Positions 1 to 64,000 of a stretch of DNA of 64,000 bases are shown piece after piece. Position 1 is the stretch's first letter. Each line of letters starts with the position of its first letter. Both the position numbers and the translations under genes were made by a program. The notes beneath the pieces were generated by a model. The model had not been told where the DNA came from. It was given only the letters and a program-made list of their open reading frames with translations, and ran no database searches. Source of the DNA: Eledone cirrhosa (lineage: Eukaryota); NCBI GenBank assembly GCA_964016885.1, contig OZ024757.1:43772001-43836000 (forward strand), read 5' to 3'.

Positions 1-257
1 GTATGCCATCCTCTTTCTTCCTGAGAGCGGTGAGGCTGGCCGAAAAAAAGAGGCCTCGAGCATAAGAGTCCAGGGCGCCATGGATGAGCCTATTGGTGAG
101 CGCCACAATTGCACTCAGAAGGCGGCGCCCGGCCTCAGCGGAGAGGGGAGATATCAACTCCTTGAGGAGGCCTGGTCAGAGACCATCAACATCTCCGCAG
201 CTGCTAGCTGGGAAGGACCTGATGGCGGACATGATGTCTGCATCAGAAGCCACAAGG
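1..257 (-). mobile_element. CRE-like RLE non-LTR retrotransposon relic, 5' part (unit U0, cut by window edge)
   Basis: Minus strand reads AIRSFPASSCGDVDGL*PGLLKELISPLSAEAGRRLL...LTALRKKEDGI, the pre-RT/domain 0-1 region; identical to 5921-6177. Confidence 0.85.
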
Positions 258-344
258 AGCAAGTGTGGATTACAATACAAAACCTCTGAGAATGATTTCT
301 AAGATATTTCACCATAATTAATTTTCATCAATATATATTAATAT

Positions 345-635
345 TATTATTGTTTATTAGGTCAGGTGGATTGGCCAGAACAATTCTACTCTTCTTTTTT
401 AGATGTCACGATTTTTCATGGCATTCCTGAGATCATTAATCTCCAGCTGGAGATCCAGAGACATCTGATGTATGTAGGTGAACCTCAGTCATCCCACTTG
501 GCTCTTACTATGTTTAGGTATCCACCACAGGAGCCAGCTCATCAGGTCATCCTACCCTCAGCAGCAATGTCCAGCATCTATTGATTTCCGCTCCCTAGTT
601 ATTGTGGTAATCTTCGATATCTGGGAATATATTTC
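345..635 (-). mobile_element. Old RTE-type LINE 3' relic (one per unit)
   Basis: Minus frame KITTITRERKSIDAGHCC*G*DDLMSWLLWWIPKHSKSQVG*LRFTYIHQMSLDLQLEINDLRNAMKNRDI*KRRV resembles the RTE C-terminus (RRLRFAGH...GRP..TY...DR..W); AAT-rich tail near 345. Repeats at ~6265, 16077, 21971, 27888, 33739, 39613, 48340. Confidence 0.7.
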
Positions 636-717
636 TTCTGCTTAAGGGAGTAATAAATATATAGTTTTAAAAAAAACATATATATACACACACATATATA
701 TATGTTGTCATTTATAA

Positions 718-860
718 GAGTTCTCTATCAAAAGCCTTCTCTATGTCCAAAGCTATGTATAGTGGCTTATTTTTCTCTAAGAACCTCTTTTGTAGTTGTC
801 TCACTAAGAAGAGGGCATCTGTTGCACTTTTCAGCGGCACAAAACCAAACTGCATCTCAT
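718..860 (-). mobile_element. RTE RT fragment (one per unit; truncated at 6757 in U2)
   Basis: EMQFGFVPLKSATDALFLVRQLQKRFLEKNKPLYIALDIEKAFDR; nucleotide-level similarity to 54800-54912. Confidence 0.9.
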
Positions 861-910
861 ACACATACATACATATACATACATACATACATATACACAT
901 ACATACATAC

Positions 911-1264
911 ATCATCATCATCATCATCATCATCATTTCGTTTTAAGTCCGCTTTTTCCCTGCTTGTAAGGGTGGGACGGGAACTGATTCTGGCTTGATT
1001 TCTACAGCTGGATGCCCTTCCTAACACCAACCTCATTTACAGTGAGTGCTGAGTGCTTTTTTGCCGTGGCACCTCCACGACCACTTTGCAGTGGAATGAT
1101 ATTGACCCCAGTCCCTATCATCTCATTTCTACAGCTGAGTAAACTGGAGCAATGTGAAATAAAGTGTCTTGCTCAAGGAAACAACACATCACCCGGTCTG
1201 AGAATTGAACTCACAACCTTTCGATTGCCAGGCCAATGCTCGAACCACTAAGCCATGTGCCTCC
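911..1264 (-). mobile_element. tRNA-derived SINE with CORE-like middle and RTE-derived 3' tail (U1)
   Basis: Head GGAGGCACATGGCTTAGTGG (A box)...GAGTTCAATTC (B box); CCTTGAGCAAGACACTT core; tail matches RTE 3' UTR at 41740-41820; ends in (GAT)n. Confidence 0.88.
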
Positions 1265-1740
1265 ATATACATATACATATACATACACATACATATATAT
1301 ATACATACATACATATATACACATACATACATACACATACATACACATATACATACATATACATACATAGATATATATATATACATAATATAAATATACA
1401 TACATACACATACATAAGCATATACACATAAGTATATATACATATACACACGTATATATACATATACATACATACATATATACACATACATACATATATA
1501 CATACATACACACATATATACATATACACATACATACATATACATACATATACACATACATACATATATATATATACATACACACACATATATACATACA
1601 CACACATATATACAAACACATACATATACACATATATACACATACATACACATACATATACATACATATACACATATACACTCATATATACATATACATA
1701 CATACACACACATACATACATATATACATATACATACATA
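1265..1740. repeat. Compound (TACA/TA/CA)n microsatellite (each unit except U2; expanded to ~740 bp at 49272-50008)
   Basis: Low-complexity tract seen directly; source of the Y/I/H/T- and M/Y/V/C-rich spurious ORFs. Confidence 0.95.
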
Positions 1741-2290
1741 AAGACAAATCCACCTCATGGACGAGAATGCAAGGGCTCCTCCTCTTTGTTTCGGCCGCGG
1801 ATGGCTAACCCTAACCCCATCCCCGCTCCCCACCGCTCCCAACCTCCAAACGCAATCCAAAACTTCAGAGTTGGTACCATTAATGTAGGCACCTTATAGG
1901 GTGGCTCTAACGAGGTTGTAGAAATGCTTGAACGTAAGGAGGTCGATGTTTGTTGTATTCAAGAGACCAGGTGGAGGGGTGGGTCTGCTAGATTCATCGT
2001 GGGTAAAGAACGATGCTATAAGCTTTTCTGTGTGGCAAATGACAATGGGCTGGGTATACACATACCACCCCACCACCCCACCGCAAAGTGGTCGTGGAGG
2101 CGCCGCGGCAAAAAAGCACCCAGCCCACACTGTAAAGCTGACGTGGAGGTGCCACGGAAAAATAAAAGCACCCAGCACTCACTGCAAACGGGGTTGGCGT
2201 CAGGAAGGGCACCCAGCTGTAGAAACCAATCCAGAATCAGCTCCCACCCCACCCTTGCAAGCATGGAAAAGCGGACGTATGATGAAGTTG
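1741..2290 (+). mobile_element. Bipartite RTE derivative: 5' UTR + start of APE joined to an RTE-type 3' UTR (per unit)
   Basis: MANPNP...[44 protein letters not shown] matches 60621-60870; from ~2065 it switches to 3' UTR sequence ending GGAAAAGCGGACGTATGATGA. Copies at ~11771 (partial), 17494, 23399, 29257, 35142, 40995, 50009 (partial). Confidence 0.85.
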
Positions 2291-2294
2291 ATAT

Positions 2295-2339
<45 letters not shown>

Positions 2340-2845
2340 TATATATATACACATATATATATACACACATATATATCAGTGTACATATATATATACATAT
2401 ATATATATATAAATGAATATTTATTCAATTTAAAGCGCCAATTATCTATATATAACAAGATATGAATTTTTCTAGGGATGGGGAAATTTTCAGTTTGTTT
2501 TTATATTTTCACTTCATTTTTTACTTTCTATTTAATACAGTCTTTGATCCAATATAATCCTGACAGTATTTGAACCAGTTTACCTCATATATATGTATGC
2601 ACACACAACACTCAAGTTTCGCCATCTACTGCTATTTCATTCATATTTATTGTTTAATTAACTCTGGTCTAATTCATCAACTATTGTTAATTATATTATT
2701 ACGTAGATTTCTTATAAAATCTAGTGCATATATACGTGTATATATACAGGGAGACACTGTGTAATAGATGTAAAGAGAGTTATAGAAGTAAAGAGAGGGG
2801 GAGAAATAAGCGGTAGATAGAGTAATAGATGTAAAGAGAGGGTTA

Positions 2846-3022
2846 GAACGTTCAACTTGACAGTCAGTACAATGTTCAGCATGGTAGCCAGTACATATGC
2901 CAACTACCCAACCGGCCAGCCAGCCGCATATGCGGTTGACTGGCCAGTTGGGCGGTTGGTATGTGGAACGTTCAACTACGCAGTCAGTACCAAAGTTCAA
3001 CATTGTAGCCAGTGCATATGCC
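2846..3022. repeat. 72-nt imperfect palindrome (2894-2965) bracketed by ~56-bp direct repeats (per unit)
   Basis: 35-bp arms around TA centre with 7 mismatches, all transitions; GAACGTTCAACT...CAGTCAGTAC...GTAGCCAGTRCATATGCC at 2846-2901 and 2966-3022. Copies at 12713, 18648, 24565, 30402, 36295, 45214. Confidence 0.9.
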
Positions 3023-3094
3023 GATCGCCGCGCCCTCTTTGCTCTATTTTAATGACCTGGAACTAAGTAAAAAGAGTAGGAGATAACTCGACAA

Positions 3095-3181
3095 GAGCGG
3101 AGAGGGTGAGATTCGAACCATGTAAAGTCGTTGGCTCCTGAACTTCGTAAGCGGGGCTGCTACTGACTGAGCAGCGCCGGC
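3095..3181 (-). ncRNA. tRNA-related Pol III-like sequence (A-box-like/B-box), not a canonical tRNA (per unit)
   Basis: GCCGGCGCTGCTCAGTCAGTAGCAGC (D-arm-like hairpin GCTGCT/AGCAGC)...GGTTCGAATC; anticodon, T and acceptor stems do not pair. 5' ends of copies at 13004, 18935, 24852, 30689, 36582, 45501. Confidence 0.5.
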
Positions 3182-3489
3182 AGCAAGGCAAATCGCGCAT
3201 AAAATAACGCTTATATCGACAAAAAAAAAAAAAGAATTTCAATGTTGCACTCTTGTTTGTTGTTCTTTTATTTTACGTAAACATTTCGCTGCTCTAGCCT
3301 CTTATTTCCTATTAGATTACACTTAATTCCATTAAACATTCATTCTTAGTCTCGTGGTAAACTATTTCATCTATATTTATATCGCTGTTACAGCCTTTTA
3401 TTTCTACATCTATCACCTATAGCCACTGTTACGCCGGTAGTATAAGTAGCTTTATAACAAGAAACGATGATATAACTCCACAAAATGTC

Positions 3490-3580
3490 TTCTTCAGCAA
3501 GACACTTCACTTCATATTGCTCCAGTACACCGAGTTACACATAGACAGATACATACATACATACACAGATAGAAATGAGA
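3490..3580 (+). mobile_element. Decayed SINE core fragment (per unit)
   Basis: CTTCAGCAAGACACTTCACTTCATATTGCTCCAGT...TAGAAATGAGA resembles the SINE middle CTTGAGCAAGACACTTTATTTCACATTGCTCCAGT...TAGAAATGAGA. Confidence 0.6.
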
Positions 3581-4210
3581 GGTAGATAGAGTAAAAGATT
3601 TAAAGAGAGTGTGAGAAGTACGAGTTAGATAGTGTAAAAGATTTAAAGAGAGGGTGAGAGTGTGACACACATTTATCTGTCTATCTCTCTCTATTTTAAC
3701 ACCGGTCGTTATAATTAGTTTTATAACACCGCTATATTACCGACATGAAAGAGGTAAATAATTATTTCTTAAATGTTTAGAACATGTTTCTCTTGTCTTC
3801 TTAAATGTATAGAACATGTTTCTTATTTATATTCTTAACATAGCTAGGACCTTATCTCATTTACTGGTCTCTACTTTTAGGGCTTTGCTGGTCCCATGTG
3901 CCCTCCATGAAGACACACTCGCCCCTTCTCTCTCAGTCTCCGTACTAATTACTACACATACGTATATATATTTATTTTAAGAAACCTTAATGACAAATAA
4001 TATAAAGTGTTTGTAAAGTGGGGAAGAGTAGTTTTACGGTGGGGTTGTTATATAGATATCGTTTTTGCAGTGGGGTCGTGACTGGCGTATAATAATGAGT
4101 CACTGTTGATGTATATACAAATCATATTTTGGATATAAGTGAAGTTATTGAAGAGATTTAGTTGTTTTGTATACATTCCAGTTGTTGTCTCCCTGTTTCT
4201 TCTTCAACAA

Positions 4211-6177
4211 CTATAACGGTACGCGATGGGGCCCACCCACAGCCCCGGCGGACAGAATGGAGAAGGCGTTTCCCCGGAGCACGGCAAGGGAGACGCGCTG
4301 GAAAAGCCACTCCAACTCGCGGGGCTCACACCTGCGGCTGGCCAGCTCAGCGCCTATGGTGGTGAGTAAGGAGGTAGCCCTGGGGCCGAAGACACCAGAA
4401 GTCTCCACTTCCAGGGGTACGACCGCAAACCTGTCGGAGAGTGAACGATATGTGAGGAGTTTGGCCCCCTCAGCCTGACGTGCAGCAGAACCTGGGCCAG
4501 TCGCAGACTGCACCAGGTTGCGGCTGCAGAAAGTGTCGGTGCAAGTGGCATCCCAGACGAGGGGTTTGCCACCGCGGAACGGGAAGATGGTCATGCCATC
4601 TAGCCTTTTGCCGTCCCCTCGAGCTGGGAAGGGAAGCCTGCAGCGTCCAAGCCATGCTTAATGACTTCGTTGAGGGCAGCATGGCGTGGATTGCGGGTGG
4701 AGGCCGAAAGAGTCCATGGTGGAACGGCAGCGACATTGGTGTGAGGCCGAGCCTCAGGGAAACGCCGATGCGCAAGCTATTGTTGTCTAGCTGCGTGCGA
4801 GTGGAGAAGGAGGGAAGGGCATGGAGCCAGGCCCCACTGTGGGGTTTGGAGGCTGCACGAAAACAAACAAGGCGGTGCTGGTCGAGCTGGCACGTGAGCC
4901 TGTCTGAGGCCAGGCTGCACTGGATGGCATCCCAAGTGTGTTGGGGGGGACTTGACGTCAACAGGGGGAGAAGGAGGAGGAACGTCTACTGGGCTAAGTC
5001 CCAGCCGGTCCCACGTCTCACAGGCGGCCACGCGTTCTCTGAACACAGAGGGTTCTGTTGTGTTTTGAAGAACCCTGCTGAAGAGGACGTGGTACGAGGT
5101 TACCGACGAAAGATATGCCGGCAAAGCTAGTGAGATCGGGGACTGGAGGCGAAGGTCGCCATACCTGACAGGTAAAGTTGCATATCTCATCGGCTGCTGC
5201 TCGGATACAAGTTTAGGTGTAGCACAGAGTGTATAGAGGAGCTTCGGCATGGCGTAGCAGTTCCTCAGCAGAAAGAGAACTGGGTGGCCATCAATCAAGC
5301 CCAGTCGGCTCGTGAGAGTCTGGACTTGATGGAGGAGCGGATGGCCAGCGGGTGGATCGGTGAGGGCATCCTCTTTGGGGGGTCACCTGAACCTGGCGGA
5401 GAATGGACCGCACGTCCAAGACGGAGACTGCAAAGCTTGCAGCATCGAGGCTGACATTCACCACCTCCGACTTGGCTGAGTTGACCTGGAGGTCGATTCC
5501 CGCCAGGGCAGGAACCACCGATTGAAGGTCATGGCAGACCGCCTGTACGGGCCCACCCAAAGTAGCATCATCCAGATACCAAACGTTGAGAGGGGCCGTT
5601 ATACTCCAGGCGATGTGGTCAATACCAAGGGTGAACAGGAGGGGTCCCAAAGGGTTGCCCTGTTGGATCCCAGTAGCCAAGGGTATGACCGTATCAGCAG
5701 CATGGCGCATGCTTGGGGCTCCATATGACAGGTAGGCAGAGGGGGCTCGGCTGAGGCAGGCCTCGAGCAGATGATCCCAGCGTAAAGAGTTGAAGGCATT
5801 CCTCATGTCAAACTTGACAATGAGGTGGCTGGAGGCCCTGGATGCCGGTTCCGAGTGTTACGGACTTGCAGATTACCTTGGCAGCCAGCCTCCGGAAGAC
5901 ATTGCCCACAGCAATGGGGCGTATGCCATCCTCTTTCTTCCTGAGAGCGGTGAGGCTGGCCGAAAAAAAGAGGCCTCGAGCATAAGAGTCCAGGGCGCCA
6001 TGGATGAGCCTATTGGTGAGCGCCACAATTGCACTCAGAAGGCGGCGCCCGGCCTCAGCGGAGAGGGGAGATATCAACTCCTTGAGGAGGCCTGGTCAGA
6101 GACCATCAACATCTCCGCAGCTGCTAGCTGGGAAGGACCTGATGGCGGACATGATGTCTGCATCAGAAGCCACAAGG
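4211..6177 (-). mobile_element. CRE-like non-LTR retrotransposon relic (RT + RLE), 5'-truncated, frameshifted (U1)
   Basis: RT motifs KKEDGIRPIAVGNVFRRL, KFDMRNAFNS, GIQQGNPLGPLLF, WYLDD; LPVRYGDLRL; HSGAWLHALP; RLE motif [26 protein letters not shown]...AEGAKLLTY...VETSGVFGP; split over several frames. Confidence 0.9.
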
Positions 6178-7119
6178 AGCAAGTGTGGATTACAATACAA
6201 AACCTCTGAGAATGATTTCTAAGATATTTCACCATAATTAATTTTCATCAATATATATTAATATTATTATTGTTTATTAGGTCAGGTGGATTGGCCAGAA
6301 CAATTCTACTCTTCTTTTTTAGATGTCACGATTTTTCATGGCATTCCTGAGATCATTAATCTCCAGCTGGAGATCCAGAGACATCTGATGTATGTAGGTG
6401 AACCTCAGTCATCCCACTTGGCTCTTACTATGTTTAGGTATCCACCACAGGAGCCAGCTCATCAGGTCATCCTACTCTCAGCAGCAATGTCCAGCATCTA
6501 TTGATTTCCGCTCCCTAGTTATTGTGGTAATCTTCGATATCTGGGAATATATTTCTTCTGCTTAAGGGAGTAATAAATATATAGTTTAAAAAAAAACATA
6601 TATATACACACACATATATATATGTTGTCATTTATAAGAGTTCTCTATCAAAAGCCTTCTCTATGTCCAAAGCTAAGTATAGTGGCTTATTTTTCTCTAA
6701 GAACCTCTTTTGTAGTTGTCTCACTAAGAAGAGGGCATCTGTTGCACTTTTCAGCGGCTTAATTAATTAATGAGGTTTAATTAATGAGGAATTTTGAGGT
6801 ATTTATAACAATTATTAATTATTTCATTACTGAGATATCATTTGAAGGACTTACTAATGTTTTTATTTATTAATTATTTTATTAGTAACTTAACATGTGG
6901 TTCTTGTATAAAATTATGTTGGAAGATTTTAGGAAGATGCTATGTAGCCGGTCGCGGTAAAATAGACGCCCAGGCTATGTAGCCGGTAAGAGTGTCAGAC
7001 TCCATGTGTTGCGGCCCTTTATGGTCTGAGTTAAGACAATTTAAAATCTTTTCCACCATCAATTGTTAAAAAACAAGTTAAAATCATTTTGTCGTCCATT
7101 TGTAACGTACGTTACACTT

Positions 7120-7856
7120 TAGTTACATACACATATACTATGTTACATACACACATCTACTGTGTTACATACACACACATCAACTGGGTTATATACACAC
7201 ACATCTACTGCGTTACATACACATCTACTGTGTTACACACACATCTACTGTGTTACATACACACACATCTACTGAGTTACATACACACACATCTACTGTG
7301 TTACATACACACACATCTTCTGTGTTACATACACACATCTACTATGTTACATACACACATCTACTGTGTTACATACACACACCTGTGTTACATACACACA
7401 CATCTACTGAGTTACATACACACAGATCTACTGTGTTACATACACACACATCTACTGTGTTACACACATCTTCTATGTTACATACACACAATCTACTGTG
7501 TTACATACACACATCTACTGAGTTACATACACACACATCTACTGAGTTACATACACACACATGTACTGTGTTACATACACACATCTACTGTGTTACATAC
7601 ATACACATCTACTGTGTTACATACATACACATCTACTGTTACATACACACATCTACCGTGCTACACACACACATCTACCGTGTTACACACACACATCTAC
7701 CGTGTTACACACACACATCTACCGTGTTACACACACACATCTACTGAGTTACATACACATATACTGAGTTACATGCAAACACACATCTACTCTGTTACAT
7801 ATACACATCTACTGTGTTACATACACATCTACTGTGATACACACACACACATCTAC
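7120..7856. repeat. Minisatellite, 22-24 bp unit CATCTACTGTGTTACATACACA(CA), roughly 30 copies
   Basis: Direct tandem repeats visible; produces the HIYCVTYT/HLLCYIHT ORFs. Confidence 0.95.
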
Positions 7857-8690
7857 TCATACATATTCATAAATAGACACACATTATACAAATAATTATT
7901 ACATACACACACATCTCTGTAATAATTCAGGAAGGAAGGGGCTGGTGAAACGCTATAGCAATGTGTGTGTGTTGTGTACCTTTCAGGTTTACCGGTTTCG
8001 TAGCCTATTTGAAGATTTTATTATAATTATGAACCTTATAATTCAATTAATTATGAATAATTTTGAGCTATTTATCACAATTGTTAGTTAATTACTAACA
8101 TAGTAACTTACCATATGGTTGTTATATAGAATTTTGTTGGAAGACTTTAATTTAGATAGGAACCATTTCCATAGTACGAGAACTAATTTTGGCTGGGTTT
8201 CTACCAAAAGGGTTAATGAAGAATTTTGAACAATTTACTAAAATTATTAATTATTTCATTACTAAGATAATGTGTGAATACACAATTATATGTGTGTATA
8301 TATATATAAACAGTATATATATATATAGTATATATATATATAAACAGTATATATATATATATAGTATATATATATATATATAAACAGTATATATATAGTA
8401 TACAAAAGATGTAGTGGGATAGTGTGTAGTCTTAAGACAAGTCTGTCCAGATAGCTGCGCTGTAACTTACACTTATTGGGACTGTGTGTTGGCAAGCAGG
8501 CCTGTATTTTGGGATCTAGCTGGTCCATTATGAGGGAGGTCTGGTTAGTTGGCAGCACCATGCCTTACTTGTGGTATATGTATGTATAGAAATAAGTTAT
8601 TGTATATGCATAACTGTCCATCTATATGTATACATGTATGTTTACTTATATCTTTGCATACATATATACATTTTCAGATGTATACACGTA

Positions 8691-10610
8691 ATGGTCACCC
8701 GGATAGTAAACCAAGTCATACAGAATGGGGTTGTTCTGAAGGACTGGCGTAGCAGCATCATCATTAACTGTTACAAGGGTAAAGGAGATGCCCTAGATAG
8801 GAGTAACTATAGAGGCATTAAATTAATCGACCAGGTCATGAAGGTCACGGAAAAAGTAATAGCGCAACTAATCAGAGAGAGAATTGATCTAGATGAAATG
8901 CAGTTCGGGTTTGTGTCAGGTAAAAGTACCACAGACGCTCTTTTCATTGTACGACAACTACAGGAGAAGTACCTAGTTAAAAGTAAACCCCTATACTTAG
9001 CTTTTGTTGACTTGGAGAAAGCCTTCGACAGAGTCCCCCGTTCCATTATCTGGTGGGCTCTTAGAAAACTAGGTGTTGAGGAATGGCTTGTGAGAGCTAT
9101 ACGAGCCATGTATAAAGAAACAGTCAGCAAGGTTAGAATTAACAACGAATATAGTGAAGAGTTTAGCGTAAAAGTTGGTGTTCATCAGGGCTCCGTCCTT
9201 AGCCCCCTACTATTTATTATTGCCCTTCAGGCTATAACAGTGGAGTTCAAGACCGGCTGCCCATGGGAACTCCTATACGCAGATGATCTAACGCTCATAG
9301 CTGAATCAATGGCCGAGCTAGAGAAGAAATTCCAAACATGGAAGCAAGGCCTAGAATCAGAAGGCCTTAAAATTAACCTGGCTAAGACTAAAGTTCTAGT
9401 TTGTAGGAAAGAAAATAAGGCGCCGGTCCCTTCCGGGAAATGGCCATGCTCAGTGTGTAGGAAAGGCGTAGGTAGAAACTCCATTTTATGTCCCAAATGC
9501 AAAGTATGGGTTCATAAAAGATGTAGTGGGATCACAGGTAAGCTAACTAAGAACATAGATTTTACATGTGGCCGGTGCTCTGGTGCAATAAGTAGCAGCA
9601 AGTGCCCACAAAATACTAGCTCTTTCAATTGCGCAGAGGGTTCTATAGAAATAGTGGACAGCTTCCGTTACCTGGGTGACAAAATCAGCAGTGGGGGAGG
9701 GTGCTCTGAAAGTACAGTAGCTAGAGTCAGAACTGGATGGAAAAAGTTCAGAGAGCTTATACCACTATTAGCCGCTAAAGGGTTCTCCCTAAAAATGAAA
9801 GGCAGGTTGTATGATGCCTGCATATGAACAGCAATGTTGCATGGCAGTGAGACCTGGGCATTGTGTGCAGAGGATATACGCAGACTAGAGAGGAACGAAG
9901 CTTGCATGCTTCGCTGGATGTGTAATAGTAATATATGTGAACGGCAAAGCATAAACGAACTAAGGGAAAAATTAGAAATAAGAGGGATCAGATGTTGTGT
10001 ACTCGAGAGAAGACTACGTTGGTATGGTCCACGTGATGCGGATGAAAGACGACAGCTGTATAAAAAAAATGCAGGGCAATAAAGATAGACGGTAGCCACG
10101 GAGTAGGCAGACCCAGAAAAACCTGGGACGACTTGATAAATTCCGACCTCACACACTTACACCTCTCCAAGACAATGTCACTGGACCGAGATCTTTGGCG
10201 GTACTCAGTAATAGAGAAGACCCGCCTTACCTAGATACAAAGTAAAACCTACTACAGTCAGTAGGCACCTCTAACAAAATACACCCCCACCCCATCCACA
10301 CCGCCCCTTTCGATGTAAAGTTATGTTGGTGCCACAACATCCAGGCCGAAACAAATGAGGTCGTGTAGGTGTCACGACAAAAAAAAAAAACACAGTCCAC
10401 GCAGTAATGTGGCCGTGTAGGTAACACGGTAAAAACCTCTCAGTCCCACACTGTAAATGCGGTTGGTGTTAGGAAGGGCATCCAGCTGTAGAAAACCCGC
10501 CAGACAGTCCTATGCGAGCAAGACAACCACTCTTGCCTCAAGTGGGAAAATTCCCGTCCAAACCCATGCAAGCGTGGAATATGGACGTTAAACGATGATG
10601 ATGATGATGA

Positions 10611-10613
<3 letters not shown>
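8691..10613 (+). mobile_element. RTE LINE (family B), 5'-truncated, RT + PHD + 3' UTR + (GAT)n tail
   Basis: FVDLEKAFDRV, VGVHQGSVLSPLLF, LLYADD, FRYLG; premature TGA 9825-9827, frameshift ~10029; closely similar to 62168-64000. Confidence 0.95.
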
Positions 10614-10645
<32 letters not shown>

Positions 10646-10648
<3 letters not shown>

Positions 10649-11772
10649 CTTTGACATTTCTTAGAAAAAAAATGAAAAAGTTTTGTGAGAACCCCAATGT
10701 TTATTTATTTTATTTTATTTTTAAATAAAATTAATAATATTAATTTTATTTTGAAATTAGGTTTATAAATATTAATTATCAGCAGACCTTTGTAGCAGTC
10801 TTGGCGGCTTAGTGGGAAGTACCAGAGATGGTGAGGTCCTTGTCTGTAGGTTCAATCCTGGTCTGGGAGTTCAATCATTGCTGTAATGTGTCCTGTTAAT
10901 CTTTTTTTAAATTTTCCTCAGAAAAAACTGAAAATCTTTGGTGAGAACCCCAATGTCTATTTATCTAATATAATTTAATTTATTTTATTTTATTTTACTT
11001 TAGTTAAATTGTCAAAACCACTGGTGATCTAAAGTTAGAGGAGACAGATAAAATAGACATATTGTCTCCTCAACCTTTAGATCTTCAGTGTTTTCGACAA
11101 TTTAACTAAAATAAAAAATTAAATTCAATATAATTAAATAAATAGGGGTTCTCTTTTTCAAAGAGATATAGAAAGAAAATTATAAAAGATTAACATGACA
11201 CCTTACATGTATCTCATGGACCAGGATTGAACCTGAGTCCCCAATTCAACCCTCAGACCAGGATTGAACACCCAGAACAGGATCTCACCATCTCTGGTAC
11301 TTCCCACTAAGCTACCGAGACTGATACAAAGATGTACTGAAATTTAATATTTATAAACCTACTTTCAAAATAAAATTAAAAATAAAATATATATATATAT
11401 ATATTCCTTTGACATTTCTTAGAAAAAAGAACTGAAAAAGTTTTGTGAGAACGCCAATGTCTATTTATTTTATTTTATTTTTAATTAAATTAGTTATATT
11501 TTGAAAGTAGGTTTATAAATATTAATTTTCAATAGACCTTTGTAGCAGTCTTGGTGGCTTAGTGGGAAGTACCAGAGATGGTGAGATCCTTGTCTGTAAG
11601 TTCAATTCTTGCTTGGAGACATGTCTAATGTATCCTATTAATCTTTTTTTAATTTTCCTTTTACATCTCTTAGAAATAACTGAAAATCTTTGGTGAGAAC
11701 CCCAATGTCTATTTATCTAATATAATTAATTTAATTTAATTTAATTTAATTTTTATTTTAGTGAAACCACTG
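10646..11772. mobile_element. Foldback element (~640-bp imperfect palindrome 10740-11379) plus a second, truncated left arm (11403-11772)
   Basis: Arms pair around ~11054 (GAGGAGACA/TGTCTCCTC; CTTAGTGGGAAGTACCAGAGATGGTGAG/CTCACCATCTCTGGTACTTCCCACTAAG; TAGGTTTATAAATATTAA/TTAATATTTATAAACCTA). Confidence 0.85.
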
Positions 11773-12207
11773 TTGTATTCAAGAGACCAGGTGGAGGGGT
11801 GGGTCTGCTAGATTCATCGTGGGTAAAGAACGGTGCTATGAACTTTTCTGGGTGGGAAATGACAATGGGCTGGGTATACACATACCACCCCACCACCCCA
11901 CCGTAAAGTGGTCGTGGAGACGCCACGGCAAAAAAGCACCCAGCCCGCTCTGTAAAGCTGACGTGGAGGTGCCACGTAAAAAAGAAAAGCACCCAGCACT
12001 CACTGCAAACTGGGTTGGCGTCAGGAAGGGCACCCAGCTGTAGAAACCAATCCAGAATCAGCTCCCACCCCACCCTTGCAAGCATGGAAAAGCGGACGTA
12101 TGATGAAGTTGATATATATATATATATATTAGTATATATATACACATACATATGTACACATATACACATACATATATATATATACACACACATATATATC
12201 AGTGTAC

Positions 12208-12242
<35 letters not shown>

Positions 12243-14019
12243 AATGAATATTTATTCAATTTAAAGCGCCAATTATCTATATATAACAAGATATGAATTT
12301 TTCTAGGGATGGGGAAATTTTCAGTTTGTTTTTATATTTTCACTTCATTTTTTACTTTCTATTTAATACAGTCTTTGATCCAATATAATCCTGACAGTAT
12401 TTGAACCAGTTTACCTCATATATATGTATGCACACACAACACTCAAGTTTCGCCATCTACTGCTATTTCATTCATATTTATTGTTTAATTAACTCTGGTC
12501 TAATTCATCAACTATTGTTAATTATATTATTACGTAGATTTCTTATAAAATCTAGTGCATATATACGTGTATATATACAGGGAGACACTGTGTAATAGAT
12601 GTAAAGAGAGTGGGAGATAGAGTTATAGAAGTAAAGAGAGGGGGAGAAATAAGCGGTAGATAGAGCAATAGATGTAAAGAGAGGGTTAGAACGTTCAACT
12701 TGACAGTCAGTACATATGCCAACTACCCAACCGGCCAGCCAGCCAGCCGTATTTGCGGTTGACTGGCCAGTTGGGCGGTTGGTATGTGGAACGTTCAACT
12801 ATGCAGTCAGTACCAAAGTTCAACATTGTAGCCAGTGCATATGCCGATCGCCGCGACCTCTTTGCTCTATTTAAATGACCTGGAACTAAGTAAAAAGAGT
12901 AGGAGATAACTCGACAAGAGCGGAGAGGGTGAGATTCGAACCATGTAAAGTCGTTGGCTCCTGAACTTCGTAAGCGGGGCTGCTACTGACTGAGCAACGC
13001 CGGCAGCAAGGCAAATCGCGCATAAAATAACGCTTATATCGAGAAAATAAAACAAAAATTTCAATGTTGCACTTTTGTTTGTTGTTCTTTTATTTTACGT
13101 AAACATTTCGCTGCTCTAGCCTCTTATTTCCTATTAGATTACACTTAATTCCATTAAACATTCATTCTTAGTCTCGTGGTAAACTATTTCATCTATATTT
13201 ATATCGCTGTTACAGCCTTTTATTTCTACATCTATCACCTATAGCCACTGTTACGCCGGTAGTATAAGTAGCTTTATAACAAGAAACGATGATATAACTC
13301 CACAAAATGTCTTCTTGAGCAAGACACTTCACCTCATATTGCTCCAGTACACCGAGTTACACATAGACAGATACATACATACACATATATATGTACACAG
13401 ATAGAAATAAGAGGGAGATAGAGTAAAAGATGTAAAGATAGTGTAAAAGATTTAAAGAGAGGGTGAGAGTGTGACACACATTTATCTGTCTATCTCTCTC
13501 TATTTTAACACCGGTCGTTATAATTAGTTTTATAACACCGCTATATTACCGACATGAAAGAGGTAAATAATTATTTCTTAAATGTTTAGAACATGTTTCT
13601 CTTGTCTTCTTAAATGTATAGAACATGTTTCTTATTTATATTCTTAACATAGCTAGGACCTTATCTCATTTACTGGTCTCTACTTTTAGGGCTTTGCTGG
13701 TCCCATGTGCCCTCCATGAAGACACACTCGCCCCTTCTCTCTCAGTCTCCGTACTAATTACTACACATACGTATATATATTTATTTTAAGAAACCTTAAT
13801 GACAAATAATATAAAGTGTTTGTAAAGTGGGGAAGAGTAGTTTTACGGTGGGGTTGTTATATAGATATCGTTTTTGCAGTGGGGTCGTGACTGGCGTATA
13901 ATAATGAGTCACTGTTGATGTATATACAAATCATATTTTGGATATAAGTGAAGTTATTTAAGAGATTTAGTTGTTTTGTATACATTCCAGTTGTTGTCTC
14001 CCTGTTTCTTCTTCAACAA

Positions 14020-15989
14020 CTATAACGGTACGCGATGGGGCCCACCCACAGCCCCGGCGGACAGAATGGAGAAGGCGTTTCCCCGGAGCACGGCAAGGGA
14101 GACGCGCTGGAAAAGCCACTCCAACTCGCGGGGCTCACACCTGCGACTGGCCAGCTCAGCGCCTATGGTGGTGAGTAAGGAGGTAGCCCTGGGGTCGAGG
14201 ACACCAGAAGTCTCCACTTCCAGGGGTACGACCGCAAACCTGTCGGAGAGTGAACGATATGTGAGGAGTTTGGCCCCCTCAGCCTGACGTGCAGCAGAAC
14301 CTGGGCCAGTCGCAGACTGCACCAGGTTGCGGCTGCAGAAAGTGTCGGTGCAAGTGGCATCCCAGACGAGGGGTTTGCCACCGCGGAACGGGAAGATGGT
14401 CATGCCATCTGGCCTTTTGCCGTCCCCTGGAGCTGGGAAGGGAAGCCTGCAGCGTCCAAGCCATGCTTAATGATTTCGTTGAGGGCAGCATGGCGTGGAT
14501 TGCGGCTGGCACTGTGGCGACAGGAAAGCGGGTGGAGGCCGAAAGAGTCCATGGTGGAACGGCAGCGACATTGGTGTGAGGCCGAGCCTCAGGGAAACGC
14601 CGATGCGCAAGCTATGGTTGAAGGAGGGCAGGGCATGGAGCCAGGCCCCACTGTGGGGTTTGGAGGCCGCACGAAAACAAACAAGGCGGTGCTGGTCGAG
14701 CTGGCACGTGAGCCTGTCTGAGGCCAGGCTGCACTGGATGGCATCCCAAGTGTGTTGGGGGGACTTGACGTCAACAGGGGGAGAAGGAGGAGGAACGTCT
14801 ACTGGGCTAAGTCCCAGCCGGTGCCACGTCTCACAGGCGGCCACGCGTTCTCTGAACACAGAGGGTTCTGTTGTGTTTTGAAGAACCCTGCTGAGGTGGA
14901 CGTGGTACGAGGTTACCGACGAAAGATACGCCGGCAAAGCTAGTGAGATCGGGGACTGGAGGCGAAGGTCGCCATACCTGATAGGTAAAGTTGCATATCT
15001 CATCGGCTGCTGCTCGGATACAAGTCTGGGTGTAGCACAGAGTGTATAGAGGAGCTTCGGCATGGCGTAGCAGTTCCTCAGCAGAAAGAGAACTGGGTGG
15101 CCATCAATCAAGCCCAGTCGGCTCGTGAGAGTCTGAACTTGATGGTGGAGCGGATGGCCGGCGGGTGGATCGGTGAGGGCATCCTCTTTGGGGGTCACCT
15201 GAACCTGGCGGAGAATGGACCGCACGTCCAAGACGGAGACTGCAAAGCTTGCAGCATCGAGGCTGACATTCACCACCTCCGACTTGGCTGAGTTGACCTG
15301 GAGGTCGATTCCCGCCAGGGCAGGAACCACCGATTGAAGGTCATGGCAGACCGCCTGTACGGGCCCACCCAAAGTAGCATCATCCAGATACCAAACGTTG
15401 AGAGGGGCCGTTATACTCCGGGCGATGTGGTCAATACCAAGGGTGAACAGGAGGGGTCCCAAAGGGTTGCCCTGTTGGATCCCAGTAGCCAAGGGTATGA
15501 CCGTATCAGCAGCATGTCGCATGCTCGGGGCTCCATATGACAGCTAGGCAGAGGGGGCTCGGCTGAGGCAGGCCTCGAGCAGATGATCCCAGCGTAAAGA
15601 GTTGAAGGCATTCCTCATGTCAAACTTGACAATGAGGTGGCTGGAGTCCCTGGATGCCGGTTCCGAGTGTTACGGACTTGCAGGTTACCTTGGCAGCCAG
15701 CCTCCGGAAGACATTGCCCACAGCAATGGGGCGTATGCCACCCTCTTTCTTCCTGAGAGCGGTGAAGCTGGCTGAAAAAAAGAGGCCTCGAGCATAAGAG
15801 TCCAGGGCGCCATGGATGAGCCTATTGGTGAGCGCCACAATTGCACTCAGAAGGCGGCGCCCGGCCTCAGCGGAGAGGGGAGATGTCAACTCCTTGAGGA
15901 GGCCTGGTCAGAGACCATCAACATCACCGCAGCTGCTAGCTGGGAAGGACCTGATGGCGGACATGATGTCTGCATCAGAAGCCACAAGG
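14020..15989 (-). mobile_element. CRE-like retrotransposon relic (U2), least degraded copy
   Basis: 351-aa open RT segment 14467-15522; intact CCHC knuckle HQCRCRSTMDSFGLHPLSCRHSASRNPRHAALNE at ~14470-14575; RLE ORF 14020-14403. Confidence 0.9.
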
Positions 15990-16632
15990 AGCAAGTGTGG
16001 ATTACAATACAAAACCTCTGAGAATGATTTCTAAGATATTTCACCATAATTAATTTTCATCAATATATATTGATATTATTATTGTTTATTAGGTCAGGTG
16101 GATTGGCCAGAACAATTCTACTCTTCTTTTTTAGATGTCACGATTTTTCATGGCATTCCTGAGATCATTAATCTCCAGCTGGAGATCCAGAGACATCTGA
16201 TGTATGTAGGTGAACCTCAGTCATCCCACTTGGGTCTTACTATGTTTAGGTATCCACCACAGGAGCCAGCTCATCAGGTCATCCTACCCTCAGCAGCAAT
16301 GTCCAGCATCTATTGATTTCCGCTCCCTAGTTATTGTGGTAATCTTCGATATCTGGGAATATATTTCTTCTGCTTAAGGGAGTAATAAATATATAGTTTT
16401 AAAAAAAACATATATATACACACACATATATATATGTTGTCATTTATAAGAGTTCTCTATCAAAAGCCTTCTCTATGTCCAAAGCTATGTATAGTGGCTT
16501 ATTTTTCTCTAAGAACCTCTTTTGTAGTTGTCTCACTAAGAAGAGGGCATCTGTTGCACTTTTCAGCGGCACAAAACCAAACTGCATCTCATACATATAC
16601 ATACATACATACATATACACATACATACATAC

Positions 16633-16983
16633 ATCATCATCATCATCATCATCATTTCGTTTTAAGTCCGCTTTTTCCCTGCTTGCAAGGGTGGGACGGG
16701 AACTGATTCTGGCTTGATTTCTACAGCTGGATGCCCTTCCTAACACCAACCTCATTTACAGTGAGTGCTGAGTGCTTTTTTGCCGTGGCACCTCCACGAC
16801 CACTTTGCAGTGGAATGATATGGACCCCAGTCCCTATCATCTCATTTCTACAGCTGAGTAAACTGGAGCAATGTGAAATAAAGTGTCTTGCTCAAGGAAA
16901 CAACACATCACCCGGTCTGAGAATTGAACTCACAACCTTTCGATTGCCAGGCCAATGCTCGAACCACTAAGCCATGTGCCTCC
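16633..16983 (-). mobile_element. Same SINE (U3)
   Basis: Near-identical to 911-1264. Confidence 0.88.
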
Positions 16984-18041
16984 ATATACATATACATATA
17001 CATACACATACATATACATACATATATATATACATACATACATATATACACATACATACATACACATACATACACATATACATACATATATATACATACA
17101 TACACATACATATATATATATATATACATAATATAAATATACACACATACACATACATAAGCATATACACATAAGTATATTTACATATACACACGTATAT
17201 ATACATATACATACATACATATATACACATACATACATATATACATACATACACACATATACATACATATATACATATACACATACATACATATACATAC
17301 ATATACACATACATACATATATATATATACATACACACACATATATACATACACACACATATATACAAACACATACATATACACATATATACACATACAT
17401 ACACATACATATACATACATATACACATATACACTCATATATACATATACATACATACACACACATACATACATATATACATATACATACATAAAGACAA
17501 ATCCACCTCATGGACGAGAATGCAAGGGCTCCTCCTCTTTGTTTCGGCCGCGGATGGCTAACCCTAACCCCATCCCCGCTCCCCACTGCTCCCAACCTCC
17601 AAACGCAATCCAAAACTTCAGAGTTGGTACCATTAATGTAGGCACCTTATAGGGTGGCTCTAACGAGGTTGTAGAAATGCTTGAACGTAAGGAGGTCGAT
17701 GTTTGTTGTATTCAAAAGACCAGGTGGAGGGGTGGGTCTGCTAGATTCATCGTGGGTAAAGAACGATGCTATACGCTTTTCTGTGTGGCAAATGACAATG
17801 GGGTGGGTATACACATACCACCCCACCTCCTCACCGCAAAGTGGTCGTGGAGGCGCCGCGGCCAAAAAGCACCCAGCCCACACTGTAAAGCTGACGTGGA
17901 GGTGCCACGGAAAAATAAAAGCACCCAGCACTCACTGCAAACGGGGTTGGCGTCAGGAAGGGCACCCAGCTGTAGAAACCAATCCAGAATCAGCTCCCAC
18001 CCCACCCTTGCAAGCATGGAAAAGCGGACGTATGATGAAGT

Positions 18042-18080
<39 letters not shown>

Positions 18081-19916
18081 TATATATATACACATATATA
18101 TATACACACATATATATCAGTGTACATATATATATACATATATATATATATATAAATGAATATTTATTCAATTTAAAGCGCCAATTATCTATATATAACA
18201 AGATATGAATTTTTCTAGGGATGGGGAAATTTTCAGTTTGGTTTTTATATTTTCACTTCATTTTTTACTTTCTATTTAATACAGTCTTTGATCCAATATA
18301 ATCCTGACAGTATTTGAACCAGTTTACCTCATATATATGTATGCACACACAACACTCAAGTTTCGCCATCTACTGCTATTTCATTCATATTTATTGTTTA
18401 ATTAACTCTGGTCTAATTCATCAACTATTGTTAATTATATTATTACGTAGATTTCTTATAAAATCTAGTGCATATATACGTGTATATATACAGGGAGACA
18501 CTGTAATAGATGTAAAGAGAGTGGGAGATAGAGTTATAGAAGTAAAGAGAGGGGGAGAACTAAGCGGTAGATAGAGTAATAGATGTAAAGAGAGGGTTAG
18601 AACGTTCAACTTGACAGTCAGTACAATGTTCAGCATGGTAGCCAGTACATATGCCAACTACCCAACCGGCCAGCCAGCCGCATATGCGGTTGACTGGCCA
18701 GTTGGGCGGTTGGTATGTGGAACGTTCAACTACGCAGTCAGTACCAAAGTTCAACATTGTAGCCAGTGCATATGCCGATCGCCGCGCCCTCTTTGCTCTA
18801 TTTTAATGACCTGGAACTAAGTAAAAAGAGTAGGAGATAACTCGACAAGAGCGGAGAGGGTGAGATTCGAACCATGTAAAGTCGTTGGCTCCTGAACTTC
18901 GTAAGCGGGGCTGCTACTGACTGAGCAGCGCCGGCAGCAAGGCAAATCGCGCATAAAATAACGCTTATATCGACAAAAAAAAAAAAAAAATTTCAATGTT
19001 GCACTCTTGTTTGTTGTTCTTTTATTTTACGTAAACATTTCGCTGCTCTAGCCTCTTATTTCCTATTAGATTACACTTAATTCCATTAAACATTCATTCT
19101 AAGTCTCGTGGTAAACTATTTCATCTATATTTATATCGCTGTTACAGCCTTTTATTTCTACATCTATCACCTATAGCCACTGTTACGCCGGTAGTAACAA
19201 GAAACGATGATATAACTCCACAAAATGTCTTCTTCAGCAAGACACTTCACTTCATATTGCTCCAGTACACCGAGTTACACATAGACAGATACATACATAC
19301 ATACACAGATAGAAATGAGAGGTAGATAGAGTAAAAGATTTAAAGAGAGTGTGAAAAGTACGAGTTAGATAGTGTAAAAGATTTAAAGAGAGGGTGAGAG
19401 TGTGACACACATTTATCTGTCTATCTCTCTCTATTTTAACACCGGTCGTTATAATTAGTTTTATAACACCGCTATATTACCGACATGAAAGAGGTAAATA
19501 ATTATTTCTTAAATGTTTAGAACATGTTTCTCTTGTCTTCTTAAATGTATAGAACATGTTTCTTATTTATATTCTTAACATAGCTAGGACCTTATCTCAT
19601 TTACTGGTCTCTACTTTTAGGGCTTTGCTGGTCCCATGTGCCCTCCATGAAGACACACTCGCCCCTTCTCTCTCAGTCTCCGTACTAATTACTACACATA
19701 CGTATATATATTTATTTTAAGAAACCTTAATGACAAATAATATAAAGTGTTTGTAAAGTGGGGAAGAGTAGTTTTACGGTGGGGTTGTTATATAGATATC
19801 GTTTTTGCAGTGGGGTCGTGACTGGCGTATAATAATGAGTCACTGTTGATGTATATACAAATCATGTTTTGGATATAAGTGAAGTTATTTAAGAGATTTA
19901 GTTGTTTTGTATACAT

Positions 19917-21883
19917 TCATAACGGTACGCGATGGGACCCACCCACAGCCCCGGCGGACAGAATGGAGAAGGCGTTTCCCCGGAGCACGGCAAGGGAGAC
20001 GCGCTGGAAAAGCCACTCCAACTCGCGGGGCTCACACCTGCGGCTGGCCAGCTCAGCGCCTATGGTGGTGAGTAAGGAGGTAGCCCTGGGGCCGAGGACA
20101 CCAGAAGTCTCCACTTCCAGGGGTACGACCGCAAACCTGTCGGAGAGTGAACGATATGTGAGGAGTTTGGCCCCCTCAGCCTGACGTGCAGCAGAACCTG
20201 GGCCAGTCGCAGACTGCACCAGGTTGCGGCTGCAGAAAGTGTCGGTGCAAGTGGCATCCCAGACGAGGGGTTTGCCACCGCGGAACGGGAAGATGGTCAT
20301 GCCATCTAGCCTTTTGCCGTCCCCTCGAGCTGGGAAGGGAAGCCTGCAGCGTCCAAGCCATGCTTAATGACTTCGTTGAGGGCAGCATGGCGTGGATTGC
20401 GGGTGGAGGCCGAAAGAGTCCATGGTGGAACGGCAGCGACATTGGTGTGAGGCCGAGCCTCAGGGAAACGCCGATGCGCAAGCTATTGTTGTCTAGCTGC
20501 GTGCGAGTGGAGAAGGAGGGCAGGGCATGGAGCCAGGCCCCACTGTGGGGTTTGGAGGCTGCACGAAAACAAACAAGGCGGTGCTGGTCGAGCTGGCACG
20601 TGAGCCTGTCTGAGGCCAGGCTGCACTGGATGGCATCCCAAGTGTGTTGGGGGGGACTTGACGTCAACAGGGGGAGAAGGAGGAGGAACGTCTACTGGGC
20701 TAAGTCCCAGCCGGTCCCACGTCTCACAGGCGGCCACGCGTTCTCTGAACACAGAGGGTTCTGTTGTGTTTTGAAGAACCCTGCTGAAGAGGACGTGGTA
20801 CGAGGTTACCGACGAAAGATATGCCGGCAAAGCTAGTGAGATCGGGGACTGGAGGCGAAGGCCGCCATACCTGACAGGTAAAGTTGCATATCTCATCGGC
20901 TGCTGCTCGGATACAAGTTTAGGTGTAGCACAGAGTGTATAGAGGAGCTTCGGCATGGCGTAGCAGTTCCTCAGCAGAAAGAGAACTGGGTGGCCATCAA
21001 TCAAGCCCAGTCGGCTCGTGAGAGTCTGGACTTGATGGAGGAGCGGATGGCCGGCGGGTGGATCGGTGAGGGCATCCTCTTTGGGGGGTCACCTGAACCT
21101 GGCGGAGAATGGACCGCACGTCCAAGACGGAGACTGCAAAGCTTGCAGCATCGAGGCTGACATTCACCACCTCCGACTTGGCTGAGTTGACCTGGAGGTC
21201 GATTCCCGCCAGGGCAGGAACCACCGATTGAAGGTCATGGCAGAACGCCTGTACGGGCCCACCCAAAGTAGCATCATCCAGATACCAAACGTTGAGAGGG
21301 GCCGTTATACTCCAGGCGATGTGGTCAATACCAAGGGTGAACAGGAGGGGTCCCAAAGGGTTGCCCTGTTGGATCCCAGTAGCCAAGGGTATGACCGTAT
21401 CAGCAGCATGGCGCATGCTTGGGGCTCCATATGACAGGTAGGCAGAGGGGGCTCGGCTGAGGCAGGCCTCGAGCAGATGATCCCAGCGTAAAGAGTTGAA
21501 GGCATTCCTCATGTCAAACTTGACAATGAGGTGGCTGGAGGCCCTGGATGCCGGTTCCGAGTGTTACGGACTTGCAGATTACCTTGGCAGCCAGCCTCCG
21601 GAAGACATTGCCCACAGCAATGGGGCGTATGCCATCCTCTTTCTTCCTGAGAGCGGTGAGGCTGGCCGAAAAAAAGAGGCCTCGAGCATAAGAGTCCAGG
21701 GCGCCATGGATGAGCCTATTGGTGAGCGCCACAATTGCACTCAGAAGGCGGCGCCCGGCCTCAGCGGAGAGGGGAGATATCAACTCCTTGAGGAGGCCTG
21801 GTCAGAGACCATCAACATCTCCGCAGCTGCTAGCTGGGAAGGACCTGATGGCGGACATGATGTCTGCATCAGAAGCCACAAGG
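19917..21883 (-). mobile_element. CRE-like retrotransposon relic (U3)
   Basis: Same RT/RLE motifs and lesions as U1 copy. Confidence 0.9.
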
Positions 21884-22537
21884 AGCAAGTGTGGATTACA
21901 ATACAAAACCTCTGAGAATGATTTCTAAGATATTTCACCATAATTAATTTTCATCAATATATATTAATATTATTATTGTTTATTAGGTCAGGTGGATTGG
22001 CCAGAACAATTCTACTCTTCTTTTTTAGATGTCACGATTTTTCATGGCATTCCTGAGATCATTAATCTCCAGCTGGAGATCCAGAGACATCTGATGTATG
22101 TAGGTGAACCTCAGTCATCCCACTTGGCTCTTACTATGTTTAGGTATCCACCACAGGAGCCAGCTCATCAGGTCATCCTACTCTCAGCAGCAATGTCCAG
22201 CATCTATTGATTTCCGCTCCCTAGTTATTGTGGTAATCTTCGATATCTGGGAATATATTTCTTCTGCTTAAGGGAGTAATAAATATATAGTTTTAAAAAA
22301 AACATATATATACACACACATATATATATGTTGTCATTTATAAGAGTTCTCTATCAAAAGCCTTCTCTATGTCCAAAGCTAAGTATAGTGGCTTATTTTT
22401 CTCTAAGAACCTCTTTTGTAGTTGTCTCACTAAGAAGAGGGCATCTGTTGCACTTTTCAGCAGCACAAAACCAAACTGCATCTCATACACATACATACAT
22501 ATACATACATACATACAGATACACATACATACATACA

Positions 22538-22889
22538 TCATCATCATCATCATCATCATCATTTCGTTTTAAGTCCGCTTTTTCCCTGCTTGCAAGGGTG
22601 GGACGGGAACTGATTCTGGCTTGATTTCTACAGCTGGATGCCCTTCCTAACACCAACCTCATTTACAGTGAGTGCTGAGTGCTTTTTTGCCGTGGCACCT
22701 CCACGACCACTTTGCAGTGGAATGATATGGACCCCAGTCCCTATCATCTCATTTCTACAGCTGAGTAAACTGGAGCAATGTGAAATAAAGTGTCTTGCTC
22801 AAGGAAACAACACATCACCCGGTCTGAGAATTGAACTCACAACCTTTCGATTGCCAGGCCAATGCTCGAACCACTAAGCCATGTGCCTC

Positions 22890-22890
<1 letters not shown>
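22538..22890 (-). mobile_element. Same SINE (U4)
   Basis: Near-identical to 911-1264. Confidence 0.88.
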
Positions 22891-22923
<33 letters not shown>

Positions 22924-23946
22924 CACATACATATACATACATATATATATACATACATACATATATACACATACATACATACACATACATACACATATAC
23001 ATACATATACATACATAGATAGATATATATACATAATATAAATATACATACATACACATACATAAGCATATTCACATAAGTATATATACATATACACACG
23101 TATATATACATATACATACATACATATATACACATACATACATATATACATACATACACACATATATACATATACACATACATACATATACATACATATA
23201 CATACATATACACATACATACATATATATATATACATACACACACATATATACATACACACACATATATACAAACACATACATATACACATATATACACA
23301 TACATACACATACATATACATACATATACACATATACACTCATATATACATATACATACATACACACACATACATACATATATACATATACATACATAAA
23401 GACAAATCCACCTCATGGACGAGAATGCAAGGGCTCCTCCTCTTTGTTTTGGCCGCGGATGGCTAACCCTAACCCCATCCCCGCTCCCCACTGCTCCCAA
23501 CCTCCAAACGCAATCCAAAACTTCAGAGTTGGTACCATTAATGTAGGCACCTTATAGGGTGGCTCTAACGAGGTTGTAGAAATGCTTGAACGTAAGGAGG
23601 TCGATGTTTGTTGTATTCAAGAGACCAGGTGGAGGGGTGGGTCTGCTAGATTCATCGTGGGTAAAGAACGATGCTATACGCTTTTCTGTGTGGCAAATGA
23701 CAATGGGCTGGGTATACACATACCACCCCACCGCCCCACCGCAAAGTGGTCGTGGAGGCGCCGCGGCCAAAAAGCACCCAGCCCACACTGTAAAGCTGAC
23801 GTGGAGGTGCCACGGAAAAAAAAAAGAACCCAGCACTCACTGCAAACGGGGTTGGCGTCAGGAAGGGCACCCAGCTGTAGAAACCAATCCAGAATCAGCT
23901 CCCACCCCACCCTTGCAAGCATGGAAAAGCGGACGTATGATGAAGT

Positions 23947-23997
<51 letters not shown>

Positions 23998-25833
23998 TAT
24001 ATATATACACATATATATATACACACATATATATCAGTGTACATATATATATACATATATATATATATATAAATGAATATTTATTCAATTTAAAGCGCCA
24101 ATTATCTATATATAACAAGATATGAATTTTTCTAGGGATGGGGAAATTTTCAGTTTGGTTTTTATATTTTCACTTCATTTTTTACTTTCTATTTAATACA
24201 GTCTTTGATCCAATATAATCCTGACAGTATTTGAACCAGTTTACCTCATATATATGTATGCACACACAACACTCAAGTTTCGCCATCTACTGCTATTTCA
24301 TTCATATTTATTGTTTAATTAACTCTGGTCTAATTCATCAACTATTGTTAATTATATTATTACGTAGATTTCTTATAAAATCTAGTGCATATATACGTGT
24401 ATATATACAGGGAGACACTGTAATAGATGTAAAGAGAGTGGGAGATAGAGTTATAGAAGTAAAGAGAGGGGGAGAACTAAGCGGTAGATAGAGTAATAGA
24501 TGTAAAGAGAGGGTTAGAACGTTCAACTTGACAGTCAGTACAATGTTCAGCATGGTAGCCAGTACATATGCCAACTACCCAACCGGCCAGCCAGCCGCAT
24601 ATGCGGTTGACTGGCCAGTTGGGCGGTTGGTATGTGGAACGTTCAACTACGCAGTCAGTACCAAAGTTCAACATTGTAGCCAGTGCATATGCCGATCGCC
24701 GCGCCCTCTTTGCTCTATTTTAATGACCTGGAACTAAGTAAAAAGAGTAGGAGATAACTCGACAAGAGCGGAGAGGGTGAGATTCGAACCATGTAAAGTC
24801 GTTGGCTCCTGAACTTCGTAAGCGGGGCTGCTACTGACTGAGCAGCGCCGGCAGCAAGGCAAATCGCGCATAAAATAACGCTTATATCGACAAAAAAAAA
24901 AAAAAAATTTCAATGTTGCACTCTTGTTTGTTGTTCTTTTATTTTACGTAAACATTTCGCTGCTCTAGCCTCTTATTTCCTATTAGATTACACTTAATTC
25001 CATTAAACATTCATTCTAAGTCTCGTGGTAAACTATTTCATCTATATTTATATCGCTGTTACAGCCTTTTATTTCTACATCTATCACCTATAGCCACTGT
25101 TACGCCGGTAGTAACAAGAAACGATGATATAACTCCACAAAATGTCTTCTTCAGCAAGACACTTCACTTCATATTGCTCCAGTACACCGAGTTACACATA
25201 GACAGATACATACATACATACACAGATAGAAATGAGAGGTAGATAGAGTAAAAGATTTAAAGAGAGTGTGAAAAGTACGAGTTAGATAGTGTAAAAGATT
25301 TAAAGAGAGGGTGAGAGTGTGACACACATTTATCTGTCTATCTCTCTCTATTTTAACACCGGTCGTTATAATTAGTTTTATAACACCGCTATATTACCGA
25401 CATGAAAGAGGTAAATAATTATTTCTTAAATGTTTAGAACATGTTTCTCTTGTCTTCTTAAATGTATAGAACATGTTTCTTATTTATATTCTTAACATAG
25501 CTAGGACCTTATCTCATTTACTGGTCTCTACTTTTAGGGCTTTGCTGGTCCCATGTGCCCTCCATGAAGACACACTCGCCCCTTCTCTCTCAGTCTCCGT
25601 ACTAATTACTACACATACGTATATATATTTATTTTAAGAAACCTTAATGACAAATAATATAAAGTGTTTGTAAAGTGGGGAAGAGTAGTTTTACGGTGGG
25701 GTTGTTATATAGATATCGTTTTTGCAGTGGGGTCGTGACTGGCGTATAATAATGAGTCACTGTTGATGTATATACAAATCATGTTTTGGATATAAGTGAA
25801 GTTATTTAAGAGATTTAGTTGTTTTGTATACAT

Positions 25834-27800
25834 TCATAACGGTACGCGATGGGACCCACCCACAGCCCCGGCGGACAGAATGGAGAAGGCGTTTCCCCGG
25901 AGCACGGCAAGGGAGACGCGCTGGAAAAGCCACTCCAACTCGCGGGGCTCACACCTGCGGCTGGCCAGCTCAGCGCCTATGGTGGTGAGTAAGGAGGTAG
26001 CCCTGGGGCCGAGGACACCAGAAGTCTCCACTTCCAGGGGTACGACCGCAAACCTGTCGGAGAGTGAACGATATGTGAGGAGTTTGGCCCCCTCAGCCTG
26101 ACGTGCAGCAGAACCTGGGCCAGTCGCAGACTGCACCAGGTTGCGGCTGCAGAAAGTGTCGGTGCAAGTGGCATCCCAGACGAGGGGTTTGCCACCGCGG
26201 AACGGGAAGATGGTCATGCCATCTAGCCTTTTGCCGTCCCCTCGAGCTGGGAAGGGAAGCCTGCAGCGTCCAAGCCATGCTTAATGACTTCGTTGAGGGC
26301 AGCATGGCGTGGATTGCGGGTGGAGGCCGAAAGAGTCCATGGTGGAACGGCAGCGACATTGGTGTGAGGCCGAGCCTCAGGGAAACGCCGATGCGCAAGC
26401 TATTGTTGTCTAGCTGCGTGCGAGTGGAGAAGGAGGGCAGGGCATGGAGCCAGGCCCCACTGTGGGGTTTGGAGGCTGCACGAAAACAAACAAGGCGGTG
26501 CTGGTCGAGCTGGCACGTGAGCCTGTCTGAGGCCAGGCTGCACTGGATGGCATCCCAAGTGTGTTGGGGGGGACTTGACGTCAACAGGGGGAGAAGGAGG
26601 AGGAACGTCTACTGGGCTAAGTCCCAGCCGGTCCCACGTCTCACAGGCGGCCACGCGTTCTCTGAACACAGAGGGTTCTGTTGTGTTTTGAAGAACCCTG
26701 CTGAAGAGGACGTGGTACGAGGTTACCGACGAAAGATATGCCGGCAAAGCTAGTGAGATCGGGGACTGGAGGCGAAGGCCGCCATACCTGACAGGTAAAG
26801 TTGCATATCTCATCGGCTGCTGCTCGGATACAAGTTTAGGTGTAGCACAGAGTGTATAGAGGAGCTTCGGCATGGCGTAGCAGTTCCTCAGCAGAAAGAG
26901 AACTGGGTGGCCATCAATCAAGCCCAGTCGGCTCGTGAGAGTCTGGACTTGATGGAGGAGCGGATGGCCGGCGGGTGGATCGGTGAGGGCATCCTCTTTG
27001 GGGGGTCACCTGAACCTGGCGGAGAATGGACCGCACGTCCAAGACGGAGACTGCAAAGCTTGCAGCATCGAGGCTGACATTCACCACCTCCGACTTGGCT
27101 GAGTTGACCTGGAGGTCGATTCCCGCCAGGGCAGGAACCACCGATTGAAGGTCATGGCAGAACGCCTGTACGGGCCCACCCAAAGTAGCATCATCCAGAT
27201 ACCAAACGTTGAGAGGGGCCGTTATACTCCAGGCGATGTGGTCAATACCAAGGGTGAACAGGAGGGGTCCCAAAGGGTTGCCCTGTTGGATCCCAGTAGC
27301 CAAGGGTATGACCGTATCAGCAGCATGGCGCATGCTTGGGGCTCCATATGACAGGTAGGCAGAGGGGGCTCGGCTGAGGCAGGCCTCGAGCAGATGATCC
27401 CAGCGTAAAGAGTTGAAGGCATTCCTCATGTCAAACTTGACAATGAGGTGGCTGGAGGCCCTGGATGCCGGTTCCGAGTGTTACGGACTTGCAGATTACC
27501 TTGGCAGCCAGCCTCCGGAAGACATTGCCCACAGCAATGGGGCGTATGCCATCCTCTTTCTTCCTGAGAGCGGTGAGGCTGGCCGAAAAAAAGAGGCCTC
27601 GAGCATAAGAGTCCAGGGCGCCATGGATGAGCCTATTGGTGAGCGCCACAATTGCACTCAGAAGGCGGCGCCCGGCCTCAGCGGAGAGGGGAGATATCAA
27701 CTCCTTGAGGAGGCCTGGTCAGAGACCATCAACATCTCCGCAGCTGCTAGCTGGGAAGGACCTGATGGCGGACATGATGTCTGCATCAGAAGCCACAAGG
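25834..27800 (-). mobile_element. CRE-like retrotransposon relic (U4)
   Basis: Same RT/RLE motifs and lesions as U1 copy. Confidence 0.9.
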
Positions 27801-28453
27801 AGCAAGTGTGGATTACAATACAAAACCTCTGAGAATGATTTCTAAGATATTTCACCATAATTAATTTTCATCAATATATATTAATATTATTATTGTTTAT
27901 TAGGTCAGGTGGATTGGCCAGAACAATTCTACTCTTCTTTTTTAGATGTCACGATTTTTCATGGCATTCCTGAGATCATTAATCTCCAGCTGGAGATCCA
28001 GAGACATCTGATGTATGTAGGTGAACCTCAGTCATCCCACTTGGCTCTTACTATGTTTAGGTATCCACCACAGGAGCCAGCTCATCAGGTCATCCTACCC
28101 TCAGCAGCAATGTCCAGCATCTATTGATTTCCGCTCCCTAGTTATTGTGGTAATCTTCGATATCTGGGAATATATTTCTTCTGCTTAAGGGAGTAATAAA
28201 TATATAGTTTTAAAAAAAACATATATATACACACACATATATATATGTTGTCATTTATAAGAGTTCTCTATCAAAAGCCTTCTCTATGTCCAAAGCTAAG
28301 TATAGTGGCTTATTTTTCTCTAAGAACCTCTTTTGTAGTTGTCTCACTAAGAAGAGGGCATCTGTTGCACTTTTCAGCAGCACAAAACCAAACTGCATCT
28401 CATACACATACATACATATACATACATACATACAGATACACATACATACATAC

Positions 28454-28807
28454 ATCATCATCATCATCATCATCATCATTTCGTTTTAAGTCCGCTTTTT
28501 CCCTGCTTGCAAGGGTGGGACGGGAACTGATTCTGGCTTGATTTCTACAGCTGGATGCCCTTCCTAACACCAACCTCATTTACAGTGAGTGCTGGGTGCT
28601 TTTTTGCCGTGGCACCTCCACGACCACTTTGCAGTGGAATGATATGGACCCTAGTCCCTATCATCTCATTTCTACAGCTGAGTAAACTGGAGCAATGTGA
28701 AATAAAGTGTTTTGCTCAAGGAAACAACACATCACCCGGTCTGAGAATTGAACTCACAACCTTTCGATTGCCAGGCCAATGCTCTAACCACTAAGCCATG
28801 TGCCTCC
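28454..28807 (-). mobile_element. Same SINE (U5, U8-type variant)
   Basis: Near-identical to 911-1264; shares diagnostic substitutions with 48905-49271. Confidence 0.88.
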
Positions 28808-29810
28808 ATATACATATACATACACATACATACATACATACACACACATACATACATACATACACATATACATACACATATACATACATATACATACATA
28901 CATATATATATACATATACATACATACGCATACATAAGCATATACACAAGTATATATACATATACATACATACATATACATACATACATACATATATACA
29001 CATACATACATATATACATACATACACACATATATACATATACACATACATACATATACATACATATACACATACATACATATATATATATACATACACA
29101 CACATATATACATACACACACATATATACAAACACATACATATACACATATATACACATACATACACATACATATACATACATATACACATATACACTCA
29201 TATATACATATACATACATACACACACATACATACATATATACATATACATACATAAAGACAAATCCACCTCATGGACGAGAATGCAAGGGCTCCTCCTC
29301 TTTGTTTCGGCCGCGGATGGCTAACCCTAACCCCATCCCCGCTCCCCACCGCTCCCAACCTCCAAACGCAATCCAAAACTTCAGAGTTGGTACCATTAAT
29401 GTAGGCACCTTATAGGGTGGCTCTAACGAGGTTGTAGAAATGCTTGAACGTAAGGAGGTCGATGTTTGTTGTATTCAAGAGACCAGGTGGAGGGGTGGGT
29501 CTGCTAGATTCATCGTGGGTAAAGAACGATGCTATAAGCTTTTCTGTGTGGCAAATGACAATGGGCTGGGTATACACATACCACCCCACCACCCCACCGC
29601 AAAGTGGTCGTGGAGGCGCCGCGGCCAAAAAGCACCCAGCCCACACTGTAAAGCTGACGTGGAGGTGCCACGGAAAAAAAAAAGCACCCAGCACTCACTG
29701 CAAACGGGGTTGGCGTCAGGAAGGGCACCCAGCTGTAGAAACCAATCCAGAATCAGCTCCCACCCCACCCTTGCAAGCATGGAAAAGCGGACGTATGATG
29801 AAGTTGATAT

Positions 29811-29847
<37 letters not shown>

Positions 29848-31684
29848 TATATATATACACATATATATATACACACATATATATCAGTGTACATATATAT
29901 ATACATATATATATATATATAAATGAATATTTATTCAATTTAAAGCGCCAATTATCTATATATAACAAGATATGAATTTTTCTAGGGATGGGGAAATTTT
30001 CAGTTTGTTTTTATATTTTCACTTCATTTTTTACTTTCTATTTAATACAGTCTTTGATCCAATATAATCCTGACAGTATTTGAACCAGTTTACCTCATAT
30101 ATATGTATGCACACACAACACTCAAGTTTCGCCATCTACTGCTATTTCATTCATATTTATTGTTTAATTAACTCTGGTCTAATTCATCAACTATTGTTAA
30201 TTATATTATTACGTAGATTTCTTATAAAATCTAGTGCATATATACGTGTATATATACAGGGAGACACTGTAATAGATGTAAAGAGAGTTATAGAAGTAAA
30301 GAGAGGGGGAGAAATAAGCGGTAGATAGAGTAATAGATGTAAAGAGAGGGTTAGAACGTTCAACTTGACAGTCAGTACAATGTTCAGCATGGTAGCCAGT
30401 ACATATGCCAACTACCCAACCGGCCAGCCAGCCGCATATGCGGTTGACTGGCCAGTTGGGCGGTTGGTATGTGGAACGTTCAACTACGCAGTCAGTACCA
30501 AAGTTCAACATTGTAGCCAGTGCATATGCCGATCGCCGCGCCCTCTTTGCTCTATTTTAATGACCTGGAACTAAGTAAAAAGAGTAGGAGATAACTCGAC
30601 AAGAGCGGAGAGGGTGAGATTCGAACCATGTAAAGTCGTTGGCTCCTGAAGTTCGTAAGCGGAGCTGCTACTGACTGAGCAGCGCCGGCAGCAAGGCAAA
30701 TCGCGCATAAAATAACGCTTATATCGACAAAAAAAAAAAAAAAATTTCAATGTTGCACTCTTGTTTGTTGTTCTTTTATTTTACGTAAACATTTCGCTGC
30801 TCTAGCCTCTTATTTCCTATTAGATTACACTTAATTCCATTAAACATTCATTCTTAGTCTCGTGGTAAACTATTTCATCTATATTTATATCGCTGTTACA
30901 GCCTTTTATTTCTACATCTATCACCTATAGCCACTGTTACGCCGGTAGTATAAGTAGCTTTATAACAAGAAACGATGATATAACTCCACAAAATGTCTTC
31001 TTCAGCAAGACACTTCACTTCATATTGCTCCAGTACACCGAGTTACACATAGACAGATACATACATACATACACAGATAGAAATGAGAGGTAGATAGAGT
31101 AAAAGATTTAAAGAGAGTGTGAGAAGTACGAGTTAGATAGTGTAAAAGATTTAAAGAGAGGGTGAGAGTGTGACACACATTTATCTGTCTATCTCTCTCT
31201 ATTTTAACACCGGTCGTTATAATTAGTTTTATAACACCGCTATATTACCGACATGAAAGAGGTAAATAATTATTTCTTAACTGTTTAGAACATGTTTCTC
31301 TTGTCTTCTTAAATGTATAGAACATGTTTCTTATTTATATTCTTAACATAGCTAGGACCTTATCTCATTTACTGGTCTCTACTTTTAGGGCTTTGCTGGT
31401 CCCATGTGCCCTCCATGAAGACACACTCGCCCCTTCTCTCTCAGTCTCCGTACTAATTACTACACATACGTATATATATTTATTTTAAGAAACCTTAATG
31501 ACAAATAATATAAAGTGTTTGTAAAGTGGGGAAGAGTAGTTTTACGGTGGGGTTGTTATATAGATATCGTTTTTGCAGTGGGGTCGTGACTGGCGTATAA
31601 TAATGAGTCACTGTTGATGTATATACAAATCATGTTTTGGATATAAGTGAAGTTATTTAAGAGATTTAGTTGTTTTGTATACAT

Positions 31685-33651
31685 TCATAACGGTACGCGA
31701 TGGGACCCACCCACAGCCCCGGCGGACAGAATAGAGAAGGCGTTTCCCCGGAGCACGGCAAGGGAGACGCGCTGGAAAAGCCACTCCAACTCGCGGGGCT
31801 CACACCTGCGGCCGGCCAGCTCAGCGCCTATGGTGGTGAGTAAGGAGGTAGCCCTGGGGCCGAGGACACCAGAAGTCTCCACTTCCAGGGGTACGACCGC
31901 AAACCTGTCGGAGAGTGAACGATATGTGAGGAGTTTGGCCCCCTCAGCCTGACGTGCAGCAGAACCTGGGCCAGTCGCAGACTGCACCAGGTTGCGGCTG
32001 CAGAAAGTGTCGGTGCAAGTGGCATCCCAGACGAGGGGTTTGCCACCGCGGAACGGGAAGATGGTCATGCCATCTAGCCTTTTGCCGTCCCCTCGAGCTG
32101 GGAAGGGAAGCCTGCAGCGTCCAAGCCATGCTTAATGACTTCGTTGAGGGCAGCATGGCGTGGATTGCGGGTGGAGGCCGAAAGAGTCCATGGTGGAACG
32201 GCAGCGACATTGGTGTGAGGCCGAGCCTCAGGGAAACGCCGATGCGCAAGCTATTGTTGTCTAGCTGCGTGCGAGTGGAGAAGGAGGGCAGGGCATGGAG
32301 CCAGGCCCCACTGTGGGGTTTGGAGGCTGCACGAAAACAAACAAGGCGGTGCTGGTCGAGCTGGCACGTGAGCCTGTCTGAGGCCAGGCTGCACTGGATG
32401 GCATCCCAAGTGTGTTGGGGGGGACTTGACGTCAACAGGGGGAGAAGGAGGAGGAACGTCTACTGGGCTAAGTCCCAGCCGGTCCCACGTCTCACAGGCG
32501 GCCACGCGTTCTCTGAACACAGAGGGTTCTGTTGTGTTTTGAAGAACCCTGCTGAAGAGGACGTGGTACGAGGTTACCGACGAAAGATATGCCGGCAAAG
32601 CTAGTGAGATCGGGGACTGGAGGCGAAGGCCGCCATACCTGACAGGTAAAGTTGCATATCTCATCGGCTGCTGCTCGGATACAAGTTTAGGTGTAGCACA
32701 GAGTGTATAGAGGAGCTTCGGCATGGCGTAGCAGTTCCTCAGCAGAAAGAGAACTGGGTGGCCATCAATCAAGCCCAGTCGGCTCGTGAGAGTCTGGACT
32801 TGATGGAGGAGCGGATGGCCGGCGGGTGGATCGGTGAGGGCATCCTCTTTGGGGGGTCACCTGAACCTGGCGGAGAATGGACCGCACGTCCAAGACGGAG
32901 ACTGCAAAGCTTGCAGCATCGAGGCTGACATTCACCACCTCCGACTTGGCTGAGTTGACCTGGAGGTCGATTCCCGCCAGGGCAGGAACCACCGATTGAA
33001 GGTCATGGCAGAACGCCTGTACGGGCCCACCCAAAGTAGCATCATCCAGATACCAAACGTTGAGAGGGGCCGTTATACTCCAGGCGATGTGGTCAATACC
33101 AAGGGTGAACAGGAGGGGTCCCAAAGGGTTGCCCTGTTGGATCCCAGTAGCCAAGGGTATGACCGTATCAGCAGCATGGCGCATGCTTGGGGCTCCATAT
33201 GACAGGTAGGCAGAGGGGGCTCGGCTGAGGCAGGCCTCGAGCAGATGATCCCAGCGTAAAGAGTTGAAGGCATTCCTCATGTCAAACTTGACAATGAGGT
33301 GGCTGGAGGCCCTGGATGCCGGTTCCGAGTGTTACGGACTTGCAGATTACCTTGGCAGCCAGCCTCCGGAAGACATTGCCCACAGCAATGGGGCGTATGC
33401 CATCCTCTTTCTTCCTGAGAGCGGTGAGGCTGGCCGAAAAAAAGAGGCCTCGAGCATAAGAGTCCAGGGCGCCATGGATGAGCCTATTGGTGAGCGCCAC
33501 AATTGCACTCAGAAGGCGGCGCCCGGCCTCAGCGGAGAGGGGAGATATCAACTCCTTGAGGAGGCCTGGTCAGAGACCATCAACATCTCCGCAGCTGCTA
33601 GCTGGGAAGGACCTGATGGCGGACATGATGTCTGCATCAGAAGCCACAAGG
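31685..33651 (-). mobile_element. CRE-like retrotransposon relic (U5)
   Basis: Same RT/RLE motifs and lesions as U1 copy. Confidence 0.9.
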
Positions 33652-34307
33652 AGCAAGTGTGGATTACAATACAAAACCTCTGAGAATGATTTCTAAGATA
33701 TTTCACCATAATTAATTTTCATCAATATATATTAATATTATTATTGTTTATTAGGTCAGGTGGATTGGCCAGAACAATTCTACTCTTCTTTTTTAGATGT
33801 CACGATTTTTCATGGCATTCCTGAGATCATTAATCTCCAGCTGGAGATCCAGAGACATCTGATGTATGTAGGTGAACCTCAGTCATCCCACTTGGCTCTT
33901 ACTATGTTTAGGTATCCACCACAGGAGCCAGCTCATCAGGTCATCCTACCCTCAGCAGCAATGTCCAGCATCTATTGATTTCCGCTCCCTAGTTATTGTG
34001 GTAATCTTCGATATCTGGGAATATATTTCTTCTGCTTAAGGGAGTAATAAATATATAGTTTTAAAAAAAACATATATATACACACACATATATATATGTT
34101 GTCATTTATAAGAGTTCTCTATCAAAAGCCTTCTCTATGTCCAAAGCTAAGTATAGTGGCTTATTTTTCTCTAAGAACCTCTTTTGTAGTTGTCTCACTA
34201 AGAAGAGGGCATCTGTTGCACTTTTCAGCAGCACAAAACCAAACTGCATCTCATACACATACATACATATACATACATACATACATACATATACACATAC
34301 ATACATA

Positions 34308-34665
34308 CATCATCATCATCATCATCATCATCATCATTTCGTTTTAAGTCCGCTTTTTCCCTGCTTGCAAGGGTGGGACGGGAACTGATTCTGGCTTGAT
34401 TTCTACAGCTGGATGCCCTTCCTAACACCAACCTCATTTACAGTGAGTGCTGAGTGCTTTTTTGCCGTGGCACCTCCACGACCACTTTGCAGTGGAATGA
34501 TATGGACCCCAGTCCCTATCATCTCATTTCTACAGCTGAGTAAACTGGAGCAATGTGAAATAAAGTGTCTTGCTCAAGGAAACAACACATCACCCGGTCT
34601 GAGAATTGAACTCACAACCTTTCGATTGCCAGGCCAATGCTCGAACCACTAAGCCATGTGCCTCC
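34308..34665 (-). mobile_element. Same SINE (U6)
   Basis: Near-identical to 911-1264. Confidence 0.88.
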
Positions 34666-35689
34666 ATATACATATACATATACATACACATACATATATA
34701 TATACATACATACATATATACACATACATACATACACATACATACACATATACATACATATACATACATAGATATATATATATACATAATATAAATATAC
34801 ATACATACACATACATAAGCATATACACATAAGTATATATACATATACACACGTATATATACATATACATACATACATATATACACATACATACATATAT
34901 ACATACATACACACATATATACATATACACATACATACATATACATACATATACACATACATACATATATATATATACATACACACACATATATACATAC
35001 ACACACATATATACAAACACATACATATACACATATATACACATACATACACATACATATACATACATATACACATATACACTCATATATACATATACAT
35101 ACATACACACACATACATACATATATACATATACATACATAAAGACAAATCCACCTCATGGACGAGAATGCAAGGGCTCCTCCTCTTTGTTTTGGCCGCG
35201 GATGGCTAACCCTAACCCCATCCCCGCTCCCCACTGCTCCCAACCTCCAAACGCAATCCAAAACTTCAGAGTTGGTACCATTAATGTAGGCACCTTATAG
35301 GGTGGCTCTAACGAGGTTGTAGAAATGCTTGAACGTAAGGAGGTCGATGTTTGTTGTATTCAAGAGACCAGGTGGAGGGGTGGGTCTGCTAGATTCATCG
35401 TGGGTAAAGAACGATGCTATACGCTTTTCTGTGTGGCAAATGACAATGGGCTGGGTATACACATACCACCCCACCGCCCCACCGCAAAGTGGTCGTGGAG
35501 GCGCCGCGGCCAAAAAGCACCCAGCCCACACTGTAAAGCTGACGTGGAGGTGCCACGGAAAAAAAAAAGCACCCAGCACTCACTGCAAACGGGGTTGGCG
35601 TCAGGAAGGGCACCCAGCTGTAGAAACCAATCCAGAATCAGCTCCCACCCCACCCTTGCAAGCATGGAAAAGCGGACGTATGATGAAGT

Positions 35690-35728
<39 letters not shown>

Positions 35729-37578
35729 TATATATATACACATATATATATACACACATATATATCAGTGTACATATATATATACATATATATATATATA
35801 TAAATGAATATTTATTCAATTTAAAGCGCCAATTATCTATATATAACAAGATATGAATTTTTCTAGGGATGGGGAAATTTTCAGTTTGTTTTTATATTTT
35901 CACTTCATTTTTTACTTTCTATTTAATACAGTCTTTGATCCAATATAATCCTGACAGTATTTGAACCAGTTTACCTCATATATATGTATGCACACACAAC
36001 ACTCAAGTTTCGCCATCTACTGCTATTTCATTCATATTTATTGTTTAATTAACTCTGGTCTAATTCATCAACTATTGTTAATTATATTATTACGTAGATT
36101 TCTTATAAAATCTAGTGCATATATACGTGTATATATACAGGGAGACACTGTAATAGATGTAAAGAGAGTGGGAGATAGAGTTATAGAAGTAAAGAGAGGG
36201 GGAGAACTAAGCGGTAGATAGAGTAATAGATGTAAAGAGAGGGTTAGAACGTTCAACTTGACAGTCAGTACAATGTTCAGCATGGTAGCCAGTACATATG
36301 CCAACTACCCAACCGGCCAGCCAGCCGCATATGCGGTTGACTGGCCAGTTGGGCGGTTGGTATGTGGAACGTTCAACTACGCAGTCAGTACCAAAGTTCA
36401 ACATTGTAGCCAGTGCATATGCCGATCGCCGCGCCCTCTTTGCTCTATTTTAATGACCTGGAACTAAGTAAAAAGAGTAGGAGATAACTCGACAAGAGCG
36501 GAGAGGGTGAGATTCGAACCATGTAAAGTCGTTGGCTCCTGAACTTCGTAAGCGGGGCTGCTACTGACTGAGCAGCGCCGGCAGCAAGGCAAATCGCGCA
36601 TAAAATAACGCTTATATCGACAAAAAAAAAAAAAAAAATTTCAATGTTGCACTCTTGTTTGTTGTTCTTTTATTTTACGTAAACATTTCGCTGCTCTAGC
36701 CTCTTATTTCCTATTAGATTACACTTAATTCCATTAAACATTCATTCTTAGTCTCGTGGTAAACTATTTCATCTATATTTATATCGCTGTTACAGCCTTT
36801 TATTTCTACATCTATCACCTATAGCCACTGTTACGCCGGTAGTATAAGTAGCTTTATAACAAGAAACGATGATATAACTCCACAAAATGTCTTCTTCAGC
36901 AAGACACTTCACTTCATATTGCTCCAGTACACCGAGTTACACATAGACAGATACATACATACATACACAGATAGAAATGAGAGGTAGATAGAGTAAAAGA
37001 TTTAAAGAGAGTGTGAGAAGTACGAGTTAGATAGTGTAAAAGATTTAAAGAGAGGGTGAGAGTGTGACACACATTTATCTGTCTATCTCTCTCTATTTTA
37101 ACACCGGTCGTTATAATTAGTTTTATAACACCGCTATATTACCGACATGAAAGAGGTAAATAATTATTTCTTAAATGTTTAGAACATGTTTCTCTTGTCT
37201 TCTTAAATGTATAGAACATGTTTCTTATTTATATTCTTAACATAGCTAGGACCTTATCTCATTTACTGGTCTCTACTTTTAGGGCTTTGCTGGTCCCATG
37301 TGCCCTCCATGAAGACACACTCGCCCCTTCTCTCTCAGTCTCCGTACTAATTACTACACATACGTATATATATTTATTTTAAGAAACCTTAATGACAAAT
37401 AATATAAAGTGTTTGTAAAGTGGGGAAGAGTAGTTTTACGGTGGGGTTGTTATATAGATATCGTTTTTGCAGTGGGGTCGTGACTGGCGTATAATAATGA
37501 GTCACTGTTGATGTATATACAAATCATGTTTTGGATATAAGTGAAGTTATTTAAGAGATTTAGTTGTTTTGTATACAT

Positions 37579-39525
37579 TCATAACGGTACGCGATGGGAC
37601 CCACCCACAGCCCCGGCGGACAGAATGGAGAAGGCGTTTCCCCGGAGCACGGCAAGGGAAACGCGCTGGAAAAGCCACTCCAACTCGCGGGGCTCACACC
37701 TGCGGCTGGCCAGCTCAGCGCCTATGGTGGTGAGTAAGGAGGTAGCCCTGGGGCCGAGGACACCAGAAGTCTCCACTTCCAGGGGTACGACCGCAAACCT
37801 GTCGGAGAGTGAACGATATGTGAGGAGTTTGGCCCCCTCAGCCTGACGTGCAGCAGAACCTGGGCCAGTCGCAGACTGCACCAGGTTGCGGCTGCAGAAA
37901 GTGTCGGTGCAAGTGGCATCCCAGACGAGGGGTTTGCCACCGCGGAACGGGAAGATGGTCATGCCATCTAGCCTTTTGCCGTCCCCTCGAGCTGGGAAGG
38001 GAAGCCTGCAGCGTCCAAGCCATGCTTAATGACTTCGTTGAGGGCAGCATGGCGTGGATTGCAGGTGGAGGCCGAAAGAGTCCATGGTGGAACGGCAGCG
38101 ACATTGGTGTGAGGCCGAGCCTCAGGGAAACGCCGATGCGCAAGCTATTGTTGTCTAGCTGCGTGCGAGTGGAGAAGGAGGGCAGGGCATGGAGCCAGGC
38201 CCCACTGTGGGGTTTGGAGGCTGCACGAAAACAAACAAGGCGGTGCTGGTCGAGCTGGCACGTGAGCCTGTCTGAGGCCAGGCTGCACTGGATGGCATCC
38301 CAAGTGTGTTGGGGGGGACTTGACGTCAACAGGGGGAGAAGGAGGAGGAACGTCTACTGGGCTAAGTCCCAGCCGGTCCCACGTCTCACAGGCGGCCACG
38401 CGTTCTCTGAACACAGAGGGTTCTGCTGAAGAGGACGTGGTACGAGGTTACCGACGAAAGATATGCCGGCAAAGCTAGTGAGATCGGGGACTGGAGGCGA
38501 AGGCCGCCATACCTGACAGGTAAAGTTGCATATCTCATCGGCTGCTGCTCGGATACAAGTTTAGGTGTAGCACAGAGTGTATAGAGGAGCTTCGGCATGG
38601 CGTAGCAGTTCCTCAGCAGAAAGAGAACTGGGTGGCCATCAATCAAGCCCAGTCGGCTCGTGAGAGTCTGGACTTGATGGAGGAGCGGATGGCCGGCGGG
38701 TGGATCGGTGAGGGCATCCTCTTTGGGGGGTCACCTGAACCTGGCGGAGAATGGACCGCACGTCCAAGACGGAGACTGCAAAGCTTGCAGCATCGAGGCT
38801 GACATTCACCACCTCCGACTTGGCTGAGTTGACCTGGAGGTCGATTCCCGCCAGGGCAGGAACCACCGATTGAAGGTCATGGCAGAACGCCTGTACGGGC
38901 CCACCCAAAGTAGCATCATCCAGATACCAAACGTTGAGAGGGGCCGTTATACTCCAGGCGATGTGGTCAATACCAAGGGTGAACAGGAGGGGTCCCAAAG
39001 GGTTGCCCTGTTGGATCCCAGTAGCCAAGGGTATGACCGTATCAGCAGCATGGCGCATGCTTGGGGCTCCATATGACAGGTAGGCAGAGGGGGCTCGGCT
39101 GAGGCAGGCCTCGAGCAGATGATCCCAGCGTAAAGAGTTGAAGGCATTCCTCATGTCAAACTTGACAATGAGGTGGCTGGAGGCCCTGGATGCCGGTTCC
39201 GAGTGTTACGGACTTGCAGATTACCTTGGCAGCCAGCCTCCGGAAGACATTGCCCACAGCAATGGGGCGTATGCCATCCTCTTTCTTCCTGAGAGCGGTG
39301 AGGCTGGCCGAAAAAAAGAGGCCTCGAGCATAAGAGTCCAGGGCGCCATGGATGAGCCTATTGGTGAGCGCCACAATTGCACTCAGAAGGCGGCGCCCGG
39401 CCTCAGCGGAGAGGGGAGATATCAACTCCTTGAGGAGGCCTGGTCAGAGACCATCAACATCTCCGCAGCTGCTAGCTGGGAAGGACCTGATGGCGGACAT
39501 GATGTCTGCATCAGAAGCCACAAGG
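37579..39525 (-). mobile_element. CRE-like retrotransposon relic (U6)
   Basis: Same motifs; private 20-bp deletion near 38425 (GGTTCTG|CTGAAG). Confidence 0.9.
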
Positions 39526-40177
39526 AGCAAGTGTGGATTACAATACAAAACCTCTGAGAATGATTTCTAAGATATTTCACCATAATTAATTTTCATCAAT
39601 ATATATTAATATTATTATTGTTTATTAGGTCAGGTGGATTGGCCAGAACAATTCTACTCTTCTTTTTTAGATGTCACGATTTTTCATGGCATTCCTGAGA
39701 TCATTAATCTCCAGCTGGAGATCCAGAGACATCTGATGTATGTAGGTGAACCTCAGTCATCCCACTTGGCTCTTACTATGTTTAGGTATCCACCACAGGA
39801 GCCAGCTCATCAGGTCATCCTACCCTCAGCAGCAATGTCCAGCATCTATTGATTTCCGCTCCCTAGTTATTGTGGTAATCTTCGATATCTGGGAATATAT
39901 TTCTTCTGCTTAAGGGAGTAATAAATATATAGTTTTAAAAAAAACATATATATACACACACATATATATATGTTGTCATTTATAAGAGTTCTCTATCAAA
40001 AGCCTTCTCTATGTCCAAAGCTAAGTATAGTGGCTTATTTTTCTCTAAGAACCTCTTTTGTAGTTGTCTCACTAAGAAGAGGGCATCTGTTGCACTTTTC
40101 AGCGGCACAAAACCAAACTGCATCTCATACACATACATACATATACATACATACATACATATACACATACATACATA

Positions 40178-40532
40178 CATCATCATCATCATCATCATCA
40201 TCATTTCGTTTTAAGTCCGCTTTTTCCCTGCTTGTAAGGGTGGGACGGGAACTGATTCTGGCTTGATTTCTACAGCTGGATGCCCTTCCTAACACCAACC
40301 TCATTTACAGTGAGTGCTGAGTGCTTTTTTGCCGTGGCACCTCCACGACCACTTTGCAGTGGAATGATATTGACCCCAGTCCCTATCATCTCATTTCTAC
40401 AGCTGAGTAAACTGGAGCAATGTGAAATAAAGTGTCTTGCTCAAGGAAACAACACATCACCCGGTCTGAGAATTGAACTCACAACCTTTCGATTGCCAGG
40501 CCAATGCTCGAACCACTAAGCCATGTGCCTCC
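40178..40532 (-). mobile_element. Same SINE (U7)
   Basis: Near-identical to 911-1264. Confidence 0.88.
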
Positions 40533-41548
40533 ATATACATATACATATACATATACATACACATACATATATATATACATACATACATATATACACATAC
40601 ATACATACACATACATACACATATACATACATATACATACATAGATATATATATATACATAATATAAATATACATACATACACATACATAAGCATATACA
40701 CATAAGTATATATACATATACACACGTATATATACATATACATACATACATATATACACATACATACATATATACATACATACACACATATATACATATA
40801 CACATACATACATATACATACATATACACATACATACATATATATATATACATACACACACATATATACATACACACACATATATACAAACACATACATA
40901 TACACATATATACACATACATATACACATATACACTCATATATACATATACATACATACACACACATACATACATATATACATATACATACATAAAGACA
41001 AATCCACCTCATGGACGAGAATGCAAGGGCTCCTCCTCTTTGTTTCGGCCGCGGATGGCTAACCCTAACCCCATCCCCGCTCCCCACCGCTCCCAACCTC
41101 CAAACGCAATCCAAAACTTCAGAGTTGGTACCATTAATGTAGGCACCTTATAGGGTGGCTCTAACGAGGTTGTAGAAATGCTTGAACGTAAGGAGGTCGA
41201 TGTTTGTTGTATTCAAGAGACCAGGTGGAGGGGTGGGTCTGCTAGATTCATCGTGGGTAAAGAACGATGCTATACGCTTTTCTGTGTGGCAAATGACAAT
41301 GGGCTGGGTATACACATACCACCCCACCACCCCACCGCAAAGTGGTCGTGGAGGCGCCGCGGCAAAAAAGCACCCAGCCCACACTGTAAAGCTGACGTGG
41401 AGGTGCCACGGAAAAAAAAAAGCACCCAGCACTCACTGCAAACGGGGTTGGCGTCAGGAAGGGCACCCAGCTGTAGAAACCTATCCAGAATCAGCTCCCA
41501 CCCCACCCTTGCAAGCATGGAAAAGCGGACGTATTATGAAGTTGATAT

Positions 41549-41591
<43 letters not shown>

Positions 41592-41634
41592 TATATATAT
41601 ACACATATATATATATACACACATATATATCAGT

Positions 41635-44600
41635 CATCATCATCACCGTTTTACGTCCGTTCTTCCACGCTAGCATGGGTTAGACGGGTTGTCCTGTTGT
41701 GGGCAGTGTCTGGTCGGCTGACCATGCCTTGCTCATACAGGAACTGATCTGGCTTGATTTCTACAGCTGGATGCCCTTCCTAACACCAACCTCATTTACA
41801 GTGAGTGCTGGGTGCTTTTTCGTGGCGCCTACACGTCCACTTTACAGTGTGGGCTGGGTGCTTTTTTGCCGTGGCACCTCCACGACCACCTTGCGGTGGG
41901 GGGAGGGGGGGGGGGCATATTGTTTATATGCTTCAGCATGTACCCATGGGAGGTCGGGTACCCTGTATTACTGCGTGACGCCAGAAGTCACGGTCGTGTG
42001 TCATTGACTTTGAGAGGTGTAGTTGGGTAAGGTCGGCTTTTATCACCTCATCCCAAGTCATCTTGGGTCTCCCCACTCCGCGGTTTCCATCAACTTCTAG
42101 TGCTCTGCACCTTTTTATGCAGCTGTCATCCTTCATACGCATCACATGTCCATACCAGCGTAACCGCCTCTCCTGCACGCAGCATTTGATTCCTCTTATG
42201 CTCAGTCTCTCTCTCAATTCATTTATGCTTTGTCGTTCACGTATATTACTGTTACACATCCATCGGAGCATGCAGGCTTCGTTTCTCTCTAATCTACGTA
42301 GGTCTTCCACCTTCAGCGCCCAGGTCTCACTACCATGCAACATCGCTGTTCGGATACACACATCATACAGTCTGCCTTTCATTCTGAGGGAGAAGCCTTT
42401 TGCAGCTAGCAGTGGTAGTAGTTCCCTAAACTTCTTCCATCCCGTTCTTACCCTAGTTATTGTACTTTCTGAGCACCCACCTCCGTTGCTAATTCGGTCA
42501 CCTAGGTAGCAGAAGCTGTCTACTGTTTCTACAGGGCCCTCCCAGAGATTGGTGGTACTTGTTTCCTGTGGCTGTTTGCTTGCTGTTTCAGCACAGCTGC
42601 TGCATGTGAATCCTACATTCTTAATTAAGCTTCCTGAGATCCCGCTACATCTCTTGTGTACCCATTGTTTGCATTTGGGGCAAAGAATGGAGTTCCTACC
42701 TACACCTTTCCTACATACTGAGCAAGGCCATTTCCCTGAGGGGATCTGGGTTCTGTTTTCTCGTCTACTTATAAGGACCTTAGTCTTTGTCATGTTGACT
42801 TTGAGGCCCTTTCTCTCTAGTCCCTGCTTCCAGGTTTGGAATTTATTCTCTAGTTCTACCATAGATTCAGCTATGAGTGCGAGGTCATCAGCATACAGGA
42901 GTTCCCATGGGCATCCGGTCTTAAACTCCTCCGTTATTGCCTGCAGGACTATGATGAACAGGAGAGGGCTAAGAACAGAGCCCTGGTGGACCCCAACCTG
43001 TACGCTAAATTCCTCGCTATACTCATTGCCAATCCTAACTTTGCTGACTGCTCCCCTATACATGGCTTGTACTGCTTTCACAAGCCATTCATCTACTCCT
43101 AGTTTTCTAAGAGCCCACCAGATTACTGCACGTGGAACTCTGTCAAAGGCTTTCTCAAGGTCGACAAATGCCAAGTAGAGTGGCTTACTTTTAGCTAGGT
43201 ACTTTTCCTGTAATTGCCTCACAAGGAAGAGCGCATCAGTGGTGCCTTTCCCTGGTACAAACCCAAATTGCATCTCGTCTATATTCACCCGGTCCCTAAT
43301 CAGCTGTGCTATAACTCTTTCTGTTACTTTCATGACCTGGTCCATCAACTTTATACCTCTATAGTTTCCTCTATCTAGTGCATCGCCTTTACCTTTGTAG
43401 CAGTTGACAATGATGCTACTGCACCAATCTTTTGGTATGGCCCCCTCTAGTATTACCTGGTTAACGATACGTGTGGTTATAGTGTGACCTACAGACCCAG
43501 ATGCCTTCAGCATCTCGGCAGCTATACCCGATGGACCGGTTGCCTTCCCTATCTTCATATCTCTGATTGCCTTACTTACTACGCTGCCGCTGACTTGTAC
43601 TGCTGGTCCCTCTATAGGGTCTACGTGGGGTAGGGTCTCTTCTTCCCATGCATTCTCCTCATTTAGTAATCTATCATAATGACTCTTCCATGCATCTTTC
43701 TTCTCAGCACTTGTGAGGGCAAGCTCACCTTTATCATTCCGGATACACTTCTCTCCAATGACATCACAACTATCTCTGACACACTGCCTCGCAATCTTGA
43801 ATACCTCCTGTTTCTGGTCCTCACGTTGTAAAACATGCTTGAATTTTCTATCCTCTGCTTCCCTCCTAGCTAAGTATACTTGTCGCCTAGCTTCCCTCTT
43901 GGTCTCTATGTAATGTACCCTGCTCCCCCCGTTCTTCCATTCTTTCCATGCCTGTCTCTTGGCCTTGACTGCTTCATCTACCTTATTGTTCCACCACCAA
44001 GTCACTCTCCTCCTGCTTGAGGTCTTACTCCAGCCACAAACCTCATCCGTCGCCTCTAGTAAGTTATTTTTTAGGAACTCCCAGTTCTCTTCTACGTTAA
44101 ATGTCTCTATCTGTTCTTCTTTACTGTCGTAGGCGTTGAGTAAAATATCTTTAAATCTGTTACTGGTTGAGGGGACTTTCAGCTTCCAGATCTTTCTTCT
44201 CCAGGTTGGCCTCTGTTTCAGGGCTCGTCTAGTTCTGACCGTGAGGTCGCTGACAACTAAGCTATGTTGGGATGTACATTCCTCACTAGGGAAGGCTTTT
44301 GTGTTTACGACCGTCCATCTGTCACGTCCTCTGATGAGGATAAAATCTAACTGACTAGAGTGCTCCCCTGATCTATAGGTGATCAGGTGGTTGTCGGGTT
44401 TTTTAAAGTTTGTGTTACATATCGACATGTCATTGGCGTCGCAGAATTCTAGAAGTCTGAATCCTTCCTCATTCCTTGTGCCAACTCCATGGCCTCCATG
44501 TACTCTATTGAAGCCGTCGCAGTGTTTACCTACGTGTCCGTTAAAATCTCCTGCAATGATTAGGAAGTCCTTGTCGTCTGTTAGAGCAGTAGTGTGTATT

Positions 44601-44685
44601 AGGGACTCGTAAAACCTATCCTTAAGTTCGTCTGGCAGCCCCGATTGGGGTGCGTAAGCTGATATTATTGTGGTAATTGTCTTAT
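41635..44685 (-). mobile_element. Young RTE LINE insertion (family A), 5'-truncated, TCAGT duplication
   Basis: Inserted at unit site ATATCAGT|GTAC; TCAGT at 41630-41634 and 44686-44690; (GAT)n tail at 41635-41645; absent from other units. Confidence 0.96.
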
Positions 44686-44689
44686 TCAG
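41933..44689 (-). CDS. RTE ORF (partial APE endonuclease, RT with internal PHD finger, C-terminal domain); frame open from the truncation point, first ATG at 44428
   Basis: 831-aa ORF extends 87 codons upstream without stops: LNKTITTIISAYAPQSG...IIAGDFNGHVG...RNEEGFRLLEFC; SQLDFIL, SQH; YADD; RRLRWYGHVMR. Confidence 0.9.
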   Translation of the reverse strand: MNKTITTIISAYAPQSGLPDELKDRFYESLIHTTALTDDKDFLIIAGDFNGHVGKHCDGFNRVHGGHGVGTRNEEGFRLLEFCDANDMSICNTNFKKPDNHLITYRSGEHSSQLDFILIRGRDRWTVVNTKAFPSEECTSQHSLVVSDLTVRTRRALKQRPTWRRKIWKLKVPSTSNRFKDILLNAYDSKEEQIETFNVEENWEFLKNNLLEATDEVCGWSKTSSRRRVTWWWNNKVDEAVKAKRQAWKEWKNGGSRVHYIETKREARRQVYLARREAEDRKFKHVLQREDQKQEVFKIARQCVRDSCDVIGEKCIRNDKGELALTSAEKKDAWKSHYDRLLNEENAWEEETLPHVDPIEGPAVQVSGSVVSKAIRDMKIGKATGPSGIAAEMLKASGSVGHTITTRIVNQVILEGAIPKDWCSSIIVNCYKGKGDALDRGNYRGIKLMDQVMKVTERVIAQLIRDRVNIDEMQFGFVPGKGTTDALFLVRQLQEKYLAKSKPLYLAFVDLEKAFDRVPRAVIWWALRKLGVDEWLVKAVQAMYRGAVSKVRIGNEYSEEFSVQVGVHQGSVLSPLLFIIVLQAITEEFKTGCPWELLYADDLALIAESMVELENKFQTWKQGLERKGLKVNMTKTKVLISRRENRTQIPSGKWPCSVCRKGVGRNSILCPKCKQWVHKRCSGISGSLIKNVGFTCSSCAETASKQPQETSTTNLWEGPVETVDSFCYLGDRISNGGGCSESTITRVRTGWKKFRELLPLLAAKGFSLRMKGRLYDVCIRTAMLHGSETWALKVEDLRRLERNEACMLRWMCNSNIRERQSINELRERLSIRGIKCCVQERRLRWYGHVMRMKDDSCIKRCRALEVDGNRGVGRPKMTWDEVIKADLTQLHLSKSMTHDRDFWRHAVIQGTRPPMGTC

Positions 44690-46494
44690 TGTACATATAT
44701 ATATACATATATATATATATAAATGAATATTTATTCAATTTAAAGCGCCAATTATCTATATATAACAAGATATGAATTTTTCTAGGGATGGGGAAATTTT
44801 CAGTTTGTTTTTATATTTTCACTTCATTTTTTACTTTCTATTTAATACAGTCTTTGATCCAATATAATCCTGACAGTATTTGAACCAGTTTACCTCATAT
44901 ATATGTATGCACACACAACACTCAAGTTTCGCCATCTACTGCTATTTCATCCATATTTATTGTTTAATTAACTCTGGTCTAATTCATCAACTATTGTTAA
45001 TTATATTATTACGTAGATTTCTTATAAAATCTAGTGCATATATACGTGTATATATACAGGGAGACACTGTAATAGATGTAAAGAGAGTGGGAGATAGAGT
45101 TATAGAAGTAAAGAGAGGGGGAGAACTAAGCGGTAGATAGAGTAATAGATGTAAAGAGAGGGTTAGAACGTTCAACTTGACAGTCAGTACAATGTTCAGC
45201 ATGGTAGCCAGTACATATGCCAACTACCCAACCGGCCAGCCAGCCGCATATGCGGTTGACTGGCCAGTTGGGCGGTTGGTATGTGGAACGTTCAACTACG
45301 CAGTCAGTACCAAAGTACAACATTGTAGCCAGTGCATATGCCGATCGCCGCGCCCTCTTTGCTCTATTTTAATGACCTGGAACTAAGTAAAAAGAGTAGG
45401 AGATAACTCGACAAGAGCGGAGAGGGTGAGATTCGAACCATGTAAAGTCGTTGGCTCCTGAACTTCGTAAGCGGGGCTGCTACTGACTAAGCAGCGCCGG
45501 CAGCAAGGCAAATCGCGCATAAAATAACGCTTATATCGACAAAAAAAAAAAAAAAATTTCAATGTTGCACTCTTGTTTGTTGTTCTTTTATTTTACGTAA
45601 ACATTTCGCTGCTCTAGCCTCTTATTTCCTATTAGATTACACTTAATTCCATTAAACATTCATTCTTAGTCTCGTGGTAAACTATTTCATCTATATTTAT
45701 ATCGCTGTTACAGCCTTTTATTTCTACATCTATCACCTATAGCCACTGTTACGCCGGTAGTATAAGTAGCTTTATAACAAGAAACGATGATATAACTCCA
45801 CAAAATGTCTTCTTCAGCAAGACACTTCACTTCATATTGCTCCAGTACACCGAGTTACACATAGACAGATACATACATACATACACAGATAGAAATGAGA
45901 GGTAGATAGAGTAAAAGATTTAAAGAGAGTGTGAGAAGTACGAGTTAGATAGTGTAAAAGATTTAAAGAGAGGGTGAGAGTGTGACACACATTTATCTGT
46001 CTATATCTCTCTATTTTAACACCGGTCGTTATAATTAGTTTTATAACACCGCTATATTACCGACATGAAAGAGGTAAATAATTATTTCTTAACTGTTTAG
46101 AACATGTTTCTCTTGTCTTCTTAAATGTATAGAACATGTTTCTTATTTATATTCTTAACATAGCTAGGACCTTATCTCATTTACTGGTCTCTACTTTTAG
46201 GACTTTGCTGGTCCCATGTGCCCTCCATAAAGGCACTCTAGTCCCTTCTCTGAGCCCCCGTACTAATTACTACACATACGTATATATATTTATTTTAAGA
46301 AACCTTAATGACAAATAATATAAAGTGTTTGTAAAGTGGGGAAGAGTAGTTTTACGGTGGGGTTGTTATATAGATATCGTTTTTGCAGTGGGGTCGTGAC
46401 TGGCGTATAATAATGAGTCACTGTTGATGTACATACAAATCATGTTTTGGATATAAGTGAAGTTATTTAAGAGATTTAGTTGTTTTGTATACAT

Positions 46495-48252
46495 TCATAA
46501 CGGTACGCGATGGGACCCACAGCCTGACGTGCAGCAGAACCTGGGCCAGTCGCAGACTGCACCAGGTTGCGGCTGCAGAAAGTGTCGGTGCAAGTGGCAT
46601 CCCAGACGAGGGGTTTGCCACCGCGGAACGGGAAGATGGTCATGCCATCTAGCCTTTTGCCGTCCTCTCGAGCTGGGAAGGGAAGCCTGCAGCGTCCAAG
46701 CCATGCTTAATGACTTCGTTGAGGGCAGCATGGCGTGGATTGCGGCTGGCACTGTGGCGACAGGAAAGCGGGTGGAGGCCGAAAGAGTCCATGGTGGAAC
46801 GGCAGCGACATTGGTGTGAGGCCGAGCCTCAGGGAAACGCCGATGCGCAAGCTATTGTTGTCTAGCTGCGTGCGAGTGGAGAAGGAGGGCAGGGCATGGA
46901 GCCAGGCCCCACTGTGGGGTTTGGAGGCTGCACGAAAACAAACAAGGCGGTGCTGGTCGAGCTGGCGCGTGAGCCTGTCTGAGGCCAGGCTGCACTGGAT
47001 GGCATCCCAAGTGTGTTGGGGGGGACTTGACGTCAACAGGGGGAGAAAGAGGAGGAACGTCTACTGGGCTAAGTCCCAGCCGGTCCCACGTCTCACAGGC
47101 GGCCACGCGTTCTCTGAACACAGAGGGTTCTGTTGTGTTTTGAAGAACCCTGCTGAGGAGGACGTGGTACGAGGTTACCGACGAAAGATATGCCGGCAAA
47201 GCTAGTGAGATCGGGGACTGGAGGCGAAGGCCGCCATACCTGACAGGTAAAGTTGCATATCTCATCGGCTGCTTCTCGGATACAAGTTTAGGTGTAGCAC
47301 AGAGTGTATAGAGGAGCTTCGGCATGGCGTAGCAGTTCCTCAGCAGAAAGAGAACTGGGTGGCCATCAATCAAGCCCAGTCGGCTCGTGAGAGTCTGGAC
47401 TTGATGGAGGAGCGGATGGCCGGCGGGTGGATCGGTGAGGGCATCCTCTTTGGGGGGTCACCTGAACCTGGCGGAGAATGGACCGCACGTCCAAGACGGA
47501 GACTGCAAAGCTTGCAGCATCGAGGCTGACATTCACCACCTCCGACTTGGCTGAGTTGACCTGGAGGTCGATTCCCGCCAGGGCAGGAACCACCGATTGA
47601 AGGTCATGGCAGACCGCCTGTACGGGCCCACCCAAAGTAGCATCATCCAGATACCAAACGTTGAGAGGGGCCGTTATACTCCAGGCGATGTGGTCAATAC
47701 CAATGGTGAACAGGAGGGGTCCCAAAGGGTTGCCCTGTTGGATCCCAGTAGCCAAGGGTATGACCGTATCAGCAGCATGGCGCATGCTTGGGGCTCCATA
47801 TGACAGGTAGGCAGAGGGGGCTCGGCTGAGGCAGGCCTCGAGCAGATGATCCCAGCGTAAAGAGTTGAAGGCATTCCTCATGTCAAACTTGACAATGAGG
47901 TGGCTGGAGGCCCTGGATGCCGGTTCCGAGTGTTACGGACTTGCAGATTACCTTGGCAGCCAGCCTCCGGAAGACATTGCCCACAGCAATGGGGCGTATG
48001 CCATCCTCTTTCTTCCTGAGAGCGGTGAGGCTGGCCGAAAAAAAGAGGCCTCGAGCATAAGAGTCCAGGGCGCCATGGATGAGCCTATTGGTGAGCGCCA
48101 CAATTGCACTCAGAAGGCGGCGCCCGGCCTCAGCGGAGAGGGGAGATATGAACTCCTTGAGGAGGCCTGGTCAGAGACCATCAACATCTCCGCAGCTGCT
48201 AGCTGGGAAGGACCTGATGGCGGACATGATGTCTGCATCAGAAGCCACAATG
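46495..48252 (-). mobile_element. CRE-like retrotransposon relic (U7)
   Basis: Same motifs; CCHC knuckle intact (46746-46771 retained); ~235-bp deletion at ~46520 removes the RLE C-terminal half. Confidence 0.9.
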
Positions 48253-48904
48253 AGCAAGTGTGGATTACAATACAAAACCTCTGAGAATGATTTCTAAGAT
48301 ATTTCACCATAATTAATTTTCATCAATATATATTAATATTATTATTGTTTATTAGGTCAGGTGGATTGGCCAGAACAATTCTACTCTTCTTTTTTAGATG
48401 TCACGATTTTTCATGGCATTCCTGAGATCATTAATCTCTAGCTGGAGATCCAGAGACATCTGATATATGTAGGTGAACCTCAGTCATCCCACTTGGGTCT
48501 TACTATGTTTAGGTATCCACCACAGGAGCCAGCTCATCAGGTCATCCTACCCTCAGCAGCAATGTCCAGCATCTTTTGACTTCCGCTCCCTAGTTATTGT
48601 GGTAATCTTCGATATCTGGGAATATATTTCTTCTGCTTAAGGGAGTAATAAATATATAGTTTTAAAAAAAACATATATATACACACACGTATATATATGT
48701 TGTCATTTATAAGAGTTCTCTATCAAAAGCCTTCTCTATGTCCAAAGCTAAGTTTAGTGGCTTATTTTTCTCTAAGAACCTCTTTTGTAGTTGTCTCACT
48801 AAGAAGAGGGCATCTGTTGCACTTTTCAGCGGCACAAAACCAAGCTGCATCTCATACACATACATACATATACATACATACATACATATACACATACATA
48901 CATA

Positions 48905-48943
<39 letters not shown>

Positions 48944-49271
48944 TTCGTTTTAAGTCCGCTTTTTCCCTGCTTGCAAGGGTGGGACGGGAACTGATTCTGG
49001 CTTGATTTCTACAGCTGGATGCCCTTCCTAACACCAACCTCATTTACAGTGAGTGCTGGGTGCTTTTTTGCCGTGGCACCTCCACGACCACTTTGCAGTG
49101 GAATGATATGGACCCTAGTCCCTATCATCTCATTTCTACAGCTGAGTAAACTGGAGCAATGTGAAATAAAGTGTTTTGCTCAAGGAAACAACACATCACC
49201 CGGTCTGAGAATTGAACTCACAACCTTTCGATTGCCAGGCCAATGCTCTAACCACTAAGCCATGTGCCTCC
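48905..49271 (-). mobile_element. Same SINE (U8)
   Basis: Near-identical to 911-1264. Confidence 0.88.
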
Positions 49272-50082
49272 ATATACATATACATACACATACATACATA
49301 CATACACACACATACATACATACATACACATATACATACACATATACATACATATACATACATACATATATATATACATATACATACATACGCATACATA
49401 AGCATATACACAAGTATATATACATATACATACATACATATACATACATACATACACACACACACATACATACACACACACACATATATACACATACATA
49501 CATATATACACATACATACATATATACACATACATACATATATACACATACATACATATATACACATACATATATATATACACATACATATATATATACA
49601 CATACATATATATATACACATACATATATATATACACATACATATATATATACACATACATATATACACACACATACATATATACATACACACATACATA
49701 TTTACATACACACACATATATATATACATACATACACACATATATATATACATACATACACACATATACATACATACACACATATACATACATACACACA
49801 TACATACATACACACATACATACATACACACATATATACATACATACATATACATATACACATATATACACATACATATATACATATACATACATACATA
49901 CACATACATACATACATACACATACATGCATATACATACATGCATATACATACATGCATATACATACATACATACACATACATGCATATACATACGTACA
50001 CATACATAAAGACAAATTCACCTCATGGACGAGAATGCAAGGGCTCCTCTTTGTTTCGGATGGCTAACATAACCCCATCAGA

Positions 50083-50345
50083 AAAAGCCCCCATCAGCCA
50101 GTTTATTCTACTTGTGGCTTGTTCTCCTGCTCAGGCAGTAAAACGATGTGCTTGATTAGCATTTCGTCTGATTTGCTGTTGTTCCTTAATTTGTTGTTCT
50201 CGAGTAGCAGTAGTCCTTTGTTCCCTTTCATCCAAACTGTGTGCTCTTGGTAAAGCTGTTTGGGCTCTGTTAGCAGCTAGACGGGCATGCCAAACTTCTT
50301 CACTTTCTTCAGATCGCTGTATTTTCTTTCTCTTAGCCCTGAAGA
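50083..50345 (-). mobile_element. Possible Helitron RepHel N-terminal (STPR-like) fragment
   Basis: RAKRKKIQRSEESEEVWHARLAANRAQTA...EREQR...*AGEQATSRINWLMGAF resembles E-x-x-E-x-R-x-x-R-L repeats of animal Helitron N-termini; recognised by eye only. Confidence 0.4.
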
Positions 50346-50430
50346 TGACCTTCCATATAATGATCTGGAAGGTTACCGGTATGACAAAAGGCTCAATGCA
50401 AGTTTTCAAGTGTTTTACAGAACCGAGATA

Positions 50431-50800
50431 CAAAGTGTTAAAATGATCAAATTTTACTTTAGAACATTTATTTGCTGACAATTGTTTCTTCCAGAGGGAA
50501 GTCTGGAATCATCGGAGCATAAGGAATGTTGAAACATTGCTTATAACTTTTATGCCTGTGATTTTTTTGCTTGTGCTTTTTACTTATACCTATTACACTT
50601 CCAACCAGTGCTGCCTGTAATTGTGTTCTTTCAAGCAGAACATCTTTTTAACTCCTGATTCTCCACATGATGCCTTTGACACTAATAACAATTATGTATC
50701 TTAAATGTTCTGAATGATAGGATTTTAGTAACATGTTTCTGGAAGAAACAATTGTCAGCAAATAAATGTTCTAAACTAAAATTTGATCGTTTTAACACTT

Positions 50801-50802
<2 letters not shown>
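50431..50802. mobile_element. Tc1/mariner-type MITE with 65-bp TIRs and TA target duplication
   Basis: TA|CAAAGTGTTAAAATGATC...TTCCAGA (50431-50495) is the inverse of 50738-50802 with 2 mismatches; TA on both sides. Confidence 0.88.
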
Positions 50803-50840
<38 letters not shown>

Positions 50841-50852
50841 TGTATATATATA

Positions 50853-52307
50853 CTCTTTTTACCTGTTCCAGCCATCCGGCTGAGGCTATGCTGGGGCACC
50901 GCCCTTGTTGCTACACATTTAATCTCCAGCCTGTATTGGTTGACCACTGGTGCAACAGGGAGTTCATTGCTGCTGCCCTTAGGTTTCCCTCGTGCCTTGC
51001 TGTGGGCTCATCTAGGATCTTGTATAGCAAGGTGTCGACATGTTTCTTGAAGACATCCACACCATGCAGATCTCTCAGATCCCTTGGCAGCTTGTTGAAG
51101 AGTTGAGGGTCCTTGAACCCCAGACTTTTGCAATATCTGCTCCTTATTCTAGATATGGAAGACAGGATCTTTGGCACCACACAATGACGTCCTGTTCGGC
51201 AGTTGGTCCAGCTGCCAATGCCAAAGTTTGGTGCTAGTCCCTCCAGGATTTTCCACATGTAGATCACTGCGTATCTCTCCCGTCTTCATTCCAAGGAGTA
51301 GAGGTTCAGTTCTTTTAGCCTCGCCCAGTAGCTTATCTCCTTCATAGTCACAATCTTCTTGGTGTAGCTTCGCTGGATTGCCTCAAGCTCCGTGGTTAGT
51401 TTGACACTATGGGGTGACCACAACTGGGAGCAATAGTCCAGGCGGCTTAGGACAAATGTCCTCCATAGTGTCAACATGGTGTCTCGGTCTCTTGTCCGGA
51501 AAGTCTTCAAGATCCAGCCAGCGAGTCGTCTGCACATTGTCGCCACTTTCATGATGTGAGAGGAAAAAGATGCATCATCGCTCATGTCTATACCCAAGTC
51601 TCATATCGATTTTTACCCAGGGATATCGGTCATATCGGTCCCTCCTGGTCCGGTGTAACTGTGTTGTACTGTATTTGTGTTTGCAGGAATTGCGTAGCAC
51701 TTGGAATTTGCCAGCATTAAACTGCATGTTGTTGTCTTCTGCCCATTTGTATATGGCATACAGCCCTTGTTGTAAAAGGGCAGAGTCAGCCGGGTTTTTG
51801 ATTTCCTGTGCTACCTTAGTGTCATCAGCATAGCTAGTGAGGGATGTTGTTGTATGTACTACAGAGGGTATGTCTGAGAGAGCCACCAAAAACAGTAGTG
51901 GTCCCAGGACTGTGCCTTGGGGAACCCCACTTGTTATTGATAATTCCTTTGAGAGGGCCCCCGTTTGCTGCGACTGTCTGGCTTCTTTCCTTTAAGAAGT
52001 CGTGCAGCCACTCACCTACTTTTCTAGTTATGGTGAGTCCGTGTAGTTTGTGACATATCATTCCGTGGTCGACTTTGTCAAAGGCCTTCGCAAAGTCCAG
52101 ATATATCATGTCCACATGTGAGCTGTCAAGCAGTTGTTTCAGTACCCAGTCTTAATGATGTAGCAGCTGTGTAAGGCAGCTTCTTCCTGGGTGAAAGCCA
52201 TGCTGTGTGTTAGTCAGGCAGTCATTTTCCTCGAGGAAAGTGATCAGTTTCTTTCTGACGATTCGCTCCATGACCTTACTGATATGTGACGTCAGGGAGA
52301 CTGGCCT
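50853..52307 (-). mobile_element. CR1-like LINE, 5'-truncated, frameshifted
   Basis: QHGF, IYLDFAKAFDKVDH, VPQGTVLGPLLF, YADDTK, LSRLDYCSQLWSP, LNLYSLE. Confidence 0.9.
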
Positions 52308-52329
52308 ATGTTGTTTGGCTTCCGCTCTG

Positions 52330-52648
52330 CTACCTCCTATATGGATAGGGCACTTGTGAATGCAAGCTCACCTTTATCATTCTGGAAACACTTCTCTCCA
52401 ATGACATCACAATTCTCTCTGACACTCTGCCTCGTAATCTGGAACACCTCCTGTTTCTGTTCCTCGTGTTGCAAAACATGCTTGAATTTCCTATCCTCTA
52501 CCTCCCTTCTAGCTAAGTATACTTGTCGCCTAGCTTCCCTCCTGGTCTCTATGTAATGTGCCCTGTTCTTCCATTCTTTCCATGCCTGTCGCTTAACCTT
52601 AACTGCCTCATCTACCATATTGTTCCACCACCAAGTCACTCTCCTCCT
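52330..52648 (-). mobile_element. RTE linker fragment (family A-like)
   Basis: VTWWWNNMVDEAVK...RENCDVIGEKC; similar to 43710-44012. Confidence 0.9.
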
Positions 52649-53594
52649 CCCTGTATATATCTTTTTATCATTATCCTTTTCTCAAATATAGACAAATTAC
52701 GACACACACACACAAATATTATGCATGGATATGTTACCTGGAAGCTGGAGAGTGAGAATAATATAGAGGATAAAAGTCTATCTTCAGCAACAAGTGCTAT
52801 ATTGTCTCCCATGTTGAAAGATTATTTTACAATATAAGAACTTGAAACTAAGACTAACTGAGTCACAGAATAGATAGGGATGTACACAAAAGACCTAGAT
52901 GTGAAAAGAAGTGGAAATTGTGCAGATTGAACATTGAAGATGTGACCGATGTGAAGAAGCTGTGGAAAGATGTGGCGAAAAGTGTGAAGAATGCAATCCC
53001 TAGAAAGGTCATCCCCGAGAGTAAACATTGGGAGTTACAGCAAACGTTTTAAGACATAGAAAGAGTAGTTGTGGATTGTTCCGGTGAAAAGCAATGAATC
53101 GGAAGCATAACAGACGACGCTCAGCAGTTGGAGTTCGCTGCCAAGCAGATACCAATATAATATTATATATTAGGGAATCAGATAGTTTGTCTTTATTTCC
53201 TGTTGTTTTATTGCAAAAGCGTATCCTTGAAAGTGAGAGACAATATAGCGTTTGTTGGTGAAGATAATATAATTTGTTTATCTATATTACTCTCTATGCA
53301 GAAATAAGGAAACATTTGCACATGGTCGACCCTGACTATACGTTCATATTAGTTGTGAAGCTTTGCTTTAGAGAAATAGAAAGAAGACGACTATATTTGT
53401 AATTCGAAGTATAATCGATGTAAGTATGATAAAAAATATTTGAAACATTGGAGATGATGTGCATCTAAATACTAAGCATATACAGATGCACACATAAGTG
53501 AAAAGGAACACAAGCGCACACAAATAGATGGATAGCTGCACACACATGCATACATATCTACCTAGTTGATGTTTAAATTTCAACAAGTCTTATC

Positions 53595-55185
53595 TTCATC
53601 ACTTTACGTCCGCTTTTCCTTGCTTGCAAGGGTGGGACGAACCTATTGAGCACAGTATCTCTCCACTTGTCACGGTCCTTCGTCATCTCCTCATTGAGCT
53701 TTAGAGATTTGAGGTCTGCTCACACCAGCTCCGCCCGTATTTTTCGTGGTCTTCCTCTACTGCGTTGTCCTTCTACTGGGATTTCTTGGCACTTCTTTAC
53801 CTAGGTGTCATCCTCCATGCGCATCACATGTCTATACCAACATAGTCTTCTCTCCTGCACACTACAACTTATCCCAGTTAAACAGTTTCTCCCTGAAGTC
53901 CTCCATGCCTAGTCGTTCATTTCTCTCCAGCCATCGCATATCCTCTGCAGTTGCTGCCCAAGTCTCACTATCATGCAGCATCGCGCATCTCACACAGTCA
54001 TCATATAACCATCTTTTCGTACGCAGGGAGAAATCCTTCTTTGTCAACAGAGGAAGCAGCTCCCTAAATTTCTTCCGACCTGTCCTTATTCTAGATATTA
54101 TGGTCTCGGAACACCCCTCCCATTCTAATCAGATCACCTAGGTAGCGGAAGCTATCACCCACTTCTTTAGAACCCACCTTCATGTGGTAAATGTGTCTAT
54201 CACTGCGTCTTCTACTGTCAAGTTCTGTACAACTACTGCATACGTATTTCTCTCTACTTGTTAGTTTGCCTGCTATCCCACTACATCTCTTGTGTACCCA
54301 GGATCTGCATTGTGTACATTTTATAGAATTTATCCCAACTCCTTTTCTACATATTGAACATGACCATTTCCCTGATGGAATCAGAGTTTTGTCCTCTTCT
54401 CTACTTATCAATACTTTTGTCTTAGCTAGGTTCACTCTCAGTCCTCTTGATTCCAACTGATTTTTCCATAGACAGAATTTCTTCTCTAGTTCCTCTACTG
54501 AATCTGCTATAAGTACCAGATCGTCAGCCTAGAGAAGTTCCCATGGGCAGTCAGTCTTAAACTCGTGTTATGGCTTGGAGAATTATAATGAATAAGATCG
54601 GGCTGAGGACAGAGCCCTGATGCACTCCTACTTGTATCTGGAATTCCTCATTAAACTCCATTACTTCTCTCACTTTACTGACAGAACCTCTGTACTTAGC
54701 TTGCACTGTCCTCACAAGCCATTCCTCTACACCTATTTTCCTTAGAGACCACCAGATGACAGATCGTGGTACACTATCAAAGACCTCCTCTAAGTCATCA
54801 AAAGCTAAGTATAGTGGCTTATTCTTCTCTAAGAACCTCTCTTGTAGTTGTATCACTAAGAAGAGGGCATCTGTTGTACTTTTCCCAGGCATAAAACCAA
54901 ACTGCATCTCATTTAGTTTGGCCCTTTCTCTAATTAGTTGCAATAGTATTCTTTCTGTCACTTTCATAACCGGATCCATCAGTTTGATGCCCCTATAATT
55001 GCTCATTTCCAGAGCATCCCTTTCTACCTTTGTCGCAATTTATAAGAATACTGCTGCACCAGTCTTTGGGTATGACTCAGCCATATATATAACTTGATTG
55101 ACGATGCGTGCAACCAGTTTAGTAGCTACTTTTGATGCCCTAACCCTATATTCGTCTTTGTGAATAGCTGGTCCCTCTATCGGAT
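53595..55185 (-). mobile_element. Decayed RTE LINE (family C, short 3' UTR), 5'-truncated
   Basis: NYRGIKLMD, GVHQGSVLSP, PHD-like CSICRK...CTQC...HKRC...CSSC, FRYLG; 3' end CCCTTGCAAGCAAGGAAAAGCGGACGT. Confidence 0.9.
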
Positions 55186-56375
55186 AATAATTTGTGAAAA
55201 AATGAAAGAAGAAAACACACACATACACTCTCTCACTCACATGAACAGACATTGAGCACTAAATATCTATTTGTTTTTAATATATAATTTCAATAATAAT
55301 TAATTGCTAAGATGGATTACATTGCCACCGGTTATATTTTATATATTTCCTAAAACTCGTTTGTTTAAAAAGCTTAATTTTTTTTTCTTTTTACTCTGAC
55401 ATTTTGACTTGTAGCTCTGATAAGTTGAGCTAGATTGCCAGCGTTGAAATAGTTGCGCTTTAGTTTTGATGTGGGGGTATAGTATATTGTCATGTATGTA
55501 TATACTTATGTGTACATATATCTATATATGTATGTATGTATACACGTATATGTATATCTATATGTATATCTACATATATATATATATGTTATTGTGTATA
55601 GTGTTTGTGTGTTTACATAAGACTACAAATCTGTTTATGCAGCATTCCAATTAGCAAAGGGAGATTACTCTACAATATTTTAATAAAATTATTGGAGTTG
55701 TTTCCCTTTTATCCGGAAATGTTGTCGTTTGATAAAACTGTGATTGAATTTATGCCTTGTTAAGGCTGGTTCGGTCTCAGTCAGTGCTAATTGTATGCTG
55801 TTAAAAGAAAGATATTTCATGTGACATAATTACTGCAACAGGTTAGGTATTTTCAAGGTTTGGGGTTGTATTTTATTGTTTAAATATGATTGTCACTTAG
55901 ATAAGACAGGATTCATCAATTTGTAGAAGAATTGATAGGGTTAAGTTTTAATTTTTGGGTGGGTGTGTATATATGAAACTGAATAGCTATTTATATACAT
56001 GATCTGTTGATTCTCTATCCTTCTTTCTCATAAATATAGACATAGAAATTACGATATACAAGTACACACATACATGCATACACTCACACACACACATATA
56101 TTTCACATTGTTCTGATCAAAATATTTAATTTCTTCACAGAATAATAAATCATGTTTTAGTTTTTGCTGGTGTTGTTTGGATTGGCGGTGTTGTTGTGAG
56201 TGGTGGCGGTGTTTGTGTTGTTGTTGTTACACATACACACACATACCCACACTGACTGGCAAAACTTCTTTCATCTCAATGAAATTTCCGCCCAAACAAC
56301 TACTACCACCTCCATCCCCACCACCAGGTTCACAATTATACACACACACACAGATTCATACATACACACATGTGT

Positions 56376-56800
56376 GAGATGGTAGTGAGACATGGGCAGC
56401 AACTGCAGAAGATATGCGACGGCTAGAGAGAAATGAAGCAAGCATGCTCCATTGGATGTGCAATGCCAAAGTGCGTGAACGACCAAGCATAGACGAGTTG
56501 AGAAAGAAACTGGGTATAAGAGGGATAAGTTGTGGTGTGCAGGAGAGAAGGCTGAGATGGTATGGACATGTGATGCGAATGTAGGATGACCGCCGGCTAA
56601 AGAAGTGCCAAGAAATCCCAGTAGAAGGAAGATGCAGTAGAGGTAGACCACGAAAAACATGGGCGGAGGTGGTGAGAGCAGACCTCAAATCTCACCGAGG
56701 AGATGACGAAGGACCGTGACAAGTGGAGAGATGCTGTGCTGAATAGGACCCGTCCAACCCTTGCAAGCAGGGAAAAGCGGACGTAAAATGATGACGATAT
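56376..56800 (+). mobile_element. RTE 3' fragment (family C)
   Basis: GSETWAATAEDMRRLERNE...RRLRWYGHVMR...RGRPRKTW; 3' end CCCTTGCAAGCAGGGAAAAGCGGACGT plus GAT tail. Confidence 0.9.
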
Positions 56801-56862
56801 TAGTGGGTGTGTGTTCATAATCACTCACGGGAAGTCAAATGGCTGCAGGTCAGTCAGATTTA

Positions 56863-57010
56863 TATTTAATTTATTTCTTAAAAAATAAAATTTGTTTAAT
56901 TTATTTCTTAAAAAAAAGTTCAATTTAATTTTTTTCTTAAAAAATAAAAAGTTTAATTTCATTTATTTCTTAAAAAAAAAATTAAATATAATTAATTTCT
57001 TAAAAAAAAA
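56863..57010. repeat. AT-rich ~30-bp degenerate tandem repeat (about 5 copies)
   Basis: TTTAATTTATTTCTTAAAAAA motif repeated. Confidence 0.7.
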
Positions 57011-57159
57011 GCTTTGTTAAATTTATTTTTACGTTTTGTATTGGGGAAAAATTTTCCATTTAATTAATTTCATCATTTTGTTGTATATACACACATGCAT
57101 ATATACAATTGTTATATATATATATATGAAATGTCATATAAGGTGGGAGTTATTAGAAT

Positions 57160-57345
57160 ACTTTGCAGTATTCCTTTTTGTTCTATGCTCTCTGAGTTGA
57201 AATCCCGCCGAGGTCAATTTTGCCTTTCATCCCTTGGAAGTTGATAAAAAAAGTACCAGTGAAATACTGATGTGAATTCTTCCTCTCTTTATTTTTCTCA
57301 CTTTATCTTTTTATGAATAAAAGTACCAGTCAAATACTGGGTTCC
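57160..57345 (+). mobile_element. Decayed SINE remnant of a second family
   Basis: GAGTTGAAATCCCGCCGAGGTCAATTTTGCCTTTCATCC...GATAAAAAAAGTACCAGT, with AAAAGTACCAGT.AAATACTG duplicated; B-box-like start; family recognised from memory. Confidence 0.55.
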
Positions 57346-57735
57346 TCTCTTCTCTGTGTTTCCTCTCTTCCCTGTCTATCTTTCTGGAAGAATTTGCTAT
57401 TTTTAGAACTGGAGGGGGTGGGATTTGTTAGGGATTAAGGTTAGAAAATGAAAGATATATATGTATATATATGTATAATATGTGTGTTGATGAAATTATG
57501 TTGGTGTTGGTGGTGGTAAAAATTGTTTTGCAAGATTTATCTGGAAAAATCTGTTGAATTATATTGTTTTGTTTTCACTTTGATTTATTATATAATTATG
57601 GTTGGTTGGTTGTCTCTCTCGTGGTTACTGGTATTGTCTCTCTGTTCTCTCGTTTGACAAACGACTTTATAAAAGCTGACTCAATATTGTTCAATGTTTT
57701 ACTGCTACTTTAAGAGACGGGTGGGCAAAGGGGGA

Positions 57736-59352
57736 CAATAATATCTGCTTACACACCCCAATGTCGACTGCCTGGCGTTATTAAAGACAGATTCTATGAG
57801 TCGCTAATGCTCACTACCTCCCAACTAACCGACAGTGACAACATAATTGTTGCCGACCTAAATGGTCATGTTGGACAACATTGTGATAGCTATGATGGAA
57901 TCCATGGTGGCTACAGGTTTGGTACCAGAAATGAGGAAGGCTTTAGAATCCTGGAATTCTGTAACTCTAATAACCTAACTATCTGTCACACAAACTTTAA
58001 AAACCAGACAATCACTTGATCACCTATAGATCAGGGGAACATGCCAGTCAGATAGATTATATCCTTACCAGAAGATGTGAAAAAGTGTCTGTTGTAAACA
58101 CTATTTCCCTCCCCCGTGAAGAATGCACCTCCCAACATAGCTCATAGTTAGTGACCTCATAGTCAGGACGAGACGTATTCGACAACAGAGGAGGACTACC
58201 CTGAGAAGAAGAATATGAAAGTTAAAGGACCCCCACAGCCAGTAACAAATTTAAAAGCAAATTACTTGATGCTTTTGACAGTAAAGAAGAGCAATTAGAG
58301 ACATACAGTATAGAGGAACAGTGGGAATTCCTGAAAGTTAACTTGCTGAAGGCGACAGATGAAATCTGTAGCTGGAGCAGACCTATAGGCAGGAGGAGTC
58401 AATCAAGGCCAAAAAGAGAGCTTGGAAAGCATGGCGGGATGGGGGAAGCAGAGAAGCCTATCAAGTGGCCAGGAGGGAAGCTAGGAGACAAGTGTACTTT
58501 GCAAGAAGGGAAGCAGAAGAAATAAAGTTCAAGCATGTTCTACAACGTGAGGACCAAAAACGTGAGGTGTTCAGGATTGCTAGGCAATGTGTCAAGGAAA
58601 ACCGTGATATTGTCGGGGAGAAGTGTGCCCGTAATGATGATGGTATACTTGTCATCACTGATACAGATAAAAAGGTAGCTTGGAAGTGTTACTATGAGAG
58701 GCTACTAAATGAGGAGAATAAGTGGGAAAAAGATAGTCTGCCCCAAAACAATCCAATAGAGGAACCAGCAGTGCAAGTTGAAGGTTGTATAATAAGTAAG
58801 GCAATCAAAGATATGGAGACAGGCAAAGCAGCTGGGCCTTCAGAGATAGTTGCTGAAATGTTGAAAGCATCTGGATCGGTGGGACATTCTATGGTCACCC
58901 GGATAGTAAACCATGTCATACAGAATGGGGTTATACCAAATGACTGGCATAATAGCATCATCATCATTAACTGCTACAAGGGTAAAGGAGATGCCCTATA
59001 TAGGGGAAACTATAGAGGCATTAAATTAATTGACCAGGTCATGAAGGTCACAGAAAGAGTTATAGCGCAATTAATAAGAGAGCGAATTGATCTAGACGAA
59101 ATGCCGTTTGGGTTTGTGTCAAGTAAAAGTACCACAGACGCTCTTTTCCTTGTACGACAACTACAGGAGAAGTACCTAGCTAAAAGTAAACCCCGATACT
59201 TAGCTTTTGTTGACTTGGAGAAAGCCTTTGACAGAGTCCCCCGCTCCATTATCTGGTGGACTCTTAGAAAACTAGGTGTTGATGAATTGCTTGTCAGAGC
59301 TATACAAACCATGTATGAAGAAAAAGTCAGCAAGGTTAGAATTAACAACGAA
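57736..59352 (+). mobile_element. RTE LINE (family B-like), truncated at both ends, frameshifted
   Basis: IISAYTPQ, DLNGHVG, QIDYIL, 316-aa ORF 58465-59415 with FVDLEKAFDRV; ends abruptly at the SINE tail. Confidence 0.92.
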
Positions 59353-59680
59353 TCATCATTTTACATCCGCTTTTCCCTGTTTGCAAGGGTGGGACGTGAA
59401 CTGATTCTGGCTTGATTTCTACAGCCGGATGCCCTTCCTAACACCAACCTCATTTACAGTGAGTGCTGGGTGCTTTATTTCCGTGGCGCCTACACGTCCA
59501 CTTTACAGTGGAATGATAGGGACCCCTGTCCTATCATCTCATTTCTACAGCTGAGTAAACAGGAGCAATGTGAAATAAAGTGTCTTGCTCAAGGAAACAA
59601 CACATCACCCGGTGTGAGAATTGAAATCACAATCTTTTGATTGCCAGGCCAATGCTCTAACCACTAAGCCATGTGCCTCC
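59353..59680 (-). mobile_element. Solo copy of the array SINE
   Basis: Same head, core and RTE tail as 911-1264, more divergent than array copies are from each other. Confidence 0.88.
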
Positions 59681-59830
59681 ATATACATATAAATATATAT
59701 ACATACATATACATACATACATACATACACATACATATATATATACATAATATACATATACATACATACATACACATAAGCATATACACATTCATATACA
59801 CATATACACAAGCATATATACATATACACA

Positions 59831-60170
59831 AGTATATATACATATACACAAGTATATATACATATACACAAGTATATATACATATACACGAGTATATATA
59901 CATATACACGAGTATATATACATATACACGAGTATATATACATATACACGAGTATATATACATATACACGAGTATATATACATATACACGAGTATATATA
60001 CATATACACGAGTATATATACATATACACGAGTATATATACATATACACGAGTATATATACATATACACGAGTATATATACATATACACGAGTATATATA
60101 CATATACACGAGTATATATACATATACACAAGTATATATACATATACACAAGTATATATACATATACATA
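59831..60170. repeat. 20-bp minisatellite AGTATATATACATATACAC(G/A) x17 within a TACA microsatellite (59681-60560)
   Basis: Perfect 20-bp register; 12 central units end in G, flanking units end in A. Confidence 0.95.
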
Positions 60171-60560
60171 CATACATATATACATATACATACATACATA
60201 TATACATATACATACATATACATACATATATACACATACATACATATATACATATACATACATATATACATATACATACACACATATACATACATATACA
60301 CATACACATATACATACATATACACATATACACATACACATACATATACACACATATACACATACATACATATACATACATACATATACATATACATACA
60401 CATACATATACATACACATATATACATATACACATATATACATATACACATATATACATATACACATACACACATATATACATACACACATATATACATA
60501 TACACATATATATACATACATACACACACATATGCATACATATATATATATACATACATA

Positions 60561-63500
60561 AAAACAAATTCACCTCATGGACGAGAATGCAAGGGCTCCT
60601 CCTCTTTGTTTCGGTCGTGGATGGCTAACATAACCCATCTCCCCCATTTCCCCCCGCTCCCACCCTCCAAACGCAATCCAAAACTTCAGAGTTGGTACCA
60701 TGAATGTAGGCACCTTAAAGGGTCGCTCTAATGAGGTTGTAGAAATGCTTGAACGTAAGGAGGTCGATGTTTGTTGTATTCAAGAGACCAGGTGGAGGGG
60801 TGGGTCTGCTAGATTCATCGTGGGTAAAGAACGATGCTATAAGCTTTTCTTGGTGGGAAATGACGATGGGCCTGGGTGGAGTAGGAATCATGGTAGCAGA
60901 AAAGTGGGCAGATAAGATAATAGACGTAAATAGAGTGAACGACAGAATAATTAAAATAAGACTTGTCCTCAATAGAACTACGGTGACAGTAATATCTGCG
61001 TACGCACCCCAATCCGGACTGCCCGGCACTATAAAAGACAGATTCTATGAGACACTGATGCTCACTACCTCCCAAATAACCAACAGTGACTATATAATTA
61101 TTGCTGGCAACCTAAATGGTCACGTTGGACAACATTGTGACGGCTATGACGGAATCCATGGAGGCTATGGGTTTGGTACTAGAAATGAGGAAGGCTCCAG
61201 AATCCTGGAATTCTGTGACGCAAATAACCTAACTATCTGTAACACTAACTTCAAAAAACGAGACAATCACTTGATCACCTATAGATAGGGGGACACACAA
61301 GCCAGGTAGATTATATCCTTACCAGGAGACGTGACAGAGTGTCTGTTGTAAACACTAAATCCCTCCCCCATGAAGAATGCACGTCTCAACATAGACTCAT
61401 AATTAGCGACCTCATAGTCAGGACGAGACGTATTCGACAACAGAAGAGGACTATCCTCAGGAGAAAAATATGGAAATTAAAGGACCCCACAGCCAGTAAT
61501 AAATTTAAAAGCATATTACTTGATGCTTTTGATAGTAAGGAAGAGCAATTAGAGTTGTACAATATAGAGGAAGAGTGGGAATTCCTGAAAGCTAACCTGT
61601 TGAAGGCGACAGATGAAACCTGTGGCTGGAGCAGGCCTCTAGACAGGAGGAGAGTAACTTGGTGGTGGAACAGTAAGGTAGAGAGGTCAATCAAGGCTGG
61701 AAAGCATGGCGGGATGGGGGAAGTAGAGAAGACTATCAAGTGGCCAGGAGGGAAGCTAGGAGACAAGTGTACTTCGCAAGAAGGGAAGCAGAGGAAAGAA
61801 AGTTCAAGCATGTTCTACAACGCGAGGACCAAAAACGTGAGGTGTTCAGGATTGCTAGGCAATGTGTCAAGGAAAACAGTGATATTGTCGGGGAGAAGTG
61901 TGTCCTAAATGATGATGGTGTACTTGCCATCACTGACGCTGATAAGAAGGTAGCTTGGAAGTGTCACTACGAAAGGCTACTAAATGAGGAGAATAATTGG
62001 GAGAAAGACAGTCTCCCCCACATCGACCCAATAGAGGGACCAGCAGTGAAATTTGAAGGTAGTATAATAAGTAAGGCGATCAAAGACATGAAGACGGGCA
62101 AGGCGTCCGGGCCTTCGGAAATAGTTGCCGAAATGCTGAAAGCATCTGGAACGGTGGGACACAGTATGGTCACCCGGATAGTAAACCAAGTCATACAGAA
62201 TGGGGTCGTTCCGAAGGACTGGCGCAGCAGCATCATCATTAACTGCTACAAGGGTAAAGGTGATGCCCTAGATAGGGGGAAACTATAGAGGCATTAAATT
62301 AATTGACCAGGTTATGAAGGTCACAGAAAAAGTAATAGCGCAACTAATCAGAGAGCGAATTGATCTAGACGAAATGCAGTTCGGGTTTGTGTCAGGTAAA
62401 AGTACAACAGACGCTCTTTTCATTGTACAACATCTACAGGAGAAGTACCTAGCTAAAAGTAAACCCCTATACTTAGCTTTTGTTGACTTGGAGAAAGCCT
62501 TTGACAGAGTACCCCGCTTGATTATCTGGTGAGCCCTTAGAAAACTAGGTGTTGATGAATGGCTTGTGAGAGCTATACAAGCCATGTATAAAGAAACAGT
62601 CAGCAAGGTTAGAATTAACAACGAATATAGTGAAGAGTTTAGCGTAAAAGTTGGTGTTCATCAGGGCTCCGTCCTTAGCCCCCTACTATTTATTATTGCT
62701 CTTCAGGCTATAACAGAGGAGTTCAAGACCGGCTGCCCATGGGAACTCCTATATGCAGATGATCTAACGCTCATAGCTGAATCAATGGCTGAACTAGAAA
62801 ATAAATTCTAAACATGGAAGCATGGCCTAGAATCAAAAGGCCTTAAAGTTAACTTGTCTAAGACTAAAGTTTGTAGGAAGGAAAATAGGGCACCGGTCCC
62901 ATCTGGGAAATGGCCATGCTCAGTGTGTAGGAAAGGAGTAGGTAGAAACTCCATGTTATGTCCCAAATGCAAAGTATGGGTACATAAAAGATGTAGTGGG
63001 ATCACAGGTAAGCTAACTAAGAATATAGATTTTATATGTGGCCGGTGCTCTGGTGCAATAAGTAGCACACAAGTGCCCACAGAATACTAACTCATTCCAT
63101 TGCACAGATGGTTCTATAGAAATAGTGGACAGCTTCCGTTACCTGGGTGATAAAATCAGCAGTGGGGGAGGGTGCTCTGAAAGTACAGTAGCTAGAGTCA
63201 GAACGGGATGGAAAAAGTTAAGAGAGCTTATACTACTATTGGCCGTTAAAGGGTTCTCTCTAAAAATGAAAGGCAGGCTGTATGATGCCTGCATACGAAC
63301 AGCAATGTTACATGGCAGTGAGACCTAGGCATTGTGTGCAGAGGATATACGCAGGCTGGAGAGAAACGAAGCTTGCATGCTCCGCTGGATGTGTAATAGT
63401 AATATACGTGAACGGCAAAGCATAAACGAAATAAGGGAGAAATTAGAAATAAGAGGGATCAGATGTTTACTCGAGAGAAGACTATGTTGGTATGGTCACG

Positions 63501-64000
63501 TGATGCGCATGAAAGACGACAGCTGTATAAAAATGTGCAGGGCAATAAAAATAAACGGTAGCCACGGAGTAGGCAGACCCAGAAAAACCTGGGACGACTT
63601 GATAAATTCCGACCTCACACACTTACACCTCTCCAAGACAATGTCACTGGACCGAGTTCTTTGGCGCTACACAGTAATAGAGAAGACCCGCCTTACCTAA
63701 GTACAAAGTGAAACCTACTACAGTCAGTAGGCACCTCTAACAAAATACACCCCCGTCCCATTACCCCCACTCCATCCACACCACCCTTTCAATGTAAAGT
63801 TATGTTGGTACCACAACATCCAGCCCGAAACAAATGAGGTCGTGTAGGTGTCACGACAAAAGCACACACAGTCCACGCTGTAATGTGGGCGTGTAGGTAA
63901 CACGGTAAAAACCTCCCAGTTCCACACTGTAAATGTGGTTGGTGTTAGGAAGGGCATCCAACCGTAGAAAACCCGCCAGACAGTCCTATGCGAGCAAGAC
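60561..64000 (+). mobile_element. Near-full-length RTE LINE (family B), inactivated; 3' UTR runs off window
   Basis: ATG 60621; [32 protein letters not shown], stop 63698-63700; stops at 61286, 62530, 62809, 63326 and several frameshifts. Confidence 0.95.

What the first reader, a model, noticed from the sequence alone, without database searches (positions are those of the whole stretch)
1..50078. ~5.9-kb macrosatellite assembled from a dead CRE/RLE retrotransposon, RTE and SINE scraps, a hairpin and a tRNA-like module
Seen: at least 8 near-identical head-to-tail units with no host gene. All CRE copies share the same 5' truncation, stop and internal RT deletions, so the element died before amplification and the array grew at DNA level, not by retrotransposition. 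Known: CRE-clade elements (CRE1, SLACS, CZAR) often sit in tandem RNA-gene arrays. Inference: the amplified entity may be the non-TE core (~2400-4200, with palindrome and Pol III-like sequence), i.e. an unrecognised small-RNA array or TE-sampling locus. It may equally be a neutral satellite.
Basis: partly seen in the sequence, partly recalled or inferred. Interest (0 to 1): 0.75.

Follow-up and report, generated by a model that had tools for sequence, protein, structure and literature searches.

The report
Chromosome-end macrosatellite of dead transposons
This 5.9-kb repeat of broken jumping-gene scraps is part of a block of DNA that lies next to the telomere at 14 or more chromosome ends of this animal genome; it likely spread by recombination between ends and likely has no function of its own.

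Summary
The array is real and extends far beyond the window. The window lies 109 kb from the end of chromosome C18; the telomere begins 93 kb past the array. About 300-320 copies of the unit exist genome-wide. They sit at 7 of the 10 telomere-capped scaffold ends, all with the same polarity towards the telomere. Of 10 apparently internal sites tested, 7 lead into a TTAGGG tract; in 6 the tract was seen to stop at a scaffold gap, so these are likely misplaced chromosome ends. Copies differ as little between ends (0.75%) as within an end (0.81%), which points to exchange between ends. The small-RNA-array idea is not supported: core, hairpin and tRNA-like module vary as much as the dead CRE, and Rfam and ARAGORN find nothing there. 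No RNA data were available. Verdict: a subtelomeric macrosatellite, a new member of a known kind; four paper searches showed no cephalopod description.

The parts
1..50079 (+). Distal 50 kb of a subtelomeric macrosatellite array of about 185 kb (C18:43.637-43.822 Mb); the + strand points to the telomere
938..1820 (+). SINE-type scrap (tRNA-like head 1198-1255, minus strand), (ATAC)n and RTE 5' leader. This stretch flanks the unique part on both sides at low-copy ends and is the likely seed of the tandem duplication
   Evidence: seeding role inferred
1741..2411 (+). Internally deleted RTE: 5' leader and endonuclease start to 2055, 3' tail 2068-2290, then (AT)n
2420..4217 (.). AT-rich core with no dispersed family at high identity and no sign of constraint
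2894..2965 (.). Hairpin with a 34-pair stem and 4-nt loop, between two ~55-bp direct repeats
3085..3185 (-). Degenerate tRNA-derived module (A- and B-box-like motifs, T5 run at 3069-3073); not a tRNA
3486..3530 (.). Scrap of an abundant dispersed repeat (SINE-like; label recalled)
   Evidence: depth spike and loose ends; hits
3978..4009 (-). One side of the CRE insertion site: relic of DNA downstream of a C2H2 zinc-finger gene
   Evidence: locus L190 holds this and 6184-6605 only 21 bp apart
4218..6188 (-). Dead CRE-like non-LTR retrotransposon (RT and restriction-like endonuclease), truncated at both ends, TGA at 6096-6098, frameshifts and deletions
6184..6605 (-). Other side of the insertion site: relic 78-90% like DNA downstream of a C2H2 zinc-finger ORF
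6759..11770 (+). 5-kb segment defining the 9.8-kb unit type: 22-24-bp minisatellite 7122-7857, RTE fragment 8691-10524, fold-back element 10629-11770
41635..44685 (-). Young 5'-truncated RTE with a 933-aa open frame, inserted into one unit after amplification; TCAGT duplicated at its ends
50080..64000 (+). Start of the distal block shared at 94-99.6% with other ends (RTE scraps), leading to a 3.35-kb macrosatellite, an 11-bp satellite, (TTGGGG)n and the (TTAGGG)n telomere

Best explanation
The repeat is a subtelomeric macrosatellite: a 5.9-kb stretch of dead retrotransposon scraps inside a block that lies next to the telomere at 14 or more ends, likely amplified by unequal exchange and passed between ends by recombination, and likely without a function of its own. 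Shown: position 60-100 kb from a telomere tract, one polarity, a shared distal block, equal divergence within and between ends, a CRE broken before amplification, and no excess conservation in the core. Inferred steps: (1) a CRE copy landed in leftover DNA downstream of a zinc-finger gene and decayed; (2) this stretch became part of the common chromosome-end block; (3) two copies of a SINE/(ATAC)n/RTE-leader stretch on either side allowed misaligned exchange and gave the 5.9-kb period; (4) further unequal exchange made arrays of roughly 15-55 units with array-specific higher-order periods; (5) non-allelic recombination or break-induced replication copied arrays and distal block between ends.
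For: The window is C18:43,772,001-43,836,000 of a 43,930,943-bp contig. (TTGGGG)n/(TTAGGG)n begins at 43,914,931 and runs to the end. Of 54 ends of 27 large scaffolds, 10 carry telomere repeats; 7 of these carry the unit (C5, C6, C13, C18 ends on +; C9, C13, C19 starts on -). C8 start, C10 end and C15 start stop inside the block. Of 10 internal sites probed, 7 lead into a telomere tract of matching polarity; in 6 it stops at a 200-N gap with 0-1 telomere hexamers in the 0.9-2 kb read beyond. The 3 capped ends with no unit listed share the telomere-adjacent modules at 90-98%. Mean divergence among 18 array-body copies is 0.81% within and 0.75% between ends, and copies group by unit type, not by chromosome. 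Periods differ by array: 9.8 kb on C18, 15.7 kb on C10, 21.6 kb on C13. Several array edges fall in the SINE/RTE stretch (unit positions 929, 984, 2068, 2068; distal edge 1820). Diversity in the core is no lower than in the dead CRE. Runs from other studies hold the core with the array's own variants.
Against: No RNA, chromatin or long-read data, so neutrality rests on polymorphism among young copies, which has little power for a 100-bp element. The B-box 13-mer is invariant in 33 of 33 copies (about 12% by chance at 15% variable sites; my estimate). The two common hairpin-stem variants keep pairing; the 8 pair-breaking variants are each in only 1-2 of 32 copies. The tile 6120-6489 is the least variable of 11 (8.1% variable sites against 12-19.5%), unexplained. 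Three internal sites (C1, C7, C18:10.5 Mb) showed no TTAGGG tract in the 30-40 kb read; C7 was still inside the distal block. Some proximal edges (C8, C5) do not fall in the flanking repeat. Unequal exchange, break-induced replication and rolling-circle copying cannot be told apart from one assembly.
Confidence: 0.8

Rival explanations
1. The arrays work like Drosophila telomere-associated sequences: germline piRNA sources whose scraps of CRE, RTE and SINE families help silence those elements and set telomeric heterochromatin. This could be true on top of the best explanation.
For: The position proximal to the telomere and the complex satellite-like make-up match the description of TAS in PMC6043984 (passages read). 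The block holds both-strand pieces of families that are abundant (CRE) or recently active (RTE with 99.4-99.9% twins).
Against: No small-RNA data. The unit's CRE is 7-10% or more from dispersed copies, a poor guide. TE scraps are everywhere in this genome, so content alone does not single the block out.
Confidence: 0.12
2. The core is an unrecognised Pol III small-RNA or hairpin-RNA gene whose dosage was amplified.
For: Real hairpin; A- and B-box-like motifs with a T5 run; B box invariant in 33 copies. The core has no dispersed family: 319 matches at up to 3 mismatches and 606 two-per-unit matches agree with the block's copy number.
Against: No Rfam or ARAGORN match. The tRNA-like part folds like shuffles. 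Diversity equals or exceeds that of the dead CRE; 0 compensatory, 5 one-sided and 8 pair-breaking variants; 9 A-box variants among 33 copies. The 4-nt loop is short for a pre-miRNA (recalled). Ends with only one to a few units exist.
Confidence: 0.04
3. The unit is a non-autonomous rolling-circle (Helitron-like) element that forms concatemers in subtelomeres, as proposed for Hydractinia.
For: Head-to-tail arrays, captured-looking content, a hairpin; precedent in PMC11934779 (first of 6 parts read).
Against: No fixed ends: array edges fall at many unit positions. The hairpin lies inside the unit. Where read, copies travel with the distal block. On C1-C5 (58% of the genome) only 9 matches were found, all in block-like clusters.
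Confidence: 0.03
4. The array is an assembly artefact.
For: Scaffolding near these blocks is faulty: telomeres are joined into scaffold interiors. No long reads were seen.
Against: Units carry nested SNPs and indels, two unit types and a private RTE insertion with a target duplication. Runs of other studies show the same variants. Copy numbers per end may still be off.
Confidence: 0.01

Closest known systems
Human subtelomeric duplicons (PMC2323237, abstract and outline read) and D4Z4 at 4q/10q (search listing only)
   Same: Blocks duplicated between chromosome ends within the last 100-500 kb; a kilobase-scale macrosatellite some way in from the telomere, shared by more than one end.
   Different: D4Z4 carries the DUX4 gene; this unit carries no intact gene. 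It is on 14 or more ends rather than two. No sequence relationship is claimed.
Chlamydomonas Sultan/Subtile/Suber arrays (PMC8287924, abstract and part 1 of 2 of the Discussion read)
   Same: Tandem elements on most subtelomeres; growth ascribed to unequal sister exchange or break-induced replication.
   Different: Sultan arrays touch the telomere and are more alike within than between ends. Here the array is 60-100 kb in, and divergence is the same within and between ends.
Hydractinia subtelomeric repeat HSymSR (PMC11934779, first of 6 parts read)
   Same: TE-derived repeat amplified locally in subtelomeres of an invertebrate.
   Different: 372-bp Helitron-like unit making up, with its partner, a quarter of the genome. 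Here a 5.9-kb composite of non-LTR scraps, about 2.2 Mb (0.07%).
Drosophila telomere-associated sequences (PMC6043984, passages read)
   Same: Complex satellite-like repeats proximal to the terminal array.
   Different: TAS are shown piRNA clusters; untested here. This genome has (TTAGGG)n telomeres.
MoTeR telomeric retrotransposons of Magnaporthe, related to CRE1 and SLACS (10.1101/845669, passages read)
   Same: RT with restriction-like endonuclease found near chromosome ends.
   Different: MoTeRs insert into telomere repeats and keep them at their 3' ends. This CRE has no telomere repeat at its ends, its family is dispersed, and it is a passenger.

Membership tests
Subtelomeric repeat / duplicon | Lies within a few hundred kb of a telomere tract | tested here: met
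   93 kb on C18; 7 capped scaffold ends and 7 capped internal sites; 3 of 10 internal sites showed no tract in the stretch read
Subtelomeric repeat / duplicon | Duplicated at several chromosome ends with one polarity | tested here: met
Subtelomeric repeat / duplicon | Rare elsewhere in the genome | tested here: met
   9 matches on C1-C5, all in block-like clusters; total counts match the block copy number; match lists beyond the first 100 not shown
Macrosatellite | Kilobase units in head-to-tail arrays of tens of copies, variable in number | tested here: met
   5.9- and 9.8-kb units; 1 to about 55 units per end; variation between individuals not tested
CRE-clade non-LTR retrotransposon (the 4218-6188 piece) | RT followed by a zinc knuckle and restriction-like endonuclease in one ORF | tested here: met
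   RVT_1; about 50% identity from RT to C-terminus with 900-1000-aa proteins; endonuclease motifs recognised from recall, no Pfam hit for that part
CRE-clade non-LTR retrotransposon (the 4218-6188 piece) | Groups with named CRE elements in an RT tree | not tested
   Homologues found were unnamed or 'uncharacterized'; PMC10294476 (passages) reports CRE types in cephalopods
Site-specific CRE1/SLACS/MoTeR elements | Insert into one target (spliced-leader genes or telomere repeats) | tested here: not met
   14 dispersed copies with a 3' end have unrelated flanks and no telomere repeats (a 15th was truncated)
Tandem Pol III / small-RNA gene array | Match to a known RNA family or tRNA fold | tested here: not met
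Tandem Pol III / small-RNA gene array | RNA part more conserved than spacer | tested here: not met
   low power for short elements
Tandem Pol III / small-RNA gene array | Discrete transcript | not testable with these tools
   no run on record as RNA
TAS-type piRNA cluster | Dual-strand piRNA production in the germline | not testable with these tools
   no small-RNA data
Helitron concatemer | Fixed termini and solitary insertions | tested here: not met
   array edges vary and copies travel with the distal block

The most novel reading that the evidence does not exclude
The arrays are telomere-associated piRNA clusters of a cephalopod: a cassette of CRE, RTE and SINE fragments, still trapping live RTE insertions, amplified to about 300 copies and kept uniform across chromosome ends as a shared transposon-defence and telomere-chromatin module.
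Probability: 0.12. Interest if true: 0.6.

Novelty: new member of a known kind. Interest (0 to 1): 0.3.

Why it matters
It gives a sequence-level map of a cephalopod-type chromosome end: unique DNA, 5.9-kb macrosatellite, RTE-rich spacer, 3.35-kb macrosatellite, 11-bp satellite, (TTGGGG)n, (TTAGGG)n. My four searches listed no such description; the library lacks most subscription journals. It suggests recent exchange between ends. It is also a practical marker: it located six telomeres joined across gaps into scaffold interiors, two of them in the middle of C11, which matters for anyone inferring fusions or synteny from this assembly. As biology the kind is well known from humans, algae, flies and a cnidarian.

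Tried and rejected
No RNA holder listed. Run X6 has no kind on record; its contigs cover the core and its depth is uneven, but I draw nothing on expression from it. Small-share runs X7-X10 hold only short pieces and say nothing on conservation in relatives; X2 and X5 carry other organism labels but near-identical sequence, which I could not interpret. Rfam hits below threshold in the unit were microsatellite matches to miRNA models plus weak hairpin matches. An exon-intron-like look at 6262-6501 led nowhere as a protein: no homologue (weak evidence), one Pfam hit below cut-off, and the genome search filled with array copies (150 scored of 670). Two variant patterns for that region gave 4 array hits and 0 hits; a third found the empty site. 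A telomere-junction pattern matched only its source end. The codon read-out was offset and is replaced; the 3'-end 20-mer did not discriminate and one search is used instead. My first reading of the internal copies as old interstitial relics (notebook) was dropped. A centromere reading was dropped because of the telomere-adjacent position. Searches of this scan's earlier findings by sequence, nearby place and words returned nothing.
Full report
Observation. A self-comparison shows a period of about 5.9 kb from base 1 to 50079, with units 95-99.6% identical. The window holds 7 cores and 8 CRE 5' junctions. Two interruptions exist. Bases 6759-11770 replace unit positions 839-1950 and define a 9.8-kb unit type whose junction occurs 84 times in the genome. 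Bases 41635-44685 are a 5'-truncated RTE with a 933-aa open frame (RVT_1, endonuclease, PHD) and a duplicated TCAGT. It inserted after amplification and has 99.4-99.9% twins near the C9 and C19 arrays.

The CRE piece. Bases 4218-6188 (minus strand) align at about 50% identity, in frameshifted pieces, to 900-1000-aa RT-endonuclease proteins. The CRE label rests on recalled motifs and on a report of CRE types in cephalopods (PMC10294476, passages); I built no tree with named elements. A query from the N-terminal part, which the unit lacks, gave 150 scored matches of 1600 candidates spread over the genome, so the family is dispersed. Twenty such copies are a median 90% alike; most match the unit at 87-93% in the best-aligned block and at 78-83% where the unit has deletions. 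Fourteen copies share a 3' tail that the unit lacks, followed by unrelated flanks without telomere repeats. The 5' junction and RT deletion were each found 35 times in block DNA and never in 35 dispersed loci; the TGA is in 35 of 35 block copies against 1 of 18 dispersed. A 26-bp deletion is in only 16 of 35. Locus L190 holds the sequences on both sides of the insertion 21 bp apart, downstream of a 308-aa C2H2 zinc-finger frame. The CRE therefore landed in a zinc-finger-associated relic, not in an RNA gene.

Where the array lies. The window is C18:43,772,001-43,836,000 and C18 is 43,930,943 bp. Beyond the array come RTE-rich DNA, a 3.35-kb macrosatellite, an 11-bp satellite, and from 43,914,931 (TTGGGG)n then (TTAGGG)n to the end. 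A core 28-mer has 285 exact matches, another 319 at up to 3 mismatches, and a twice-per-unit motif 606: about 300-320 units, about 2.2 Mb. The distal junction occurs at 22 places. I read the terminal 2 kb of all 54 ends of 27 large scaffolds: 10 carry telomere repeats. Seven of these have the unit about 90-130 kb in, on + at scaffold ends and on - at starts. The other three (C7 start, C10 start, C14 end) have no unit in the lists seen, which were cut at 100 rows, but share the telomere-adjacent modules at 90-98%. C8 start, C10 end and C15 start stop inside the block.

Internal copies. I probed 10 internal sites about 45-115 kb distal of the unit. Seven lead into a telomere tract of matching polarity (C2 twice, C3, C4, C11 twice, C24). 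In six the tract stops at a 200-N gap with 0-1 telomere hexamers in the 0.9-2 kb read beyond; C24's far side was not read. An internal telomere array too long to span would be expected to continue across the gap, so these are most likely true ends misplaced by scaffolding. C7:65.7 Mb was still inside the distal block where my stretch ended. C1:1.2 Mb and C18:10.5 Mb showed no TTAGGG tract. Small contigs C58, C298 and C1499 also hold units.

How it spread. Over bases 4700-6560, 18 array-body copies differ by 0.81% within an end (41 pairs) and 0.75% between ends (112 pairs); for the core the figures are 0.91% and 0.86%. Copies following the 5-kb segment group together across C13 and C18. Low-copy ends and edge copies are 1.6-1.8% away (29 copies per segment, from the loci I had fetched, about a tenth of all). 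Higher-order periods are array-specific: 9.8 kb on C18, 15.7 kb on C10, 21.6 kb on C13. At low-copy ends the unique part is flanked on both sides by the SINE/(ATAC)n/RTE-leader stretch, and several array edges fall in it or in the RTE tail (929, 984, 2068, 2068, 1820), though C8 and C5 do not. I infer seeding by misaligned exchange between those flanks, growth by unequal exchange, and transfer between ends by non-allelic recombination or break-induced replication. These mechanisms are proposed for Chlamydomonas arrays (PMC8287924), where exchange between ends is rarer than here.

Is the core a gene? ARAGORN and Rfam find nothing in 2400-4200 at gathering scores; at E<=5 only weak hairpin and microsatellite matches appear. 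The hairpin is real. The tRNA-like module has A- and B-box-like motifs (post hoc) but folds like shuffles. Across 69 aligned pieces (about 31-35 copies per site) diversity is 1.92% in the core, 2.91% in the hairpin, 2.30% in the tRNA-like module and 1.62% in the dead CRE. Hairpin variants are 0 compensatory, 5 one-sided, 8 pair-breaking and 6 gaps (an earlier, smaller set gave the same order). Against neutrality: the B box is invariant in 33 copies, the common stem variants keep pairing, and the tile 6120-6489 is the least variable of 11. Expression could not be tested.

Artefact check. Nested variants, two unit types and a private insertion argue for real copies. A contig from another study spans 2420-4178 with the array's 34-bp deletion, and raw reads of another sample show the 12-bp insertion at 2775 and several array SNPs. 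No long reads were seen, so unit counts per end are provisional.

Comparison and verdict. It works like, and passes the tests for, a subtelomeric macrosatellite within an inter-chromosomal duplicon, as in human subtelomeres (PMC2323237), Chlamydomonas and Hydractinia (PMC11934779). It fails the tests for a site-specific CRE/MoTeR array, an RNA-gene array and a Helitron concatemer. The host is octopod-like by inference: named hits are Octopus proteins, and the repeat and zinc-finger types are recalled as octopod. Searches listed no description of cephalopod subtelomeres; some searches were for precedents. Interest 0.3; new member of a known kind.

Noticed in passing
G000 C11:35,204,862-35,217,692 and C11:32,848,120-32,859,107; also C2:832.4 kb, C2:412.2946 Mb, C3:361.5525 Mb, C4:1.8845 Mb, C24:9.115-9.124 Mb: Telomere tracts of several kb inside scaffolds, six seen to end at a 200-N gap with no telomere repeat beyond: probable scaffolding misjoins; C11 has two mid-chromosome.
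   Followed up: partly
L011-L013 (C18:43.842-43.866 Mb), L020, L110-L111, L216-L218: A second subtelomeric macrosatellite, period 3.35 kb, made of RTE scraps, near-identical within C18 and about 98% between ends.
   Followed up: partly
window 41635-44685; L165, L085: Young RTE family with an open 933-aa frame including a PHD finger and 99.4-99.9% twins near other arrays; probably recently active.
   Followed up: partly
L106 8931-9341, L043, L124, L191, L197, L219, L225, L227: A (TTGGGG)n variant tract separates the subtelomere from canonical (TTAGGG)n at these ends.
   Followed up: no
window 6120-6489: Least variable 370-bp tile of the unit (8.1% variable sites), lying mostly in the zinc-finger-downstream relic and holding most of an 80-codon open frame without homologues.
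   Followed up: partly
L081 (C6:102.296 Mb), L155 (C26 end), L190: C2H2 zinc-finger arrays close to the proximal edge of the C6 array and at the C26 end; the block may have arisen near such a gene cluster.
   Followed up: no
L222-L224 (C18:10.455-10.485 Mb): At least 30 kb with about 500 isolated TTGGGG hexamers per 10 kb, probably a ~20-bp satellite, distal of a partial block copy.
   Followed up: no
L041 (C1499:1-2000): This 1.1-Mb contig starts with G-rich TTAGGG on the + strand while its array is on the - strand, the reverse of every other start.
   Followed up: no
window 10629-11770: Fold-back element with arms of several hundred bases at 70-76% complementarity inside the 5-kb segment.
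   Followed up: no
L040 and C58:136-167 kb: On C58 the unit plus part of the distal flank repeats with a 10-kb period, four times.
   Followed up: no
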